DNA of 64,000 nt, taken from assembly GCA_050951545.1 (NCBI GenBank), contig JBMNJG010000007.1, positions 160,001 to 224,000 of the forward strand. Direction: 5' to 3'. The notes under the pieces are model-generated. The model searched no databases. It was given only the letters and a program-made list of their open reading frames with translations, and was not told the DNA's origin. Of the stretch, positions 1 to 64,000 are shown one piece after another. This DNA comes from Limnochordia bacterium. Lineage in GTDB: Bacteria > Bacillota > Limnochordia > DTU080. The translations under genes were made by a program, and so were the position numbers. The number at the start of each line of letters is the position of its first letter. Positions within the stretch are counted from its first letter, which is position 1.

Positions 1-152
1 CCTGACGACACGTATGACACGGCCCAAAGACGGTTCGCCCACGGCATCAGGGCACCAATGCCGCTCTCAGAGCGGACCGCGACTGTGTCAGCTTTTGCTG
101 TTAGTCCAGGAAACACACCACCAACACCCAGTGTATGCGGTAAACTAGTCAA
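1..152 (-). CDS. 5' part of a conserved hypothetical protein (runs off the window start)
   Basis: Not in ORF track. GGGAGGTG RBS, then TTG at 152 (or GTG at 155); open to base 1: MTSLPHTLGVGGVFPGLTAKADTVAVRSESGIGALMPWANRLWAVSYVSS. Confidence 0.7.
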   Translation of the reverse strand, partial: MTSLPHTLGVGGVFPGLTAKADTVAVRSESGIGALMPWANRLWAVSYVSS

Positions 153-306
153 CACTGCACCTCCCGAGCTATAGTGCTGCATGTCCATGGTTGGACAAGA
201 GCAGTGCCGACCCTGTGTCCGTTGCGCGGGTATCGGTGCCTATGGCGCGGCAAGGTGTGTCTGTCTGATGCAGTAGTGCGTGTCGCATACTGCGTGGTTA
301 GCGGTG

Positions 307-1140
307 TCATATGCCGCGTCTGTTTGCTTCCCTGAACGCAGATGGGGTAAGCGATTCGTAACGGGTAAAAGCACGGCTGAAATGATGGACATCGCTGTAG
401 CCTACATAACGGGCAACCTGGCTGACAGAGTAAGAGGAGTCGAGTAGCAGTGCTTTAGCCTGTGTCATCCGCATTCTGCGTAGAGTCGCGGTATAGTTGG
501 TATCCAATTCGGAACGAAACAGGTCCCGCAGGTATCCGGGACTCAAGTGCACCTGACACGCAACCTCCCGCAGCGAGATCCTCCGGTGCATATTCTCTCG
601 CATCCAGCGCAAGGCCTGTGACAGGCATGGATGAATGGACGAGCCTAGCGACAGATCGATGCGCAGAAGCCGCCAGAGTCTGGCCCACCAGGCCTGGGTA
701 AGGCCAGTGAGTTCCAGAAAATCGAACGGGTCTTTGCTGGCAAGATACTGCTCGAAGACTGGCTCCATCTCGACCCATAGGCTAACCAGGCTCTCAGGCA
801 ACCGCTGTTGCACCACGACAGGCTCTCGACTGGCGAAAAGATCAACCTCATCGAGCAGGAGCTCGCAACCCAATGACAGGTAGCGAAGCTCCCGATCTGC
901 ATCGTTCCATGAGAATGTCTGAGCGCCTGGCGGGATCACTATCAAATGCTCAGGACCAAGACGAAAATGCCTATCTTCTTGCTGCGCCGCCAGGGCACCG
1001 TCGAGCACATACCAAACCGTGGTGAATGGCCGACGCCTTGGCCCCTCCCAGCGCCAACCTGCGGGAAGGCACCACCTCTTGACCCACCACACCCTTACCG
1101 AAAAGTGCTGTGATAGGTAGTCGCAGGGGGAGCTAGACAC
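307..1140 (-). CDS. AraC family transcriptional regulator
   Basis: N-terminal cupin-like region (VWYVLDG); C-terminal double HTH (ISLREVACQVHLSPGYLRDLF ... SVSQVARYVGYSDVHHFSRAFTRYESLTPSAFR); GGAGGG RBS. Confidence 0.95.
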   Translation of the reverse strand: MSSSPCDYLSQHFSVRVWWVKRWCLPAGWRWEGPRRRPFTTVWYVLDGALAAQQEDRHFRLGPEHLIVIPPGAQTFSWNDADRELRYLSLGCELLLDEVDLFASREPVVVQQRLPESLVSLWVEMEPVFEQYLASKDPFDFLELTGLTQAWWARLWRLLRIDLSLGSSIHPCLSQALRWMRENMHRRISLREVACQVHLSPGYLRDLFRSELDTNYTATLRRMRMTQAKALLLDSSYSVSQVARYVGYSDVHHFSRAFTRYESLTPSAFREANRRGI

Positions 1141-1169
1141 GGCCTACCCTCCGTATGGAATGTTAGAAA

Positions 1170-1199
1170 GGCGCGGGCAGTGTTCAAGGGGCCCGCGCC
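1170..1199 (-). terminator. Probable intrinsic terminator after the solute-binding protein gene
   Basis: GGCGCGGGC/GCCCGCGCC 9-bp stem followed by TTTCT on the minus strand. Confidence 0.6.
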
Positions 1200-1231
1200 C
1201 ATTGGGTACTTCGCAGCTAAGGTCAGGATTC

Positions 1232-2566
1232 CTACTTGCGCTGGTTCCAGAACTGCTCTATGGTAGCCTGGGCCCGAACGGCTGCATCCTCCAGCACGGG
1301 ACCTGGGGCGTTCTTGCCACTCACTGCCTGGTCAAAGGTCGTTAAGAAGACGTTCATGACATCCTTGGTGAACGGGTACATCGGCAGAGTGGTGACGTTG
1401 GCCAGGGCTTCGCCTATGACATACCAATCCGGATTCATCTGCAGGTACTTGCGGTTCCTGTTAAATGCCCTGACAGGGGAAGGCCGTCCCTGGCGTAGCA
1501 TGAAATAGCCCGCGCTGTCTTCGCAGAGGGTAAGCCACTTGAGCAAACGCCACGCTGCTTCAGGGTTCTTGCTGCTTGAGGACATACTGTAGTGGAAAGT
1601 ACCCACGTGCATCCCGTGCGCTGCAGCGGGCTCTTTCGTAGGACGCAATGAGATACCGAAGTTGAGATCGGAGTTAGCTGTCCTGATGTAGCTATACTCC
1701 CATGAGCCATTGTTGTACATACCCAGCTTACCCTGGATAAAAGCGTTTCTCATGCCGGCCCCATCGCCAGCACCAACGAAACCCCGCAGAAACATGCGCA
1801 ACTCAGGTAGCCCACCATGGTAGCGCTGGCTGAAATGATTGATGGCCCAGGATGTTGCATCTACGGCTGGCTGTTCAGCAAACTCCACCCTCAAGCCGTC
1901 ATCCGAGAGCAGTCTGCCCCCGGAGGAGCCGAGCCAGGACAGCTGATAGTAGTCGCCTCCCTCAATGGGAAAAGCAGCTTGCTGCAGCTGGTCGCCTGAG
2001 TATCTCACCAACCGCCGGGCCATTTCGTCGACCTCCTGCCATGTTGCAGGGGGTCTTGCTGGGTCAAGTCCAGCCTGTGCGAAAAGGTCGCGGTTAAAGT
2101 AGAAAAGTGAACTTGCATCGCCTCCAGTCCGTATGGGAAATCCATAGACGATGCCCTTCCACAACCCGGAACCGATCTCCGATGGATACCACGTGTCCCA
2201 AGCGATGTTCTCTGCCTGCCGGTACGTTTCGAGTGATGCCAGGGCACCCATGTCGGCCAAGCCAGGTAAATTCAGACTGTGCACCATTACCACATCGGGG
2301 GCAGCTCCACCCAGAAAGGACACCATGAAGGCCTGCAACAGGGCATCGCCAACTCCCACAAGCTGGGTTGTCACCGATATGTCGGGGTTGCTCGCCATGA
2401 ACTCCTCGACCATTTCATTGACCCAATCGTTCCGCTGCTCGCCCCAGCAGTGCATCAAACGCAGACTGGTCTTGGCCGCGAGAGCACTGTGGCACCAGAT
2501 CAAAGCAACCAAGGTAGCCGCAAGACACATTCGGCACGCCAAAGCCCGCATACCACGCCGTATCAT
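1232..2566 (-). CDS. Sugar ABC transporter substrate-binding protein (family 1)
   Basis: Signal peptide (LVALIWCHSALAA), GGAAPDV, LFYFNRDLFAQAGLDPARPPATW, AAWRLLKWL. Start moved to ATG 2566 after GAGGAGG RBS. Confidence 0.9.
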   Translation of the reverse strand: MIRRGMRALACRMCLAATLVALIWCHSALAAKTSLRLMHCWGEQRNDWVNEMVEEFMASNPDISVTTQLVGVGDALLQAFMVSFLGGAAPDVVMVHSLNLPGLADMGALASLETYRQAENIAWDTWYPSEIGSGLWKGIVYGFPIRTGGDASSLFYFNRDLFAQAGLDPARPPATWQEVDEMARRLVRYSGDQLQQAAFPIEGGDYYQLSWLGSSGGRLLSDDGLRVEFAEQPAVDATSWAINHFSQRYHGGLPELRMFLRGFVGAGDGAGMRNAFIQGKLGMYNNGSWEYSYIRTANSDLNFGISLRPTKEPAAAHGMHVGTFHYSMSSSSKNPEAAWRLLKWLTLCEDSAGYFMLRQGRPSPVRAFNRNRKYLQMNPDWYVIGEALANVTTLPMYPFTKDVMNVFLTTFDQAVSGKNAPGPVLEDAAVRAQATIEQFWNQRK

Positions 2567-2951
2567 GGACAGCATCCTCCTCAATGCGTAATGCTCCACA
2601 GAAATGATGTTGTTTCGCCAGTCATGACGTTCTGATCTGGTCCGAGCGTGACCTGTGCCGATAGCGCGGGTGGCGGTGCGCGCAGCGCGGTAGCTGCCAT
2701 CGGCAGGGCCTGGCCCCAGTGTCGCCTTGACGACGTGCAAGTGACCTGCCATAGACCGAAGTAGCTGCGGCCTTCCTGGCGACGGTAATCGTTTCTACCT
2801 CGCGCAATTCGCAGGGGATCGTGTGTTTGCTGGCAAAGAATCATGTGGGTAAATCGAGAGGCCATGTGGTCGGGCGGGTAGGCGAGGTGAGGGGTCCTCG
2901 CCGTGCAGATGTATTCCGGGGTTCTGCCATCCGATGGTAGGCTTGGGCGGG

Positions 2952-3347
2952 CTAGCACTTTCCTCCCAGCTCACACCATTGCTTCCTCAATTCCTTTTCT
3001 CTCGAACGCTGCTCATCTTGGGCTTGCATGTCGCGCTCTAGGGCTTCGATCTTGCGCTGCGCAACCTCCTGATCGTGATCCGCCTTCATTTTGACGAACT
3101 CGTCGAGCGATGTGCGTATGCCTTCCTCCATCTCGCGCCTGATGCATGTATACTCCACAGGGTAATCCTTGCGCATGATGGCGTGCATCATCCCGCCAGC
3201 CCAGCCCGGAGACCGACCGCGCATATGCAGTTCAATGCTGTTCTCTAGGCTCATCAGAGTCTCTATGTAGCCTCGGTCCTCCCACTTGGTCTCCTGCAGA
3301 CGGTCACGGACGAACTGTGTCTTAATCTTGTTCAGGTCCCTTGCCAA
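2952..3347 (-). CDS. Hypothetical helical/coiled-coil protein downstream of brxL
   Basis: Very strong RBS AAAGGAGGTG before TTG at 3347; 131 aa, charged helical C-terminus; family not recognised. Confidence 0.7.
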   Translation of the reverse strand: MARDLNKIKTQFVRDRLQETKWEDRGYIETLMSLENSIELHMRGRSPGWAGGMMHAIMRKDYPVEYTCIRREMEEGIRTSLDEFVKMKADHDQEVAQRKIEALERDMQAQDEQRSREKELRKQWCELGGKC

Positions 3348-3526
3348 TTCGCACACCTCCTTTCCAACGGTGATCCGCCTTCCTGGGTTTGACAGTACTC
3401 CATTTGCTTGATTTTACCTTCCAGAAATGTTCGAGCTTCTTGCATGGGTTCCAACCCCGGAGGGGTCACCAAGAGTTGGTCCGGCACTCTGACTCCATTG
3501 ATGATCGGAGGACCTTCACTCGGCAA
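3332..3526 (-). CDS. Possible small hypothetical protein (64 aa) overlapping the brxL stop
   Basis: Fills the gap between brxL and the next ORF and overlaps both; no clear RBS. Confidence 0.3.
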   Translation of the reverse strand: MPSEGPPIINGVRVPDQLLVTPPGLEPMQEARTFLEGKIKQMEYCQTQEGGSPLERRCANWQGT

Positions 3527-5564
3527 TCGCTTTTAGCAGGGCCTCCCTGGCATCTGCGTAGAACTGCACGTCGATCTTTGTCGCCATTTCGTCAGATAGG
3601 TCAATCAGCTGTCGCCTGCTCGCTACGGGCATGAGCAGGATAGAGGCACCTTTTTCAACGGCGATTTCAGCCAGCGTCACAGGGTTATGAATGGGCTCAA
3701 TGGAGCCCCCTAGGTTGATCTCCCCGACGATGACCATCCCACCACGCACGCTCTTCTTGAGTAAGGCAGTGCTGAGTGCAATCAGAGCCGCCACCCCAAC
3801 CTTTGCCCCCTGTTTCGAGGCGTCAAATGCTCGAAGTTGCGTGGTAAACTCATACTCTCGGGGATCACGATCTCCGACGAGTTGCATGGCCCGTGCGTAC
3901 AGGTTCTGCTCCGCGTAGCTTAAGCTCTCACGAAAGGCTGCCGGAACTGGCTTGTTGAGGATCTTGACTCCCGATCCGGGTCCCACGTTGACCTCAATGC
4001 GGAATAGGCCCGGATGCTCGTCATGGCCACCGGGACTGATTGTCCACACTTGCCCTGGCTCGAGGGGGTCCGAGGCAATGCAGCTTTCACTGTACAACTC
4101 CGGCGTAGCCACAAACTGCTCTACACCATCGGTTCCTATGGCGTAACTGAAGTGTGTGTTGCGAAACTCAGCGGCACCGACGCGCTTTTGTTGTTCTTTC
4201 ACTCTACGTCGAGCTTCTATGGCAATTCGTACAGCCCACTCCAGATCTTCGTCGGAGATCCTCATGTCAGCCGATGGATACAGGAGTTTCAGCAGACCAC
4301 TAACCGTTTTGTTAACAGCGTTTGTGTCGCGCCCTGAGAATGCCCCGCCATAGAACACGCGGTTCTGTAAGTGGTTGAGCCGACTTTGGTAACGGAGTTG
4401 GCGCCAGCACTCTGAGAGAAAGTCGCTGACGAGGCCAAAGTGGTTGGTAAGTAGGCTTCTATCGATCTTAGGGACATCCCAGCCAGGCAAGAAAGCATGG
4501 ATGCGATCCATAAATGCTGTGTCATTACGCATCTCTGGAGGTAACGGACCAAAAAGATGACCGATGCGCTGTTGATGCTCTACGTCCACCTCAAAGTTGC
4601 CGACGAGCACAATGCTGCCCTCTGCCCGGATGCTTTCCCGGCCTCGGCTGAACTCCCCGGACTCCATGTACCCCTTCATGATGTTCACGCCGTCTTTTTG
4701 ATCAAAGGAGACGCCGGAGACTTCATCAAAACATACAACGTCGTACTGGCAGACAAGTCCCCGTTGTCCGGTAGCATTGTTGACAAACATGCGGGCGACC
4801 GTCGCCTTTCCGCCCGAAATAAGGTGGGCGTAGGGGGAGACCTGCTGAAACAGATGACTCTTTCCTGTGCCACGGGGCCCGAGCTCAACCATGTTGTAAT
4901 TGCGTTCAACAAAGGGCACCATGCGCAGCAAAAGGGCGTTTCTTTGCCGTTCAGGCAAACCGATTGGCTCAATGCCTATGGAGCGAAGCAGGAGATCCTT
5001 CCATTGTCCCGTCGTAAAGTGTTGGCGTGCCTCAGCCAGAACGTCGAGCACATCACGTTGTGATAGCTGAATCTCACGCAGGAACTGGATGCCAAACGGA
5101 CGCCCTCGGCTCTCCTGGGCAATGAGTGAATCGTATTCAAGTGTGATTTCCGCGTAGAAGCCCCCGGTAAGCATCCGCTCGTGCTCGCTCACAAGCTCTG
5201 CGCTAATTCGCACGTCGTTGAGCTGCAGACTCGGCAGGGTAGCCAGGTAAGAGTCTGTTCTGGCATCAAGGCGGGCGGTGATCAGATCGATGAGTCTGAC
5301 CTCACCGTTTTCTCTAGCCCGGGCCTTAAACAACTCTTCCTCGCCCGCTTTGACGGTACGCGAGGTGAGTTGCCGTTGGACAATTTCGAGTCCCTCATCG
5401 ATTTCTTCTTGGTCCGTACTGGCGCAGTAGCGTCCCAGTAAGAACTCGACGACGTACGTAGGAACCGGGAATTGGCGGCTAAAGGTACGTACCAAGTCTT
5501 TGCGGACCAGGTAACCTTCGAGGGAAGAGGCGGCTATTTCGTCGATGTGGTCAAACTCTATCAT
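3516..5564 (-). CDS. brxL: BREX Lon-like ATPase BrxL
   Basis: VPTYVVEFLLGRYC, Walker A GPRGTGKS, Walker B VVCFDE, C-terminal Lon-protease-like domain; ATGA overlap with pglZ. Confidence 0.95.
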   Translation of the reverse strand: MIEFDHIDEIAASSLEGYLVRKDLVRTFSRQFPVPTYVVEFLLGRYCASTDQEEIDEGLEIVQRQLTSRTVKAGEEELFKARARENGEVRLIDLITARLDARTDSYLATLPSLQLNDVRISAELVSEHERMLTGGFYAEITLEYDSLIAQESRGRPFGIQFLREIQLSQRDVLDVLAEARQHFTTGQWKDLLLRSIGIEPIGLPERQRNALLLRMVPFVERNYNMVELGPRGTGKSHLFQQVSPYAHLISGGKATVARMFVNNATGQRGLVCQYDVVCFDEVSGVSFDQKDGVNIMKGYMESGEFSRGRESIRAEGSIVLVGNFEVDVEHQQRIGHLFGPLPPEMRNDTAFMDRIHAFLPGWDVPKIDRSLLTNHFGLVSDFLSECWRQLRYQSRLNHLQNRVFYGGAFSGRDTNAVNKTVSGLLKLLYPSADMRISDEDLEWAVRIAIEARRRVKEQQKRVGAAEFRNTHFSYAIGTDGVEQFVATPELYSESCIASDPLEPGQVWTISPGGHDEHPGLFRIEVNVGPGSGVKILNKPVPAAFRESLSYAEQNLYARAMQLVGDRDPREYEFTTQLRAFDASKQGAKVGVAALIALSTALLKKSVRGGMVIVGEINLGGSIEPIHNPVTLAEIAVEKGASILLMPVASRRQLIDLSDEMATKIDVQFYADAREALLKAIAE

Positions 5565-7915
5565 GGCCCATCACCCCCGATGGTCGTTATTGTTTGGGCG
5601 ACCAAGCGCCCGTCCTCCGCGATGAAGACGACAGTTGCTGTCTCGCCGATTAGGCCGTCGTCGTCAACGACAACCGAACCTGTACCGTCATCTCGTAAGG
5701 CCCTCACTGTCGCCACTACGCTTGATGAAGGGTTGCCTGGCTGTAGGCGGATATCAACCGAAACGCCTGAAGTACGACCGTCAGCCACTATTCGGCAACG
5801 CAGTCCTTGCCATGTGACACTGGCGATCCGAAACGGTGTACCAGCCAAGGTTCCGGTGGCGCTGGTCACGCGCAATTGCAGCGTGAGACACTCCTGCAGG
5901 CTCAGACCGCCGTGGGTGTAAATCATCCCCTGGCGGAAGGCGCGCACTCCGTCGGCAATGGCAACAAGGCGATCTGGATTCCAATACCAAGGAAAGAGGC
6001 GCACATTCGAGGGCGCGCCTGGTTTGAGCATAGCAAAGCGCCCCCACTTGTTTTCGGTCTGTGCGCTCGGGAGCTCTACCTTCGGCAAACCACCGGGCAT
6101 AAGCAGCCAGCCATGGTCCGTTACCACGCGAATGCCCTTCCAGCCCGCCGAAAGCAATGCTTTGATTCGCTCGCCTATGTCGTAAAGGAGCTCATCAAGC
6201 GCCCCAGCCAGCCGGATTTGTCGATGATGACCAGCCTCGTCAATGTTGCCAAATTCAAACCAAGCACTGCCTTCGCAGTCACCGTGTTCGCTGCTACCCG
6301 GCACTTGCCATCCAGCCTCGCTAAGCAAGCGCCTGAAATGGTAGGTGGTTAAGGATTGGCCTGTCTGGCCTACCTGTGGAACGAACTCCGTATTCGCATG
6401 ATCCCCTCGGATCGCATGGCGCACGGGGCTAACGGCTGGTTTGGCGGTGGATGTGATGCTGGGGAGAGCTGCCCAGGCCATGTCTTCTGTCACAGTTAAG
6501 CCAGCCAGCTCAAGCATCTTCACAAGTCTCTTCGCCGCGTCGAAGCGTAGCCCATCGACAAACAGGATGCATTCGCCAGGGGTCGGTTCAATTGCTGGGG
6601 CGTGGGCAATCGTACCTCCGGGGTAACCCTGTTCCTCAGTGATGCGTTGGAGGTAATGTGCGGCATCATCTACCCAAGGTAGATACACCCCGCGAATTGC
6701 CGCGGTCACCGCCTCAATGTCTTGCGGCATATGGGCAAAGGCTAGGGCCCGTAATACTGCATCATCAGCTTTCCAGCCTGTATTAGCATAACCCGTGACA
6801 AGATCGTCTATGGTGCCGGCATCCAGCCCAATCTGTGTAATCGCGGCCAACTCACTTAGAGGTTCCAGGGCTTGGGCCAAGGCGGCGTCACCCAGTTGGG
6901 CCCAGACGGCTTGTCGCCGTCGACCATGCTGTCTCTCCAACTCCAGCAATTGCGTGCGGACTTCTTTTCGGGTCTTCGTTTCCAGGCCCAGCAAGGCTTG
7001 CCTTAGTGCCTCTTCTTGTTCGTCGTTCCATTGCGGCCAGCCATCGAAACGGCCGTCGTCGTCAGTGAGCCAGAGGATGGTGCTACGCGGTGGTTCGGCA
7101 CTACGTATGCGCACAGGAATGCCAGGGTACCGGCTGGGGGCTTCACGAAACCGATCCCAAATGGCGTTCCAGGGGCCCTCACGGGAGGCCAACTTGGTGG
7201 CAGCCCCGATTGGTCCTTCGGTTTCGGGGTTAAACCCCCACTGCGACTGGCACAGGTCTACAAAGGCCCGCCATTGATCGTCTGTGCGCGTCGCGCGGAA
7301 GCTCTCTTCTTCATCGAGCCATTTCAGCAGTTCGCGCGCGGGATCTCCACCCGCGATCAAGAGGTTGAGAAAATGCTTGTCAAGCCGCATGCTTTTCAGG
7401 TAGGATAATTCTTCGTTAAGAAGATGACCCAAGGCCGCCAGCATGGCCTGCTTCGAATCGTTATCTTGAGCTACGTCTAAATCTACGCCTTGACGTGATT
7501 TGAGGAAGGCAAGCACGGTCCAATCACGGCCATTGGCTTGGGACCAGTACGTTCCCCGAAACTGAAGCTCAACGAGGGGGGCCAACGCATCCGGACAGTT
7601 CTCGACATCCCGCAGTTGTTGTCGGCTGACCCCGGGCAAGTAAATGATGGGTGTGCGCTGCTCAGGTAGGCGGGTATCGTCAATCACGCCTGCGATCACA
7701 CAACGCAGCCAAATGGCGGGTCCGCGTCGTTGAGCAGGATCGTATTTGCCCAGCACGATGAGCTCAGGCATCTCATCTAAGAGATGAGGCAGAATGCTTG
7801 TCCACTGACCTTCGCCATCGGGCCATAGGATGCACGCAGGGGCCACCTCGGCCTCCGGGTTGTAGAGACCAGCCAAACGAACAGCCTGGGTTAGAGATGT
7901 GAGTACAGTTGGCAT
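5561..7915 (-). CDS. pglZ: BREX-1 alkaline-phosphatase-fold protein PglZ (type B-like)
   Basis: N-term APACILWPDGEGQW; metal motifs LFVDGLRFD, LPSITSTAK, VVTDHG, YTHGGLSLQE. Start moved to ATG 7915. Confidence 0.93.
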   Translation of the reverse strand: MPTVLTSLTQAVRLAGLYNPEAEVAPACILWPDGEGQWTSILPHLLDEMPELIVLGKYDPAQRRGPAIWLRCVIAGVIDDTRLPEQRTPIIYLPGVSRQQLRDVENCPDALAPLVELQFRGTYWSQANGRDWTVLAFLKSRQGVDLDVAQDNDSKQAMLAALGHLLNEELSYLKSMRLDKHFLNLLIAGGDPARELLKWLDEEESFRATRTDDQWRAFVDLCQSQWGFNPETEGPIGAATKLASREGPWNAIWDRFREAPSRYPGIPVRIRSAEPPRSTILWLTDDDGRFDGWPQWNDEQEEALRQALLGLETKTRKEVRTQLLELERQHGRRRQAVWAQLGDAALAQALEPLSELAAITQIGLDAGTIDDLVTGYANTGWKADDAVLRALAFAHMPQDIEAVTAAIRGVYLPWVDDAAHYLQRITEEQGYPGGTIAHAPAIEPTPGECILFVDGLRFDAAKRLVKMLELAGLTVTEDMAWAALPSITSTAKPAVSPVRHAIRGDHANTEFVPQVGQTGQSLTTYHFRRLLSEAGWQVPGSSEHGDCEGSAWFEFGNIDEAGHHRQIRLAGALDELLYDIGERIKALLSAGWKGIRVVTDHGWLLMPGGLPKVELPSAQTENKWGRFAMLKPGAPSNVRLFPWYWNPDRLVAIADGVRAFRQGMIYTHGGLSLQECLTLQLRVTSATGTLAGTPFRIASVTWQGLRCRIVADGRTSGVSVDIRLQPGNPSSSVVATVRALRDDGTGSVVVDDDGLIGETATVVFIAEDGRLVAQTITTIGGDGP

Positions 7916-8083
7916 TATCGATCCATTCCCTTTGAGGATCTCGATCAAGTCACCGCGGCGAAAGGTAGCCGAAAGCTGTTGCAGGGACACCTCTCGCCCA
8001 CCATAGAGCTCGTCAATCGCTTTTTGGATGTCATCGAGCGCCTCGTTGAACAAAGGTAAGTCCCAAGCTCATACCAGGCCTGG

Positions 8084-11000
8084 TCACGTATTTGCTCTGC
8101 TAGGGCATCCACGCGATCCCTCCTGGCCAACCTGGCGACGAGCCTGGTGCTTCGCCTTAAGCGTTAAATGGTAGTCATTGACACGATCGCCCGCAAAGAC
8201 ATGATACCATGGCGCAGACGGTACGTCTTTTCCGCGGTCTTTGCCCCACTTTATGTTCGGCCTGCTGCGGAGGACGCCTGCTCCCTTAAGCCTCACATCC
8301 GGTACCGTCATGAAGGGGCGGATGTTGAGCCGTACACCGTCATTCAGGTCGGGTTCCCACCCGATGGGTTGCTGTTCAAGCGGTTTCCAACGGACAAAGA
8401 TATCGTAAGGCGCTTCACCAGCGAGGATGAGTTCGAGACTGCGCTTCAGCTCCTCAGCAGCGATCAGCTTCTCTTCGGCACCATCGATACCGTTGGCGAC
8501 CGCTTCACGCTGCCGGCCAATCCACTCACCGAGGTACGTGTAGACCAGCGACTCTAATCCTTTACGGTCGAGCCTGTGGTAGTTGACAAGGGCTGCGAAT
8601 CCGTCTTGGAGCCCATCCCAGATGTGCCAGATGAAGGGGCGGTTTTGAAACAGGCGGCAATGCTGGGCAAAGAACTTGTCCCGTAGCCACGTCTCAAGCG
8701 TCTGGTCGGCACAATCGGCATCGGCGAGCAAACGAGCCAACCGGTCAGTGGACCAATCATCCGCGTAGGCAGCGGCAAGCACATCCAATAAGCGGTCGGC
8801 TGCGGATGATTCACCCCGCAGCGAGGGAATGCAGACGATGCCGTCTTGGTCTGCATAGGGAAGCAAGGTCTCTGAACGCTTGATCCAGGCCCGAGCCTCG
8901 TCAGATAACTCCATCTCAGGATCCAACTCAGCTGGCCAGCGGTAGCCGAGCAATCGCGCCACGGCCACTTGTAGAGGGGCTTCACTTTGGGCAGGATGGC
9001 CGTGGAAGATCCACTGCGTTGGGTCGTCGGAGTAGGGTTTGGGCAGGCCGTTAGGGTATTTCTCTTCGGCCACTTCGGTCCAGTAGTCGAGGTCGAAGGG
9101 GACTTTGACCAGAGAAGCGTTTGTCACCTTAAGGCTTTGGTCTATTTGTCGCACCGCTTCGTTGTATTCGGGTGAGGAGCAGTAGCACCAGATGGCAGGG
9201 AGGTGAGCTGGGTTGTGGGGGAGGATGACTGCGACATTCTTGTCGAAGATGGCCCCCTGGTACCTGGCTACGGGCAGGGCACGCATCTGGCTGATGGCAA
9301 CACCTGTTTTGCCCCAAGCGGCCCCGCCAGCCGGAATAGCCAAGCCTTGCCTCCCTAGCTCAGCCAACACTCCCCTACCCTTCTGCCAAAAGACGATCTG
9401 CTCTAAACCACTCCAGTGAGTGGTCTCCTTTACAGTAGTCTGCAGGAACTGCCAATCCACTCCGAAACTGCTGATCTCCCAGTACTGACGAAAGAAGCGA
9501 GGAGCATCTTTACTACCGAACCCATGCACTCCAGCCGCACACCGTGATAATAAGGGCAAAGCAGCCGTTTCCTCCAGCACCACCCTCGCATCCGGATTAT
9601 CCAACTGCGCCGCCTGCTCCACTTGCTTAATCTCAGTATCCAGCAACTGCACAGCCTTCTCATCCGCAATACGCGGCTCCGATACATCCAATCCACAAAG
9701 CATGTGCTCCTCGGGCGCCTCCCCTTTACCCATGGTGAGAAGAATCGCCATGACAACTTCACCAGTGATTGTCTCAAATGCCCCAGGTCCCAGCCTTGCC
9801 ACCATATGCCACGTATCATTCCTGAGCAGCTTCTTCCGGAATTTCTCGTAGCTCGTCAAAAAGAGCCAGTTCTGGGGCATGACAATACTGGTGGTCCCAC
9901 CCGGTACCAGGAATGCCAGGCAGCGCTCCAAGAAAACGTTAGCCAGGTCACCCTTTGCTGCCGCGTGATTTTCGTCACAGAACGAGCGTAAGATGTCGTC
10001 CTGCTTGCCACGGGTGAGATACGGCACGTTGGTGATTATCCAATGGTACTTCCCCGCTAACAAACTGGCGGCTCTGGCTAGCCCATGGGCCACCACACCA
10101 GCTTCGTAAAGCTCCTCACTATGCCCATTGTTCAGCGCCGCCTCTAGCAATTCCGCCACGTGCTGGTAATCTTCGGTAAACAAGGTTTTTTGCACCCGTT
10201 GTGGATCAATGAGGCTACCAAGCACCGGGGCATTCTGAAAGAGGCCGTGTAGCTCCTCTAGAGCGTTTTGTGCTTCGGGCTCTCCCTCTGCCAAGCTCAA
10301 CCATTCTTCTTTCTGGGCACTGACTGTCAGGCCCGAACAGGCAATGTGCAAATCAGGCAAGGTGCGGTAACCGTCAGCTCTTGGATACCGCCATGCGGTG
10401 AGTGCCAAGGTAAACGCCGCCAATTCGACGCAGCGCTTGTCGAGTTCAAGGCCATGGAGGTTCTCCCTCAGTACAGCATCTACCGCTTCCGGCGCCGAGA
10501 GCCCCTCCAGGTGCATGCGCATCGGTGTCAACATGAGAAGGGCGGCAACCAGAAAATGACCCGATCCACAGCATGGATCCATCACTTTGAGGTTTTTTGG
10601 TTCTTTTGGCCAATCATCAAAGGTCCCCGCTGCGGGACGCCACGCCCCTTCCTCGTCCTGCACAAACCTCAGATACTCCAACGGTACTCCGGGTATGGCC
10701 GCCTTCTTTCGTAACTCGTCTTCATTCGCTGCACCTTTGAGGTCGTTATCCGTCAGACGACGAGCTGCCCACCAGGCGCCGAGGGCGTTATCGAGCAGAA
10801 AGCCGACCATATACGGTTCGGTAAAAAGCTGGGTCACCGCTGGCAGCTCCCGAGCCCCGATTTTCACCTCGGATGCGTTCACCTCATCTTTGCGCTTGGC
10901 TTGCCAGAATTGGTAAACCCATCCCAAGGAATCCGAGGCGGTGAACACCTCCGGTTTCAGCTGGGTGACAAGGTTTTCAAGCTCCAGTTGGTACTCCAAC

Positions 11001-11476
11001 GGAAACTTAAGTTCATATACGGGTGAATCGGGGCGGAACACTTGCGGTAGCATTTTCGCGGCAAAACGACCCGCCAGCTCCCAACCGTTGTCTGCCCCCT
11101 CATCTCTTGCTAACTCATGGCACTCCTCGAGGGAGATGGGGACCGGTTGCTCCGGGTCCGGATACATCAGTAAGTCGTTTTCAGCCAGAAAGCGGGCAAA
11201 CAACATGCGATGCCAGTGTTGATAAGCCACCTCTTCGATCAATCGATCCATGTCCTGGGTCTGATTCTCGGCATTCCTCTTGTCCCCGAGATGTCGCCCA
11301 TACGCGCGTAGCCTCTGACGCAGGCTTTTTTCTTCGTGCGTCAAGTGCTCGAAGGGTCTGGCCTCGCCCACACCCAATTGCTCCAGAGCAATACGCGCGG
11401 CACGTTCTGCCACCTCGCGCGCATCTTTCGCCGTCTGTTCCAGTTGGTTTCTTAAGTGCCTATCTAACGGCTGCAT
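8084..11476 (-). CDS. pglX: BREX adenine-specific DNA methyltransferase PglX
   Basis: TQLFTEPYMV, SAM motif DPCCGSGHF, catalytic TNVPY, C-terminal DLNDGVRLNIRPF; start ATG 11476 after GAGGTGGGG. Confidence 0.95.
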   Translation of the reverse strand: MQPLDRHLRNQLEQTAKDAREVAERAARIALEQLGVGEARPFEHLTHEEKSLRQRLRAYGRHLGDKRNAENQTQDMDRLIEEVAYQHWHRMLFARFLAENDLLMYPDPEQPVPISLEECHELARDEGADNGWELAGRFAAKMLPQVFRPDSPVYELKFPLEYQLELENLVTQLKPEVFTASDSLGWVYQFWQAKRKDEVNASEVKIGARELPAVTQLFTEPYMVGFLLDNALGAWWAARRLTDNDLKGAANEDELRKKAAIPGVPLEYLRFVQDEEGAWRPAAGTFDDWPKEPKNLKVMDPCCGSGHFLVAALLMLTPMRMHLEGLSAPEAVDAVLRENLHGLELDKRCVELAAFTLALTAWRYPRADGYRTLPDLHIACSGLTVSAQKEEWLSLAEGEPEAQNALEELHGLFQNAPVLGSLIDPQRVQKTLFTEDYQHVAELLEAALNNGHSEELYEAGVVAHGLARAASLLAGKYHWIITNVPYLTRGKQDDILRSFCDENHAAAKGDLANVFLERCLAFLVPGGTTSIVMPQNWLFLTSYEKFRKKLLRNDTWHMVARLGPGAFETITGEVVMAILLTMGKGEAPEEHMLCGLDVSEPRIADEKAVQLLDTEIKQVEQAAQLDNPDARVVLEETAALPLLSRCAAGVHGFGSKDAPRFFRQYWEISSFGVDWQFLQTTVKETTHWSGLEQIVFWQKGRGVLAELGRQGLAIPAGGAAWGKTGVAISQMRALPVARYQGAIFDKNVAVILPHNPAHLPAIWCYCSSPEYNEAVRQIDQSLKVTNASLVKVPFDLDYWTEVAEEKYPNGLPKPYSDDPTQWIFHGHPAQSEAPLQVAVARLLGYRWPAELDPEMELSDEARAWIKRSETLLPYADQDGIVCIPSLRGESSAADRLLDVLAAAYADDWSTDRLARLLADADCADQTLETWLRDKFFAQHCRLFQNRPFIWHIWDGLQDGFAALVNYHRLDRKGLESLVYTYLGEWIGRQREAVANGIDGAEEKLIAAEELKRSLELILAGEAPYDIFVRWKPLEQQPIGWEPDLNDGVRLNIRPFMTVPDVRLKGAGVLRSRPNIKWGKDRGKDVPSAPWYHVFAGDRVNDYHLTLKAKHQARRQVGQEGSRGCPSRANT

Positions 11477-11495
11477 TGTCTTTCCCCACCTCAGA

Positions 11496-14400
11496 CTAAC
11501 TGACTGACACCGGACCATTCTCGAGTCCTGCAGCTAATTGCTCCCGAGCATCGGCCAGCCACTGTTCCAGGTCTGCTTCCGTTCGCAACGTGCGTCTAGC
11601 TATGTGGACGAATTGCACCTCGGGCTCGAGTAGCTTAGCAGCGCTGGCCATGGTCTCCTGGAACCGCGCTGGCAACGCCGCAATACGCGTGCGAAACATC
11701 TCGAGTGAGACGCGTTCAAGGGTAGCGAGCACCTCGTCCACCGAACCGACTTGGACCGTCGGACGGGCTGCTTCATCCAGTCGGTGTTTCTTCAGCAGGC
11801 CGTTGCGTTTTGGTTCATCAAGTGTCTGCCAGTTACTGTCAGCAGCGAGAAGTCGTAGGCCCTCGTCATACCGAGCCGCGAAGCACTGATTGAGGCGATT
11901 CAACTCGTCACGCAGAAGTTGGGTGAGTTGCTGCACCAAGGGCGTCACCGGATCCGGATCAATCAGCAATTGGCGTTGAGTTCTGATGTACTCGGCTTGG
12001 TCCACTAGATGTTGCGCGGCATCAAGGTCTTCTGCATGGGCCAGCAGCCTGTGCAACGTCTGCCAAGCAGGCTGGCGCCGGTTGATCTTGTCGGCTAGCG
12101 CTTTCCACGTGTCAATAGACCCAGCTAATTCGTCGTGGTGCTCGTCTAGGAGCACTAACTGCTCATTGCCCGCCTTGAGGCGCAATTCGTCCAATAGCCT
12201 CGTATCAGGCCGGACAGGTAGAGGTGGTTCGCCTCCGGCTTGATTGGCCAACGACTGCAGCACATCTAGGAACTCGGGAACAACGTCTGGTTCATCACCC
12301 GTTTGAACGCTAACCCGTATCCCTGCTCTCTGGAGCAACCTGCGAACGGTTACACGCTGTGCCGTCGTGACCGTAATGTGTTCAGTCTGGAAGGTGGCCC
12401 TACCGAAGGTTCTGCGGTCCAGCGTGTTGTGATCCAGGGGCCGACGATGTTCATCACTGACGCGAACTAACCTAGCCGCCAAAAGGGCGTAGACCGCACC
12501 GTCCACCGCATCGCCTTCCCAGCCATATGGCGGCTTCTCAAAGTGACCTCGAACCTCGGCTCCGGTCTTGCCGCGTCCTATGTAGCTAAGCACGGTCTTA
12601 CACACAGGATGCGTCGCCACATCACCATCGTATCCGACCCGTTTCAGCGCATCCGGTGCTCCCTCCCGGGCTGCGCTATACACCCGGCCCCAGTTATGGC
12701 TATCTGCCATCCGAAACTCGGGATACAGCCTCTGTACTGAATGATTGGCGGCTTCATGAATCGTGGTGGTCAGATCGCTATCGACGACCGGGTTGCCGCC
12801 TCCTTGAAACACTCGAGCCTCGCGAAATGCTTCATCAAGCAGGTTCCCGATCTTCGTTTCGGCGTTGTCCAATCTCGTTTCCATCGCCCGGCGCGCTTCC
12901 TTACCCTCAGGCGTGTCTGGATTTCCACGTTTCTCGAGCGTCGCAGAAGCAGCCTTATATTCGGTCAAGGCATTGTTCAATTCATCCACTGCCCGATTCG
13001 GGATGAACACAAAGATGGTCGGCGAGTTGCTCCCGGCTTGTCTGGCATCCGCTCTGACGGAGTTTTCCGTCGTATCCCAACCGTCACGGACCCAAACATA
13101 GATTTTCTCATCGGCGTCTGCCGGCAACTGAGAGCCAAAAGCCGGCGTGATGCGCCGCACCGCCTTTGAATCGCCTTGCCTCACAATGATTCTACTGACG
13201 ATGTCGCGAAAAACCGCTTGCAGGCACTCGGTCCGCTCAGCCACAATGTGATGCCGATTGGTCCTTAGCGCCGATATTTCGGCCATAAAGTCATCATTCC
13301 AAGCGGCACTCTCTTCCGTCTGGATACGATACTCATCGTCAACCTTCATCAACAGGTTCGTTTCATCTAGCAACCGCGGAAGTTTGCTGCGTAGACCACT
13401 TGAACCGCTCGCGAGATCCTCTACTAAGAGGTCTGCCAGAGTATCTACCGTAGCTTTTATCCCTATTTCCTTATTGCTGTCTGCAAGCTTATTGATAAGA
13501 AACACCAAGCCACACGCTCGGGCTAACAGATGCTCGTCCTCATTGTCACTTTGCATCCAACGTCTCGTCTCTTCGTGCAAGCGTCTTGTAAGGGCTCGAG
13601 TCTGGAGCAGGCGGTCCGCAGCGTCAAAGAAAAGGTAGTCCGCGGCAATCACATGTCCGAGAGGCTGATCCACGTTTGTTTGGATCACTTTGTGGACCAA
13701 ACTCAGTTGGTTTCGCAATTGACTATCCGTGCCTGTGCGGTCTAGGGCCCGGAGCGCGTTCTCCCAAAACCGCCGGCGCGTGGGGAGCAAGGGGTAGTCC
13801 TGACTAAAAAACTGCCTGTCGGCGTTGCGGTGCGCAATGGCTGTGCCTGTGAGATGCCGGGAGATCTCGCCGACATTCTGCTGCAGTACTTGCTCCAAGG
13901 GTTCTTTGGCTTCGGGTTTCTTGGTAAGCACCACTTGACGCAGTACAGTATCGACATCTGCGTCAGATAGCTCGACTCGGACTCTAAACCGTCCTTCGAG
14001 ACGACGCAAGTCCGTCTCACCTGTAATCCCGGTTTGGCCCGTTCCAATGAACAGCAAACGGCCACCAAAGCTCTTGCAACAGGTCTCAACGGCCTCTTGG
14101 ACATAGTGGGCACGCTCTGAGTCCTTGCCAATATATTGCTGCACTTCGTCCAAGACAACCAAAGTCAGTGGGAACCTACCCTCTCGACTCAAAGCCTGCC
14201 GCATCGTCTGAACCATATCGTCGTTCGACACGTCATCGACGCTTGGGTACAGGTTATTCAGAGAATCAATACACGCCTGGGGCGACGGAAAGATGCTTGG
14301 CCTAACCGTCTGTAAAGCTTCATGCAAAAGCTCGGCTACGTACAGGTTATCCAGCTCGTAGCTCCAATCTTCGCCACTACTTTCAACGTGGCTGCGAACT

Positions 14401-14942
14401 GCGTCATAGAGCCCTTCTTGTTTGAGCCACATGGCGAAGCGAGCCAGAGGATACTTCCTTGGCAGGCCGACGGACCCGAATATGACCTCAAGTAGAGCGA
14501 GTCGCACACTTCCTTTGGCGCTTGACCCCAACGTTCCCGAAGCAGCATGAAGTCCGCCGCGCCGTGTGCCTTCGATCGATAGCTCACGCAACAAGTCACG
14601 GACATGCGGAGGTAAGGTGACAATTCCTCTGGCGGTGGCCCCATCCGGGAACTGGGTATCAGCCCACAAAGCACTTAGCATCTTGACCAAGTGCGATTTT
14701 CCCGAGCCATAGAATCCGCTCACCCATACTCCGGGCTGATCGGCCTGGTCAATGTTTTTGAGGTACGTCTCAAGGATGTGGGCCATACCTTTCTCGTATT
14801 GGCCATCACAGACGAAGGTCTCGAGCTCGTAGCGAAGGATTTCAAGTGCTTCGTCACTCGTGTCATTGCCTACTCTGGCGACACCTTCGTTTTTCAACTT
14901 CCACTGCAATGGATCGCGCAGATAGATGTCACGGTTCCTCAT
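11496..14942 (-). CDS. brxC: BREX P-loop ATPase BrxC
   Basis: 1148 aa; Walker A GFYGSGKS, Walker B LVVLDEVQQY, PPYGW motif; position in operon. Confidence 0.95.
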   Translation of the reverse strand: MRNRDIYLRDPLQWKLKNEGVARVGNDTSDEALEILRYELETFVCDGQYEKGMAHILETYLKNIDQADQPGVWVSGFYGSGKSHLVKMLSALWADTQFPDGATARGIVTLPPHVRDLLRELSIEGTRRGGLHAASGTLGSSAKGSVRLALLEVIFGSVGLPRKYPLARFAMWLKQEGLYDAVRSHVESSGEDWSYELDNLYVAELLHEALQTVRPSIFPSPQACIDSLNNLYPSVDDVSNDDMVQTMRQALSREGRFPLTLVVLDEVQQYIGKDSERAHYVQEAVETCCKSFGGRLLFIGTGQTGITGETDLRRLEGRFRVRVELSDADVDTVLRQVVLTKKPEAKEPLEQVLQQNVGEISRHLTGTAIAHRNADRQFFSQDYPLLPTRRRFWENALRALDRTGTDSQLRNQLSLVHKVIQTNVDQPLGHVIAADYLFFDAADRLLQTRALTRRLHEETRRWMQSDNEDEHLLARACGLVFLINKLADSNKEIGIKATVDTLADLLVEDLASGSSGLRSKLPRLLDETNLLMKVDDEYRIQTEESAAWNDDFMAEISALRTNRHHIVAERTECLQAVFRDIVSRIIVRQGDSKAVRRITPAFGSQLPADADEKIYVWVRDGWDTTENSVRADARQAGSNSPTIFVFIPNRAVDELNNALTEYKAASATLEKRGNPDTPEGKEARRAMETRLDNAETKIGNLLDEAFREARVFQGGGNPVVDSDLTTTIHEAANHSVQRLYPEFRMADSHNWGRVYSAAREGAPDALKRVGYDGDVATHPVCKTVLSYIGRGKTGAEVRGHFEKPPYGWEGDAVDGAVYALLAARLVRVSDEHRRPLDHNTLDRRTFGRATFQTEHITVTTAQRVTVRRLLQRAGIRVSVQTGDEPDVVPEFLDVLQSLANQAGGEPPLPVRPDTRLLDELRLKAGNEQLVLLDEHHDELAGSIDTWKALADKINRRQPAWQTLHRLLAHAEDLDAAQHLVDQAEYIRTQRQLLIDPDPVTPLVQQLTQLLRDELNRLNQCFAARYDEGLRLLAADSNWQTLDEPKRNGLLKKHRLDEAARPTVQVGSVDEVLATLERVSLEMFRTRIAALPARFQETMASAAKLLEPEVQFVHIARRTLRTEADLEQWLADAREQLAAGLENGPVSVS

Positions 14943-14999
14943 GCCACCCGACTCCTCCCATAGCCTAAGCTGTCCATTGGCCGATCTTCAGAAAAGCGG

Positions 15000-15551
15000 C
15001 TAGATCTCGTCTCCGCCAGTGATCGGAGTCGCTAGGTAGTTCCAACCATCGTAAGCGTTGAGTAATCGGTAGTTGTTCGCTTCACAGCTGCCTGGAAAAA
15101 ACACCACCAGACGTCCGCTAAACATAGGCGCCAGTCGGTCCGCAAGTTCGCTCACGCGCAGCAGACCGAAAATCGTGCCCACCCCATGCAGGGCGACTAC
15201 CGTATCGCTATCTACCGCGTGCTCCTGTAAGAAGGTCGCGAATCGTTCCTCGATAAAGCCCAAATACCGGGGCAACAGCGTGTCCAGCAAATCGGGCCGC
15301 TTATAGTAGCTGTTGGCATACCGTTGCGCCACAAGCCATTCTGGGAAGGTGTCTGTGAGGTCGAACAAGTGCCATCGGTGTCCTGCATTGTGCGTTGCGA
15401 TCCCAAACTCGTGAATGGCAAGACGTAGCCGGCGTTCGTCTTGTTCACGATACACGCAGAAAATGACTCGCAGCGGTGGCGCTACCTCTTCGCGCCAAGG
15501 CACGGCGATGTAGTTTACATATGATCTTTGAAGCCGCCTAAGCCTGCTCAC
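15000..15551 (-). CDS. brxB: BREX protein BrxB (DUF1788)
   Basis: 183 aa; GRLVVFFPG ... YRLLNAYDGWNYLA; between brxA-like gene and brxC. Confidence 0.85.
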   Translation of the reverse strand: MSRLRRLQRSYVNYIAVPWREEVAPPLRVIFCVYREQDERRLRLAIHEFGIATHNAGHRWHLFDLTDTFPEWLVAQRYANSYYKRPDLLDTLLPRYLGFIEERFATFLQEHAVDSDTVVALHGVGTIFGLLRVSELADRLAPMFSGRLVVFFPGSCEANNYRLLNAYDGWNYLATPITGGDEI

Positions 15552-16332
15552 GGACCCACTCCGTCTCTTGTTCCGTCAGCAGCCTCGGAAACAATACTTC
15601 GACCACCTTTCCGATGCGGTTGACGATTATCCATCCACTTCGGGCCGCCTCTTCAGCACGTGCCACGACTTGTTCGACACTACTATCAAGGAGCTTAGCG
15701 TATTCACTCTCGAAGAGCGCGATGCCGCGCAGCCCCTGAAGATAGCCTAGAAGCAATGCGTACGCTGCCGACCCCGGCGTAGCGCTTGCCTTTATCCGAA
15801 CCTTGTTCCTGCGGCCTTGAAGGTGACCCGATTGCGTCCAGGTCGAGCTCAACCTACTTACGATGGCTTCTAGCGTGCACTTGCTATAGCGCCCCGGCTC
15901 CGGTTCGTCGGTATATGATTCGAAGCTCGCTTTCGACAAGACCTCACCCTCGGGCATGCTAAGAACAAAGCCCGCTGAATTGCGCAGGATGGCGTCTCGG
16001 GCATAGGCACACAAAAACGCGATAAGCGGGCGCCCGGCTTCGTCCCGATCCCAAAAGAAGCGTAAGGCGCGGAACAACACTTCATCCGGGTTCAGGGAGT
16101 ATAGCTGAACTAGATAGGTGAAGGTCATTCTCCGATTCGCACTTGAACGTTTATCCAGGCAGTTGTTCTCGATAATTGCTCGACGGTAGTCTGTCGTCGA
16201 AGACGCGGGTTCGTTTACATACATTAACAAAGTGGAAAGCTCTTTTAGCATCATGGTGCGACGCGCGTGAGTTCCGCCCCGACCGAAGCGGAATCCAAAC
16301 TGACGCAGATTGGCGGGTCGAGAATTCTGCAC
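15538..16332 (-). CDS. brxA: BrxA-like protein (first gene of BREX cassette)
   Basis: GGTHARRTMMLKEL, STWTQSGHL, AYALLLGY; overlaps brxB start; assignment partly by position. Confidence 0.75.
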   Translation of the reverse strand: MQNSRPANLRQFGFRFGRGGTHARRTMMLKELSTLLMYVNEPASSTTDYRRAIIENNCLDKRSSANRRMTFTYLVQLYSLNPDEVLFRALRFFWDRDEAGRPLIAFLCAYARDAILRNSAGFVLSMPEGEVLSKASFESYTDEPEPGRYSKCTLEAIVSRLSSTWTQSGHLQGRRNKVRIKASATPGSAAYALLLGYLQGLRGIALFESEYAKLLDSSVEQVVARAEEAARSGWIIVNRIGKVVEVLFPRLLTEQETEWVREQA

Positions 16333-16424
16333 GTATGAGCCCCCCAGGCATGCGAACAGCCTAAATAACCTATATTAGCGACGGCCACATGCAACTCCTG
16401 CGAGCGACACGATTCCCAGGCACA

Positions 16425-16454
16425 AGAGGCGGCACCATGTACGGTACCGCCTCT
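16425..16454 (-). terminator. Hairpin separating the M14 gene from the BREX cassette
   Basis: AGAGGCGG...CCGCCTCT inverted repeat followed by TTGT on the minus strand. Confidence 0.55.
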
Positions 16455-16481
16455 CTAGACTACCTCGGTTGGCGTAACGTC

Positions 16482-17345
16482 TTAGCGCATACCGAGCTTC
16501 TTGAGCATGGCGTCAAGTGCTGCCTTGTGTTCAGCTGCGCGTTTGGCCAGTGTCTGCTTCTTTGATGTCTCCACAATCATTCCTTTGCAGCCCAGTCTGA
16601 TGGAGACCGCCCTGGCGAGGCTGCCCGCCGTAGGATAGCGCAGCACGCTGAACACGTGCTTCGGGTTGGAGACCAGCGCGCTGGCGGCTTTGGCCATGGC
16701 TTTGGCCATAGGGGCTGCGCTGGCGACTGGGTAGTAGATGACCGTCTGCCCCACCGACTTCTTGTTGATCTTGTGGAAGTCGTAGCCTTCGTGCATATCC
16801 ACAAGCCATGTGGGGCGGTATTTGACCATCAGACTCCAGATGCCTCGGGCCAGGTAGTTCCTGGCGGCGTCGGTCTTGGTGCGAGGGAACGCACGGTTCA
16901 GGTCGCCTAGGCTGCTGGTGCGAGTGCCAGCTCTCACAGCAGGGCGGTTGGCCTCAGGAATGACGATAAGCCGTCCCTTTTTGACGGCTAGGTCTTTGGC
17001 TGTCCAGGCGGCTTTATATCCAGCCTTCTCGTTGCCGTGGACGCCGCCAGTCACGACGACTGTGGGACCTTTGACTCCACTGTTGTAGATGTAGTAAGGG
17101 GTCTGATGCTTGGTTCCTTTGGCGATCCAGCCTTTCACAAGACCGGCGCCAAGAACCTCAGAATCCTCCGGCGGCCAAGCGACCTCGGGTTCCCAAGGGC
17201 CAGTGGCAAAGGTACTCCAGCCCATCTCGACGGGTGAGGCGCCGACCAGCTGAGACGCCTGACCGATTAGGATGATGGCTATCACTACGGCTGCTGCGAT
17301 GAGAGTGCGATGATTGCTGCAATGATATCTGTCTCGTGTTATCAT
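16482..17345 (-). CDS. Exported succinylglutamate desuccinylase/aspartoacylase (M14) family zinc hydrolase
   Basis: Hydrophobic N-terminal segment; GGVHGNE, DLNRAFP, VDMHEG; start ATG 17345 after AAGAGGAG. Confidence 0.85.
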   Translation of the reverse strand: MITRDRYHCSNHRTLIAAAVVIAIILIGQASQLVGASPVEMGWSTFATGPWEPEVAWPPEDSEVLGAGLVKGWIAKGTKHQTPYYIYNSGVKGPTVVVTGGVHGNEKAGYKAAWTAKDLAVKKGRLIVIPEANRPAVRAGTRTSSLGDLNRAFPRTKTDAARNYLARGIWSLMVKYRPTWLVDMHEGYDFHKINKKSVGQTVIYYPVASAAPMAKAMAKAASALVSNPKHVFSVLRYPTAGSLARAVSIRLGCKGMIVETSKKQTLAKRAAEHKAALDAMLKKLGMR

Positions 17346-17535
17346 GAATCTCCTCTTTTCTTTTCCCATCCACTGCTGGTCTTGTCGGTAGATGTGGGTG
17401 GGTTAGGCTGTGCTGCGAGACTTTGTTGCAGGGAAGGCCTGAGCCTGCCGGGAAGTGTCGGTTAGCCAGGTAGGTCCTGCCACTTGCATGGGAGCTGTCG
17501 ATGGTGTAAGCTGGGAATCGAAAACTGAATAAATG

Positions 17536-17685
17536 CCAACCAGGTGCGATAATAGGGAATCAGGTGCAAGTCCTGAACGGTCCCGCCACTGTAACCGGGG
17601 AGTACGCGGTGTCACCACTGTCAAACGATGGGAAGGTCGCCGCAGACGTGTTGTGATCCGGAAGTCAGGAGACCTGCCTGGTTGG
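17536..17685 (+). ncRNA. Cobalamin (B12) riboswitch
   Basis: AATAGGGAA, CGGTCCCGCCACTGT, TGGGAAGG, B12 box AAGTCAGGAGACCTGCC; P1 CCAACCAGG/CCTGGTTGG; upstream of a corrinoid transporter and cobD. Confidence 0.97.
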
Positions 17686-17753
17686 ATGTACCGTGATCCT
17701 TCGGAGCAAAGGTGGGTACTCTGGTTTGCGCTTGTACTGTTGCACGCGCTTAT

Positions 17754-17787
17754 AACCCGATCTCCTTTCTCGGAGTTCGGGTTTTTT
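17754..17787 (+). terminator. Riboswitch expression-platform terminator
   Basis: AACCCGA-TCTCC...GGAG-TTCGGG stem followed by TTTTTT, in the leader before ATG 17821. Confidence 0.85.
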
Positions 17788-17820
17788 GGTATCTATACGA
17801 GGCATATGGGTTGTGACGAG

Positions 17821-18663
17821 ATGGGCGTAAAGATTCGTGTTGACTCGCTGAGCTTCTTGTATGGTACGCAGAGTGTCTTTTCCAATGTCTCTTTGGCAGT
17901 TGAGCCAGGTTCTTTCACGGGGGTAGTAGGACCGAACGGGGCTGGCAAGACGACTCTTCTGAAGTGCTTGGCTGGTCTCCTACGTCCGTCAAGTGGTCGA
18001 GTCAGGTTGGGCGATGATGAGGTCTCATCGCTGTCGAGGGAGGCTATGGCCAGAATTGTGGCAGTGGTGCCTCAGGACAACCAAGTCCGGTTCGATTTCA
18101 CGGTTGAGGAGTTCGTCATGCTTGGACGGCTTCCGCATCATCAGAGGGTGACACGTGAGACGAGGCATGATCGAGAGGTGGTAGCCAGGGCCATCACTTT
18201 GACTGGTATGGAAGCCTTCGCCTGCCGGTCTGTAGTAGCCCTGAGCGGAGGAGAAAGACAGCGCGCGGCTATATCGCGCGCCTTGGCCCAGGAGCCGAAA
18301 GTGTTGCTGTTGGACGAACCCACGTCGCACTTGGATATTGGGCATCAAGTGGACGTTCTGGATCTTGTTCACGGAATGTGCGCAGACCAGGGCGTGACAG
18401 TGGTTGGGGTCTTTCACGACCTCAATCTGGCGTCGATGTACTGTGACCAGATCATAATGATGGCGGATGGTACAGCCCGGCTGCATGGGACACCCCGAAA
18501 GGTGCTCACTCAACGTAATGTCGAGGCTATTTACGGTGATCGAGTGGTCGTAGACCAGCATCCGGTCTGTGGCGTCCCGCTCGTGGTGCCTGTGTCGGGC
18601 GGCGCCGCGAACCGGAGTGCATTGAGACAAGAGAATAGTGAAAGGGAGGATATGAATGCGTAA
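17821..18663 (+). CDS. btuD: Cobalamin/iron-chelate ABC transporter ATP-binding protein
   Basis: GPNGAGKT, LSGGERQR, LLLDEPT; the ORF-track N-terminal extension runs through the riboswitch and is rejected. Confidence 0.9.
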   Translation: MGVKIRVDSLSFLYGTQSVFSNVSLAVEPGSFTGVVGPNGAGKTTLLKCLAGLLRPSSGRVRLGDDEVSSLSREAMARIVAVVPQDNQVRFDFTVEEFVMLGRLPHHQRVTRETRHDREVVARAITLTGMEAFACRSVVALSGGERQRAAISRALAQEPKVLLLDEPTSHLDIGHQVDVLDLVHGMCADQGVTVVGVFHDLNLASMYCDQIIMMADGTARLHGTPRKVLTQRNVEAIYGDRVVVDQHPVCGVPLVVPVSGGAANRSALRQENSEREDMNA

Positions 18664-19576
18664 ACGACATGCTCTGTTGGTTCTTTCTGTTCTAGTCTTG
18701 TTGTCTCTAGTGGAAAGTGTAGGCCATGCAGCTGGCCAGTACCCCATCACCGTTTCTGATGACATGGGGCGCAAGGTGACGTTTGCCACTCGACCCGAGC
18801 GCTTGGTGTCCTTGGCACCGAGTTGGACTGAGATCCTGTTTGCTTTAGGTGTGGAAGATCGACTGGTTGGGGTAACCACGTTCTGTGACTATCCTGCGGC
18901 TGCTACAAGAAAGCAAAAGGTGGGTGGCTTTTCCGATCCTAACATCGAGCTTATCGTCGCCCTCAAGGCCGACGTGGTCTTTGGCACGACGATGCACCAC
19001 AAAATCGTCCCGGAGTTGGAGCGTAGGGGAATCAGATTCGTTTGCCAGAATGCGGCTTCCGTCGAAAACGTGATGGGGAATATCAGAGTGGCTGGAATGG
19101 TAGCTGGAGTCCCGGAAAAGGCCAAAGAGGTCAATCGAAGCATTGAGAAGGCCGTCACAGAGGTGCGAAATACCTGGGCCTCATCGTCGTTACCCCAGGC
19201 CGGGAAGCGAAAAGTGCTTTACTTGGTGTGGGACGAACCTGTTATGAGCGTTGGTCCGAAGACCTTGATCAGTGACATGCTGTCTATTGCTGGGGGAATC
19301 AGTATCACGAAAGATGCCACCACCGACTATCCCTCCTACAGTCTCGAGGCGATTCTGGCTGCCAATCCGGATGCGGTGCTGGCTCCCAAGATTCACGGGG
19401 GTGGTGGGCTCGATCCTCAGGCCCTCAAGGCCCAGCCAGGTTGGAGGGCTCTGAATGCCGTCAGGCAGGGCAATGTGCGGCTTGTGGACGACAACCTCGT
19501 TTCTCGACCAGGACCTCGGGTAGGCGAAGGAGTTCTTGAGATGGCCAAAGCGATCTACCCTGAGCTATTCAAGTAG
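18656..19576 (+). CDS. btuF: Cobalamin-binding protein (BtuF-like)
   Basis: Signal peptide; RLVSLAPSWTEILFALG, VGVTTFCDYP, SRPGPR; riboswitch context. Confidence 0.9.
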   Translation: MRKRHALLVLSVLVLLSLVESVGHAAGQYPITVSDDMGRKVTFATRPERLVSLAPSWTEILFALGVEDRLVGVTTFCDYPAAATRKQKVGGFSDPNIELIVALKADVVFGTTMHHKIVPELERRGIRFVCQNAASVENVMGNIRVAGMVAGVPEKAKEVNRSIEKAVTEVRNTWASSSLPQAGKRKVLYLVWDEPVMSVGPKTLISDMLSIAGGISITKDATTDYPSYSLEAILAANPDAVLAPKIHGGGGLDPQALKAQPGWRALNAVRQGNVRLVDDNLVSRPGPRVGEGVLEMAKAIYPELFK

Positions 19577-19590
19577 AGGGTGATAGCAGA

Positions 19591-20604
19591 GTGCGGGATA
19601 GGTTGAGCATGCTCCTGTGTGGTGGCCTCATAGTGGCGCTGGCAGCTACGGTGCTCCTGTCGTTAGGTACTGGGGCGGTGAAAATATCAGCGAGAGAGAT
19701 TCTGGGCGTGTTATGGAACCAGTCCCAGAGCTCGGAGATATCCGCAGAGATCATCCTGCGCATCCGGCTGCCCCGGATTGTGCTCGCAGCATTGGTCGGT
19801 TGTGCTCTGGCGTTGTCGGGGACCGTATACCAGGGCCTGTTTCGGAATCCTATGGCAGACCCGTATGTGATTGGAGCATCGGCCGGTGCTTCTTTGGGGG
19901 CTACCGTGGCCATGGTCCTTCCTGCAGGCTCTCACTTGTTGGGGCTGAGTACGATTCCGCTCTTTGCTTTTGCGGGTTCGCTGGCTACTGTACTCCTGGT
20001 CTTTAACCTGGCACGTACAGCCCAGCGAACCCCTGTTATCAACCTCATCTTGGCAGGAGTGGCTGTGAGCTCAGTGCTGTCGGCTGTGGTCTCACTGCTT
20101 ATGTTCCTGATGCCCCAGGAGGGCCTGCACGGTCTTGTCTTCTGGTTGATGGGTGGCTTCTCGGGCCGCAGCTGGAACCATGTGGTGGCCATTGCTCCTC
20201 ACTGTGCAGTGGGATTGGTGGTAGTTGTGGCTCATGCGAGGCAGCTCAATGCGTTTCTGCTTGGTGAGGAAGAGGCTATGAGTCTGGGTGTAGATGTGCA
20301 AAAAACCACAAGGCGGCTCGTGGCGGCAGCATCCTTGCTCACGGCTGCTTCAGTGGCTGCGGGCGGGATTATCGCCTTTGCGGGCTTGGTAGTGCCTCAC
20401 CTGGTGAGGCTGATCGTGGGTCCCGATCACCGACGCCTTATCCCCAACGCTTGTCTGTTGGGGGCGGTCTTCATGCTTCTTGCCGATACCTTGGCTCGCT
20501 CTGTGATTCCGCCCAGGGAGTTGCCGGTGGGCATCATCACTTCGCTTACGGGAGGTCCGTTTTTCATCCACTTGCTTCGCAGACACAGGCCCAGGGAATG
20601 GTGA
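19591..20604 (+). CDS. btuC: FecCD/BtuC family ABC permease
   Basis: IRLPRI, QGLFRNPMADPY, GEEEAMSLGV, ELPVGII. Confidence 0.92.
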   Translation: MRDRLSMLLCGGLIVALAATVLLSLGTGAVKISAREILGVLWNQSQSSEISAEIILRIRLPRIVLAALVGCALALSGTVYQGLFRNPMADPYVIGASAGASLGATVAMVLPAGSHLLGLSTIPLFAFAGSLATVLLVFNLARTAQRTPVINLILAGVAVSSVLSAVVSLLMFLMPQEGLHGLVFWLMGGFSGRSWNHVVAIAPHCAVGLVVVVAHARQLNAFLLGEEEAMSLGVDVQKTTRRLVAAASLLTAASVAAGGIIAFAGLVVPHLVRLIVGPDHRRLIPNACLLGAVFMLLADTLARSVIPPRELPVGIITSLTGGPFFIHLLRRHRPREW

Positions 20605-21668
20605 TGGGGGGCGTGCATGTGCACGGGGGAAACGTATACAGTGCGGCGCGTCAACACGGAGTACCCCTAGATCAACTGGTCGATTTCAGTGCCAATATCA
20701 ATCCCTTAGGGCCATCACCTCAGGCCTTGGAGGCGATTAAAGACAACCTGGATCTGATCAGGCACTATCCGGATCTCGATAGTACAGAGCTCACTGAAGA
20801 ACTGGCGCGCTATTTACACGTGGAACCTGATCTCATCGTGGTAGGAAATGGAGCCGCGGAGATCATTCAGCTCGTGGCTGAAATGGTCGCACCTCGTCGC
20901 GGCCTTGTCTTCTCACCAACCTTTGCGGAGTATGCTGTCGCCATTGAACGTGTCGGTGGGCAAGTGATCAGGGCGCCTTACGATGTTGCCGAAGAGCATG
21001 TGGCCCATGCCGACATGCTCTTTTTATGCAATCCCAATAACCCCACGGGTCAATTGATGCGAAGAGACGGCGTGCAGGCCATCGTGCGTCGCGCCCAGGC
21101 ACAAGGGACGATGGCCATAGTTGACGAGGCTTTTATCGATTTCGTCGACAAGCCCGAGGTGCACACGATTCGGAGCGACGTGACCGCACATACCAACCTG
21201 ATTGTCATAGGGTCTTTGACCAAGTTTTTTGCCATACCCGGGCTTAGGGTGGGGTATGCTGTCGCACCAGCACATCTGGCGGTGAGGCTGCGCCGGGCGA
21301 AACTGCCATGGAGTGTCAACTGCCTGGCTCAGGTGGCCGCGTTGGCCTCGCTGCGCGATACCCAATACATTGCCGCAACCCGCGCATACGTAGCCAGGGA
21401 GCGAGAGGCCCTTGTAGCAGGTCTTGATAACCTTGCGGGTCCCCATGGTTTTGGGGTGTGGCCGTCGTCTGCGAATTTCGTGTTTATCAGTCTGGCGCGT
21501 ACTGGACCAACAGCCACCGAGGTGCGCAGACGTCTCGCCGCTTGCGGAATACTCGTGCGGGATTGCGGGAACTTCCCATTTCTGGACCATTACTCGTTGC
21601 GTATAGCGGTGAGAACGAGGGCTGAGAATGAGAGGCTCCTCAGAGAGCTTGCGAAAGCGCTATCTTAG
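20604..21668 (+). CDS. cobD: L-threonine-O-3-phosphate decarboxylase
   Basis: HGGN, DFSANINPLG, CNPNNPTG, VDEAFIDF, SLTKFFAIPGLRVGY; TGATG overlap with permease. Confidence 0.92.
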   Translation: MGGVHVHGGNVYSAARQHGVPLDQLVDFSANINPLGPSPQALEAIKDNLDLIRHYPDLDSTELTEELARYLHVEPDLIVVGNGAAEIIQLVAEMVAPRRGLVFSPTFAEYAVAIERVGGQVIRAPYDVAEEHVAHADMLFLCNPNNPTGQLMRRDGVQAIVRRAQAQGTMAIVDEAFIDFVDKPEVHTIRSDVTAHTNLIVIGSLTKFFAIPGLRVGYAVAPAHLAVRLRRAKLPWSVNCLAQVAALASLRDTQYIAATRAYVAREREALVAGLDNLAGPHGFGVWPSSANFVFISLARTGPTATEVRRRLAACGILVRDCGNFPFLDHYSLRIAVRTRAENERLLRELAKALS

Positions 21669-23095
21669 CGTGCCTCAGCCCAGTTGCCTGAAGAGACGAC
21701 GATGAAGTCGTAGGGGCGCTTTCCTCCGGTGGTGCGCACCAACACGTCGCGAAGACGTCCTCGTGGTCTCTTCTCAAGGCTGTGGTAGCAGATTCCGGAG
21801 GCCCATGTTTTCACTGAAGGCAGTTCCTTTTCTAGCTCTGTCCATGCGGGCAACCACATGCGCGGAGTGTCTGTCCAAAGAGGATGATGTAGCGCTATCG
21901 TTGGAGCGAATTCGCTGAATCGCTCGCGCAGCTGGGTGCAGCGAAGACGTCGAAGACCAGAAGGATTCGCCCGAGGGTTGTACACACTGAGGTCATAGGA
22001 ACCCAGGACAAGAATTCGCTCCTCCTCTGCCTCTATCAGATGGGTATCCAGATCGATGATCTGAAAGAGGTCGCGCTCCTGATGCTTGGCAGGGAAGGAG
22101 TTCCCAGTCCAGGAGACTTGGCGACTGGCTATGTCGTAGAAGGCCACAAGCTCGGCGCGCTGTGGGCGCTCGGCTCTGGCGAGACTGATCCCGATGGTGA
22201 GGGCGCGGACCTTGCCCTTGGCCGCTTCTAGTACACGCTCTGTAACCGTTCGAGCCAGGACCTGCTGTGCGGGAATAAGAAGGTCCGCGAAATCTTGATG
22301 TTGTGAACCCCAACTTACTCCACCTGACCAATCAGCAGGGAAAGGGCCACTGACAAAGCCACCAGGTGTTTGTAGGAACATCGCTTGTAGCCCGACGGGC
22401 CATTGAGAGTCTAGCACGTGCAGTAGCATGGCCTCGGCCATCCACGGTTCCACACTGCTTTCACCTTGGATGACCAGCCTGGAAATAGGCACAGATCGCG
22501 GTTTTATCCGCCTAATGGTTACACGTGGCTTCGGTTGCGGCTTCGGTTGACGTCGCTCACGCTGTCGAGCATAAGAACGGGACCGTTCTCCACCCCTGTG
22601 TGAAGTGCGTTCGAGGCCAGCTGGCTCCAGGCAGTCTGCCTGCATGCGATTTTCCGCGAGTCGAAACAGCTGTCTCAGAAAGCGCTCTACATCACCTACG
22701 GTAGACGGGGCATCAATACGTACCAGCGTGTCTCCCATGAGACGCTCAAAACTGCTTCGACGCTCGGTGTTGCGGTTATCTCGCTTCCTGGGCTGGTATC
22801 GCCAGGAAAGAACCGGGCCATCAGGTAATCTGTCGTACTGGTGTACCTGTGCTACTGGGGTGGAGCGGTCTCTTGGATACAGCACACAGTAGTAGTTGCC
22901 GTCGTGATACAGGTCGCCCAGAAGAACGTGAAGGACAGATCCATCACTGCGCTCGACACGATGTACGGAGATCAAGGTTTTTTCTGCTAGCCCTCGAAAG
23001 GAGGATTCGGCTGGACTCAGCTGAAAGGCTGGAGATCTCTGTCGGCGGTACTGCTCCAGGAGCAGCGTGATTCCCACTGCATCGCTTCTGTTCAA
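21665..23095 (-). CDS. Two-domain hypothetical protein; C-terminal part possibly nitrilase-like fold
   Basis: 476 aa ORF with GAGGTG RBS; basic linker; fold call is by-eye inference only. Confidence 0.7.
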   Translation of the reverse strand: MNRSDAVGITLLLEQYRRQRSPAFQLSPAESSFRGLAEKTLISVHRVERSDGSVLHVLLGDLYHDGNYYCVLYPRDRSTPVAQVHQYDRLPDGPVLSWRYQPRKRDNRNTERRSSFERLMGDTLVRIDAPSTVGDVERFLRQLFRLAENRMQADCLEPAGLERTSHRGGERSRSYARQRERRQPKPQPKPRVTIRRIKPRSVPISRLVIQGESSVEPWMAEAMLLHVLDSQWPVGLQAMFLQTPGGFVSGPFPADWSGGVSWGSQHQDFADLLIPAQQVLARTVTERVLEAAKGKVRALTIGISLARAERPQRAELVAFYDIASRQVSWTGNSFPAKHQERDLFQIIDLDTHLIEAEEERILVLGSYDLSVYNPRANPSGLRRLRCTQLRERFSEFAPTIALHHPLWTDTPRMWLPAWTELEKELPSVKTWASGICYHSLEKRPRGRLRDVLVRTTGGKRPYDFIVVSSGNWAEAR

Positions 23096-23252
23096 TTGTT
23101 AATTCACCTCTGGCTGTTTTCGGTACTCTAGTCTATCTTCTTCTGGATGGGGGGGCCGAAGTCCTGGATTTCATCAGGGAACCCCTTCATTAAGCCGTTT
23201 CCTGGCGTCCTTGGGTATTATTGGCTGATCACGGGGAGGGTATGATGCGGAT

Positions 23253-25361
23253 ATGACACTGCCTCAAGACTACCTCGAGCGGGTCTACGCTGGCGCCTTG
23301 GGTAAGATCATAGGCGTCTATCTGGGGCGGCCCTTTGAGGGGTGGTCTCATACACGAATAGAGTCCGAACTGGGCTCGGTTAACTACTATGTGCATGAGC
23401 GACTTGGAAAACCGCTGGTAGTTAGCGACGACGACATCTCAGGTACTTTTTCTTTCCTGCGGGCTCTATCCGATTACGGTAATCCCCGTGATATCACTCC
23501 CACACAGATTGGACAGACGTGGCTCAATTACCTCATCGAGAATCGGACAGTCCTGTGGTGGGGTGGGTTGGGCACGTCAACGGAACACACAGCATATCTG
23601 CGTCTGAAAAACGGCATTCCTGCACCTGATAGCGGCTCTATGGCATTGAATGGTCAAGTGGTGGCAGAACAGATCGGTGCCCAGATCTTTATTGACGGCT
23701 GGGGCATGGCTGCGCCGGGCGATCCGGAGCTGGCTGCGCGCTTAGCTGAGTGTGCTGCCAGCGTAAGTCACGACGGTGAAGCAATCTATGGGGCCCAGGT
23801 GGTGGCTGCGCTCGAAGCCATGGCTTTCGTCGAGGATGATCTGCATAAGATGCTTGATGTAGCCGTGAGCCTGATACCGCAAGATTCGGTGATCTATCAG
23901 TTGATCGCTGATATGCGTAGATGGCACAGCGACGAACCCGACTGGCGCGTGACGCGTCAGCAACTGGAGGGCAAATATGGCTATCACCTTTATGGTGGTG
24001 GCTGTCACATCGTGCCTAACCACGCTCTAGTGATGCTGGGCTTGCTGTATGGAGATGGCGACTTTCAGAAGGCACTGATGGTCACCAACACCAGTGGCTG
24101 GGACACTGACTGCAATTCGGGCAATGTGGGCTGCTTCATGGGTATCTGGAAGGGTCTGGCGGGCATTGAAGCAGGTCCTGATTGGCGTACGCCAGTGGCC
24201 GACCGGCTGCTATTGCCTACTGCAGATGGTGGGCGTTGCGTCACCGATGCCGTGATCGAGGCCTACAGCATTGTGAACACTGGTCGGGCCCTTGTTGGAT
24301 TGGCGCCGTTGGCTTCTAAAGCTGGGGCTCGCTTCCATTTCGAGTTGCCCGGGTCTTTGCAGGGCTGGCAGGTGGAGGAGAGTGTTGAGTCTCGAGGCAC
24401 AGCCGTGTTGGAGAACGTGGCCGGGGGCAGTAGACGGGGGCTTCGGAGTCTGGCAGTGCGATACCACCACGTGGCTACTGGCCGGGTGGCCAGGGTGGCT
24501 ACTCCCACATTTCTGGCGCCCGAGTATCTGACAGCTTCGGGCTACGGTGTCGTTGCTTCGCCTACCCTCTATTCGGGCCAGCAGCTGAGCGCTGGCCTGA
24601 GCGCCGACGCAGCCAATGTCGGAAGCATCGTTTGCACGCTCTACATCCGAGTCTACCAGACAGAGCAGCAACTCGGCTTGGTGCGGGGCCAGAGCGTAGA
24701 GCTGCAGCCTGGCACTCAGCGGGAGTTAGACTGGCGTATTCCAGATACGGATGGGTTGCCGATCGGCCAGGTAGGGTTGGAGCTGAGCTCGCCATCAGGA
24801 TCACGAGCAGATGGGAGCATCTATCTGGACTACCTGGGGTGGACTGGCACGCCTGATCTCACATGGAGTGCGAGAGGGGGTCCCATCTCTCTGCGCGCCT
24901 GGACTGACGGCGTTGACCGCTTTGGTCTTGAAGGCCAGGGTTATCGCCTGATTCAGAATCAGGGGATCGGTTTGGCGATACAAGGGGCTCGGCAGTGGGG
25001 TGACTACCGGCTCTCCACGCAGGTGAGGCCACACATGGTGAAGTCAGCGGGCATTGCCGTACGTGTTCAGGGGATGCGTCGTTACTATGCGCTTCTCCTG
25101 TGCGCAGATGGCACGGTGCGTCTCGTGAAGGCGCTAGATGGGTACCATGTCCTTGGCGAGAGCCCTTTTTCGTGGCAGTTCGGGCACTCCTACGAGCTGA
25201 CGATTGAGGTAGCGGGTGCTCATTTGCGGGCAGCAGTAGATGGTGTGTGCCTCTTCTCATTTGCGGATGATCAGAGACCACTGCTTGAGGGTGCTGTGGC
25301 TATGATCTGTGAAGAAGGGCGGACAGCTTTTGGGCCAGTGGAGATCTCTCCACTCAGGTAG
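23253..25361 (+). CDS. ADP-ribosylglycohydrolase family protein with C-terminal beta-rich domains
   Basis: VSDDDISGT, ASVSHDGEA, GWDTDCNSGNVG; GGGGAGGG RBS. Confidence 0.9.
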   Translation: MTLPQDYLERVYAGALGKIIGVYLGRPFEGWSHTRIESELGSVNYYVHERLGKPLVVSDDDISGTFSFLRALSDYGNPRDITPTQIGQTWLNYLIENRTVLWWGGLGTSTEHTAYLRLKNGIPAPDSGSMALNGQVVAEQIGAQIFIDGWGMAAPGDPELAARLAECAASVSHDGEAIYGAQVVAALEAMAFVEDDLHKMLDVAVSLIPQDSVIYQLIADMRRWHSDEPDWRVTRQQLEGKYGYHLYGGGCHIVPNHALVMLGLLYGDGDFQKALMVTNTSGWDTDCNSGNVGCFMGIWKGLAGIEAGPDWRTPVADRLLLPTADGGRCVTDAVIEAYSIVNTGRALVGLAPLASKAGARFHFELPGSLQGWQVEESVESRGTAVLENVAGGSRRGLRSLAVRYHHVATGRVARVATPTFLAPEYLTASGYGVVASPTLYSGQQLSAGLSADAANVGSIVCTLYIRVYQTEQQLGLVRGQSVELQPGTQRELDWRIPDTDGLPIGQVGLELSSPSGSRADGSIYLDYLGWTGTPDLTWSARGGPISLRAWTDGVDRFGLEGQGYRLIQNQGIGLAIQGARQWGDYRLSTQVRPHMVKSAGIAVRVQGMRRYYALLLCADGTVRLVKALDGYHVLGESPFSWQFGHSYELTIEVAGAHLRAAVDGVCLFSFADDQRPLLEGAVAMICEEGRTAFGPVEISPLR

Positions 25362-25387
25362 ACGCAGGTTAGAGTATTTTCGGGCAT

Positions 25388-25421
25388 GACGTCCCAGGCA
25401 TTCGCTTCTACCTGGGACGTC
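25388..25421. terminator. Hairpin between convergent genes
   Basis: GACGTCCCAGG/CCTGGGACGTC perfect 11-bp stem. Confidence 0.65.
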
Positions 25422-25438
25422 TCCATAGTTGTGCTTTC

Positions 25439-25675
25439 CTAGGCAAGCGGTGCAGTCTCCTCGGGTCGTATCCAGCAGATGCTAGCGACACGGATGAAGT
25501 GCGTTCCGTCCTCATTGGTGACCGTCACATGGCCAGGCGAGACACTCCGCAACGTGCCGACGACGTTGCCATAGGGTGTGGTGACCTCTACCCGTCGTCC
25601 GATGAAGGCGGGTATGCGGTTGGTGAAGCGCCGTCGTCGTCGGCGATAGGCTTTGATACGGGTCAAGGCGTCCAC
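25439..25675 (-). CDS. YuzF/DUF2642-like small protein
   Basis: FIGRRVEVTTPYGNVVGTLRSVSPGHVTV...FIRVASICWI pattern; start may be TTG 25666. Confidence 0.7.
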   Translation of the reverse strand: MDALTRIKAYRRRRRRFTNRIPAFIGRRVEVTTPYGNVVGTLRSVSPGHVTVTNEDGTHFIRVASICWIRPEETAPLA

Positions 25676-25792
25676 TTCCTTTGAGAGTCCTTCTACGCTG
25701 CACCATCGTCATGAGCGCCCCGCATTATCATAGTCTGTGGCGGGCAGCCACCCGCAGGGCCGGGCGCCCATGCGCGGCTCCAGTACGCCACC

Positions 25793-25820
25793 ACTGTATG
25801 CAACTCGTGGCGCGCTGGTC
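25793..25820 (-). promoter_or_regulatory. Candidate sigma-K/sigma-E type promoter
   Basis: Minus strand GACC-N16-CATACAGT fits the AC-N16/17-CATAnnnT consensus; lies upstream of the DUF2642-like gene. Confidence 0.35.
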
Positions 25821-25904
25821 TCTAGCAGATAACCGCTTCTCGCTCGGTCGTGTCGCCCTGCCCTTAGTGTCTAGCTCTTTGCTTGTTGGGGATAGGCCTT
25901 TGTG

Positions 25905-26087
25905 CTAGTAGTCGTCATAGTCGCGGCGGTAGCTGCGCCGACGGCATCTGGTGATCATTTCCTGGCGCCAACGGCAGGGAATGCATGAGGTGGGCTTGGG
26001 TCTTCTGCCGGATCTGATGGGACGGCGGTCGCAACAGATGACCACGCACTCGCCTGGACGCACTTTGATGACTCGACGTACGCGCAT
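25905..26087 (-). CDS. Small Arg/Cys-rich protein (60 aa), possibly spore coat
   Basis: GGAGGGGGGG RBS before ATG 26087; MRVRRVIKVRPGECVVICCDRR...YRRDYDDY. Confidence 0.6.
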   Translation of the reverse strand: MRVRRVIKVRPGECVVICCDRRPIRSGRRPKPTSCIPCRWRQEMITRCRRRSYRRDYDDY

Positions 26088-26293
26088 ATTACCCCCCCTC
26101 CAATGCAGATTGCTTGGCCAGCCATCACTGAGCGTCCTCGCTAAGAAGGCTTGGCGTCGGATGCTCATGCACGGCCAATCTAGATTACGCTGCACTAGGA
26201 CGGTTGGCACAGGCGTTCGCGACTATTTGCTTCCGTTGGGATAATGCAGCGGCACCGCTAGAGTAGCCAGTGCCGCTGTTTTGAGTGTGCCGA

Positions 26294-27271
26294 TCAGAGT
26301 GCATTGGGGTCGAGCCAGACATGGCAGATGCGCTCTCGTCGATGAGTGTAGGTGATGTGCAGTAGGCCGTCTTGCCCGACGATCACAGCTGGGTAGGAGT
26401 ACTCACCAGGCTCGTCCTCCAAGATAATGTGTCGTCCCCAGTTTCTGCCGCGATCCTCGGAGACTCTGATCCATAGCGGGGATCGTCCCGTTTCTGTAGG
26501 GTTATAGACCATGACCAGGCGCCCGTCAGCAAGGGTTACAGCATCGATACCGCTGTCTGGGTTGGGCAATTCCGTGGGGGTAGCCATCGCCCACGTTCGG
26601 CCATCGTCGAAGGAATGACTGCGCCAAATGCGCCCGGTGTTGGTGCGAAAGTACATCTGCAACTCCCCATCAGGCCAGCTCACCAAGGTGGGCTGGATGA
26701 TGTCGGGGTGGTCGTCGGGCGTGGGTACAGGTCCGTGGAAGCTCCACTGGTTCGAGGCGTCATGATAGACGCACAAGACGCTGTTGTCCTCACGGTCGCT
26801 GTAGGCTGGTATGGCTAGCTCTCCCGTACGCAGACGCAGGGGCTTGTTCTTGATGAGAAAGCTCCACTGGTCTTTCAGAAGAAGAGGTGTCGACCAGGTC
26901 CAGCCTCCATCGGTGGATTGGCAGACGTAGGTCATGCAGTCGAGGCACCAGCCGCGTCCGTGCCGATCTTCGCTGCGGATGTAGAAGAGCCAGATGGTCT
27001 CTTCAGTGGCGTCAGGTCCCGGTTCCACAAAGAGAGCCGCGTTGCCGTAGGGGCGGGGCACCGTCATACCAGCAATGGCTCGCATATCTCGCCATTCGTC
27101 GTCTTGGGGGCGCTTGCGGCCAGACAAAACCACCGATTCCGGGTGATTTTCATAGGGTCCACCGAACCAAGCGGAAATGAACTCACCGTTGATACGCTGT
27201 GCAATAGTGGATCCATGACATGAAGGGTAGCCGGGCAGACGTTCATAGAGAAACTCCTTTTTCAAAGCCAA
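26294..27271 (-). CDS. BNR/Asp-box repeat exo-alpha-sialidase-like protein
   Basis: Asp boxes STDGGWTW, SFDDGRTW, SEDRGRNW; LPNPDSG, EYSYP; AGGAGGTG RBS. Confidence 0.9.
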   Translation of the reverse strand: MALKKEFLYERLPGYPSCHGSTIAQRINGEFISAWFGGPYENHPESVVLSGRKRPQDDEWRDMRAIAGMTVPRPYGNAALFVEPGPDATEETIWLFYIRSEDRHGRGWCLDCMTYVCQSTDGGWTWSTPLLLKDQWSFLIKNKPLRLRTGELAIPAYSDREDNSVLCVYHDASNQWSFHGPVPTPDDHPDIIQPTLVSWPDGELQMYFRTNTGRIWRSHSFDDGRTWAMATPTELPNPDSGIDAVTLADGRLVMVYNPTETGRSPLWIRVSEDRGRNWGRHIILEDEPGEYSYPAVIVGQDGLLHITYTHRRERICHVWLDPNAL

Positions 27272-27438
27272 GGTCTGTGCACCTCCTGGTGAAGTCTTGG
27301 ATTGCCACCTGTGAAGGTCCTCTCCTTTTCAGGGGCGAATACGGTTTCCCAGCAGGGGCATCGTTCTGTTCATGGCTAGTGTGATCCTGCTTGTTGAGAC
27401 GACGGGTCCTAGACAACGTGAAAGGGAGTGCATACAGC

Positions 27439-28287
27439 ATGTCCGACCAGCGGTACCTGATCATTCACGCTGATGATATCGGTATGTGTCATTCGGTTAA
27501 CGCGGCCACCTTTCAGGCTATGACCGACGGTGTGGCCAGCAGTGGCAGTGTCATGGTGCCTTGCCCATGGTTTCCGGAGGCGGCTGCCTGGGCCCGCGAG
27601 CACCCGCAAGCGGACCTCGGCATTCACCTTACATTAACTAGCGAGTGGCGTTACTATCGCTGGCGTCCAGTGGCTCCTCTCGAGAGCGTGCGCTCCCTAG
27701 TGGACGACGAGGGGTTCATGTGGCGCTCTACACGGGAAGTGATCCAACACGCAGATCCCAGAGAGGTTGAGCTTGAGGTCAGGTCGCAGATCGAGCGAGC
27801 CCTGGCCTTTGGTATGCAGCCTACGCATGCCGACTCGCACATGGGTACACTCTTTTACGACCCGCGTTTTTTTGAGATCTACGTGCGGGTCAGCCGAGAG
27901 TACGGTATCGCGCCCATGCTGATGGAGCTGACTGCGGAGCAGGTGGATGAGGCGCGTCGGCTCGGGGTGGATCTGCCGGGGCAGATGGCCCTCTCCAGGA
28001 AAGGTGCACCGTACCTTGACCGACTGATTCTCAGTGCGCAAGGGAACACCTTGGAGGAGCGTACTGCTGACTTCTACCGTCTGCTTGAGTCGCTCACACC
28101 TGGCGTCACCCAGATTATCGTTCATCTGATGCACGACGACGGGGAGGGGCGCCAAATCGCTTACAGCTGGCAGCGGCGCTACTGCGAGTTCCTCATCTGT
28201 ACCGCAGATGAGACAAAAGCTATACTCAATGCTCTAGGGGTCCAGTTGGTTGGCCACCGGGAACTCAAAGGGTTGCGACTAGAGTGA
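27439..28287 (+). CDS. YdjC/ChbG family carbohydrate deacetylase
   Basis: LIIHADDIG, GIHLTLTSEW, PTHADSHMG. Confidence 0.9.
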   Translation: MSDQRYLIIHADDIGMCHSVNAATFQAMTDGVASSGSVMVPCPWFPEAAAWAREHPQADLGIHLTLTSEWRYYRWRPVAPLESVRSLVDDEGFMWRSTREVIQHADPREVELEVRSQIERALAFGMQPTHADSHMGTLFYDPRFFEIYVRVSREYGIAPMLMELTAEQVDEARRLGVDLPGQMALSRKGAPYLDRLILSAQGNTLEERTADFYRLLESLTPGVTQIIVHLMHDDGEGRQIAYSWQRRYCEFLICTADETKAILNALGVQLVGHRELKGLRLE

Positions 28288-28303
28288 TTTGGGAGGGTGT
28301 CTG

Positions 28304-29065
28304 TTGCTTCTTGACATGCATGTGCATACGACGGCCTACTCCACCTGCGCGAATATGTCACCGCACGAGATGGCTGAGCGCGCTCGCGAAGTTGGCCTTG
28401 ATGGGGTTGTCATCACAGAACACAATGTGATCTGGTCGGATGAGGAAATGGCCGAGTTGCGGGATCGTTTTCCTGATCTTGTCTTCTTTCGAGGTGTGGA
28501 GGTCAGTGCCAAAGGGCATCATGTGCTTTTGTATGGCATTACCGATTTCTCTGGTTTTGAGGCGAGAATGCCTGTGCAGGATGTGGTGGCTGAGGCACAC
28601 AATCGGGGGGCTGTTGCCGTGTGGGCTCATCCCCTTCAGCACTCATTGACCCCGAGCTCGGAAGGCCTGCGAGCGGGATTTGACGCCTGTGAGACGCGGA
28701 GCGTCAACATCGATCGGCTAGAGCGGGACAAGTATCGTCAGCTTGCCAAGCGTCTGGGTATCCCAGAGATGGCCAACAGTGATGCACACCATACCCAGAC
28801 TCTGGGAGCCTATGCCACGCGCTTCACTGGCCCTTTGGGTGATGAGAAAGACATAGCGGATGCTATTAGGCGGGGCGCCTTTTGCGCCGAAGAGCGGCCG
28901 CAGTGGAGCGAGACTGCATCGGTGCTGCGGGAGCAGTTGTGGCATCGGAAGATCAGGGCCATGCTTGCTCGGGGTATCACAGACCCTGTGGAGGTCAAGC
29001 GCAAGACGGGGGCCTCTCTACAGCGTATTCATCAGATTGTCGTCCAGAAGGAGGCGGGTAGGTAG
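28304..29065 (+). CDS. PHP domain metallophosphoesterase
   Basis: DMHVHT, ITEHN, GVEVS, AHP, NSDAH. Confidence 0.9.
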   Translation: MLLDMHVHTTAYSTCANMSPHEMAERAREVGLDGVVITEHNVIWSDEEMAELRDRFPDLVFFRGVEVSAKGHHVLLYGITDFSGFEARMPVQDVVAEAHNRGAVAVWAHPLQHSLTPSSEGLRAGFDACETRSVNIDRLERDKYRQLAKRLGIPEMANSDAHHTQTLGAYATRFTGPLGDEKDIADAIRRGAFCAEERPQWSETASVLREQLWHRKIRAMLARGITDPVEVKRKTGASLQRIHQIVVQKEAGR

Positions 29066-29087
29066 TGTCTACAGTGGCGTTCGCGCC

Positions 29088-30482
29088 TCAAGTCGTAGCC
29101 TGTAGCACTGAGGCCTGTTTCCAACGTCCTGCCCTGAACCAAATAGCCCCTACGAAGAAGAACAACACGTTCGTCAGCGGCAGGGCAATCCAATAGCCGT
29201 TGGCGCCGTAGCCCCACCGGTAGCTCATGGCAATCGCGAGAGGGATCTGAAACAGCCAACGTCCTGCGAAGGTGAGCACCGCGGGCGGTACGGTCTGGCC
29301 CGCGCCTCGGAAGGCCCCTTGCACAACGTCCAGCGCTCCCCAGAAGCCAAAGGAGAAGACGTGCAAGCGCAAAAACCTAGCGGCAGTAGAAGCTACCTCG
29401 TCACTCACGTGAAAGACTCCGATAATGGGCTCTGCAAACACGTAGAGGAGCATAGCTACTGCAGTGAGAAAGGCAAACATTACACCGGCACCGACCCAGG
29501 CCACGCGTTCCGCGCGCTCAGGGGTATTGGCGCCCAGATTCTGGCCTACACCAGCGGCCGCGGCCTGTTCCATGGCTCCCGAAGAGGTCCATACTACCGA
29601 CATCAGTCTGTTGACCAGGCCGTAGGCAGCTGCTTCGACGGGGCCAAAGCGGGATACGATGCCAGCCACCATAACCGAGGACACGCCTCGGGCACCCATG
29701 TCGAGCGACCCCGGTAACCCCAAAGCCGCAATGCGGCGTAATAGCGACCAGTCGGGTAAGAAGTGCATCGGTCTGAGCCGTAGGCCCAGCCGGCCACTGG
29801 CGAGGTGAAGCAGGCTGAGCACGGCTCCCAAGAGCATACTCAACCAGGTGGCCCAAGCGGCACCCACCACACCTAGAGCAGGTAACCCCAGCCAGCCATG
29901 AATGAGGAAAGGGTCTAGTACGACGTTGAGGAGCGTGGTGAGCAGCAGAAGATTGCGGGGGGTTTTGCTGTTCCCGCTCCCCTGGGAAACCGAGCGATAG
30001 GCTAGGTAAATGTAGTTGAAGGGAAGAGCGGATAACACGATCAAGAGATAGGCTGATCCGAGCTCCAAGACCTCGCCAGTGGCTCCCATAAGCGTGAGGA
30101 TGGTCTTGCGCAGTAGGATGCCCAGGCTGCCCAGAAACACTGCCACTACACAGGCGAGTAACACCACTTGTCCGGCGGTGCGCCCAACCTCATCGTGCTG
30201 GCCCGCCCCGGTGTATTGTGCCACAAAGGTGCTGCCAGCGATGGTCACGCCCAGCCCAAAAGAGAACGTCAACCACACGGTGGGATACGTCATGGCCACC
30301 GCGGCGACAGCCTCCGTGCCCACACCGGATACCCAGTACATGTCGGCGAGGTTGTAGAAAGTGTTGAGGATGTTGCCCACAAAAAGCGGCCAAGCAAGTG
30401 TCACCAGCCGCTGCATGATCGGACCTTCGGTGAGGTCTAGGCGGATACGATTGTTCCAACGATGATTTGCAGATTCTGCCAT
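29088..30482 (-). CDS. MATE family efflux transporter
   Basis: DLTEGPI, LNVVLDPFLI, GVVGAAWAT, GQNLGA; multiple TM segments. Confidence 0.95.
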   Translation of the reverse strand: MAESANHRWNNRIRLDLTEGPIMQRLVTLAWPLFVGNILNTFYNLADMYWVSGVGTEAVAAVAMTYPTVWLTFSFGLGVTIAGSTFVAQYTGAGQHDEVGRTAGQVVLLACVVAVFLGSLGILLRKTILTLMGATGEVLELGSAYLLIVLSALPFNYIYLAYRSVSQGSGNSKTPRNLLLLTTLLNVVLDPFLIHGWLGLPALGVVGAAWATWLSMLLGAVLSLLHLASGRLGLRLRPMHFLPDWSLLRRIAALGLPGSLDMGARGVSSVMVAGIVSRFGPVEAAAYGLVNRLMSVVWTSSGAMEQAAAAGVGQNLGANTPERAERVAWVGAGVMFAFLTAVAMLLYVFAEPIIGVFHVSDEVASTAARFLRLHVFSFGFWGALDVVQGAFRGAGQTVPPAVLTFAGRWLFQIPLAIAMSYRWGYGANGYWIALPLTNVLFFFVGAIWFRAGRWKQASVLQATT

Positions 30483-30523
30483 ACCCCTTTGTTCGCTCGG
30501 ACATGCTGCTCTTCCTGCACTAT

Positions 30524-31150
30524 CTATCGTCCATCGCGCCCAGTCCTCCGGTTGAGTTTTGAAGTTACGACGAAGTCTCCCTGAGTGAAGCGGCGCTCCA
30601 GAGGGCCCACTCCTGGTGCGTAGAAGAAGTCTGTGGTAGCTGCATCGGCAGTTGCGTCGGTGGCGACTATGCGCACATGCACGACATGCTTAAACGTCCC
30701 TACAGGCACTGTATGCGTGGCTTTGCTGGTGAGCAGCGTCGCCTCGGCAGCATTGGGTAGTTTCCATTGAGTACCTTCACGCAGAGGCCAGGGAAGGAGT
30801 TTCCTATCCTTCGTCTTGTCTCGCTGTGTGATGGCCGGACTCTGGAGCAGGCTCTCTCCAGAGTAGTGCTCCCCTTGAGAGAGAATCTCGTATGCCCCGT
30901 CATGACGGAGCTCGATTACTCGCGCGAGAACTGTACCGCCGTTGGCCTCCATAACCTGGTAGAGGTTCCCATTGGCATGTGACACTTGGGCGGTAAACGT
31001 CGCGTACTCGTTTCCTTCACCGACGTACTCAAAACGGTTTCCCACCTGCAGGCCAAGCAGATCGCGTAGGACCGCTATGGCTTGCTGCCGGCCGCAGCCG
31101 CCTGTGAGCAAAGCCAGCGTGATAACGATGGATACAGCAAACCGCAACAT
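30524..31150 (-). CDS. Putative lipoprotein
   Basis: Signal with lipobox-like LTGGC; GEGNEYA, TVPVGTF, FYAPGVG. Confidence 0.7.
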   Translation of the reverse strand: MLRFAVSIVITLALLTGGCGRQQAIAVLRDLLGLQVGNRFEYVGEGNEYATFTAQVSHANGNLYQVMEANGGTVLARVIELRHDGAYEILSQGEHYSGESLLQSPAITQRDKTKDRKLLPWPLREGTQWKLPNAAEATLLTSKATHTVPVGTFKHVVHVRIVATDATADAATTDFFYAPGVGPLERRFTQGDFVVTSKLNRRTGRDGR

Positions 31151-31219
31151 CCAGATTCCCCCTGAAGGCGTGTGTGTTTACTATACCCGGAGTATCGAAA
31201 ATGCAACGCTGGTCGCCTA

Positions 31220-31798
31220 TCAGGCATCCAGGTGGGCAAGGCTCTTGATGATCTGCACGATGCGTGACAGACGTCGCTCACTCCACTCGCCCCACAGGAT
31301 AAGGTCTGCCACCGCCTTGGTCGGAGCTGTGAATGCTCGGTGGTTGTGCAACACGTCCTGGCGATACCACGAGATCACGTTGCCAAGGTCGAGTCCATGT
31401 TGGTTGACATTGCGCTCGACGCGCCGCAACACGCGTTCTTCGTCGTCCATGTCCACGTAGATGGAAAGGTCAACCATCTCGGCGAGCCAAGTGAAGGTGA
31501 GGCAAAGGTGGCCTTCGACAAGGTTGATGCGGCGAGGTTCGACGTTGTAGGCGGGGCGTTGTCCGCGAGCTGGCACATGTGCGGGTTCGCCCTGCCGCAG
31601 TGCATAGACTGCAGTCCGCAGTTGTTCTTCGTCGATGCTCTCAGGGCGGTTGTTTGTGGTCGTGCCCGGACGGAAGAAGGCATCGGTGCGCAGAATGCTC
31701 ACGTGATCCGCACCGATGCGCTCTTGCAGAGCGGTTACCAGCGTGCTCTTGCCTGCCCCGGTGCCGCCGCCTATGCCGATCAGAAGTGTTTGTCTCAT
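31220..31798 (-). CDS. Uridine kinase/phosphoribulokinase family kinase
   Basis: IGIGGGTGAGKST, LVEGHL, IYVD, RRVERN; GGAGGT RBS before ATG 31798. Confidence 0.85.
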   Translation of the reverse strand: MRQTLLIGIGGGTGAGKSTLVTALQERIGADHVSILRTDAFFRPGTTTNNRPESIDEEQLRTAVYALRQGEPAHVPARGQRPAYNVEPRRINLVEGHLCLTFTWLAEMVDLSIYVDMDDEERVLRRVERNVNQHGLDLGNVISWYRQDVLHNHRAFTAPTKAVADLILWGEWSERRLSRIVQIIKSLAHLDA

Positions 31799-31868
31799 GG
31801 AAGACCTCCAAACCATCGCATTGCGTGACCAATTCGGTTGCGATGGTTCGAAGTCCTGGCAGCGGGTG

Positions 31869-32403
31869 TCAGCGGCGTAGGCTACTCGCAGCCACCAGCG
31901 CCTCAAAGAGGCTGGCTACGCCTAGCGTAGCTGGCTCCTCAAGCAAGATACCGCCTGCGGCCTGGGTAGCGGCCAAGACTAACGGGTCTGCATTGGGAAC
32001 AGCTGCTGTGAGGTTGCCGCAGGAGCCATCGAGCATGGTGAGATCGTTGAGGGAGTCACCTACGGCCACTGCCTGGGACATGAGGAGCCCCAGATGCTCC
32101 ACGAGGTGTGCCAGAGCGAATCCCTTCCGGGAGAGGGGGTGACGCAGTGACAGCAGTCTACTGTTGCGGACAGGTATGAGAGCCGCTGCGTGGTTCTGCG
32201 CAATCTCATCAGCCAGAGCTAGCTGCTCGCGCTCATTGGTTAGATTGCGGACGGGGTGGGGGACAGGATGCCAGGTGGGTGAGGCGCAATCTGGGTCTAC
32301 GATGAACCTGCCCACGTGGGCCCAGCAGCGTACCATCGAGGTCGGTCGCAAGGAGCCGGATGGCAGCAAGTCTTTCGTCTGGGCAAAGCTGACTGTCTGG
32401 CAT
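31869..32403 (-). pseudogene. Broken Cof-type HAD hydrolase
   Basis: ATG 32403 frame has LLATDLDGTLL and then stops; RKG and VGDSLNDLTM motifs are in another frame; 535 nt total is too short, so most of the cap region is missing. Confidence 0.75.
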
Positions 32404-32586
32404 TAGGAAACCTCTCTCTGTTGGCAGCGTGCATGCGTGCCCTTGGTGGTCTGTGGAGCCTTGGGCATAGTTCTTGCCAGTGTGTGCCTCATCCTGCTTC
32501 GTGGCGTGAGAGCGGCGGCTCAGGGGTTGGCCGATGCGCAGATCAAGCTGACCAACATGCTGGCGAGCAGTCTCAAGCAGTAGCCG

Positions 32587-33807
32587 CTAGCCTACGTGGC
32601 TGAGGTAGGAGTCACCGCTCAAGGCTAGGGCGTAGGTATCACGGGCGATAACGATCTCCTCGTTTGTGGGGATCACCCAAACTTGCACAGGGCCTGTGGA
32701 GATACACCGCTCCGCTGGCCCCTCGATGTTAGTCTCGGCGTCAAGGGCGATGCCGAGGAACCCCATATTCTGGCATATTCTAGCCCGGCAACCGGCTGAG
32801 CGCTCCCCCACACCACCGGAAAAGACCAGGGTGTCAATTCCTCCCATGGCCGCGGCGTAGGCCCCGACATACTTACGACAGCGGTAGACAAAGGCGTCAA
32901 TGGCTAAACGGGCCCTGGCATTCCCCTGCGCGGCGGCTTCCGCTACTTCGCGATAATCGCTACTGATACCAGAGATGCCAAGCCAACCGCTTTTCTGGTT
33001 GAGCAGAGCATCCATGGCATCCGCATCTAGACCCTCCTTGCGCATCAGGAAGGTAACGGCCAGGGGGTCGATGTCGCCGCAGCGAGTAGATTGTACAAGG
33101 CCTTCTGTAGGGGTCAGGCCTGTACTGACGTCAACCGAGCGACCATGGCAGAAGGCGTTGGCGGTCGTACCGCTCCCCAGCATCAGCGAGACGATTTTCA
33201 ACTCAGATGTGGAACGTCTCATCAGCTGAGCGACGCGGCCTGTCATGTAGCGAAACGTAATACCGTGGAAGCCGTAACGCCGGACGCGGTACTTTTCGTA
33301 CAGTTCGTAAGGGATAGCGTACGTAAAGTGGGCAGGCGGCATGGCCTGGTGCAAGCCACTGTCAAAGACGGCGACCATTACCGCGTGCGGCATGAGCTTC
33401 TGGCATGCTCTAATGCCAGTGACGTTGGGTGGGTTATGCAGGGGAGCAAGCTCATAGAAGTCCTCAAGGGTCTGCAATACGTCTTTGGTGATGCGCACCG
33501 AACCTGTGTAGGTCTCTCCACCGTGTACGACGCGATGGCCTACCGCGTCGATATCCGTCGGATCTGCGACAGCACCTACCTCTGGGTCAAGCAGGGTTTC
33601 GAGGGCCATGGCGATAGCGTGTTGGTGATCCGCTACGGGACACCCGCGTACAAAAGGCTGTGCAAGAGGCCTTTCGTGTCTGACAACGGCATCTTGTCTG
33701 CCGATGCGCTCGACACTGCCTCGGGCCAGCACCTGCTCTGTGGGCATCTCCAAGAGCTGGTACTTCAGCGAAGAGCCGCCGCAGTTGAGCACCAATACCC
33801 TCACCAA
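32587..33807 (-). CDS. ackA: Acetate/propionate kinase family protein (BMC-associated copy 1)
   Basis: LVLNCGGSSLKYQL, GHRVVHGG, LAPLHNP, YGFHG, IPTNEE. Confidence 0.92.
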   Translation of the reverse strand: MVRVLVLNCGGSSLKYQLLEMPTEQVLARGSVERIGRQDAVVRHERPLAQPFVRGCPVADHQHAIAMALETLLDPEVGAVADPTDIDAVGHRVVHGGETYTGSVRITKDVLQTLEDFYELAPLHNPPNVTGIRACQKLMPHAVMVAVFDSGLHQAMPPAHFTYAIPYELYEKYRVRRYGFHGITFRYMTGRVAQLMRRSTSELKIVSLMLGSGTTANAFCHGRSVDVSTGLTPTEGLVQSTRCGDIDPLAVTFLMRKEGLDADAMDALLNQKSGWLGISGISSDYREVAEAAAQGNARARLAIDAFVYRCRKYVGAYAAAMGGIDTLVFSGGVGERSAGCRARICQNMGFLGIALDAETNIEGPAERCISTGPVQVWVIPTNEEIVIARDTYALALSGDSYLSHVG

Positions 33808-33821
33808 AGACCCCTCCCTGT

Positions 33822-35228
33822 CTAGTACTGAGCCAGGGCGTTGCAGACGGTTGCATTGCGCTGGCGGGTAAATGTGCGCGGAGTGCAGATCCCTTCACCT
33901 GTAGTGCTGGCCACAGTATGGGTGAATAGGCCCGTGCCCTCGATGCCCAGGCCCGCATAGGAAGGTCCGTTAACCACGACAATGGTTGTGTTAAGCGCCC
34001 GGATATACTGGTCAATGCGCTCGAGGCGCTGGCTGTGAATCTGGCCCGTATGGCCAAACCCTTGCTCCGCCTGAATGGCCAGCTGTAGGCCCTCGGAAAA
34101 GTCCTCTACCCGCACGACAGGAAGAATGGGCATCATCTGCTCGAGAAAAACCAGTGGGTGTTCAGCCGAGACTTCCATGATGGCGCCCAGAGTCTGTTGA
34201 GAAGCCTCAATACCAGCTGCCCGGAGGATAGCAGCAGCATCCTTCCCCACGAATTCGCCGTTGATGTGATTGTCTTTGACCACCAGGGTAGTAACCTTCT
34301 CGATGTCGCTTCCGCGCAGCCTAACGCAGCCAGCCTGCTCCATCTGCTCCATAAGCTGGTCGCATATCTCCGCCACGGCAAAGATAACTTTCTCAGCGAT
34401 GCACAGGATATTGTTGTCGAAGGTAGCTCCAGCGACGATATCCTGGGCGGCTTTGACGATATCCGCGGTTTCATCGACGAGCACGGGAGGGTTACCGGGA
34501 CCTGCGGCGATGGCTCGCTTGCCACTGGTCAGGGCGGCCTTGACTACCCCGGGTCCACCCGCAACGGTGACTAGGCTGATGGCAGGATGCGCCATCACTT
34601 CGTTTACAATCTCTACGCTTACTTTGTCCACAGCGACAAGCAGGTTGGCAGGTCCGCCAGCCGCTACGATTGCTTGGTTGACAGTGCGCAGGGCTTCTCT
34701 GGTGCATGCGGCTGCTCTAGGATGAGGGCAGCAAAAAACCGCATTGCCCGAAGCCACCATCATAATAGCCTGATTGATGATCATCGGCGTGGGGTGGGTG
34801 GTAGGCAGAATGCTACAGATAACCCCATAGGGTGCTGCCTGAGTAAGCGCAGTTCCGTAGGCGCCAGTCTGTACGTCTCTCAGCAGATCCTCGGTTCCCG
34901 GAGTGAGCTGAGCGGCGTTGATGTTCTTTTGCACCTTATGTTCGTAGCGCCCTAAGCCAGTTTCATCGATGGTCAACCGAGCAAAGCGCTCGGCGTGAGC
35001 TACCCCTGTCTCGCGGATAGCTGCAATCAGGCGTTCACGGCTAGCGAGATCAAGCTTAGCCAATTGCTTCTGGGCTTGGGCGGCCGCAGTTGCTGCTTGA
35101 TCGACGGTGGCAAAAACACCGTGTCCTAGCTCGTGATCCATATTCGGTGAGCTAGAGGGAGCGCTCTGTCTGAGGTTGGCCACCACTTGGGCCACAATCT
35201 CGGCAATACGTGCATTATCAATGGCCAT
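33822..35228 (-). CDS. CoA-acylating aldehyde dehydrogenase (EutE/PduP-like) with N-terminal encapsulation peptide
   Basis: NARIAEIVAQVVANL helix plus linker; DETGLGR, GPGNPPVLVDETAD, catalytic NNILCIAEK, TGEG. Confidence 0.93.
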   Translation of the reverse strand: MAIDNARIAEIVAQVVANLRQSAPSSSPNMDHELGHGVFATVDQAATAAAQAQKQLAKLDLASRERLIAAIRETGVAHAERFARLTIDETGLGRYEHKVQKNINAAQLTPGTEDLLRDVQTGAYGTALTQAAPYGVICSILPTTHPTPMIINQAIMMVASGNAVFCCPHPRAAACTREALRTVNQAIVAAGGPANLLVAVDKVSVEIVNEVMAHPAISLVTVAGGPGVVKAALTSGKRAIAAGPGNPPVLVDETADIVKAAQDIVAGATFDNNILCIAEKVIFAVAEICDQLMEQMEQAGCVRLRGSDIEKVTTLVVKDNHINGEFVGKDAAAILRAAGIEASQQTLGAIMEVSAEHPLVFLEQMMPILPVVRVEDFSEGLQLAIQAEQGFGHTGQIHSQRLERIDQYIRALNTTIVVVNGPSYAGLGIEGTGLFTHTVASTTGEGICTPRTFTRQRNATVCNALAQY

Positions 35229-35309
35229 ATCGACACCTAACCAGCTTGCCTGGCTAGGAAGCACCTCCCTAAGGAATCGTGTTATGCCTGCGGTTGCCTC
35301 GATGTGGGG

Positions 35310-36116
35310 CTAACCGTCGATGGCTGTCAGTACTTCCTGCGCTACTTTGGTTATCAGGCGGACAAGCTCCTCTTCATTCATGCGGGACGCCGGTCGCTGC
35401 TCAGTGGTCACACGGCCCTCAGCGTCGACGACAGGGCTTGACGTGCAAGACTCTGATACAGCAGGATGGCGACCCTGGATACCCATTTTCTGGCGTACCT
35501 CCAGGAGTTTGTCTACGTTTTGGGCTGATATCTCCCTTTCGCCTCCGAGCATCCGGGCGGCGAGACTGATCTGGGCAGCTAGTTCGATGGTCTCCATCTT
35601 GTAATAGGCATTGAATAGATCGGTACCGACCGTCAGGGCGCCGTGATTCTCAAGGAGAACCGCATCGTGACACCCAAGGTGATCCTTCAGGGCTTCTGGT
35701 AGTTCCTGGGTGGAAGGGGTACCGTAGCGCGCTACGGGTATCCAACCCAAGCTGATGACGACTTCGGGCATGATGGGTTTGTAGATAGGCATACCAGCGA
35801 CGGCAAATGCCGTAGCGTGTGGCGGGTGGGCATGCACGACAGATTGGGTATCTGGTCGCATTTCATATACCGCCAAGTGCATCTTCAACTCTGAGGATGG
35901 TTGCAGACGACCAGAAATCTTCTGACCTTGCATATCCACCTTGATGATCATGTCGGGCGTCATAAAGCCCTTGCTTACGCCGGTCGGTGTGGTAAGAAGA
36001 TGGTGGTCACCTAGCCTAACCGTGATGTTGCCGTCGTTGGCGGCCACAAAGCCCCGTGACCATATGCGACGACCAATCTCACAGATGTCTCTGCGCAACT
36101 CAAACTCGGAAGGCAT
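35310..36116 (-). CDS. Class II (fuculose-1-phosphate-like) aldolase with C-terminal encapsulation peptide
   Basis: ANDGNIT, TPTG, PSSE, VHAHP, ENHG all intact; tail NEEELVRLITKVAQEVL. Confidence 0.92.
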   Translation of the reverse strand: MPSEFELRRDICEIGRRIWSRGFVAANDGNITVRLGDHHLLTTPTGVSKGFMTPDMIIKVDMQGQKISGRLQPSSELKMHLAVYEMRPDTQSVVHAHPPHATAFAVAGMPIYKPIMPEVVISLGWIPVARYGTPSTQELPEALKDHLGCHDAVLLENHGALTVGTDLFNAYYKMETIELAAQISLAARMLGGEREISAQNVDKLLEVRQKMGIQGRHPAVSESCTSSPVVDAEGRVTTEQRPASRMNEEELVRLITKVAQEVLTAIDG

Positions 36117-36133
36117 GGTTTGTTACCCCCGTT

Positions 36134-36176
36134 ATATCGGCAAGTGGATGAAGCATATCGGCGATTGTTTCGACAA
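36134..36176. promoter_or_regulatory. Candidate operator in the divergent BMC promoter region
   Basis: ATATCGGC direct repeat at 36134 and 36155 (21-bp period) and TTGT-N4-ACAA at 36165-36176. Confidence 0.35.
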
Positions 36177-36301
36177 CGGAGGCGAGGGCTCCTGCGGTCT
36201 GCGCAATTTGGGTCAGGTGATACCAGGAACGCAGTCTGTGCGCGTGGAAGTAACCAAAACCGGGAGTCGATGATGCGCAAGAGACCCGGTACCTGGAGGA
36301 T

Positions 36302-37156
36302 ATGAACATGGTGGCACTAGAACCCCAGATACGTCGCGATATGGTTGCCGTAGGCAGAGAGTTGTCAGCAGCGGGGCTCGTTACCTCTACGCACGGCAGT
36401 CTTTCAGCACGTCTCGATAGCGACCTCATATTGGTTACACCATCAGGGGTGGCTAAAGGTGAGCTTACTCGGGCGAGCGCCGTGAAGATCTCACTCAGCG
36501 GCAAACGAGAGTTCGTCGGTGCTAAGCCGACTTCTGCGTTGCCTTTGCACAAAGCGCTCTACACAACATCGCCTGCAGCAGCCATCGTGCACGGGCTGCC
36601 TAGCCACGCTCTCGCTACCCTGAAATCCGTGTCGGCCTCTCTGGAAAGCGGGCAGAGTGAACATGTCAGGCTGGGGGCCACGTCGGTGCTCGTGGTCGGA
36701 GGAGCCAATGCAAGTCAGGCTGCGGAAGCGATTGAGGCGGCTTTAGGAGATGCTCAGGCAGTCTGTGTAGACGGTCTCGGCCTTTTCACTTGGGGCAACA
36801 ACCTTGCGTTGGCTATGGGAAAACTGCAGTCGCTCGAGGAGGTCGCTGCTTCCTCACAGAGCGCGCCCGTTGCCCATGCCGAGCGATCTGATGCAGAAAG
36901 GCCTGTGGGGCAGTCGGGTACGCAGCTGGTTGCGGGAGAAGCCTCCCCTGTGGCGAGTACCGGGATTTCCGTCTCTCCTCGTACCTACAGCGAAGCGTGC
37001 AATGCCTGCGGGTTGTGCACTAACAGTGGGGGTTGTGTGCCCTCTGCGCGGCAAGAGGTAGCTTTGGACGCCCTCCATCGGCTTACGGATGCTGAGCTCG
37101 TGGCGCTTGTTGTCGAAGCCACGCGCGAAGTGCTCACGGAGAAGGGGCTTTTATGA
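36302..37156 (+). CDS. Degenerate class II aldolase-fold protein with Cys motif and encapsulation peptide
   Basis: GSLSAR/VTPSG/LPLHKALY aldolase N-terminus, catalytic residues replaced; CNACGLC-x5-C; tail LTDAELVALVVEATREVL. Confidence 0.85.
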   Translation: MNMVALEPQIRRDMVAVGRELSAAGLVTSTHGSLSARLDSDLILVTPSGVAKGELTRASAVKISLSGKREFVGAKPTSALPLHKALYTTSPAAAIVHGLPSHALATLKSVSASLESGQSEHVRLGATSVLVVGGANASQAAEAIEAALGDAQAVCVDGLGLFTWGNNLALAMGKLQSLEEVAASSQSAPVAHAERSDAERPVGQSGTQLVAGEASPVASTGISVSPRTYSEACNACGLCTNSGGCVPSARQEVALDALHRLTDAELVALVVEATREVLTEKGLL

Positions 37157-37716
37157 GTGCTCAATCTCCTACGAGTCGTTCAGCGTTGGGCTTGGTAGAG
37201 CTGCGCGGGGAGCTGGCAGGCTTTCAGCTGCTCGATATTGCCATCAAACACGGTGGCGTCGGTTCTGCCTTTGGCCGTCCGGTGTGCCCGGGCAAGTTTC
37301 TGGTGTTTTTGTCGGGTAGTGTGGCTACTGTGCGTTCTGCATTGGCGGCTGGAGTCGCCTCTGGCGTCGGAATGCAGACCGCACCTGTGGTGTTGCCAAG
37401 CGTGCATGCCGATGTGTGGCCAGCCCTTACAGGTACGACAGATGGTGCAGATGGGGATGGCCTGGCTGTACTGGAGACCTACTCTGCGTCATCAGCTGTG
37501 TTGGCCGCCGATGCTGTAGCCAAGGCGGCTGGAGTGCAGCTGCTACGTATTCGTTTGGCCAGTGGGCTGGGGGGCAAAGGCGTTGTGTTTCTCTCCGGAC
37601 TCGTCGCTGATCTGCGTGAGGCTGAGGTCGTAGCTCAACGAGTCGCGGGCGACCATCTTCTGGATAGTCGCGTGCTCGCGTCACCACATCCTCGTGTGTG
37701 GCAGTTCGTGTTGTAG
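37153..37716 (+). CDS. pduT: BMC-T tandem shell protein (PduT-like)
   Basis: ALGLVE, VCPGKF, AADAVAKAA, GLGGKG. Confidence 0.85.
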   Translation: MSAQSPTSRSALGLVELRGELAGFQLLDIAIKHGGVGSAFGRPVCPGKFLVFLSGSVATVRSALAAGVASGVGMQTAPVVLPSVHADVWPALTGTTDGADGDGLAVLETYSASSAVLAADAVAKAAGVQLLRIRLASGLGGKGVVFLSGLVADLREAEVVAQRVAGDHLLDSRVLASPHPRVWQFVL

Positions 37717-37809
37717 CACTGGGCGCTCGACACCGCCCGCGAGGAACCAGTGAGACAAGACGCGCTGATGCAGGGCGCGGGCAGGACTTGTGAAAGGGGG
37801 CCGTTTGCG

Positions 37810-38109
37810 GTGATCCTGGGCAAAGTGGTGGGTACCGTCGTCTCTACGCAAAAGGATCCCAACCTGGTTGGGCTGAAGCTTCAGTTGGTTCAGGCTGTCA
37901 GTGTGAAGGATCAGCAGCCCGAGGGACGGACCCTGGTGGCGGTTGACAGTGTCGGGGCAGGTGTAGGGGATCTGGTGATGTTGGTGACTGGTAGTTCGGC
38001 GCGGCTGACCGCTCTCACGCGTCAAGCTCCCACCGATGCTACCATCGTGGCCATTGTCGATATTGTGGAAGTCGACGGGACGGTCGTTTTTGGCGGAGGA
38101 CAGCTGTGA
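37810..38109 (+). CDS. eutN: BMC-P vertex protein (EutN/CcmL)
   Basis: GKVVGTVVSTQKDPNL, VAVDSVGAGVGD, GSSAR, DATIVAIVD; start moved to GTG 37810. Confidence 0.95.
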   Translation: MILGKVVGTVVSTQKDPNLVGLKLQLVQAVSVKDQQPEGRTLVAVDSVGAGVGDLVMLVTGSSARLTALTRQAPTDATIVAIVDIVEVDGTVVFGGGQL

Positions 38110-38396
38110 AATTCGCGCAGGTGATCGGCACAGTAGTCTGTGTGCAACAGGACAGTGCCCTGGACGGCATCAAATTACTGGTTCTGCAGCCGCTGAGCCA
38201 AGACTTGCGTCCAGCTGGCTCTGCTTACATCGCGGCTGATGGCACCCGCCAGGCCGGATACCAGGATATTGTGGTCGTCGTTTTCAGAGGCGATGCGCCC
38301 AATGTGTTTGAGCATTGGGTAGCAGTGGATGCCAGCATCGTCGGCATCGTCGATCCCTACTGTGTTCGCCAGCTCAGCGGTCGTCAGAAAGGATAG
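38106..38396 (+). CDS. BMC-P vertex protein (EutN/CcmL), divergent
   Basis: AQVIGTVV, LDGIKLLVLQP, VDASIVGIVD. Confidence 0.88.
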   Translation: MKFAQVIGTVVCVQQDSALDGIKLLVLQPLSQDLRPAGSAYIAADGTRQAGYQDIVVVVFRGDAPNVFEHWVAVDASIVGIVDPYCVRQLSGRQKG

Positions 38397-38400
38397 GCGC

Positions 38401-38670
38401 ATGTTTCTCGCGAAAGTGATTGCTCCGGTTGTCTGTTCAGTCATGCATCCCGCCTTCTCTGGCAAAGCCTTTCTGCTGGTTGAACAGGTAGAGCCCGGCG
38501 GCGATGATGGCGGCGAGTATCGTCTGGCGGTAGATTACGTGGGCGCCGGAGCTGGCGACATGGTGGTTGCAGGAGGACCGCCGGGCCTGGGAGAGATGCT
38601 GGGCCTGCCGCGTGCCCCAATCAGCACATGGGTCATGGCCATCGTGGAAAGGGCTGAAAGGCGCGAATGA
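38401..38670 (+). CDS. BMC-P vertex protein (EutN/CcmL), divergent
   Basis: MFLAKVI, AVDYVGAGAGD, VMAIVE. Confidence 0.85.
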   Translation: MFLAKVIAPVVCSVMHPAFSGKAFLLVEQVEPGGDDGGEYRLAVDYVGAGAGDMVVAGGPPGLGEMLGLPRAPISTWVMAIVERAERRE

Positions 38671-39866
38671 AGATACTGGTGCTCAACTGCGGCGGGTCTT
38701 CCTTTAAGTACCAGCTGCTGGACATGACGCAAGAGGTCGTGCTTGCTCGTGGCGGTCTCGATCGGATGGGCAGTGACGATGCCGTGCTCGTCCATCGGGT
38801 GGGCGATGAGACACGCCTTCAGGGTCCCACAAGTGTCCGGGGCTTCACCGATGGGATACGTTTTGTGGTCGATCGACTTATTCAGGATCGAGTGGTTTCG
38901 GGCGTAAGTGACATCAGCGCAGTAGCGCATAAACTCGCCCATGGCGGTGAGTTGTTTTCGGGGACGGTCCGCATCGACGATGAGGTGCTGGCGGCCCTGC
39001 GCCAGCTTGGCGCCCTTGCTCCGGTACACAACCCGCCGAATATCCGCGGCATTGAAGTCTGTCGCGATCTGTTGCCTGGCGTTCCGCAGATAGGCTCTTT
39101 TGAGACAGCGTTTCACAGAACAGTCCCCGCCAAGGCGTATACTTATGGTGTTCCTCATGAGTGGTACGAGCGCTATGGCGTGCGCAAGTATGGGTTTCAC
39201 GGCGCATCCCATAGCTACGTAGCACAACGGGTGGCTCATATGGTGGGGCGGCGGGCGAAAGACCTGCGTACGGTCTCGTGTCACTTGGGTAGTGGTACGT
39301 CTGTGGCGGCCATAGCCTTTGGGCGATCGATCGATATCAGTAGCGGGTTTACACCGCAGTCAGGAACGATCATGTCCACGCGTCCCGGTGATTTCGATCC
39401 CTGGGTCATCCCGTACATGGCGGATCAGACAGGTATGGACAATGATGCACTGAGTCAAGAGCTGGTCAGTCGGGGTGGACTTCTTGGCATCTCTGGGCTA
39501 AGCGGCGATATGCGGGATCTTGAGCGGGCCGCTGTCGAGGGCCATGAGCGAGCGCGTCTGGCGGTGGAAGTCTTCTGTTATCAGGTGAAAAAGTACATTG
39601 GCGCCTTTACCGCGGCTATGAATGGTCTGGACTGCCTCGTCTTCACTGGTGGGATCGGTGAGAACAGCGCGTCTGTACGTGCTGAGATAGCAGGGGGTCT
39701 CGAGTCGCTTGGCGTATATCTTGACGTTCCCAGGAACTCTGCTTGTGTTGGGGAGGGCCTCATCAGTATGGCAGATAGCCGCGTGCAGGTGGCAGTGGTA
39801 AAGGCAAACGAAGAGCTGGTGGTGGCCCGGCAGGCCGCGGAACTACTACGTAGCAGTCATTCCTGA
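38667..39866 (+). CDS. ackA: Acetate/propionate kinase family protein (BMC-associated copy 2)
   Basis: LVLNCGGSSFKY, LAPVHNP, YGFHGASH, CHLGSG, FTGGIGEN, ANEE. Confidence 0.92.
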   Translation: MKILVLNCGGSSFKYQLLDMTQEVVLARGGLDRMGSDDAVLVHRVGDETRLQGPTSVRGFTDGIRFVVDRLIQDRVVSGVSDISAVAHKLAHGGELFSGTVRIDDEVLAALRQLGALAPVHNPPNIRGIEVCRDLLPGVPQIGSFETAFHRTVPAKAYTYGVPHEWYERYGVRKYGFHGASHSYVAQRVAHMVGRRAKDLRTVSCHLGSGTSVAAIAFGRSIDISSGFTPQSGTIMSTRPGDFDPWVIPYMADQTGMDNDALSQELVSRGGLLGISGLSGDMRDLERAAVEGHERARLAVEVFCYQVKKYIGAFTAAMNGLDCLVFTGGIGENSASVRAEIAGGLESLGVYLDVPRNSACVGEGLISMADSRVQVAVVKANEELVVARQAAELLRSSHS

Positions 39867-39881
39867 AAGGCGGAATAGCCT

Positions 39882-40901
39882 GTGGCTCTGGTGAGCTTGA
39901 AGTCGATGCTAGATGAAGCTGTGGACAAAGGGTATGCAGTAGGCTCGTTTAACGTGGTGAGTCTCGACTCTTTGCAGGGCATCTTGGAGGCAGCTACGCA
40001 GCTGCAATCGCCGGTGATCCTGAGTGTAGCTGAGGTTCATTTCAAGTATATTGATCTCGAATCCATTGTTCCCGTGATCAAGCAAGCAGCGGCGAAGGCC
40101 CCTGTACCAGTGGCTCTGCATCTTGATCACGGACTCAGTTTGGAGGCGGCCATGCGCTGCTTCCGTCTCGGTTTCACGTCACTGATGTTTGACGGATCTA
40201 GCCTGCCCTATGAAGAGAACGTGGCTCGTACTGCCGAGATCGTACGGGTTGCCCACAGCGTGGGGGTCACCGTAGAAGCCGAGCTAGGCCAGGTGGGAGG
40301 CGGCGAGGGTGGCTCTGAAGCGTCAGAGGCCGATCAATCGCATTTCACTGATCCAGAACAGGCTGTTGATTTCGTGCGCAGAACAGGTGTCGATGCCCTT
40401 GCTGTAGCCGTAGGTTCAGTCCACGGCCTGTATAAGGGTAAGCCCCAACTCGATTTCGATCGTCTATCAGCTATCGCTCGGGGAACAGGGGTACCGTTGG
40501 TACTGCACGGCGGTTCGGGTATACCCAGCGAAGACATCCGGCGGGCCATCAGCTTGGGCATCGGTAAGATCAACGTCTATACGGAGATGTCTATGCAGGC
40601 TACGGAGAGGATCCGGCAAAAAGTGGCAGACCCCAAAATGATCAGCTTCCCTGATCTGTTGCTTCTCGCCCGCCAAGGCATCAAGGAAACCGTGATGGAG
40701 AAGATGCGGGTTTTTGGCAGCAGTCATGCCTGCGTCACGCCAGGCGTGTTCTGTGACAGCTGTGGAGCTTGTGTACTTCCCTCTTCGGAAGAATGCCAAG
40801 CGCCCGTGTCTGATGAAAAGCGTACGGCACCTTTGTCTGACGAAGACATCGCGCGGACGGTGGCGTTGGTTGTCAAGGAGATTCTTTCTCTGCGCGACTA
40901 G
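39882..40901 (+). CDS. Class II ketose-phosphate (FBA/GatY-type) aldolase with Cys-rich linker and encapsulation peptide
   Basis: HLDH, MFDGS, EAELG, GSVHG, LVLHGGSG, KINV; extra tail FCDSCGAC ... LSDEDIARTVALVVKEIL. Confidence 0.92.
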   Translation: MALVSLKSMLDEAVDKGYAVGSFNVVSLDSLQGILEAATQLQSPVILSVAEVHFKYIDLESIVPVIKQAAAKAPVPVALHLDHGLSLEAAMRCFRLGFTSLMFDGSSLPYEENVARTAEIVRVAHSVGVTVEAELGQVGGGEGGSEASEADQSHFTDPEQAVDFVRRTGVDALAVAVGSVHGLYKGKPQLDFDRLSAIARGTGVPLVLHGGSGIPSEDIRRAISLGIGKINVYTEMSMQATERIRQKVADPKMISFPDLLLLARQGIKETVMEKMRVFGSSHACVTPGVFCDSCGACVLPSSEECQAPVSDEKRTAPLSDEDIARTVALVVKEILSLRD

Positions 40902-41028
40902 AAGATGGCGTATGTGTGATAGCCACGGTAATGCCTTCTGCTGAAGGCTTGCCGTAGGTGGATAGCGAATCACCAGTAACAAGAGCAGAGGTCACAAGCA
41001 AAGAGACAGCTGAAAGGAAGGATCACGC

Positions 41029-41304
41029 ATGGGTGAGGCTCTGGGGCTTATTGAAACGCGGGGGCTGGCTGCAGCTATTGAGGCGGCTGACTCTATGGTA
41101 AAGGCGGCGAACGTAAGACTGCTCTCCTACGAAAAAGTGGGCGGAGGTCTGGTTTGCGTGCTTGTGCGCGGCGACGTCGGTGCGGTCAAAGCGGCGGTGG
41201 AGGCTGGTGCAAGTGCTGCTCAGCGCGTAGGCGAGCTCACGTCAGCGCACATCATCCCGCGGCCACATCATGACACGGAGAAAATGCTCGAGCGGGTGAA
41301 GTAA
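41029..41304 (+). CDS. BMC-H hexameric shell protein (EutM/PduA-like)
   Basis: [41 protein letters not shown]. Confidence 0.97.
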
Positions 41305-41365
41305 GCAAGGCACAGTGTTGACGGCTTGTTCATCTTCTTAGAGGTAGTGTGGGGAGGTTTTTTTG

Positions 41366-41659
41366 ATGGGTGAAGCGTTGGGGCTTATAGAGACAAAAGG
41401 GCTTGTGGCGGTTATTGAGGCGGCCGATGCGATGGTGAAGGCGGCTAACGTAACCCTTGTCGGCTGGCACCAGATCGGTGGCGGATTGGTCAGCGTAGCG
41501 GTGCGTGGCGATGTCGGTGCTGTGCGCGCAGCCGTTGAAGCTGGTAGTGCAGCTGCTAGTCGGGTGGGCGAAGTGCTCAGCACGCATATCATCCCCCGGC
41601 CCGATGCTGCTACGGATGCCTTGTTCTGGCCTGAGACGAAAAAAGCAGCCAAGAGCTGA
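41366..41659 (+). CDS. BMC-H hexameric shell protein (EutM/PduA-like)
   Basis: [33 protein letters not shown]; short basic C-terminal tail. Confidence 0.97.
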
Positions 41660-41673
41660 TCGTTTACGGGTGA

Positions 41674-42336
41674 ATGAAAATGGACGAGCAGCTTGTGCAA
41701 GAGATTAGGGCCAGGGTTTTTCAGAAGCTGGCCGAAACGGGCCTGGCGGCCCATCTCGATGAGATTCCTGTCGGTATCTCCGTGCGCCACGTGCATGTAT
41801 CGCAGGCGGACCTTGAGCACCTGTATGGGCGAGGTCATCAGTTGACGAAACTGCGGGACCTGCGTCAGCCCGGGGAGTATGCAGCCCAGGAGGTCGTGGC
41901 TCTGGTCGGGCCTAAGATGCGCACTCTCGAGAATGTGCGTATTCTCGGTCCCTGCCGTGATCAGACACAGGTGGAGCTGGCTCGGACAGATGCCATTATC
42001 TTGGGGCTCAATCCACCTGTCCGGCGTTCCGGTGATCTGGCGGGATCCTCACCTATTTCTCTGGTGGGGCCCAAGGGTGTGTTGACTCTGCCCGAGGGAT
42101 GCATTATCGCCAATCGACACATGCATATGGGCCCTGAGGATGCCCGACGTTTTGGAGTCAAAGACAACGATATCGTCTCTGTGGAAGTGAGTGGCGACAA
42201 GGGACTCGTCTTCCACCACGTGCAGGTGCGGGTGCGCGAAGGCTGGGTACTCGAGATGCATCTCGATACTGATGATGCCAATGCTGCCTGCATCACCTGT
42301 GGTGCTCAGGCGCGTATCCGGCCCGAGGTGGCTTGA
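41674..42336 (+). CDS. pduL: Phosphotransacylase PduL with N-terminal encapsulation peptide
   Basis: ISVRHVH, QPGEYA, QVELARTD, RHMHM, EMHLDTDDANA; N-term DEQLVQEIRARVFQKL. Confidence 0.95.
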   Translation: MKMDEQLVQEIRARVFQKLAETGLAAHLDEIPVGISVRHVHVSQADLEHLYGRGHQLTKLRDLRQPGEYAAQEVVALVGPKMRTLENVRILGPCRDQTQVELARTDAIILGLNPPVRRSGDLAGSSPISLVGPKGVLTLPEGCIIANRHMHMGPEDARRFGVKDNDIVSVEVSGDKGLVFHHVQVRVREGWVLEMHLDTDDANAACITCGAQARIRPEVA

Positions 42337-43664
42337 TGGTGATGGACGCTTTAGTGACGGCGGTTCGCGATGCAGGAGTGGTGGGAGCTGGTGGGGCTGG
42401 TTTTCCCACTCACGTGAAGTTAGCGGCCCAGGTAGAGTGCATTATCGTCAACGGAGCAGAGTGCGAGCCACTGCTCCACGTAGACCAGGAGTTGGCGAAG
42501 GCGTACGCACCTGAGTTGGTGGAGGCCCTGCGGGCCTGCATGTCCTCAACAGGGGCTAGCGCGGGTATTTTCGCCCTTAAGGAAAAGTACCGAGAGGCAA
42601 GGGGTGCTCTGACCGCGGCGGTCGCCGGACAGGCGGGCCTGTCGGTGTTTGCCTTGGAGAACTCCTACCCGGCCGGTGATGAGCACGTTTTGGTGCATGA
42701 GGTGACCGGACGCGTGGTTCCCGAAGGGGGGATACCGCTCAATGTCGGCATCGTCGTGCTCAACGTAGAGACGCTGTACAACATATGGTCGGCACTTCAG
42801 GGGCAGCCAGTCACGGACACCTTCGTTACAGTGTGCGGAGAAGTGAAGCAGCCAGCTACCCTGCGGTTGGCAGTAGGTACATCCATCGCGGATGCTCTGG
42901 CGGCAGCGGGCGGAGTGACCTGTGAGAATCCGGCGATCATCCACGGCGGACCGGTGATGGGTAGCCTGGTAGAGTCTGCTGAGGCGCCAGTCACGAAGAC
43001 GACCAAGGGGCTCGTCGCGCTACCGATGGATCATCCTCACGTGCGCCGCATGCGCAGGCCCGTAAGCGTCTCCCTAGAAAGAGCAATCACCGCGTGCTGC
43101 CAATGTCGACAGTGTAGCGACCTGTGTCCGCGTGCCCTTCTGGGACACAACATCGCGCCTCATAAGATCATGCGAGCTGCTGGCTATGCGTTGACGAAGG
43201 ATCCTGCGGTGTGGACTGCCGCGTTTTTGTGCAGCGAATGCGGCGTGTGTGATACCTTTGCCTGTGGGGCTGATCTCTCACCGCGCCAAGTGTATCGCAG
43301 CGTGAAGGCGCAGTTGGCAGCAGCGGGCGTGAAGAACCCACATAAGGCTACACCCACCCCGCTGGAAGAGCTGGTCTACAGGCGTGTTCCTACCGAGCGC
43401 TTGATTTGGCGTATGGGTTTAGAGCCCTATGTGATGGGAGCGCCGTTGGTACGCGAGGTCCTGCTTCCAGCGGTAGTCAAAGTTCCGCTGAAACAGAATG
43501 CAGGAGCAGTCTCGGTACCTGTCGTGAAAGTCGGTGAACGTGTGAGTCGCGGTCAGCTGGTGGCCGAGCCTCCCCCAGATGCGTTGGGGGCCCGGCATCA
43601 CGCCAGTGTGACAGGAACCGTGACTGCTGTGGGTAACGAGGTGAGTATTGAGCGTGAAGCCTGA
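42333..43664 (+). CDS. pduS: PduS/RnfC-like flavin/Fe-S oxidoreductase
   Basis: GVVGAGGAGFPTHVK, NGAECEP, YPAGDE, GGPVMG, CCQCRQCSDLCP, CSECGVC; followed by a PduT-like gene. Confidence 0.9.
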   Translation: MMVMDALVTAVRDAGVVGAGGAGFPTHVKLAAQVECIIVNGAECEPLLHVDQELAKAYAPELVEALRACMSSTGASAGIFALKEKYREARGALTAAVAGQAGLSVFALENSYPAGDEHVLVHEVTGRVVPEGGIPLNVGIVVLNVETLYNIWSALQGQPVTDTFVTVCGEVKQPATLRLAVGTSIADALAAAGGVTCENPAIIHGGPVMGSLVESAEAPVTKTTKGLVALPMDHPHVRRMRRPVSVSLERAITACCQCRQCSDLCPRALLGHNIAPHKIMRAAGYALTKDPAVWTAAFLCSECGVCDTFACGADLSPRQVYRSVKAQLAAAGVKNPHKATPTPLEELVYRRVPTERLIWRMGLEPYVMGAPLVREVLLPAVVKVPLKQNAGAVSVPVVKVGERVSRGQLVAEPPPDALGARHHASVTGTVTAVGNEVSIEREA

Positions 43665-44241
43665 CACCCTAAGAAGCGCAGATAGAGGGCTTGCCGTGGC
43701 CGTGGTAGAGCTGCACACGACGGCTGTTGGCCTGGCGGCAGCTGATACTGTGTTAAAGACGGCTGATTGCCCGCTATTTAAGGCAAACACAGTCTGCCCG
43801 GGTAAGTTTCTGCTTCTATTTGGTGGTCAACTGGCCGCTGTGCAAGAGGCCTATGCACTTGTTCAGAAAACTTACCAGGGAGAGTTGCTTGACGCCTTTT
43901 TTCTAGGGCAGATCTCCGATCAGTTGCTCGATGGGCTGAGCGGAGAAGGTGAGCCAACTGCCACTGTCGGGCTGGCTGTGGGAGTGATTGAGACCTTTAG
44001 CGCAGCGAGTGCGATCGCGGCCGCTGATGCGGCGGTCAAGGCAGCTGAGGTGCAGCTCTTGGACGTCAGGCTGGCTCAGGGAATGACAGGCAAGGGTGTG
44101 GTCTACCTTTCCGGCACGGTGGCGGCCGTGGAGACCGCCCTACAGGCAGGCGCTGAGGCGGTGCGCGACAGCGGCAATTTGTGTGCCACTGGCTGCCTTC
44201 CTTCTCCTCATGAATCACTGTGGCGCTCCCTCTTGGGCTAA
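43648..44241 (+). CDS. pduT: BMC-T tandem shell protein (PduT-like)
   Basis: AADTVLKTA, TVCPGKF, GVIETFS, AADAAVKAAEV. Confidence 0.9.
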   Translation: MSVKPDTLRSADRGLAVAVVELHTTAVGLAAADTVLKTADCPLFKANTVCPGKFLLLFGGQLAAVQEAYALVQKTYQGELLDAFFLGQISDQLLDGLSGEGEPTATVGLAVGVIETFSAASAIAAADAAVKAAEVQLLDVRLAQGMTGKGVVYLSGTVAAVETALQAGAEAVRDSGNLCATGCLPSPHESLWRSLLG

Positions 44242-44274
44242 GGCGCTACGTTTAGTAAAGAGGTGCTACCTGTA

Positions 44275-45726
44275 ATGGATGAGCAGCGTTTGGCTGCAAT
44301 TGTGCAAGAGGTACTGCAACAACTCAGAGGCGAAAATGGGGATGTAAAGCCCTCACCTGCCCCCGCAACTCCCGCTACAGCGCCAGTTGGCAAGTCACTT
44401 CCCGAGGTGGGCGGAGGGGTTTTTGCCTCGGTGGATGAGGCTATTGCGGCGGCGAGCAAGGCGCACAAAGAGCTCGTGGCCCTGGGACTGGAAGAGCGAG
44501 AAAAGCTGGTAGAGGCCATGCGTCAGGCCGCTTTAGCGGCAGCAGAGAGGCTGGCTCGACAAGCTTATGAGGAGACTGGCTTAGGGCGCTATGAGCACAA
44601 GATCGGCAAGAACCGCGATGCCGCTCGTCTGACTCCTGGTACAGAGGACATAGCCAGTCAGATTATCACGGCCAATAAGGGCACGGTGCTCATCGAGCAC
44701 AGCCCTATGGGAGTGGCGGTGTCCATTACGCCGACCACGAACCCGAATGCGACGATCATCAACCATGGCATTGGCATGGTGGCAGCTGGGAATGCATGCT
44801 TTTTTGCTCCGCATCCTCGGAGCCAAGCAAGCTCTTTGGAGACGTTACGTGTGCTCAATACCGCTATAGCGAAGGCTGGCGGCCCTGAAAACTGTTTGGT
44901 AGCGGTGACAGAAGCAAAGCTTGATGCGGTCAACGCTGCTATGCAGCACCCCCAGGTGCGCTTGGTGGTGGCTACAGGTGGGGCGAGCTTGGTGAAAGCT
45001 GCGTTGTCATGCGGCAAGCGGGCAATCGCCGGCGGCCCGGGGAATCCTCCCGTATTGGTGGATGACACAGCTGATCTGGCCCGGGCAGCGGCAGGGATTT
45101 TGGCTGGTGCGGCCTTAGACAATAACTTGCTGTGCATCGCCGAGAAAGTGGTCATCGTGCAAGAGAGCGTGGCGACTCCTTTCATGCGCCAGCTACTGCA
45201 GCTACCAGTCGTGGAGCTGCGCGGCTCAGACACCGCTCGTCTGACAGAGCTGGTCGTCAAAGATGGACACATGAACCCAGCCTATATCGGTAGGGACGCT
45301 GCGGTGATCCTCAAGGATATCGGGGTTCGCGCTGATGCGGATGTACAAGCGATTGTGGTCGAGGTGGACGAGCGTCATCCGCTGGTGCAGCTCGAACAGC
45401 TGATGCCCATTTTGCCCGTGGTGCGGGTGGGCAGCTTTGCCCAAGGGTTGGCGTTGGCTGTCGAGGTGGAGCACGGCAATCGCCACACTGCCATCATCCA
45501 TTCTCAGAATCTGGACCGGATCACGAGCTACGGTCGGGCCATTCGGCCTACGCTGCTTGTCTGCAACGCGCCGAGCTATGCTGGACTGGGTGTGGATGGT
45601 GCTGGGCCGATTACGCTTACGGTTGCCGGACCTACGGGTGAGGGAATCGTGACTGCCAAGCACTTCACAAGGGAGAATCGGGTGATCCTGGGGCACGGTG
45701 CGCTTACAGTGATCGCTGGCGATTGA
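44275..45726 (+). CDS. CoA-acylating aldehyde dehydrogenase (EutE/PduP-like) with N-terminal encapsulation peptide
   Basis: MDEQRLAAIVQEVLQQL plus Pro/Ala linker; EETGLGR, PTTNP, GPGNPP, NNLLCIAEK, GPTGEG. Confidence 0.94.
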   Translation: MDEQRLAAIVQEVLQQLRGENGDVKPSPAPATPATAPVGKSLPEVGGGVFASVDEAIAAASKAHKELVALGLEEREKLVEAMRQAALAAAERLARQAYEETGLGRYEHKIGKNRDAARLTPGTEDIASQIITANKGTVLIEHSPMGVAVSITPTTNPNATIINHGIGMVAAGNACFFAPHPRSQASSLETLRVLNTAIAKAGGPENCLVAVTEAKLDAVNAAMQHPQVRLVVATGGASLVKAALSCGKRAIAGGPGNPPVLVDDTADLARAAAGILAGAALDNNLLCIAEKVVIVQESVATPFMRQLLQLPVVELRGSDTARLTELVVKDGHMNPAYIGRDAAVILKDIGVRADADVQAIVVEVDERHPLVQLEQLMPILPVVRVGSFAQGLALAVEVEHGNRHTAIIHSQNLDRITSYGRAIRPTLLVCNAPSYAGLGVDGAGPITLTVAGPTGEGIVTAKHFTRENRVILGHGALTVIAGD

Positions 45727-45745
45727 GCATGTTGGGGGCTGCGAA

Positions 45746-46543
45746 ATGCTGAACATGGTTGTCTGCCTGAAACAGGTTCCGGGAACGACGGAGGTCGAGA
45801 TCGACAGTGAGCGAGGGACCCTCAAGCGCGAGGGGGTCGATGCGCGCACTAACGCCTATGATCTTCACGCGCTTGAGTTGGCGGTCGCCCTGAAGAACAA
45901 GCACGGTGGATCGATCACGGTGCTGTCAATGGGGCCCCCGCAGGCCCAGGCTGTCATTAGGGAAGCGTACGCGTTGGGGGCCGATCGCGGTATCTTGCTT
46001 TCGGACCGTAAGTTTGCTGGAGCGGATACGTTAGCGACAGCTTTCACGCTCGCCCAGGCCATAAGGAAGTTGGCTACGCCGCACCTCGTGCTCACTGGGA
46101 TGCAGACCAGCGACGGCGACACTGCTCAAGTGGGACCAGCCTTGGCCGAAATATTGGGAATCCCACATGTATCCTATGTGCGCAAGTGTATAGAGGCTAG
46201 TCCCGGATGCTCAGTGATGGTAGAGGCCGAGATGTCCGAGTGCACGGAGACGTTACGGGTCAGTTTCCCTTGTCTGTTGACCTGCACCAAGGACGTCGGG
46301 CGTCTGCGGTTGCCCTCTTACCGCTTGCTAGTGGCCACGCGAGACAAGCCGATAGAGGTCTGGTCGTACGAAGATATCAAGCATGACGATGGCCAGGAGC
46401 ACTTTGGGCTCGATGGATCGCCCACGCGAGTGGAGAAAGTCTTCCCGCCCAGTTTCGAGCAACAGCGGCAGGTATGGGAAGCACCTGCCCAGGAGCTGGC
46501 TGAGCGGGTGTTGGAGAAGCTGGAGGAGCTGAAGGTGCTATGA
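45746..46543 (+). CDS. etfB: Electron transfer flavoprotein beta subunit
   Basis: VCLKQVP, SMGPPQA, GADTLAT, DGDTAQVGP. Confidence 0.95.
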   Translation: MLNMVVCLKQVPGTTEVEIDSERGTLKREGVDARTNAYDLHALELAVALKNKHGGSITVLSMGPPQAQAVIREAYALGADRGILLSDRKFAGADTLATAFTLAQAIRKLATPHLVLTGMQTSDGDTAQVGPALAEILGIPHVSYVRKCIEASPGCSVMVEAEMSECTETLRVSFPCLLTCTKDVGRLRLPSYRLLVATRDKPIEVWSYEDIKHDDGQEHFGLDGSPTRVEKVFPPSFEQQRQVWEAPAQELAERVLEKLEELKVL

Positions 46544-47751
46544 GCGGGGTGCTTGTCGACAGGGATGCGTGTACGCTCTGTGGGGCCTGTATGGACGCGT
46601 GCCCTTTCGGTGCGATTGAGCTTAAGGAGTCACAGCTTGTCATCACTGATGAGTGTCGATTGTGCGGAGCTTGTGTAGAGGCGTGCCCGCAGGGTGCTCT
46701 CTCTATACAGGAGGAGAGCACAATGGACCAGGTAGATCTGAGCACTTACTCTGGCGTTCTAGTTTTTGTGGAACAGACAGATGGTCAGATCCATCAGGTC
46801 AGTTATGAGATGATGGGCAAGGGGTTAGAGCTGGCACGATCGTTAGATCAGAAGCTCTATTGCTTGGTTGCTGGCCACCAGATTAGGCAGCAGGCCACGG
46901 ATCTGCTCAACTACGGAGTGGATGCCGTATACTGGTATGATCACCCTGCCTTGCGCCGTTATCGAGCAGAGCCGTACACGAGTGCGGTTTGTGATCTGGT
47001 GCAGGAGATTCGCCCGAACATCATTCTGATCGGTGCTACGCATGTCGGCCGATCGCTGGCGCCGCGGGTGGCCACTCGCCTTCGCACAGGCCTGACGGCG
47101 GACTGCACGAGTCTGGATGTGCGGGAAAACGGGGATCTGGTCCAGACCCGGCCGGCCTTTGGTGGTAACGTCATGGCGCGCATTCTCACACCTCACCATC
47201 GTCCGCAGATGGCCACGGTGCGCTACAAGGTGATGGAGAGAGCGACACGGGTAGATAGCCCCGATGGCGTCTTGATAGCTCGCTCTCTGCCGCAGGGGGA
47301 TCTGAACTCGGGCATTGAGATTGTGGATATTGTGCAGAGCGCCGCTGCAGCCTCGATTACGGAAGCAGATATTGTGGTAACTGCTGGCAGGGGAGCTGGC
47401 AATGAACGCGGGTTGGCTTTGGTGAGCGAGTTGGCCCAGAGCCTGGGCGGAGTGGTAGGTGGAAGCCGGCCTCTCGTGGAGCAAGGCCTCCTCTCTCACA
47501 TGCAGCAGGTGGGGCTATCGGGGAGGACGGTGCGCCCCAAGCTTTACGTAGCCTGTGGAGTTTCCGGTGCTGTGCAGCATGTGGCTGGCATGCAGGGTTC
47601 TGATTGCATCATTGCGATCAACAAGGACAAAAACGCGCCCATCTTCGAAGTAGCTCACGTGGCTGTTGTTGGTGACATATACGAGGTGTTGCCGCGTCTG
47701 ATAGAGCTCATAGGAGGTAGGGGTGGCCATGGCAACTGCACAGCTTCGTAA
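46540..47751 (+). CDS. etfA: Electron transfer flavoprotein alpha subunit with N-terminal 2x[4Fe-4S] domain
   Basis: CTLCGACMDACP and CRLCGACVEACP; GLTADC, RPAFGG, QVGLSG, GVSGAVQH. Confidence 0.95.
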   Translation: MSGVLVDRDACTLCGACMDACPFGAIELKESQLVITDECRLCGACVEACPQGALSIQEESTMDQVDLSTYSGVLVFVEQTDGQIHQVSYEMMGKGLELARSLDQKLYCLVAGHQIRQQATDLLNYGVDAVYWYDHPALRRYRAEPYTSAVCDLVQEIRPNIILIGATHVGRSLAPRVATRLRTGLTADCTSLDVRENGDLVQTRPAFGGNVMARILTPHHRPQMATVRYKVMERATRVDSPDGVLIARSLPQGDLNSGIEIVDIVQSAAAASITEADIVVTAGRGAGNERGLALVSELAQSLGGVVGGSRPLVEQGLLSHMQQVGLSGRTVRPKLYVACGVSGAVQHVAGMQGSDCIIAINKDKNAPIFEVAHVAVVGDIYEVLPRLIELIGGRGGHGNCTAS

Positions 47752-49130
47752 GATTAGCGAGGCCGACATCCAGGCATTGCGAGCGATCGTGGGACGGGAC
47801 TACGTGCGGGTAGGCACCGAGATTCCCGATGACTATGCCCGCGATGAGCTGGCTCACGAACGGGTTCTTCCGGACGTGTTGGTAGAACCCGGGTGTACTC
47901 GTGAGGTCTCCGAAGTCATGCGCTATGCCTATCAGCGTGACCTGCCTGTTACGCCGCGGGGCACGGGCACCGGGCTCTGTGGTGGTGGGGTGGCGACCTA
48001 TGGTGGTATCATGCTATCCACATTGCGCCTCAACCGCATACTGGAGATCGATCAAGAGTGCCTCATGGCTACTGTTGAGCCAGGTGTGATCCTGCTTGAC
48101 TTCCAGAAGGAAGTGGAGAAGATCGGCCTTTTCTATCCCCCCGATCCGGGTGAGAAAAGTGCTACCTTGGGCGGCAATGTCAGCACCAACGCGGGTGGCA
48201 TGCGGGCCGTGAAATACGGGGTCACACGAGACTACGTGCGGGGCATGGAGGTTGTGCTGCCCAACGGTGACGTGACTGAGTTCGGGGGTAAGCTCTCAAA
48301 GAACTCCTCGGGTTACGGTTTGCTGCATCTTCTGGTGGGCTCTGAGGGTACCCTCGGCATCATTACCAAGATCGTCTTGCGGCTTATCCCTCTACCAAAG
48401 AAGCGGGTTTCGCTGTCTAGTCCCCTTTGCGTCTTTGGAAGAGGCGATTCGCACTGTGCCGAAAGTCATCATGACGCGAACGGGTCCCACGGCAGTGGAA
48501 TTCATGCAGAGCGATGTGATTCATGCCTACGAGGCGAACATGGGCAAATCATTCCCCCATTCGGACGCGCCAGCCTACCTTCTTCTGCTCTTTGATGGTA
48601 ACTCCGCGTCGGAATTGGAGGCTGCCTATCAAGCTGCTGCTGAGGCTTGTCTGGCTGAAGGCGCCCTGGACGCTCTTATTGCCGATACGAGTGACCGCCA
48701 CGCTGCCGTCTGGGACGCCAGGGGAACCTTCCTGGAAGCTCTGAAGGCAGTCAGCGAGCTGGAACTCGCTGACGCTGTCGTGCCACCTCACCTTATTCCC
48801 GATTTCGTCACTTTCTGTGACTCCCTGGGTAGGAAGTACGGCGTAAAGGTGCTAACCTTTGGGCACGCAGGTGATGGCAACTGCCACATTCACATTCTTA
48901 GGGAGAAAATCGATGATGACGCCTGGCAGGCGGTGTATCCGCAGGTCATGAATGAAATCTACCGCAAAGGCCATGAGCTTGGCGGACAGGTTTCTGGTGA
49001 GCACGGTATAGGAGCAGCCAAGCGCCCGTACCTGCATCGCTGGGTTGGCGACATCAACCTTCAGCTGATGCGGGAGATCAAAGACTGCTTTGATCCTAAG
49101 GGAATCCTCAACCCTGGGAAGGTGATCTAG
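47729..49130 (+). CDS. FAD-dependent D-2-hydroxyacid (lactate/glycolate) dehydrogenase, LctD/GlcD-like; split by a one-base insertion near 48416
   Basis: PRGTGTGL, YPPDPG, NAGGMRAVKYG, GSEGTLG in frame 1; GHAGDGNCH, SGEHGIG, DPKGILNPGK in frame 2; deleting T48416 gives KRVSLLVPFASLEE. Confidence 0.9.
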
Positions 49131-49162
49131 AACCCAGCGCCTAGAGCTGGCCACCATTGATG

Positions 49163-49190
49163 AGAGCGGGTTGGTCAGCTGACCCGCTCT
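49163..49190 (+). terminator. Hairpin at the end of the BMC operon
   Basis: AGAGCGGGTT/GACCCGCTCT stem; no strong U tract. Confidence 0.55.
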
Positions 49191-49256
49191 ACTCGTCGAT
49201 AAAACTGGGCGCATTTCGACAAAGGGAATACGGGCAGAACGAAGAATCTCGCCCCT

Positions 49257-49712
49257 ATGGGATCAAAATCGAAGCTGGCGAAAGCGATTGTCGCTCTGCA
49301 GCAAAGGGCTACAGCCATATGTGACGCATGTCAGTTCAAAGGCGAACGCGAGTGCCAGGGAGCACTGTGTAATAGAGTACTAACAACCGTTAGAAGAATC
49401 GATTCGTTAGTTTCCGAATACTTCCGTTTGGAGCTCGAAGAGAGACGGGGGGCGTCGCGCCATGCAGGGCACCGACCGGTATGGCAGCGCCAGCTGCCGT
49501 TTGCTGGAACTTCTGTCGAAATGATGGTGCAGCCCCAAGAACCACGGGAGGCAGAAGCTGCTGCTGACCTGGAATGGCATCAACTTGCCGACGCTTGGAC
49601 AGAGGTAGCAGCGGCTACTCTTTTCGGAGAGGCATGGGTTCAGGAGACACTGGCTGCGCCTCGTAGATTGCCATCCGGGCAGCAAAGGCAGGCGGGTGGC
49701 ATAAACTCTTGA
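49257..49712 (+). CDS. Hypothetical protein with a four-Cys cluster
   Basis: 151 aa ORF filling the gap; CDAC-x7-C-x4-C; weak RBS. Confidence 0.5.
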   Translation: MGSKSKLAKAIVALQQRATAICDACQFKGERECQGALCNRVLTTVRRIDSLVSEYFRLELEERRGASRHAGHRPVWQRQLPFAGTSVEMMVQPQEPREAEAAADLEWHQLADAWTEVAAATLFGEAWVQETLAAPRRLPSGQQRQAGGINS

Positions 49713-49766
49713 ATGGACGCCCGGCATGTCCGCTCAGCCGTCGGCGCGCCGCCTACTCGATCGTTG

Positions 49767-50207
49767 TTATCCATCGAGGGATGGGTTACGGCTAATGTAC
49801 TCCAGAATCTGGCGGGCGCAGGCCAAGAGGTCCTGGCGATGGTTCACGACAATGTCATGTAGCTCCTCGGTGGTCACTTCGTGGTAGAAGTGAACGAGTC
49901 TGTTTCGGTATCCTGCCATTCGCACTAAGGTAACCCCGACATCGTCGCGGACAATTCGCTCTTGAGCGAGCCCGCGGGCTATCGCCTTGTATTCCTGGGC
50001 AAGGTCGATACGTCCGATCCTGGCAAGTAGATGACGACCGACATCGAAAATCGCCTCTAGCGAACGTCGAAGAAACGATTCCGCTGCCGCGAGGTTGCGC
50101 GGTTTCATGAAATCGTCGTCGGGCAAGGCTGCCAAGTCGTCGAGGTGTTTCCCCCATTCCATGATACGGTCGATCCTGTCGCGCACCATCAGCTCATTGA
50201 AGTTCAC
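49767..50207 (-). CDS. hepT: HEPN/DUF86 ribonuclease toxin (HepT-like)
   Basis: RNRLVHFY matches RX4HXY; GTGA overlap with the upstream MNT gene. Confidence 0.9.
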   Translation of the reverse strand: MNFNELMVRDRIDRIMEWGKHLDDLAALPDDDFMKPRNLAAAESFLRRSLEAIFDVGRHLLARIGRIDLAQEYKAIARGLAQERIVRDDVGVTLVRMAGYRNRLVHFYHEVTTEELHDIVVNHRQDLLACARQILEYISRNPSLDG

Positions 50208-50647
50208 GGCATGATCCCTCCGAGCCGCTCCTCGTAATAGCGTTCGAGAAATGGACGAAAATCAGCTGCCCTCGCCAAGACGCGTTCCTCATACGTAGTC
50301 TTGAAGACCCTGGAGACCGCATACACACAAAACCCTGTCATCGCCTGCGCCTGGAAGACCGAATGTGTCTCCTGCAAGAACACTAGATCCAGCCGATCCT
50401 CCGGGAACACGTCTGTCAAGTCGTTGAACAGGCCGGAGTAGCGTTCCCGCCGTGAGGCTGGGTCAGCAAGAACTCCAGGATTCTCAAACACAACTCCGAT
50501 GTCGATGTCTGCCAAAGGGTCGCTCACATCAAGTTGACCGTTTGTTAGAAAACGGTGGGCAGGGGTTGCCATGGATCCGAACAAGTAGGCGAGCGCTACA
50601 CCGTGACACTGGAAGATGCGCTTCAGCTGTGCGTACCTGTCGTCCAC
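50204..50647 (-). CDS. mntA: Minimal nucleotidyltransferase antitoxin (MntA-like)
   Basis: LAYLFGS ... ADIDIGV, RLDLVFL; paired with HEPN. Confidence 0.88.
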   Translation of the reverse strand: MDDRYAQLKRIFQCHGVALAYLFGSMATPAHRFLTNGQLDVSDPLADIDIGVVFENPGVLADPASRRERYSGLFNDLTDVFPEDRLDLVFLQETHSVFQAQAMTGFCVYAVSRVFKTTYEERVLARAADFRPFLERYYEERLGGIMP

Positions 50648-50812
50648 GCCAGAGGAGCCCCCTTTGCACGACCTGTCTATCTAAGTATACACTAACGGGC
50701 ACGGCAACTTCGCACTTGTTCGGGTTGCTACACTCTTGCCAGTACCGTTGGGAGCGAGGGAGGGCGCTGCGCTAGTCTACACAGCGTCCCCCTACTCGAT
50801 ACCTCAAGCAAG

Positions 50813-51838
50813 CTAGAAGGTTACTGTGTCTGCCTCGCGGGCGCTCTCTACTTCGGCCAACACGACGCTCAGTGTCTCTTTGGCCTGTGTCGGCGTAACG
50901 ACCTGCGGCTTTCTGCCGCTCTTGATGCAATCAACCAGGTAGCGGATTTCTGCCCAGTAAGCGCCTAGCGCGGAAATGTTAGCCCCTGTTGCTTCTGTGG
51001 ACGCTTCGCCGCTAAACGAGATCTCGTACTCGGGCTCGTAGGGCTTGCCATCCCAAGGATAGACTAGCAGTTTCGGTTTGATGCGACTGTTAAAATCGAT
51101 CGTTGCCTTGTCGAAGACAGCCCGATAGGTCGTGGTGAAGGGGTAGCCCAAGGGGATGTTGCCACCACCTTCGGCAAAGACTGCGGGGCCATCCGGATAG
51201 AGGAAGTGGGTGGAGACATGTGACAGCCCAGCCTCGTCGAAGTGGCCTGTGGTGCGGACTCCTGCGGGCATTCCCAGAAGGTATACAACAAAGTCCGTAT
51301 CATGGATGTGGCGGTCAACGGTCTGTCCACCAGAGAGGACGGGATCAAGCATCCAATTCTTCCATGACACCATAGTCTTTGAGCCGACGCGGCTCATGCT
51401 CAACAGCTGAAGCTTCCCGAACTCACCGCTGTCATACACGGACTTCAGATAGTGGTATTCCGGCCAGAAACGGACGCAGTGAGCGACCATGAGTGTCTTG
51501 CCACTGCGCTTCTCAGCGGCGATCATGGCGTCGCACTGCTCCAGATTAAGGGCCATTGGCTTCTCTGAAAGCACGTGCCGACCCTTGTCAAGCGCTTGTA
51601 CTGCGTACTTGGAGTGTAGGAATGTGGGTAGACAGATGTCTACCATATCGACATCAGCATTGTTTATGAGGTCTTCAGCTGAAGCGTAGGGCGTGGCGTC
51701 CAGAAACTCGGCAGCCTTTGCCCGTCGTTCAGGTTCCACGTCAGCTACAGCAACGACCTTGACATCAGGCATCGCCTTATACGCATGGCCATGCACATTT
51801 CCGATAGAGCCCCAACCAACTAAGCCTACCTTGAACAT
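50813..51838 (-). CDS. Gfo/Idh/MocA family oxidoreductase
   Basis: VGLVGWGSIG, ICLPTFLH, SEKPMA, DRHIHD; start moved to ATG 51838. Confidence 0.93.
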   Translation of the reverse strand: MFKVGLVGWGSIGNVHGHAYKAMPDVKVVAVADVEPERRAKAAEFLDATPYASAEDLINNADVDMVDICLPTFLHSKYAVQALDKGRHVLSEKPMALNLEQCDAMIAAEKRSGKTLMVAHCVRFWPEYHYLKSVYDSGEFGKLQLLSMSRVGSKTMVSWKNWMLDPVLSGGQTVDRHIHDTDFVVYLLGMPAGVRTTGHFDEAGLSHVSTHFLYPDGPAVFAEGGGNIPLGYPFTTTYRAVFDKATIDFNSRIKPKLLVYPWDGKPYEPEYEISFSGEASTEATGANISALGAYWAEIRYLVDCIKSGRKPQVVTPTQAKETLSVVLAEVESAREADTVTF

Positions 51839-52079
51839 GATGCTCACTCCCTGCGTACCGCACTTTGGCGGAATGGTGCGCTGCATAGATTCTGCAGCTA
51901 CTGCCGGAAACCTTGCCAAACACGGAAAATAACCCACCACGATCTGACTGGGGAATGCCTGGTGTTCGGAAGCTGCGCAAAAAGAACAGCGGGAAGGATA
52001 AGCTACCTCAACAACGTAGTGTGATTGTGGCAACGGAACTGGGGTCGCTTGCTGAGGGACGTGACGAGGCGGTGTAGCG

Positions 52080-53177
52080 GTGCAAATTGACTGGTCTTTT
52101 GAGAGCGGTAGCCTCTGCATGGCAGAGATAGCGGGCCCGGATATGGTGCGGGTGCTCCCACGACGCGATTATGATCACGAGGGTCGCAACTGGACCTCCC
52201 TTTGGTGTTACTTCCGTCTGAAGGGAGCGGCTGGTAAGACGATCTGCCTACAATTCCTAGACCTTACCGATGAGTGGAATCACCGGGCGAGCTTCTCTTG
52301 GGGGAAGCACACCCGGCCTGTCTACTCAACTGATCAGATGCGCTGGGAACGTTTTTCTCAGGTGGAGTATGATTTGCGTCGGCGTACTCTGAGTGTGTGG
52401 CTCGAGGTGCCCACGGACTCGCTGTGGATTGCCTATCAGCCGCCCTATACGCTGTCGCGATTGTACGAGTTTCTTACGGGCCTAGCAGGTTGTCTCGGCG
52501 TAGACGTCTCTTCTTTGGGAGCTAGTGCGGGGGGACGGCCGATTCCGCTTGTGGAGGTGAGGGGTACACGAAGGCCCACGTCTCACGTTTGGATTGTCTG
52601 CAGGCAGCATCCGTGGGAGACGGCCTCTACCCTTGCTGCGGAGGGTCTGCTGCGTTGTCTTACCTCAGGTACACCGGAGGCGAGAGAGCTTATCGACCGA
52701 GTGGCATTTCATGTCGTGCCTATCGCTAACCCCGATGGAGTGGTGCTTGGGCACACTCGCTTCAACCAGCGGGGCTATGATCTCAACCGTTGCTACGACC
52801 AAGCTACTCTGCAGACATCTCCAGAGACCGTTCATCTTCTAGAGAGCTTGCGGCAGGCCCAGGCCGCTGGCGAGACTGTAGACCTGCTGCTGAATATCCA
52901 CAACAATAACCAGGAATGCCAGGATCTAGTCGCTGGTTCGGGGGCCGAAGAAGGCAACATCACTCGTTTCAGTGAAGCCTTGGCGCGGCATACGTTCTTT
53001 CGGGGCAGAGCCAGTTGGTCTGAACAAGCGAGCTTTCTTCCGGACGCCCGCAGTACCTACATTCTGGTCGAGATGCGGACGGGGTACGATCCGACTCTTG
53101 AGCGCTATGTGACCACGGACGATCAGCTCAGCTATGGTGCAGGTCTGGCACAAGCTATAGGTGCGTTCTTCGCATAG
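52080..53177 (+). CDS. M14 zinc carboxypeptidase (cytosolic carboxypeptidase-like)
   Basis: FESGSL N-domain, RQHPWE, NPDG, DLNR, NIH. Confidence 0.88.
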   Translation: MQIDWSFESGSLCMAEIAGPDMVRVLPRRDYDHEGRNWTSLWCYFRLKGAAGKTICLQFLDLTDEWNHRASFSWGKHTRPVYSTDQMRWERFSQVEYDLRRRTLSVWLEVPTDSLWIAYQPPYTLSRLYEFLTGLAGCLGVDVSSLGASAGGRPIPLVEVRGTRRPTSHVWIVCRQHPWETASTLAAEGLLRCLTSGTPEARELIDRVAFHVVPIANPDGVVLGHTRFNQRGYDLNRCYDQATLQTSPETVHLLESLRQAQAAGETVDLLLNIHNNNQECQDLVAGSGAEEGNITRFSEALARHTFFRGRASWSEQASFLPDARSTYILVEMRTGYDPTLERYVTTDDQLSYGAGLAQAIGAFFA

Positions 53178-53181
53178 CTCG

Positions 53182-54336
53182 TTAGACTCCGTCTGGCGAT
53201 GAAGAAGCTGGCGGGCGTGGACCGTAGAATTGGTAGTATGTAACCTCAATGCGACCGTTGTATAGTTTGCGTTTGCGGTCGGCTCTGCGCCCGAACAGCC
53301 TCTCAAAGCGGGGATTGTTGGTGAGCACGTAGATGGACCAGGTGTCTAGCTGGCCGACCGAGTCTCTCATGTCGAGATAGGCAGATTCGGCCTGTTGCTG
53401 ATCCCCAAGCCGTTCTCCGTAGGGCGGATTGCAGATAACGCATCCGTATTTGAAGCGGCTGCGCACGTCGGCCACGGGCAGGGTCTGAAAAAAGATGGTT
53501 TCCCTGACACCCGCAAGTTCAGCGTGATGGCGGGCCAGACGGAGCACATCGCCATCAATATCGGAGCCGTAGATGCGTAGATCCGGTTTGCTTATGACAA
53601 CGTCCTGCGCATGCGAGCGAGCCTCTCGCCAGGCATTCTTCGGTATCGCTGGCCAGTCCTCAGCAGCGAAGCTGCGCTTGAGCCCCGGAGCCATATTGGC
53701 ACCGATAAGCGCTGCTTCTATAGGTAGGGTGCCAGAGCCGCAAAAAGGATCCAAAAACACTCGCTCGGAGTTCCAGTAGCTCAGCTCGATCATGGCGGCA
53801 GCGAGGGTTTCGCGCAAAGGAGCACTGCTTGCGAGCGGTCGGTATCCGCGGCGGTGTAGGCCAGCACCGCTCGTGTCTATGGTCAGGGTGGCCTGATCTT
53901 TCAGCAGGGCCACTTCTATGCGGTACAAGGGACCGTCCTCATCGAACCAGCTGCGATGGTAGCGTGTGCGCAGCGACTCCACGACAGCCTTCTTGACGAT
54001 CGCCTGGCAGTCGGGGACGCTGAATAGCTTTGACTTGATGGATTTGCCAGTGACGGGGAAGCAGGCATTCTCTGGTAACCAGTCTGCCCAGGGGAGGGCC
54101 TTCGTCTGCTCAAAGAGATCGTCAAAGGTAGTGGCTTCAAATGAGCCCATCCTGAGCAACACACGATCAGCTGAGCGTAGCCAGAGGTTGGCGCGGGCTA
54201 TGGCGTCTAGACCGCCTCGGAAGTTCACCTTGCCATTCTCGGTATCACAGTCGTCGAGCCCTAGGGCTTTCAGTTCCCTGGCCACTACCGCCTCGACCCC
54301 AAAAGCAGCAGTGGCTATCAACTCCACACCCGGCAT
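53182..54336 (-). CDS. rlmL: THUMP-domain 23S rRNA m2G methyltransferase (RlmL/YpsC-like)
   Basis: ANLWLRSADRV, GLHRRGYR, APLRETLAA, DPFCGSGT, NPPYGER. Confidence 0.92.
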   Translation of the reverse strand: MPGVELIATAAFGVEAVVARELKALGLDDCDTENGKVNFRGGLDAIARANLWLRSADRVLLRMGSFEATTFDDLFEQTKALPWADWLPENACFPVTGKSIKSKLFSVPDCQAIVKKAVVESLRTRYHRSWFDEDGPLYRIEVALLKDQATLTIDTSGAGLHRRGYRPLASSAPLRETLAAAMIELSYWNSERVFLDPFCGSGTLPIEAALIGANMAPGLKRSFAAEDWPAIPKNAWREARSHAQDVVISKPDLRIYGSDIDGDVLRLARHHAELAGVRETIFFQTLPVADVRSRFKYGCVICNPPYGERLGDQQQAESAYLDMRDSVGQLDTWSIYVLTNNPRFERLFGRRADRKRKLYNGRIEVTYYQFYGPRPPASSSPDGV

Positions 54337-54496
54337 CTTGTCACCTCGTCAATGGTCTTCTAATAGGCTTCCCCAGGGTCAGGTCATTCCCTTCATCGCT
54401 TCATCGGGAAGGGAGGATGCCAGAGGTGTGGAAGTTGTGCTGTAGCTTGGCAGCAGTCTGTGGCCTGGCGTGACCAAAGGTTCTGGGGGGATACAC

Positions 54497-55159
54497 ATGC
54501 AAAAAGCCCTGATTGTCTGGGGCGGTTGGATGGGGCACGAGCCTGATCTCGTGGCTGAAACCTTCCGTCAGGTGCTTGAAGAGTTAGGGTTTGGGGTAGA
54601 GGTCTCCGATACGCTCGATGCATTCCTGGATGCGGATAAGCTGATGAACCTAGACCTGATAGTCCCTGTGTGGACCATGGGAAAGATCACAAATGAGCAG
54701 CTGCGTCCGGTGTTGCGGGCAGTCGAACACGGAGTGGGTATCGCTGGGTGTCATGGAGGCTTGTGTGATGCTTTCCGCGAAAGCACGCAGTGGCAGTTCA
54801 TGACTGGTGGGCAGTGGGTCGCACACCCTGGCAACGCTGACGTGGAGTATCGCGTGGAGATCATCAAGGGTTCGCATCCCATCGTTCACGGGATCGATGA
54901 TTTCACAGTACGCAGTGAGCAGTACTATCTGCATGTTGATCCCGCCGTCAAGGTCTTGGCTACGACGCAGTTCCCAACGGTAGATGGTCCACACTCTCCC
55001 AACGGCCGGGTCGATATGCCCGTAGTGTGGATCAAGCACTGGGGCGCAGGTCGGGTCTTTTACAACTCACTCGGACACCACAACGACACAATTGTCGCCG
55101 AACCCGCGCGCACCATCATGAAGCGCGGTTTCGCGTGGGCTGCCGGTGGTAAGCCATAG
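54497..55159 (+). CDS. ThuA-like domain protein
   Basis: VWGGWMGHEP, GCHGG, GGQWVAHPG, GRVFYNSLGH. Confidence 0.88.
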   Translation: MQKALIVWGGWMGHEPDLVAETFRQVLEELGFGVEVSDTLDAFLDADKLMNLDLIVPVWTMGKITNEQLRPVLRAVEHGVGIAGCHGGLCDAFRESTQWQFMTGGQWVAHPGNADVEYRVEIIKGSHPIVHGIDDFTVRSEQYYLHVDPAVKVLATTQFPTVDGPHSPNGRVDMPVVWIKHWGAGRVFYNSLGHHNDTIVAEPARTIMKRGFAWAAGGKP

Positions 55160-55193
55160 CGTCAGAACAACTCGATTCTAGGGAGATGGTGCT

Positions 55194-56375
55194 TTGAAGG
55201 ATCGTCTGTGGGAGCTGGCAAAGGCTGTGCATGCGGAAGTTGTCGCCGATAGGCGGTGGCTTCATCAGCACCCCGAGCTGAGCTATGAGGAGAAGGAGTC
55301 GTCAGGCTACATCGCTGAACAGCTGCGTAAGCTAGGGCATGAGCCACAGGTTGGCATCGGAGGGCACGGGGTAAAGCTGGTCTTGTATGGTAAACGTCCG
55401 GGGCGCACCATCGCTCTGCGTGCTGATATGGACGCCCTGCCTGTGCAAGAGGAGACTGACCTTCCATTTGCCTCGGTGAACCCCGGAGTGATGCACGCCT
55501 GTGGCCATGACTGCCACGTGGCTATGCTTCTGGGTGCAGCTCGAGGGCTTACACTCATGGAGGGCGATTGGACCGGAGATGTGGTGCTGATCTTTCAACC
55601 AGCGGAGGAACAGGGACCGGGCGGAGCCAGCCTGATGATCAAAGATGGGGTTTTGCATAACCCAGACGTGGAAGCGATCTTCGGGCTCCATATCAATCCG
55701 TTTGTTCCAGCGGGGTCGCTGGGTTTTGCTCCTGGGCCGATGAAGGCGGCCACCGATAGGTTCCAGGTAGTTGTACGCGGTCGGGGCGGGCATGGTGCTT
55801 CGCCGCACCTCACTTTGGATCCCATCCCAGCGGCTGCCCAAGTGATTCAGGCCTTGCAGCATGTGGTCAGCCGCAATGTGCGTCCCGGGGAGCCAGCAGT
55901 CGTTACCGTGGGTTCAATTCGTGGGGGTCAGGCGGCCAACGTCATTCCGTCTGAGGTAACTCTCAGTGGGACCATCAGGACGATGGGTGAACCCTTGCGT
56001 ACGCAGATCAGGGAATGGATCAAGCGGGCCGTGCACGGCGCCGTCGCTGCGCATGGCTGTCAAGCCGAAGTACGCTTTTCCTCTGGTTATCCGGCGGTGC
56101 ATAATGACCCTGCGCAGACCGAATGTGCTCGCCGAGCGGCGCAGCGCATTCTGCCGGAGGAGAGTATCGAGGTCATGGAGTCCTCCATGGGAGGCGAGGA
56201 TTTCGCGTACTACCTGGAGAAGGTGCCTGGGTCAGTTGGACGGCTAGGCGTGGCACCGCGATCTGGCGAACTCTACCCGCTGCACAGCTCGCGCCTACGC
56301 GTTGAGGAGAGTGCCTTGGCCACGGGCGTAGCTTTCTGGCTGGCTTTGGTGCAAGAGGGCTGTAGTGCTCACTAG
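55194..56375 (+). CDS. M20 family amidohydrolase
   Basis: HQHPEL, LRADMDALP, MHACGHD, FQPAEE, GGEDF. Confidence 0.95.
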   Translation: MKDRLWELAKAVHAEVVADRRWLHQHPELSYEEKESSGYIAEQLRKLGHEPQVGIGGHGVKLVLYGKRPGRTIALRADMDALPVQEETDLPFASVNPGVMHACGHDCHVAMLLGAARGLTLMEGDWTGDVVLIFQPAEEQGPGGASLMIKDGVLHNPDVEAIFGLHINPFVPAGSLGFAPGPMKAATDRFQVVVRGRGGHGASPHLTLDPIPAAAQVIQALQHVVSRNVRPGEPAVVTVGSIRGGQAANVIPSEVTLSGTIRTMGEPLRTQIREWIKRAVHGAVAAHGCQAEVRFSSGYPAVHNDPAQTECARRAAQRILPEESIEVMESSMGGEDFAYYLEKVPGSVGRLGVAPRSGELYPLHSSRLRVEESALATGVAFWLALVQEGCSAH

Positions 56376-56409
56376 ATGGCCGTAGTTCAGTTTTGGAAAG
56401 GGGAACACA

Positions 56410-57654
56410 ATGTCTGTACAGGACCTAACGCAGCTGAAGACGCAGGTTGAACGGGCCGTTGCCGAGGCCAAGATTACTGACATTCATACGCACTTGTTTA
56501 CTCCAGCCTTTGGTGACTTGCTTCTCTGGGGCTTTGACGAGCTGGTCAATTACCACTACCTCGTCGCGGAGACTTTGCGCGTTGCTGATATATCCTATGA
56601 GAAGTTCTGGGCGCTAAGCGGCGAGCAGCGAGCTAATCTCATCTGGCAGACGCTTTTCATCGACAACTCGCCGTACAGCGAGGCGTGTCGCGGGGTGCTG
56701 ACCGTACTCGATAAGCTTGGCCTCGACGTGGCTGGGCGTGACGTCACCTCCTACAGAAAGTACTTTCGCAGCCTGACAGTGCAGGAGTACATAGATAAGG
56801 CCTTCGCTGTGGCGAAAATAGACTCTGTAGTCATGACTAACGACCCGTTTGATGCGCAGGAACACAAGGTGTGGATGCAGGGCTTTGAGTCGGATCCTCG
56901 CTTTAAGGCGGCTCTGCGGCTAGACCCGTTGCTGGTGTTCTGGGAGAAGAGCTGTGGCGATCTGCAGAACTGGGGTTACGATGTGGACCAGGCACTATCA
57001 GCGCGAGCTTTGCAGGAGATCCGCCGCTTCCTGGCCGATTGGATCAAACGCATGAATCCAGTGTACATGGCAGTCTCTTTTCCCTCTAGTTTCCGCTATC
57101 CTGAGGAGAGCGCGTGTGCCAGGATCATTGAGGAGTGTGTACTGCCTGTCTCCAGGGAGTATAATGTGCCTTTCGCATTGATGATCGGCGTGAAGCGCCA
57201 GGTCAACCCCGGACTACGTCTGGCAGGCGATGGACTGGGCAAGGCTGACATCGGAGCTGTGGAGTATCTGTGCGCCAACTATCCTGATAACAAGTTCCTG
57301 TGCACGATGCTGTCGCGGGAGAATCAGCACGAGCTGGCCGTGAACGCCCGTAAGTTCGGCAACCTTCTCATCTTTGGGTGCTGGTGGTTCCTCAACAACC
57401 CCAGCCTGATCGAGGAGATCACGCGGTTGCGTTTCGAGCTGTTGGGTGTGAGCGTGATTCCCCAGCATTCGGACGCTCGGGTTCTTGACCAGGTCATCTA
57501 CAAGTGGGCTCACTCGCGTGAGATCATAGCCAAAGTGTTGGTAGATAAGTACTCCGACCTGGCACGCACTGGCTGGCAGGTTACCGAGGCTGAGATTCAG
57601 CGTGACGTGGCGAAGCTCTTTGGCGGCAATTTCTGGTCGTTCTTGGAGAAGTAA
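56410..57654 (+). CDS. uxaC: Uronate (glucuronate) isomerase, short Bacillus halodurans-like type
   Basis: DIHTHL, YHYLVAE, MTNDPFD, GCWWFLNNP, QHSDARV. Confidence 0.88.
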   Translation: MSVQDLTQLKTQVERAVAEAKITDIHTHLFTPAFGDLLLWGFDELVNYHYLVAETLRVADISYEKFWALSGEQRANLIWQTLFIDNSPYSEACRGVLTVLDKLGLDVAGRDVTSYRKYFRSLTVQEYIDKAFAVAKIDSVVMTNDPFDAQEHKVWMQGFESDPRFKAALRLDPLLVFWEKSCGDLQNWGYDVDQALSARALQEIRRFLADWIKRMNPVYMAVSFPSSFRYPEESACARIIEECVLPVSREYNVPFALMIGVKRQVNPGLRLAGDGLGKADIGAVEYLCANYPDNKFLCTMLSRENQHELAVNARKFGNLLIFGCWWFLNNPSLIEEITRLRFELLGVSVIPQHSDARVLDQVIYKWAHSREIIAKVLVDKYSDLARTGWQVTEAEIQRDVAKLFGGNFWSFLEK

Positions 57655-57677
57655 ATCGCACCACGAGTGTACCGAGG

Positions 57678-57705
57678 GCGGCTCCGGGGAGTTCCCCGGG
57701 GCCGC
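57678..57705. terminator. Hairpin between convergent genes
   Basis: GCGGCTCCGGGG/CCCCGGGGCCGC stem. Confidence 0.6.
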
Positions 57706-57719
57706 GCAGTCGCTGCATT

Positions 57720-58029
57720 CTAGTTCTCGCGCAATACCTCGAGCCGGGCTATGCGGCTGCTCAACTCTTCAATATGGGCTTCGACGCCCTCTTGGTATTC
57801 GGTGAGGCTTGACTGTTGGCGGAGGCGTGCTCGGAGTAACTCGCCACCAACCAGCTCAGCAAGCTGTTCGAATCTGTCCATTAGGTGTTCGGTCGAGGCG
57901 CGCAAGGATGGAACGCAACAGCTCCTCGACCAGGGTATAGGAGCTTCGGATCTCGGCAACATGGCGAACCATTTCCGTCGTCTGGTTGCTAAGCTGCTCA
58001 AGCAGGACTCTGCTGTCTGAATCTTGCAC
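57720..58029 (-). CDS. Small coiled-coil protein (~102 aa) split by a one-base insertion
   Basis: AAAGGGGTG RBS and GTG 58029 give MQDSDSRVLLEQL...LARLD; removing one base near 57891 joins to EHLMDRFEQL...LEVLREN. Confidence 0.6.
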
Positions 58030-58188
58030 CAGCTACACCCCTTTCCCCCTTCAGCATGGCGAGGGTAGGTTTCGGGGAGGAAACGGCGTAATCCTGCCTA
58101 GGCATTAGTAGGCATCAAGGAATATGGATGGATCTTGTCGTAGTTATTCCTGAGCTCAGGGGGGTACTTTTCGGGGGTGTGGGACACG

Positions 58189-58845
58189 ATGTCGGAGACG
58201 CTGCCTTCTGTTGGTCTAATCTTTGACCTCGATAACACCTTGGTGGCCTCACGCATAGACTTTGCAGGCATGCGCACTGTTGTACTGGAGATGCTGAAAG
58301 AGGCAGGCTTGACAATCTCAGAGGAGCAACGGCGCTGGCCTGTGGGCAGGCTTGCAGAGATGGCTCGCGAGCCAGGCGGCCCTGAGGATGAAGACCTATT
58401 CAAGCGAATTTGGCAGATCATAGACCGCTATGAGGTAGAAGGGATGAAAAGAGCCACCCTCGAGGAAGGAGCGCATCAGGTGACGCGCGCTCTGCGGAGG
58501 CAAGGGTACCCGTTAGCAATTGTGACCAACAACTCCCGAGCCTCGGCTCTGGCCGCCCTACGCGATTTCGACTTAATGGATCCGTTTGAAGTGGTCTTGG
58601 CGCGCGAGGATGTGCCACGCCTCAAACCCGCGCCCGACGGGCTTTTGGCTGCGAAACAGCATTTGGGGATGCCTAGACGAGTCGTAATGATAGGTGATGC
58701 GTGGTTGGACGGTGTGGCAGCGCATGCCGCAGGTGCTCTATTCGTGGCCGTGGGTTCCTTTCGGCAAGGCTCTACCCCTTGCCCTGTGTGGGCTCAGATC
58801 ACCAAGCTATCTGAGCTGCTTATGCTAAACTGGCAGAATGCATGA
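58189..58845 (+). CDS. HAD-IA family phosphatase
   Basis: IFDLDNTL, VTNN, KPAPD, MIGDAWLD. Confidence 0.92.
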   Translation: MSETLPSVGLIFDLDNTLVASRIDFAGMRTVVLEMLKEAGLTISEEQRRWPVGRLAEMAREPGGPEDEDLFKRIWQIIDRYEVEGMKRATLEEGAHQVTRALRRQGYPLAIVTNNSRASALAALRDFDLMDPFEVVLAREDVPRLKPAPDGLLAAKQHLGMPRRVVMIGDAWLDGVAAHAAGALFVAVGSFRQGSTPCPVWAQITKLSELLMLNWQNA

Positions 58846-58859
58846 AAGAGGGACGACCT

Positions 58860-59534
58860 ATGGCACGAAAGAGCTATGCAATAGTGGGCACGGGTCAGTT
58901 TGGCAACTACCTAGCCAGAACGCTTGCCGAGCACGGGCAGGACGTACTAGTGCTTGATGATGAGCGCGCCAGGCTTCAGCCTGTTGAGGATGTCGTTAGT
59001 CGGGTTGTGCTGGGCAACATTGCTGATGAGGCAGTCTTGCAGGAGGTAGGCATTCGCAACTTCGATGTTGTTGTGGTTGCCAGCACGCACCAGATCGAGA
59101 AGAGTTTGATGGCGGTTACGCTCTGCAAGGAGCTGGGATGTCCGTTTGTCATCGCTAAGGCTGCTAGCGCTCTGCATGCGAAGATGCTCCAGCGCTTGGG
59201 GGTAGACCGGGTCATCCAGCCTGACCTCGACATGGCTCGTCGCCTCGGACGCTCGCTGCTTTCCCGCAGTTTGCTGGATTTCATCGCTGTGACGGAGGAG
59301 TTCAGCATCATTGAGCTACCTGTGAGTCGAGGGCTGGTTGGAAAGACGCTTGCCGAGCTGAAACTGCGGGAGCGTTTCTCTATTAACGTTGCTCTTATCC
59401 AATCACACTCAGGGAGGATTAGCGTACCCGAAGCGCACTTCCAGCTGCGTGATGACGACGTTCTGATTGTTCTGGGTCGAGACTCTGATCTGCAGAACTT
59501 CGAGGAAATCCTCGGCCGGGAAGATGCGCGATGA
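58860..59534 (+). CDS. ktrA: KtrA/TrkA potassium uptake regulatory subunit
   Basis: AIVGTGQFG, IAKA, RVIQP, RCK-C GKTLAELKLR. Confidence 0.92.
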   Translation: MARKSYAIVGTGQFGNYLARTLAEHGQDVLVLDDERARLQPVEDVVSRVVLGNIADEAVLQEVGIRNFDVVVVASTHQIEKSLMAVTLCKELGCPFVIAKAASALHAKMLQRLGVDRVIQPDLDMARRLGRSLLSRSLLDFIAVTEEFSIIELPVSRGLVGKTLAELKLRERFSINVALIQSHSGRISVPEAHFQLRDDDVLIVLGRDSDLQNFEEILGREDAR

Positions 59535-60856
59535 CGCGATCGTTTTCCGCTCCCCAAATCATCGTCTTGGGGTTCGCCAGTGTTATTGCGTTAGGGGCCT
59601 TTCTCCTGGCGTTGCCGATAGCTCACGCTGCTGGCGGCTGGATGAGCCCCATTGACGCTCTGTTCACAGCGACGAGTGCGGTATGCGTTACTGGGCTCGT
59701 TGTCGTGGATACGGGCACCTTCTTCAGTCTGTTTGGTCAGATGGTCATTCTTGTTCTGATCCAGATCGGTGGATTGGGCATTGTGACAGTAGCGTCACTT
59801 TTTCTGGTCGGGTTGGGGCGGCAAGTAGCGTATTCGCAGAGGGCGCTTATTACCGAGAGTCTGAACCTGTCCACCACTGGTGGAGTGATCAGACTGCTGC
59901 TAGGGGTTCTCAAGCTGACGCTGGCCATTGAGGCGACTGGGGCGATCGCGCTCACTCTTACCTGGTACAAAAGCTTGGGTCGGGCCAAGGCGACGTACTT
60001 TGGTGTGTTTCATGCCGTGAGCGCCTTCTGCAATGCCGGATTTGATCTTTTTGGGGAGTACCGGAGTCTTACTGGTTTTGTGGGTAGCGTACCAGTGAAT
60101 CTGGTTATCACGGGGCTGATCATAGCCGGGGGACTGGGGTTTCCCGTGTTGCTCGATGTTGGGGCTCGTCTGCGTGGCACTCATCGACGCTTGCAGCTAC
60201 ACTCGAAGGTGGTCCTTTTCACCACTGCGCTGCTCATCGTGTTTGCTTTCGGGGCGTTTTATCTCTCGGAGTATAACGGCGTACTGCAGGGGCTGACCCT
60301 TAAGGAAAAACTGCTGGGCACGTATTTCCAGGCCATAACGCCGCGTACGGCTGGCTTTAGCACGCTCGGCATCGGCGGTCTGAAGACTGGTACGATTCTC
60401 ATGTTCATATTTCTCATGTTTGTGGGGGCCTCATCCGCATCAACCGGCGGCGGGATAAAAACGACCACGTTTGCCTCTCTTCTGCTTGCCACGTGGTCAG
60501 TGGTGAGAGGGGAGGATGAGGTACGCTTTGGCTCCAGAAGCATTGATAAGAGCGTGGTGTTAAAAAGCCTGGCTCTGGTCGTGTTGGCTATGGCTCTGGT
60601 GTACACAGTGACGACCCTGGTCAGCATCGTCGAGCCTTTTGCCTACGAGGATGTTTTCTTTGAGGTGACTTCGGCCTTCGGCACAGTCGGGCTTAGCACG
60701 GGAATCACGCCCTACCTGAGCCCCTTCTCCAGGGTGTTGCTTATTCTCACCATGTATGTTGGTCGTGTGGGGCCGCTTACTCTTATGTTGGCCATCGCGG
60801 CCGGGCACAAACCGCAAATATCGCGCCTTCCTGAGGGACGGATTTATGTGGGGTAA
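59531..60856 (+). CDS. ktrB: KtrB/TrkH potassium uptake membrane subunit
   Basis: TSAVCVTGL, SAFCNAGF, PRTAGF, STGGGIK, SAFGTVGLS. Confidence 0.95.
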   Translation: MTRSFSAPQIIVLGFASVIALGAFLLALPIAHAAGGWMSPIDALFTATSAVCVTGLVVVDTGTFFSLFGQMVILVLIQIGGLGIVTVASLFLVGLGRQVAYSQRALITESLNLSTTGGVIRLLLGVLKLTLAIEATGAIALTLTWYKSLGRAKATYFGVFHAVSAFCNAGFDLFGEYRSLTGFVGSVPVNLVITGLIIAGGLGFPVLLDVGARLRGTHRRLQLHSKVVLFTTALLIVFAFGAFYLSEYNGVLQGLTLKEKLLGTYFQAITPRTAGFSTLGIGGLKTGTILMFIFLMFVGASSASTGGGIKTTTFASLLLATWSVVRGEDEVRFGSRSIDKSVVLKSLALVVLAMALVYTVTTLVSIVEPFAYEDVFFEVTSAFGTVGLSTGITPYLSPFSRVLLILTMYVGRVGPLTLMLAIAAGHKPQISRLPEGRIYVG

Positions 60857-60863
60857 CAAGAAA

Positions 60864-61625
60864 ATGGGATCGGTAGCAAGTGTGATACAAGGACTCAATC
60901 AAAGAGGGGGCCGCATGCTTACCGCGGCTGATCTGCTAGCAGCGGGCACGGTGGACGTGGAGCTTATGGCCTATTTCATGTGGTCCATGCGACGAGGCGC
61001 TTCACTGATCGTTTGTGCGGGGCCGGGCGGCACTGGAAAGACTACACTCTTGGGCGCCTTGCTCTGTTTTTTGCCAGCGGATGTAGAGTTGAGGGTGGTG
61101 CAGGGATGCCACCAATACCACGATACTGGCGTGTGTTACCTCTGCCATGAGTTAGGAAGCGGCTACTTCTCCTATCTGTGGGGTGCCGAAGCTCGGGCAC
61201 TACTGGAGACAGCCAAGCATCAGGACAGGCGATACTGTGCAACTACGGCTCACGCGGATTCGCTCGACGAGTTGCGAGAGCTAATGGTGGATTCAGAGAT
61301 CGCTCTCTCTGTAGAGGCCCTGGCCCATATTGACCTGGTCGTCTTTATGGGTCGGATGGGTAGGCGTGCGCTGCGCCGGGTTACCCATGTGTACGTTGGC
61401 ACGGGTGATCCGCGGCGGTCACATACGCATGTTTGCCAGTGGGACGCGCAGACAGACCGTTTTGTCTGGCGTCTGCCTCGTGGTGAAGGCTGGGATGCGA
61501 CCTCTCCACTACATGGTGAATTGGGGGTCTACAGAGCGTTTCTAGGTGACTTGTGCCAGCAACAGATTCTTCAGGTGGCGGATGTCAGACGGGCGGTATT
61601 GGATTTCTATCGCCACGTCAAATGA
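60864..61625 (+). CDS. Short VirB11/CpaF-like P-loop ATPase
   Basis: Walker A GPGGTGKTT, His-box-like TTAHAD, IDLVVFM, RRVT; no N-terminal domain. Confidence 0.75.
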   Translation: MGSVASVIQGLNQRGGRMLTAADLLAAGTVDVELMAYFMWSMRRGASLIVCAGPGGTGKTTLLGALLCFLPADVELRVVQGCHQYHDTGVCYLCHELGSGYFSYLWGAEARALLETAKHQDRRYCATTAHADSLDELRELMVDSEIALSVEALAHIDLVVFMGRMGRRALRRVTHVYVGTGDPRRSHTHVCQWDAQTDRFVWRLPRGEGWDATSPLHGELGVYRAFLGDLCQQQILQVADVRRAVLDFYRHVK

Positions 61626-61653
61626 GAAGAGGCCTCTCCGAGAGGCCCCTTCT
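61625..61653. terminator. Bidirectional terminator-like hairpin
   Basis: AGAAGAGGCCTCT/AGAGGCCCCTTCT between convergent genes. Confidence 0.7.
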
Positions 61654-61669
61654 GCTGGTCTCTGGTCGC

Positions 61670-62545
61670 TTATTCAGCTGCAAGGATGGTATCGAGGGCT
61701 CGGGAGGTGTCGAAGATCAGCTGGTCCGGGCTCCCCGGATACGGGCTCACCTCTGCCGTAACTGGTCCGCTATAGCCGATTTCCCGCAAGGCTTCTATCG
61801 CACGCTTCCATGGCACGTCCCCCTGAAGGAGAGGCACAAAGCCGCGGATGTTGCCGATGTCGTAACGAAAGTCCTTGACGTGGATCTTGCGAATGCGCTC
61901 TCCTAGTTCAAGGATCCACTGCTCCGGATAGCCACTGATAAGCACATTCCCCACGTCAAAGTAGGCACCGACCCAGTCAGAATTGACCTCATCCACAAAG
62001 TGCGCAAACTCGAGCGGACTAAGTAGGAACTTGTTCCATACGTTCTCGATGCCAATATGTACTCGTCGCTTGGCTGCTTCACCAGCCAAGTCTCGGAGCA
62101 CAGCGAGAGAGCGATCCCAAGCCTGTCGATAGCTGGTGGTGGCGTCCACGACTCCCGGTACGACCAAGACAGTATCTGCCCCCACCGTGGCAGCTAGCTC
62201 CAGCATCTTGACCACGATGCTGGCTCCCTTGTCGCGGATTTCCTTATCTGAACTTGTGAGCGGGTATTGCCAGTGGAGGCCTGTGGATAGGCTGGGCAAC
62301 TCCAGGCCTGCATTTCGCGCTTGCTGCGCGATCTCTTGAGCAGTAGCTGCTGCGGTCTCAGTAGTCAGTCCGGCCGAATCACTTAGTCCAAGCGATTCGA
62401 TGATCGTTCCTCCGGTACCTTTGGCAGAGGGAGGCTCACCTACATTGAGCTCCAACGTCGCGAATCCGGCCTCCTGAGCCAGGCTGATGCACTCGGCTAC
62501 ACTAAAGCTGCCGGGGAAGCACCATTGATTTATCCCTTTCTGCAC
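61670..62545 (-). CDS. Sugar phosphate isomerase/epimerase (AP endonuclease 2/TIM-barrel family)
   Basis: IENVWNKFL, YFDVGN, IHVKDF, VTAE; AGGAGGTG RBS before GTG 62545. Confidence 0.92.
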   Translation of the reverse strand: MQKGINQWCFPGSFSVAECISLAQEAGFATLELNVGEPPSAKGTGGTIIESLGLSDSAGLTTETAAATAQEIAQQARNAGLELPSLSTGLHWQYPLTSSDKEIRDKGASIVVKMLELAATVGADTVLVVPGVVDATTSYRQAWDRSLAVLRDLAGEAAKRRVHIGIENVWNKFLLSPLEFAHFVDEVNSDWVGAYFDVGNVLISGYPEQWILELGERIRKIHVKDFRYDIGNIRGFVPLLQGDVPWKRAIEALREIGYSGPVTAEVSPYPGSPDQLIFDTSRALDTILAAE

Positions 62546-62720
62546 GTGAAACACCTCCTACAACCAAGGATAGCCAAACCTGGATGAATGCACAATCCCC
62601 AAACACGGCCCGAAAGGACACAGGAGGATATTTCCCCCTGGTGTTCCAGGAATATCGTGTACAGTGACGTATGTATGCTCTGGCACATAGCGGACATGCA
62701 TGGAGGGGGGGTCTCATATC

Positions 62721-64000
62721 ATGTGGGCTCGGCACAGGTTTCGTTGGAGTTGGCTTATCATTGTCTTGTTACTCATACCCGCCTCGGTTCAGGCCAGTCG
62801 GGTGCGTGTTGGGGTGTTCGAGTTTGGCGGTGTGGGCGGGTATGATGAAAAACAGACCGCCTCAAGTCTCTTGGCCAAGGCACTGGTCGACTTGGGTCGT
62901 TTCGATGTGATCGAGCGACAGAGGCTCGATCACATCATGCGCGAGCAAAGATTCCAGCAGTCCTATCCGGTGGACCAGTTCACAGCGGTAGAGATGGGCA
63001 AGGTTGCGGGCATCGCGGCGGCCTTCATCGGCCAGATCGACAGTCTCGATGCGAAGTGGAATCGGGTATCGGATGGGCCAGGGTTCTACCTTGCCACGGC
63101 CAATCTGAGCATCAAGATCATTGATGTGCGCTCAGGGCAACTGATGAAGGTGTTGACCGTCATGGGTACTGGGACCGGAGATCGGAGGGATGAAGCGCAC
63201 GTTTCTGCCCTGCAGGCCTGTTTTCGGACCAACTTGGTGGATCAGCTGAAACGTGTCTTTTCATTGGAGAGTCGAGTCTCGCGGGTCGAGGGCGATGATG
63301 TCTATCTGCCTTTGGGCCGCGATTCCGGAATCAAGCCCCTGCAACGTTTCGTCCTCTTGCGAGCGGAGGGTGGAAGCGACTGGAGTGTGGATTTCGATGA
63401 AGGATTCATGGAGGAAGTCGGCCTCGTACAGATCAAGAGTGTAAGCGGTTCTACAGCTCGTGGCCGCGTGATCTGGTCGCATAGGCCACCGCGAGTCGGT
63501 GACATTTTGGTGGAGGAGAGCCGTTCGAGAAACTTCACGGTGGGGGTATCCTTGCAGGGTACAGGGTTGCGTCTGACTGGTTCTTCAGTACCCGCGGTGG
63601 AAGAGACGGTCGCGACGTTAGTCTGGCGATTGGGCCAGGAGTTGCCCTTTCACCACGAAACCGGAGTAGAGGTGCTGGTGGCGTCGTCCCTTGCTGGAGT
63701 GGGGTGGGGTGGGTTTGGTCTCTACGGCTCCCTCGAGAGGCCTCTTGTTCGGGGATTCCTCAACGCCACCATGCAAGGTGCAGTTGGGGCAGCGATCGCG
63801 ACACAGTACTACTCAGGTTATCCGGGGGCCCCGTGGACGATTCCCTCAGCGGGCACAGCTACCGGAGCTCACCTCTATCTGAGGGGCGATGCCGGACTCA
63901 AGCTGTATATGGGGCGAAAACGAGGCCTGCGCATGGAACTGGGGACCTCCTTGCTGGCCACCCCCCCAATCAGAAGGTGGACAGCCAAAGGAGACAGCGA
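62721..64000 (+). CDS. CsgG/HfaB/FlgT-like exported protein (3' truncated by the window)
   Basis: Not in ORF track. GGAGGGGGG RBS, ATG 62721, no stop seen to the window end; signal peptide, RVGVFEF, GRFDVIERQRLDHIMREQ, IKIIDVRSGQ, VYLPLGRDSGI. Confidence 0.85.
   Translation, partial: MWARHRFRWSWLIIVLLLIPASVQASRVRVGVFEFGGVGGYDEKQTASSLLAKALVDLGRFDVIERQRLDHIMREQRFQQSYPVDQFTAVEMGKVAGIAAAFIGQIDSLDAKWNRVSDGPGFYLATANLSIKIIDVRSGQLMKVLTVMGTGTGDRRDEAHVSALQACFRTNLVDQLKRVFSLESRVSRVEGDDVYLPLGRDSGIKPLQRFVLLRAEGGSDWSVDFDEGFMEEVGLVQIKSVSGSTARGRVIWSHRPPRVGDILVEESRSRNFTVGVSLQGTGLRLTGSSVPAVEETVATLVWRLGQELPFHHETGVEVLVASSLAGVGWGGFGLYGSLERPLVRGFLNATMQGAVGAAIATQYYSGYPGAPWTIPSAGTATGAHLYLRGDAGLKLYMGRKRGLRMELGTSLLATPPIRRWTAKGDS

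Follow-up and report, generated by a model that had tools for sequence, protein, structure and literature searches.

A Limnochordia microcompartment locus that pairs each of two unrelated sugar-phosphate aldolases with a separate aldehyde dehydrogenase and kinase

We describe an unusual form of a known kind of microcompartment (BMC), the aldehyde-handling one, in which two unrelated sugar-phosphate aldolases each have their own aldehyde dehydrogenase (AldDH) and kinase. The source genome, G000, is a Limnochordia MAG of a bacterium from digesters and landfills, and its shell genes are confined to one locus within the window, the whole stretch of 64,000 nucleotides that was analysed (Table 1). 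Pfam and NCBIfam profiles found every gene named in a preliminary description of this DNA at its position and confirmed each family call. Two operons diverge. The minus-strand operon holds an Aldolase_II protein, an AldDH and an AckA. The plus-strand operon (36302-49130), whose neighbouring genes overlap or sit close, starts with a degenerate Aldolase_II, a BMC-T, three EutN/CcmL-type BMC-P, a second AckA, a class II FBA-fold protein and two BMC-H, and continues with PduL, PduS, a second BMC-T, a second AldDH, EtfB, EtfA and a protein with FAD_binding_4 and FAD-oxidase_C domains. As described before, no glycyl radical enzyme, diol dehydratase, ethanolamine lyase, DeoC/RpiB or alcohol dehydrogenase was found among the ORFs scanned at the locus. 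The reading that we favour, with a probability of roughly 55%, is a single metabolosome with two aldolase-headed branches, NAD+ recycling through PduS and PduT, and oxidation of lactate outside the shell. A point against this model is that neither the locus nor its surroundings hold a sugar kinase, isomerase, transporter or regulator.

Table 1. Features of the locus, with positions in the window and supporting matches
Feature	Position	Strand	Evidence
Uridine-kinase/PRK-family P-loop kinase	31220..31906	-	PF00485, 52 bits
HAD (Cof-type) phosphatase remnant	31869..32369	-	Hydrolase_3, covering just profile positions 177-239 of 255
AckA1, acetate/propionate-family kinase, Aldolase_II branch	32587..33807	-	PF00871, 408 bits
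AldDH1, acylating aldehyde dehydrogenase, N-terminal targeting helix	33822..35264	-	PRK15398, 561 bits
AldoII_A, FucA/RhaD-like class II aldolase, C-terminal linker and targeting helix	35310..36116	-	PF00596, 177 bits
Divergent intergenic region between operons	36117..36301	.	ORF map
AldoII_B, Aldolase_II paralogue, C-terminal targeting helix	36302..37156	+	PF00596, 101 bits
BMC-T1, PduT-like tandem BMC protein, pore Cys	37153..37716	+	two PF00936 domains; VCPGK motif
BMC-P1	37750..38109	+	PF03319, 99 bits
BMC-P2	38106..38396	+	PF03319, 63 bits
BMC-P3	38401..38670	+	PF03319, 57 bits, residues 25-106
AckA2, kinase of FBA branch	38667..39866	+	PF00871, 427 bits
FBA-fold class II aldolase	39882..40901	+	PF01116, 330 bits
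BMC-H1	41029..41304	+	PF00936, 109 bits
BMC-H2	41363..41659	+	PF00936, 105 bits
PduL phosphotransacylase, N-terminal helix extension	41674..42336	+	PF06130, 250 bits, from residue 32
PduS, metabolosome NADH dehydrogenase (MNdh)	42333..43664	+	Complex1_51K, SLBB, Fer4_17, RnfC_N
BMC-T2, PduT-like tandem BMC protein, pore Cys	43648..44241	+	two PF00936 domains; VCPGK motif
AldDH2, acylating aldehyde dehydrogenase, FBA branch, N-terminal targeting helix	44263..45726	+	PRK15398, 550 bits
EtfB (LctB-like)	45746..46543	+	PF01012; best solved match 7QH2 chain B, 246 bits
EtfA (LctC-like), N-terminal 2x[4Fe-4S] ferredoxin domain	46540..47751	+	ETF, ETF_alpha, two Fer4 stretches
LctD-like FAD-dependent lactate dehydrogenase	47723..49130	+	FAD_binding_4, FAD-oxidase_C

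Terminal extensions of the encapsulation-peptide type are present on the three aldolases, both AldDHs and PduL, in each case outside the catalytic domain. AldoII_A, whose tail runs past residue ~207 of solved homologues, keeps all FucA-type catalytic motifs (NDGN, SSE, HxH and NHG) and, judged by these, is an active aldolase. Against the two-branch model, it reaches none of the NCBIfam equivalog cut-offs, and the NCBIfam model that fits it best is that of a decarboxylase. AldoII_A would sit inside the shell and split L-rhamnulose-1-phosphate or L-fuculose-1-phosphate into DHAP and lactaldehyde, from which AldDH1 would make lactyl-CoA, PduL lactyl-phosphate and AckA1 lactate plus ATP. In another Limnochordia genome, G004, AldoII_A-AldDH is directly followed by LarA, a rhamnulokinase-like FGGY kinase (443 bits) and a Zn-ADH. 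G000 holds an orthologue of this kinase (52% identity) and a LarA (59% identity), and also encodes FucI and RhaI_grampos (608 bits, above its cut-off).

This first branch would be the part common to Limnochordia. In the mapped loci of 11 shell-bearing relatives AldoII_A, AldDH and PduS are always present, PduL is found in nine and AckA in ten, the latter as AckA1 orthologues of 56-81% identity. The core (Aldolase_II bearing a targeting helix at its C-terminus, AldDH, PduL, AckA, PduS, PduT-like BMC-T and three BMC-P) is therefore the common BMC type of Limnochordia and not unique to this locus, which is related to the PVM compartment as an aldolase-type metabolosome, as had been suggested. Within Limnochordia, AckA2, the FBA-fold aldolase, AldDH2 and EtfB-EtfA-LctD are additions of this genus only (genomes G001 and G002, metagenome contigs L077 and L078), where the whole gene order is kept at 62-90% protein identity. 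The preliminary description had not recognised this combination from characterised BMC types; this needs amending in that the core is not unique and the FBA-fold aldolase recurs across phyla. Of the two components whose co-occurrence with shell genes in homologous loci was in question, the aldolase is found with them in the four loci of this genus and in L042, and the Etf module in this genus only.

The proposal of two branches gains support from the AldDH tree, in which three AldDH2 sequences and the AldDH of UBA5435, another Firmicutes MAG, are separated from AldDH1 and nine others (support 100/99). AldDH1 groups with AldDHs of G004 and other Limnochordia, which are linked to Aldolase_II; the two AldDHs thus fall in separate clades, one going with each aldolase fold, as two branches would have it. 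However, AldDH1 is missing from G001 and G002, which counts against the model and means that two AldDHs are not essential to the design. An AckA-FBA-PfkB module is carried by L079 and L080, with AckA at 52-54% identity. Translation probably starts at Met13 (35228) in AldDH1, which contigs of X1 and X7 bridge, and at Met5 (44275) in AldDH2; for BMC-P3, whose listed ORF begins at 38329, 38401 is the most likely start in view of Met25 and the Pfam match.

The second branch, an addition in this genus, would be headed by the FBA-fold aldolase. This protein comprises a barrel (residues 1-281), a Cys knuckle (C-x6-C-x2-C-x2-C), a disordered linker and a C-terminal amphipathic helix; its AF2 model has the barrel, a weak hairpin, a low-confidence or disordered stretch at 302-315 and a helix at 320-338. 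It might be an ordinary ketose-1,6-bisphosphate aldolase (for FBP or TBP), so that the aldehyde would be glyceraldehyde-3-phosphate or the enzyme would link DHAP to central metabolism. True FBP aldolases are its best solved matches, aligned over residues 1-281, and about 50% identity to them in the catalytic domain counts against our model. Moreover, the zinc and catalytic residues are all kept, and among NCBIfam models 'ketose 1,6-bisphosphate aldolase' PRK06801 fits best, with 370 bits. We nevertheless consider an ordinary bisphosphate aldolase unlikely. Its 370 bits fall short of the cut-off of 406 for PRK06801, and it would be unusual for an AldDH of the PduP/EutE type to act on a phosphorylated aldehyde. 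Phe256 occupies the position of the Arg of the DPRK motif, in a register taken from alignment offsets, not structure. Canonical FBAs retain this Arg, which is described in PMC10665668 as binding the 6-phosphate and as Ala in the monophosphate-specific SqiA. Each of the six tailed FBAs aligned from genome loci has Phe or Tyr at this inter-subunit position, the DPRK motif is missing from six further tailed representatives, and G000 keeps a canonical FBA with DPRD at C12. Absence of the Arg fits a ketose monophosphate substrate, as was originally proposed for the second aldolase. PfkB kinases adjoining tailed FBAs elsewhere could be of the 1-phosphofructokinase or tagatose-6-phosphate kinase type, as a bisphosphate aldolase would suggest, but IolC and ribokinase models match them more strongly than 1-PFK models do (167 versus 65-68 bits). 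In G000 this PfkB companion has no close orthologue (best match 26-27% identity), a point against the two-branch model, under which the enzyme would split a ketose phosphate without a distal phosphate into DHAP and a second free aldehyde, handled likewise by AldDH2, PduL and AckA2.

The C-terminal helix of the FBA-fold aldolase would target it to the shell. Alternatively, the Cys-rich C-terminal tails may be a metal or Fe-S regulatory or oligomerisation module rather than encapsulation signals, with the aldolase cytosolic and its place in the operon reflecting co-regulation only. The metagenome loci speak for this, and against our model: of 18 tailed-FBA loci whose flanks total at least 8 kb, one has shell genes nearby and 17 have none. 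Neighbours of the tailed FBAs are often housekeeping genes, and the tails are not distinctive in hydrophobic moment compared with other termini. Among whole genomes, however, shell genes are present in 15/15 of those examined that carry a tailed FBA (G000-G002, G041 and 11 Sumerlaeota); among Sumerlaeota, 11/11 genomes with the tailed FBA have shell genes and 0/34 shell-less genomes have the tailed FBA. The BMC operon of UBA5435 is compact (DeoR, tailed FBA, H, H, PduL, AldDH, PduS, BMC-T, PfkB) and has no other aldolase. Moreover, the FBA tail shares a CxxC(G/S)xC motif with the tails of BMC-locus Aldolase_II proteins, and the layout of domain, linker and helix is that of Aldolase_II cargo (PMC4594438). 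We see in the FBA-fold aldolase a cargo-like family that recurs across phyla, and regard a cytosolic location as decidedly unlikely.

The missing alcohol dehydrogenase is accounted for by the PduS/PduT route of NAD+ recycling, published in PMC11626177 together with 361 loci without that enzyme. PduS has its four domains in permuted order, and that paper names the same four. The pore Cys is present in 12/12 BMC-T sequences aligned, as CPGK in ten, CPGY in one and CSGK in one. Electrons from PduS would thus pass to a pore Fe-S cluster of the PduT-like BMC-T proteins.

Among solved structures, A. woodii LctBCD (7QH2) is closest to each of the three subunits of the Etf-LctD module, bearing out the likeness to the A. 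woodii enzyme drawn earlier. EtfA, with two CxxCxxCxxxCP motifs, matches chain A at 386 bits, and the intact G002 orthologue of LctD matches chain C at 526 bits (next solved match 252 bits). No targeting extension was found on the subunits, and the module is therefore probably cytosolic. There the LctBCD-like Ldh-EtfAB would oxidise lactate to pyruvate, the L form being first racemised by LarA. The module could instead be the external electron sink of the organelle, taking PduS/PduT electrons through the EtfA ferredoxin domain to reduce pyruvate to lactate in place of an alcohol dehydrogenase. EtfB starts 20 nt past AldDH2 and shares its operon with PduS and BMC-T2, and EtfA has a 2x[4Fe-4S] domain. 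Compared with a pyruvate/lactate couple of about -190 mV, the measured Fe-S potentials (-147, -217 and -349 mV) are similar or lower. For the in vivo acceptor of BMC-T(SE), a small Fe-S or flavin protein has been proposed (PMC11626177). Yet PduS and PduT occur without the Etf module in nine other Limnochordia loci and in UBA5435, the A. woodii enzyme physiologically oxidises lactate, with reduced ferredoxin (PMC9232219), LarA in the G004 locus points to lactate consumption, and docking is without evidence. We hold this sink to be quite improbable and retain lactate oxidation outside the shell.

In the alignment AldoII_B keeps one of three zinc His and lacks both NDGN and the catalytic Glu, so that it is, by its residues, catalytically dead, just as the preliminary description had judged. 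It carries a conserved CxxCxxC motif, and its stop overlaps the start of BMC-T1. The protein is present in G001 and G002 and, as a strongly diverged copy, in G004. We propose that it may be a non-catalytic cargo scaffold or shell adaptor. The loss of its catalytic residues could also be taken, with two other lesions, as a sign of a mosaic in decay rather than a functioning system. A one-base frameshift, caused by an extra base near 48415, breaks LctD into two ORFs that overlap (47723-48595 and 48435-49130), which also counts against the two-branch model, and the HAD gene is 5'-truncated, its C-terminal part alone being left. However, the extra base is missing from X1, X7 and X12, contigs of three other DNA runs and independent assemblies about 99% identical in DNA, and the break is thus probably an assembly error. 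Moreover, the AldoII_B tail is conserved across genera and gene order in the four same-genus loci is kept. Biogas metatranscriptome contigs match seven locus genes at 100% identity, a weak hint since DNA carry-over is possible. Decay is therefore very unlikely, and we keep to a working two-branch metabolosome.

The left end of the locus holds the P-loop kinase and the HAD remnant, neither of which figured in the preliminary description. Membership of the P-loop kinase in the BMC system is doubtful. Its best NCBIfam match is uridine kinase at 102 bits, below the 180 cut-off, it was not found in the same-genus loci L023 and L026, and its true start is probably an internal Met. The HAD gene was not found in G001 or G002, and the remnant shows no indel relative to the other assemblies among those listed. 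The intergenic region yielded no promoter-like site and no excess over shuffles; one of its bases, at 36291, is missing from three other assemblies.

The locus lies in a 3.64-Mb Limnochordia MAG (G000; completeness 94%), and near-identical DNA was found in bioreactor, landfill and biogas metagenomes. All six PF00936 matches of G000 fall within this locus, making it the sole shell-gene locus of the genome (see table). Each gene named in the preliminary description was borne out by Pfam and NCBIfam, and the HAD remnant and uridine-kinase-like gene are extra to that inventory. All three shell classes are present, with 2 BMC-H, 2 BMC-T and 3 BMC-P (PF00936, PF03319). The two acylating aldehyde dehydrogenases (AldDHs) reach 561 and 550 bits with PRK15398 and PduL reaches 250 bits with PF06130; N-terminal helix extensions were read from the sequence of the AldDHs and PduL. 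The claim that glycyl radical enzyme, diol dehydratase, ethanolamine lyase, DeoC/RpiB and alcohol dehydrogenase are absent held among the scanned ORFs; no member of the alcohol dehydrogenase family was found in the ORFs of 31220-49130, where PduS/PduT is present instead. A scan of 30400-50000 returned 5 promoter-like and 16 terminator-like sites against 6.5 and 11.9 in shuffles, which is no signal, and there was no Rfam match in 30000-50500 at E <= 0.1. The flanks, with BREX, MatE, YdjC, PHP, BNR, HepT/MNT and GFO/IDH genes, give no substrate clue. The PRK-family gene was ruled out as a ketose kinase, its best match being uridine kinase and the gene being absent from two other genomes of the genus (G001 and G002).

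Coordinates of the features discussed (window positions unless another contig or locus is named)
Feature	Position	Strand	Content	Basis
Minus operon		-	AldoII_A, AldDH1, AckA1, then truncated HAD remnant and uridine-kinase-like gene	Pfam, NCBIfam
Plus operon		+	17 genes, tight spacing: AldoII_B, BMC-T1, BMC-P x3, AckA2, FBA, BMC-H x2, PduL, PduS, BMC-T2, AldDH2, EtfB, EtfA, LctD	Pfam, NCBIfam
AldoII_A	35310-36116	-	Aldolase_II	
AldoII_B	36302-37156	+	Dead Aldolase_II paralogue	
FBA	39882-40901	+	FBA-fold class II aldolase	
PF00936 matches	37183-44208			
First extra base	36291		Intergenic	
Second extra base	near 48415		LctD	
BREX-like defence genes	11496-15551		Upstream; BrxB domain protein and 1148-aa protein with weak DUF6079 match	
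HepT/MNT pair	49767-50647	-	Nucleotidyltransferase toxin-antitoxin pair directly 3' of locus	
AldoII_A of G013	L028 12960-13727		Active Aldolase_II of another genome (G013)	
L133 gene pair	L133 2393-4970		LctD/GlcD-family gene and tailed FBA, unrelated metagenome contig	
Sugar cluster (L076)	G000:C10:33021-44999		Cytosolic	

In the window LctD is read as two overlapping ORFs owing to one extra base relative to G001 and G002, in both of which the frame is intact. This base is missing from one contig each of three other DNA sequencing runs (X1, X7 and X12; depths 31, 21 and 8), and the same contigs lack the intergenic extra base. Since the contigs of three other runs omit exactly the extra base, the LctD break is most likely an assembly indel, the gene being intact in the population, and these contigs speak against a pseudogene. 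Both sites suggest indel errors in the G000 assembly, and other apparent frameshifts need care. Contigs from the other DNA runs also bridge AldoII_A, AldDH1 and AckA1, and AldDH1 is therefore real. Contigs of a biogas metatranscriptome (X15) show 100% identity to parts of AckA1, AldoII_A, AldoII_B, AckA2, PduS, EtfB and LctD. This may be only a weak hint at expression of the locus, because RNA libraries can contain DNA and contigs carry no expression level.

The core of the locus had been likened to the PVM compartment, and it does encode a PF00596 aldolase whose C-terminus bears a targeting peptide, together with three BMC-P and acetate kinase. Such an aldolase is the signature enzyme of both (Erbilgin 2014, as cited in PMC4207490 and PMC8217296), and they also share acylating AldDH, PTAC (PduL), acetate kinase, the BMC-P triplet and lactaldehyde, which for the locus is predicted. 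However, the PVM type serves L-fucose and L-rhamnose in Planctomycetes and Verrucomicrobia, whereas the host here is a member of the Limnochordia (Bacillota). Moreover, the lactate/malate-DH-type NAD+ recycler and DeoR regulator of the PVM type were not found in 27391-52120, and PduS and two PduT-like BMC-T are encoded in the main locus, whereas 18/20 such PVM modules sit in satellite loci (PMC11626177). Only the present locus adds an aldolase of a different fold, accompanied by an AldDH and a kinase of its own, as well as the dead paralogue and EtfB-EtfA-LctD (Ldh-EtfAB). A class II aldolase outside Planctomycetes also occurs in PVM-like and SPU-like loci (Axen 2014, PMC4207490; Sutter 2021, PMC8217296), and the SPU-like loci of Latescibacteria have AldDH, PduL, PduS, class II aldolase and an acetate-kinase-like gene, all as here (PMC4207490). 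SPU-like loci, unlike ours, carry an RpiB-like gene, and PMC11626177 lists PVM-like loci as lacking both NAD+ recycling systems, whereas this locus has PduS/PduT.

AldoII_A retains the FucA-type phosphate loop, the Glu and the three Zn His, and has a tail of ~55 residues with an amphipathic helix at its end. It scores below the equivalog cut-offs (best FucA model 107 bits vs 264; best overall, OtnC-type, 146 vs 250). Its FucA-type paralogue is dead, as previously described: AldoII_B lacks NDGN, two of the three His and, except in G002, the Glu. In all four genomes carrying AldoII_B, its CxxCxxC motif and its terminal helix are nevertheless conserved; the AldoII_B stop overlaps the start of BMC-T1. 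AldoII_B may be a non-catalytic scaffold or adaptor. The defunct AldDH paralogues of GRM1 loci are a precedent for a retained dead enzyme (PMC4207490), being likewise dead paralogues of a core or signature enzyme kept in a BMC locus. AldoII_B differs in that it is a dead copy of the signature aldolase, with CxxCxxC motif and targeting helix, translationally coupled to a BMC-T gene. A CxxC(G/S)xC motif between catalytic domain and terminal helix is seen in two unrelated folds, namely in the active AldoII_A of G013, in AldoII_B and in FBA. A 2015 review of encapsulation peptides gives 5.5% Cys for aldolase linkers, with 'no sequence conservation' in the part cited here (PMC4594438).

Solved FBP aldolases (7NCC, 262 bits) match residues 1-281 of the FBA aldolase, whose Zn ligands and catalytic Asp (D82, H83, H181, H209) are invariant in 44 aligned sequences. 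Past residue 281 the chain continues with C-x6-C-x2-C-x2-C, then a linker and a terminal helix. In an AF2 model (44 sequences, mean pLDDT 83) the catalytic part forms a barrel and the Cys motif a weak hairpin; confidence is low over 302-315, and residues 320-338 are helical. The hydrophobic moment of the tails is 0.47-0.75, but native helices at other termini score as high and the measure is therefore not discriminating. FBA has Phe256 at the Arg position of the canonical DPRK motif, and the Sumerlaeota homologues have Tyr. The canonical sequences were those of two solved Bacillus-type enzymes, of loci in Alicyclobacillus and Sulfobacillus, and of a copy on contig C12 of G000; positions were matched by alignment offsets (chain 22-302 vs query 2-282), so that the register is accurate to within one or two residues. 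According to a JBC 2023 paper (PMC10665668), the 6-phosphate is bound by this inter-subunit Arg, Arg280 in H. pylori, and the sulfofructose-1-P aldolase SqiA has Ala257 instead. Phe256 in its place favours a ketose phosphate without distal phosphate as the predicted substrate. Cleavage of a ketohexose or pentulose 1-phosphate would release glyceraldehyde or glycolaldehyde, and that of a 6-deoxy-ketohexose 1-phosphate would release lactaldehyde; an IolJ-like keto-acid phosphate is a further candidate. SqiA (PMC10665668), IolJ and YdjI (PDB 6OFU) share with FBA the PF01116 fold, the Zn site and replacement of the 6-phosphate Arg, and frequent pairing with a PfkB kinase is common to monophosphate FBA-fold aldolases and the FBA family. 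However, FBA scores 201 bits with SqiA and 206 bits with YdjI against 262 bits with FBP aldolases, so that it is not nearer to either of the former, and only FBA has the Cys knuckle and targeting helix, the solved SqiA/YdjI-type chains ending near query residue 282. Orthology of FBA with IolJ or SqiA was not supported, as IolJ/FbaA-type models are far under their cut-offs and SqiA scores below FBP aldolases.

FBA-fold aldolases with Cys motif, linker and C-terminal helix (tailed FBAs) also occur in other genomes. A genome scan recovered one at 60% identity from the Firmicutes MAG UBA5435, whose operon (DeoR, FBA, H, H, PduL, AldDH, PduS, BMC-T, PfkB) holds no other aldolase, whilst in two Sumerlaeota MAGs the tailed FBA lies away from the shell genes, which sit on other contigs. 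A profile search covered 1.84 billion representatives, and 12 of the best 150 listed were read. Seven of these 12 carry a tail-like extension; one of them is the protein of this genus itself, in a frameshifted copy, and in another (P0005, 323 aa) the Cys motif and an amphipathic helix-like stretch interrupt the catalytic domain instead of following it. Three further proteins (P0034, P0074 and P0104; 408-413 aa) have the FBA fold fused to a C-terminal domain of ~120 residues. A metagenome scan gave 80 loci, 57 of them complete with a tail of at least 35 residues, of which 51 have CxxC and 39 fit the four-Cys pattern; absence of the DPRK Arg in this set is partly built in, one scan pattern being that motif, and is not counted as evidence. 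Where at least 8 kb of flank was available, shell genes were nearby in 1/18 loci (L077, a contig of the same genus). A PfkB kinase directly follows the tailed FBA in 8 loci. That of UBA5435 is 59-62% identical to the kinases of two metagenome loci (L079 and L080), with IolC as its best model, below cut-off, and L079 and L080 have the order AckA (52-54% to AckA2), FBA, PfkB. On contig L133 the gene directly upstream of the tailed FBA is of the LctD/GlcD family (48% and 38% identity to the LctD halves), a second link between tailed FBA and a 2-hydroxyacid dehydrogenase; neighbours of unassigned family in L133 and L079 gave no useful solved homologue. Amongst 75 Sumerlaeota genomes, 11 have a tailed FBA and 41 have shell genes; shell genes are present in 11/11 tailed-FBA genomes, and a tailed FBA in 0/34 shell-less ones. 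This count is only suggestive of a link with shell genes, since several genomes may be close kin. In seven Sumerlaeota-like loci (L043, L045, L091, L092, L095, L097 and L107) the +1 and +2 genes after the tailed FBA are conserved; they are EPSP synthase and DAHP synthase by Pfam in L045 and were matched in the others by clustering, with no apparent link to the aldolase.

PF00936 was found in 12/41 relatives, G000 counted, and the loci of the other 11 were fetched and mapped by tblastn. Over the stretches mapped, AldoII_A, AldDH and PduS/BMC-T are present in 11/11, AckA in 10/11 and PduL in 9/11. Eight genomes of three other families have the order AldoII_A, H(-H), AldDH, PduS, T, AckA, and in six of the eight a block T, 3xP, PduL, PduS, T comes next, sometimes on a second contig. 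Full-length tailed FBA, AckA2, AldDH2 and EtfBA-LctD were found in only 2/11 relatives, G001 and G002, and likewise on two metagenome contigs of the genus (L077 and L078). The expectation that the same gene set recurs in relatives was thus upheld in part: the FBA and Etf additions accompany shell genes in G001, G002, L077 and L078, but 9/11 mapped relatives are without them, and G001 and G002 lack AldDH1, the HAD remnant and the kinase-like gene. In G004, of the same family but another genus, AldoII_A-AldDH1 lies opposite a much-diverged AldoII_B, followed by T, 3P, H, H, PduL, PduS, T; after AldDH1 come LarA, a rhamnulokinase-like FGGY kinase (443 bits vs cut-off 528) and a Zn-ADH. In a tree of 14 AldDHs, AldDH1 groups with G004 and other Limnochordia AldDHs, whilst AldDH2 of three genus members groups with the UBA5435 AldDH (support 100/99), a placement less sure because of the long UBA5435 branch. 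Together with the AckA identities, the tree indicates that each aldolase fold travels with its own AldDH type and its own kinase.

The tailed FBA family is the newest element of the locus when compared with the main texts of the BMC catalogues. The main texts of two (PMC4207490, PMC8217296) make no mention of an FBA-fold aldolase, fructose, Etf or Limnochordia. A full-text literature search found no paper on FBA-type BMC cargo or on Limnochordia BMCs, the one match that names Limnochordia, once, concerning Limisphaera. We tentatively propose, with a probability of about 0.35, that the tailed FBA is an unrecognised metabolosome signature enzyme in several phyla, usually encoded away from shell genes and often with an IolC-like PfkB kinase. 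Given this separation, it may supply the aldehyde in fragmented or 'orphan' BMC types, which have an AldDH yet lack any recognised signature enzyme. The Limnochordia genus described here would have recruited it to the main locus, along with a dedicated AldDH, a dedicated kinase and Ldh-EtfAB, so that one shell serves two aldolase pathways; the CxxC(G/S)xC of two unrelated cargo folds would hold a metal or Fe-S cluster that takes part in cargo assembly. As metabolosomes are classed by signature enzyme, a second aldolase fold with its own targeting signal would add a class, and could help to assign the types with AldDH but no known aldehyde source (ACI, FRAG1-7, HO, MIC2-7 and MUF2-3; Sutter 2021, PMC8217296). 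One shell with two aldolase/AldDH/kinase sets would be a natural multi-substrate organelle of engineering interest, and the Cys motif adjoining targeting helices of two unrelated cargo folds is a concrete lead on cargo assembly.

PduS has the four MNdh domains (pfam01512, SLBB, 4Fe-4S dicluster and C-terminal RnfC_N) in the order of PMC11626177. The BMC-T pore Cys is present in 12/12 aligned sequences, within CPGK in 10 and VCPGK in both BMC-T of the window. PduS/PduT regenerates NAD+, with 361 loci lacking alcohol dehydrogenase (PNAS 2024, PMC11626177), which explains the missing alcohol dehydrogenase. The locus shares with these MNdh/BMC-T(SE) systems the four-domain PduS, pore-Cys BMC-T, co-occurring AldDH and lack of alcohol dehydrogenase. 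It differs in having a ferredoxin-domain flavoprotein complex encoded directly downstream, whereas the sections of that paper drawn on here report no specific co-occurring acceptor. The intact LctD of G002 scores 526 bits with A. woodii LctD (7QH2), the next match, glycolate oxidase, scoring 252 bits; 7QH2 is also first match for EtfA (386 bits) and EtfB (246 bits). EtfB, EtfA with a ferredoxin domain and a VAO-family Ldh are encoded together, and the order EtfB, EtfA, Ldh and the N-terminal ferredoxin domain on EtfA are as in A. woodii LctBCD (PMC9232219). However, EtfA of the locus has two [4Fe-4S] motifs, as CarE, whereas A. woodii LctC has one (PMC9232219), and, unlike in A. woodii, the genes form the tail of a BMC operon, with no adjoining racemase or permease. 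With no visible terminal extension, Ldh-EtfAB is placed in the cytosol, and lactate activity is predicted. Its presence in the operon would show how the acid product re-enters anaerobe metabolism, and it is a candidate partner as PduS/PduT electron acceptor. A rival explanation has Ldh-EtfAB in reverse use, fed by PduT electrons. That PduT electrons drive lactate confurcation is unlikely, the reported Fe-S potentials of -147, -217 and -349 mV (PMC11626177) not being at ferredoxin level.

Most simply, branch 1 would convert L-rhamnose or L-fucose to lactate, which LarA and Ldh-EtfAB would then take to pyruvate. This reading draws on the LarA of G000 (59% identical to the G004 copy and located elsewhere in the genome than Ldh-EtfAB), a true FucI, RhaI_grampos (608 bits, above cut-off) and an orthologue of the G004 FGGY kinase; neither PF06134 RhaA nor RhaM was found in G000. 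Outside the locus, the L076 cluster of G000 encodes a tail-less FBA-fold aldolase, also without the DPRK Arg, with a PfkB kinase, a weak fucose-isomerase-like gene, RpiR, FGGY kinase, KduI/IolB, GFO/IDH oxidoreductases and an FAD-oxidase_C protein; the make-up of the cluster is like that of an inositol-type pathway, and it is paralogous to the BMC branch. In Alicyclobacillus (L046), a Bacillota MAG (L049) and Sulfobacillus (L052), the gene after an FBA homologue is related to the uridine-kinase-like gene of the window (30-34% identity), and the L046 and L052 copies of FBA retain the DPRK Arg.
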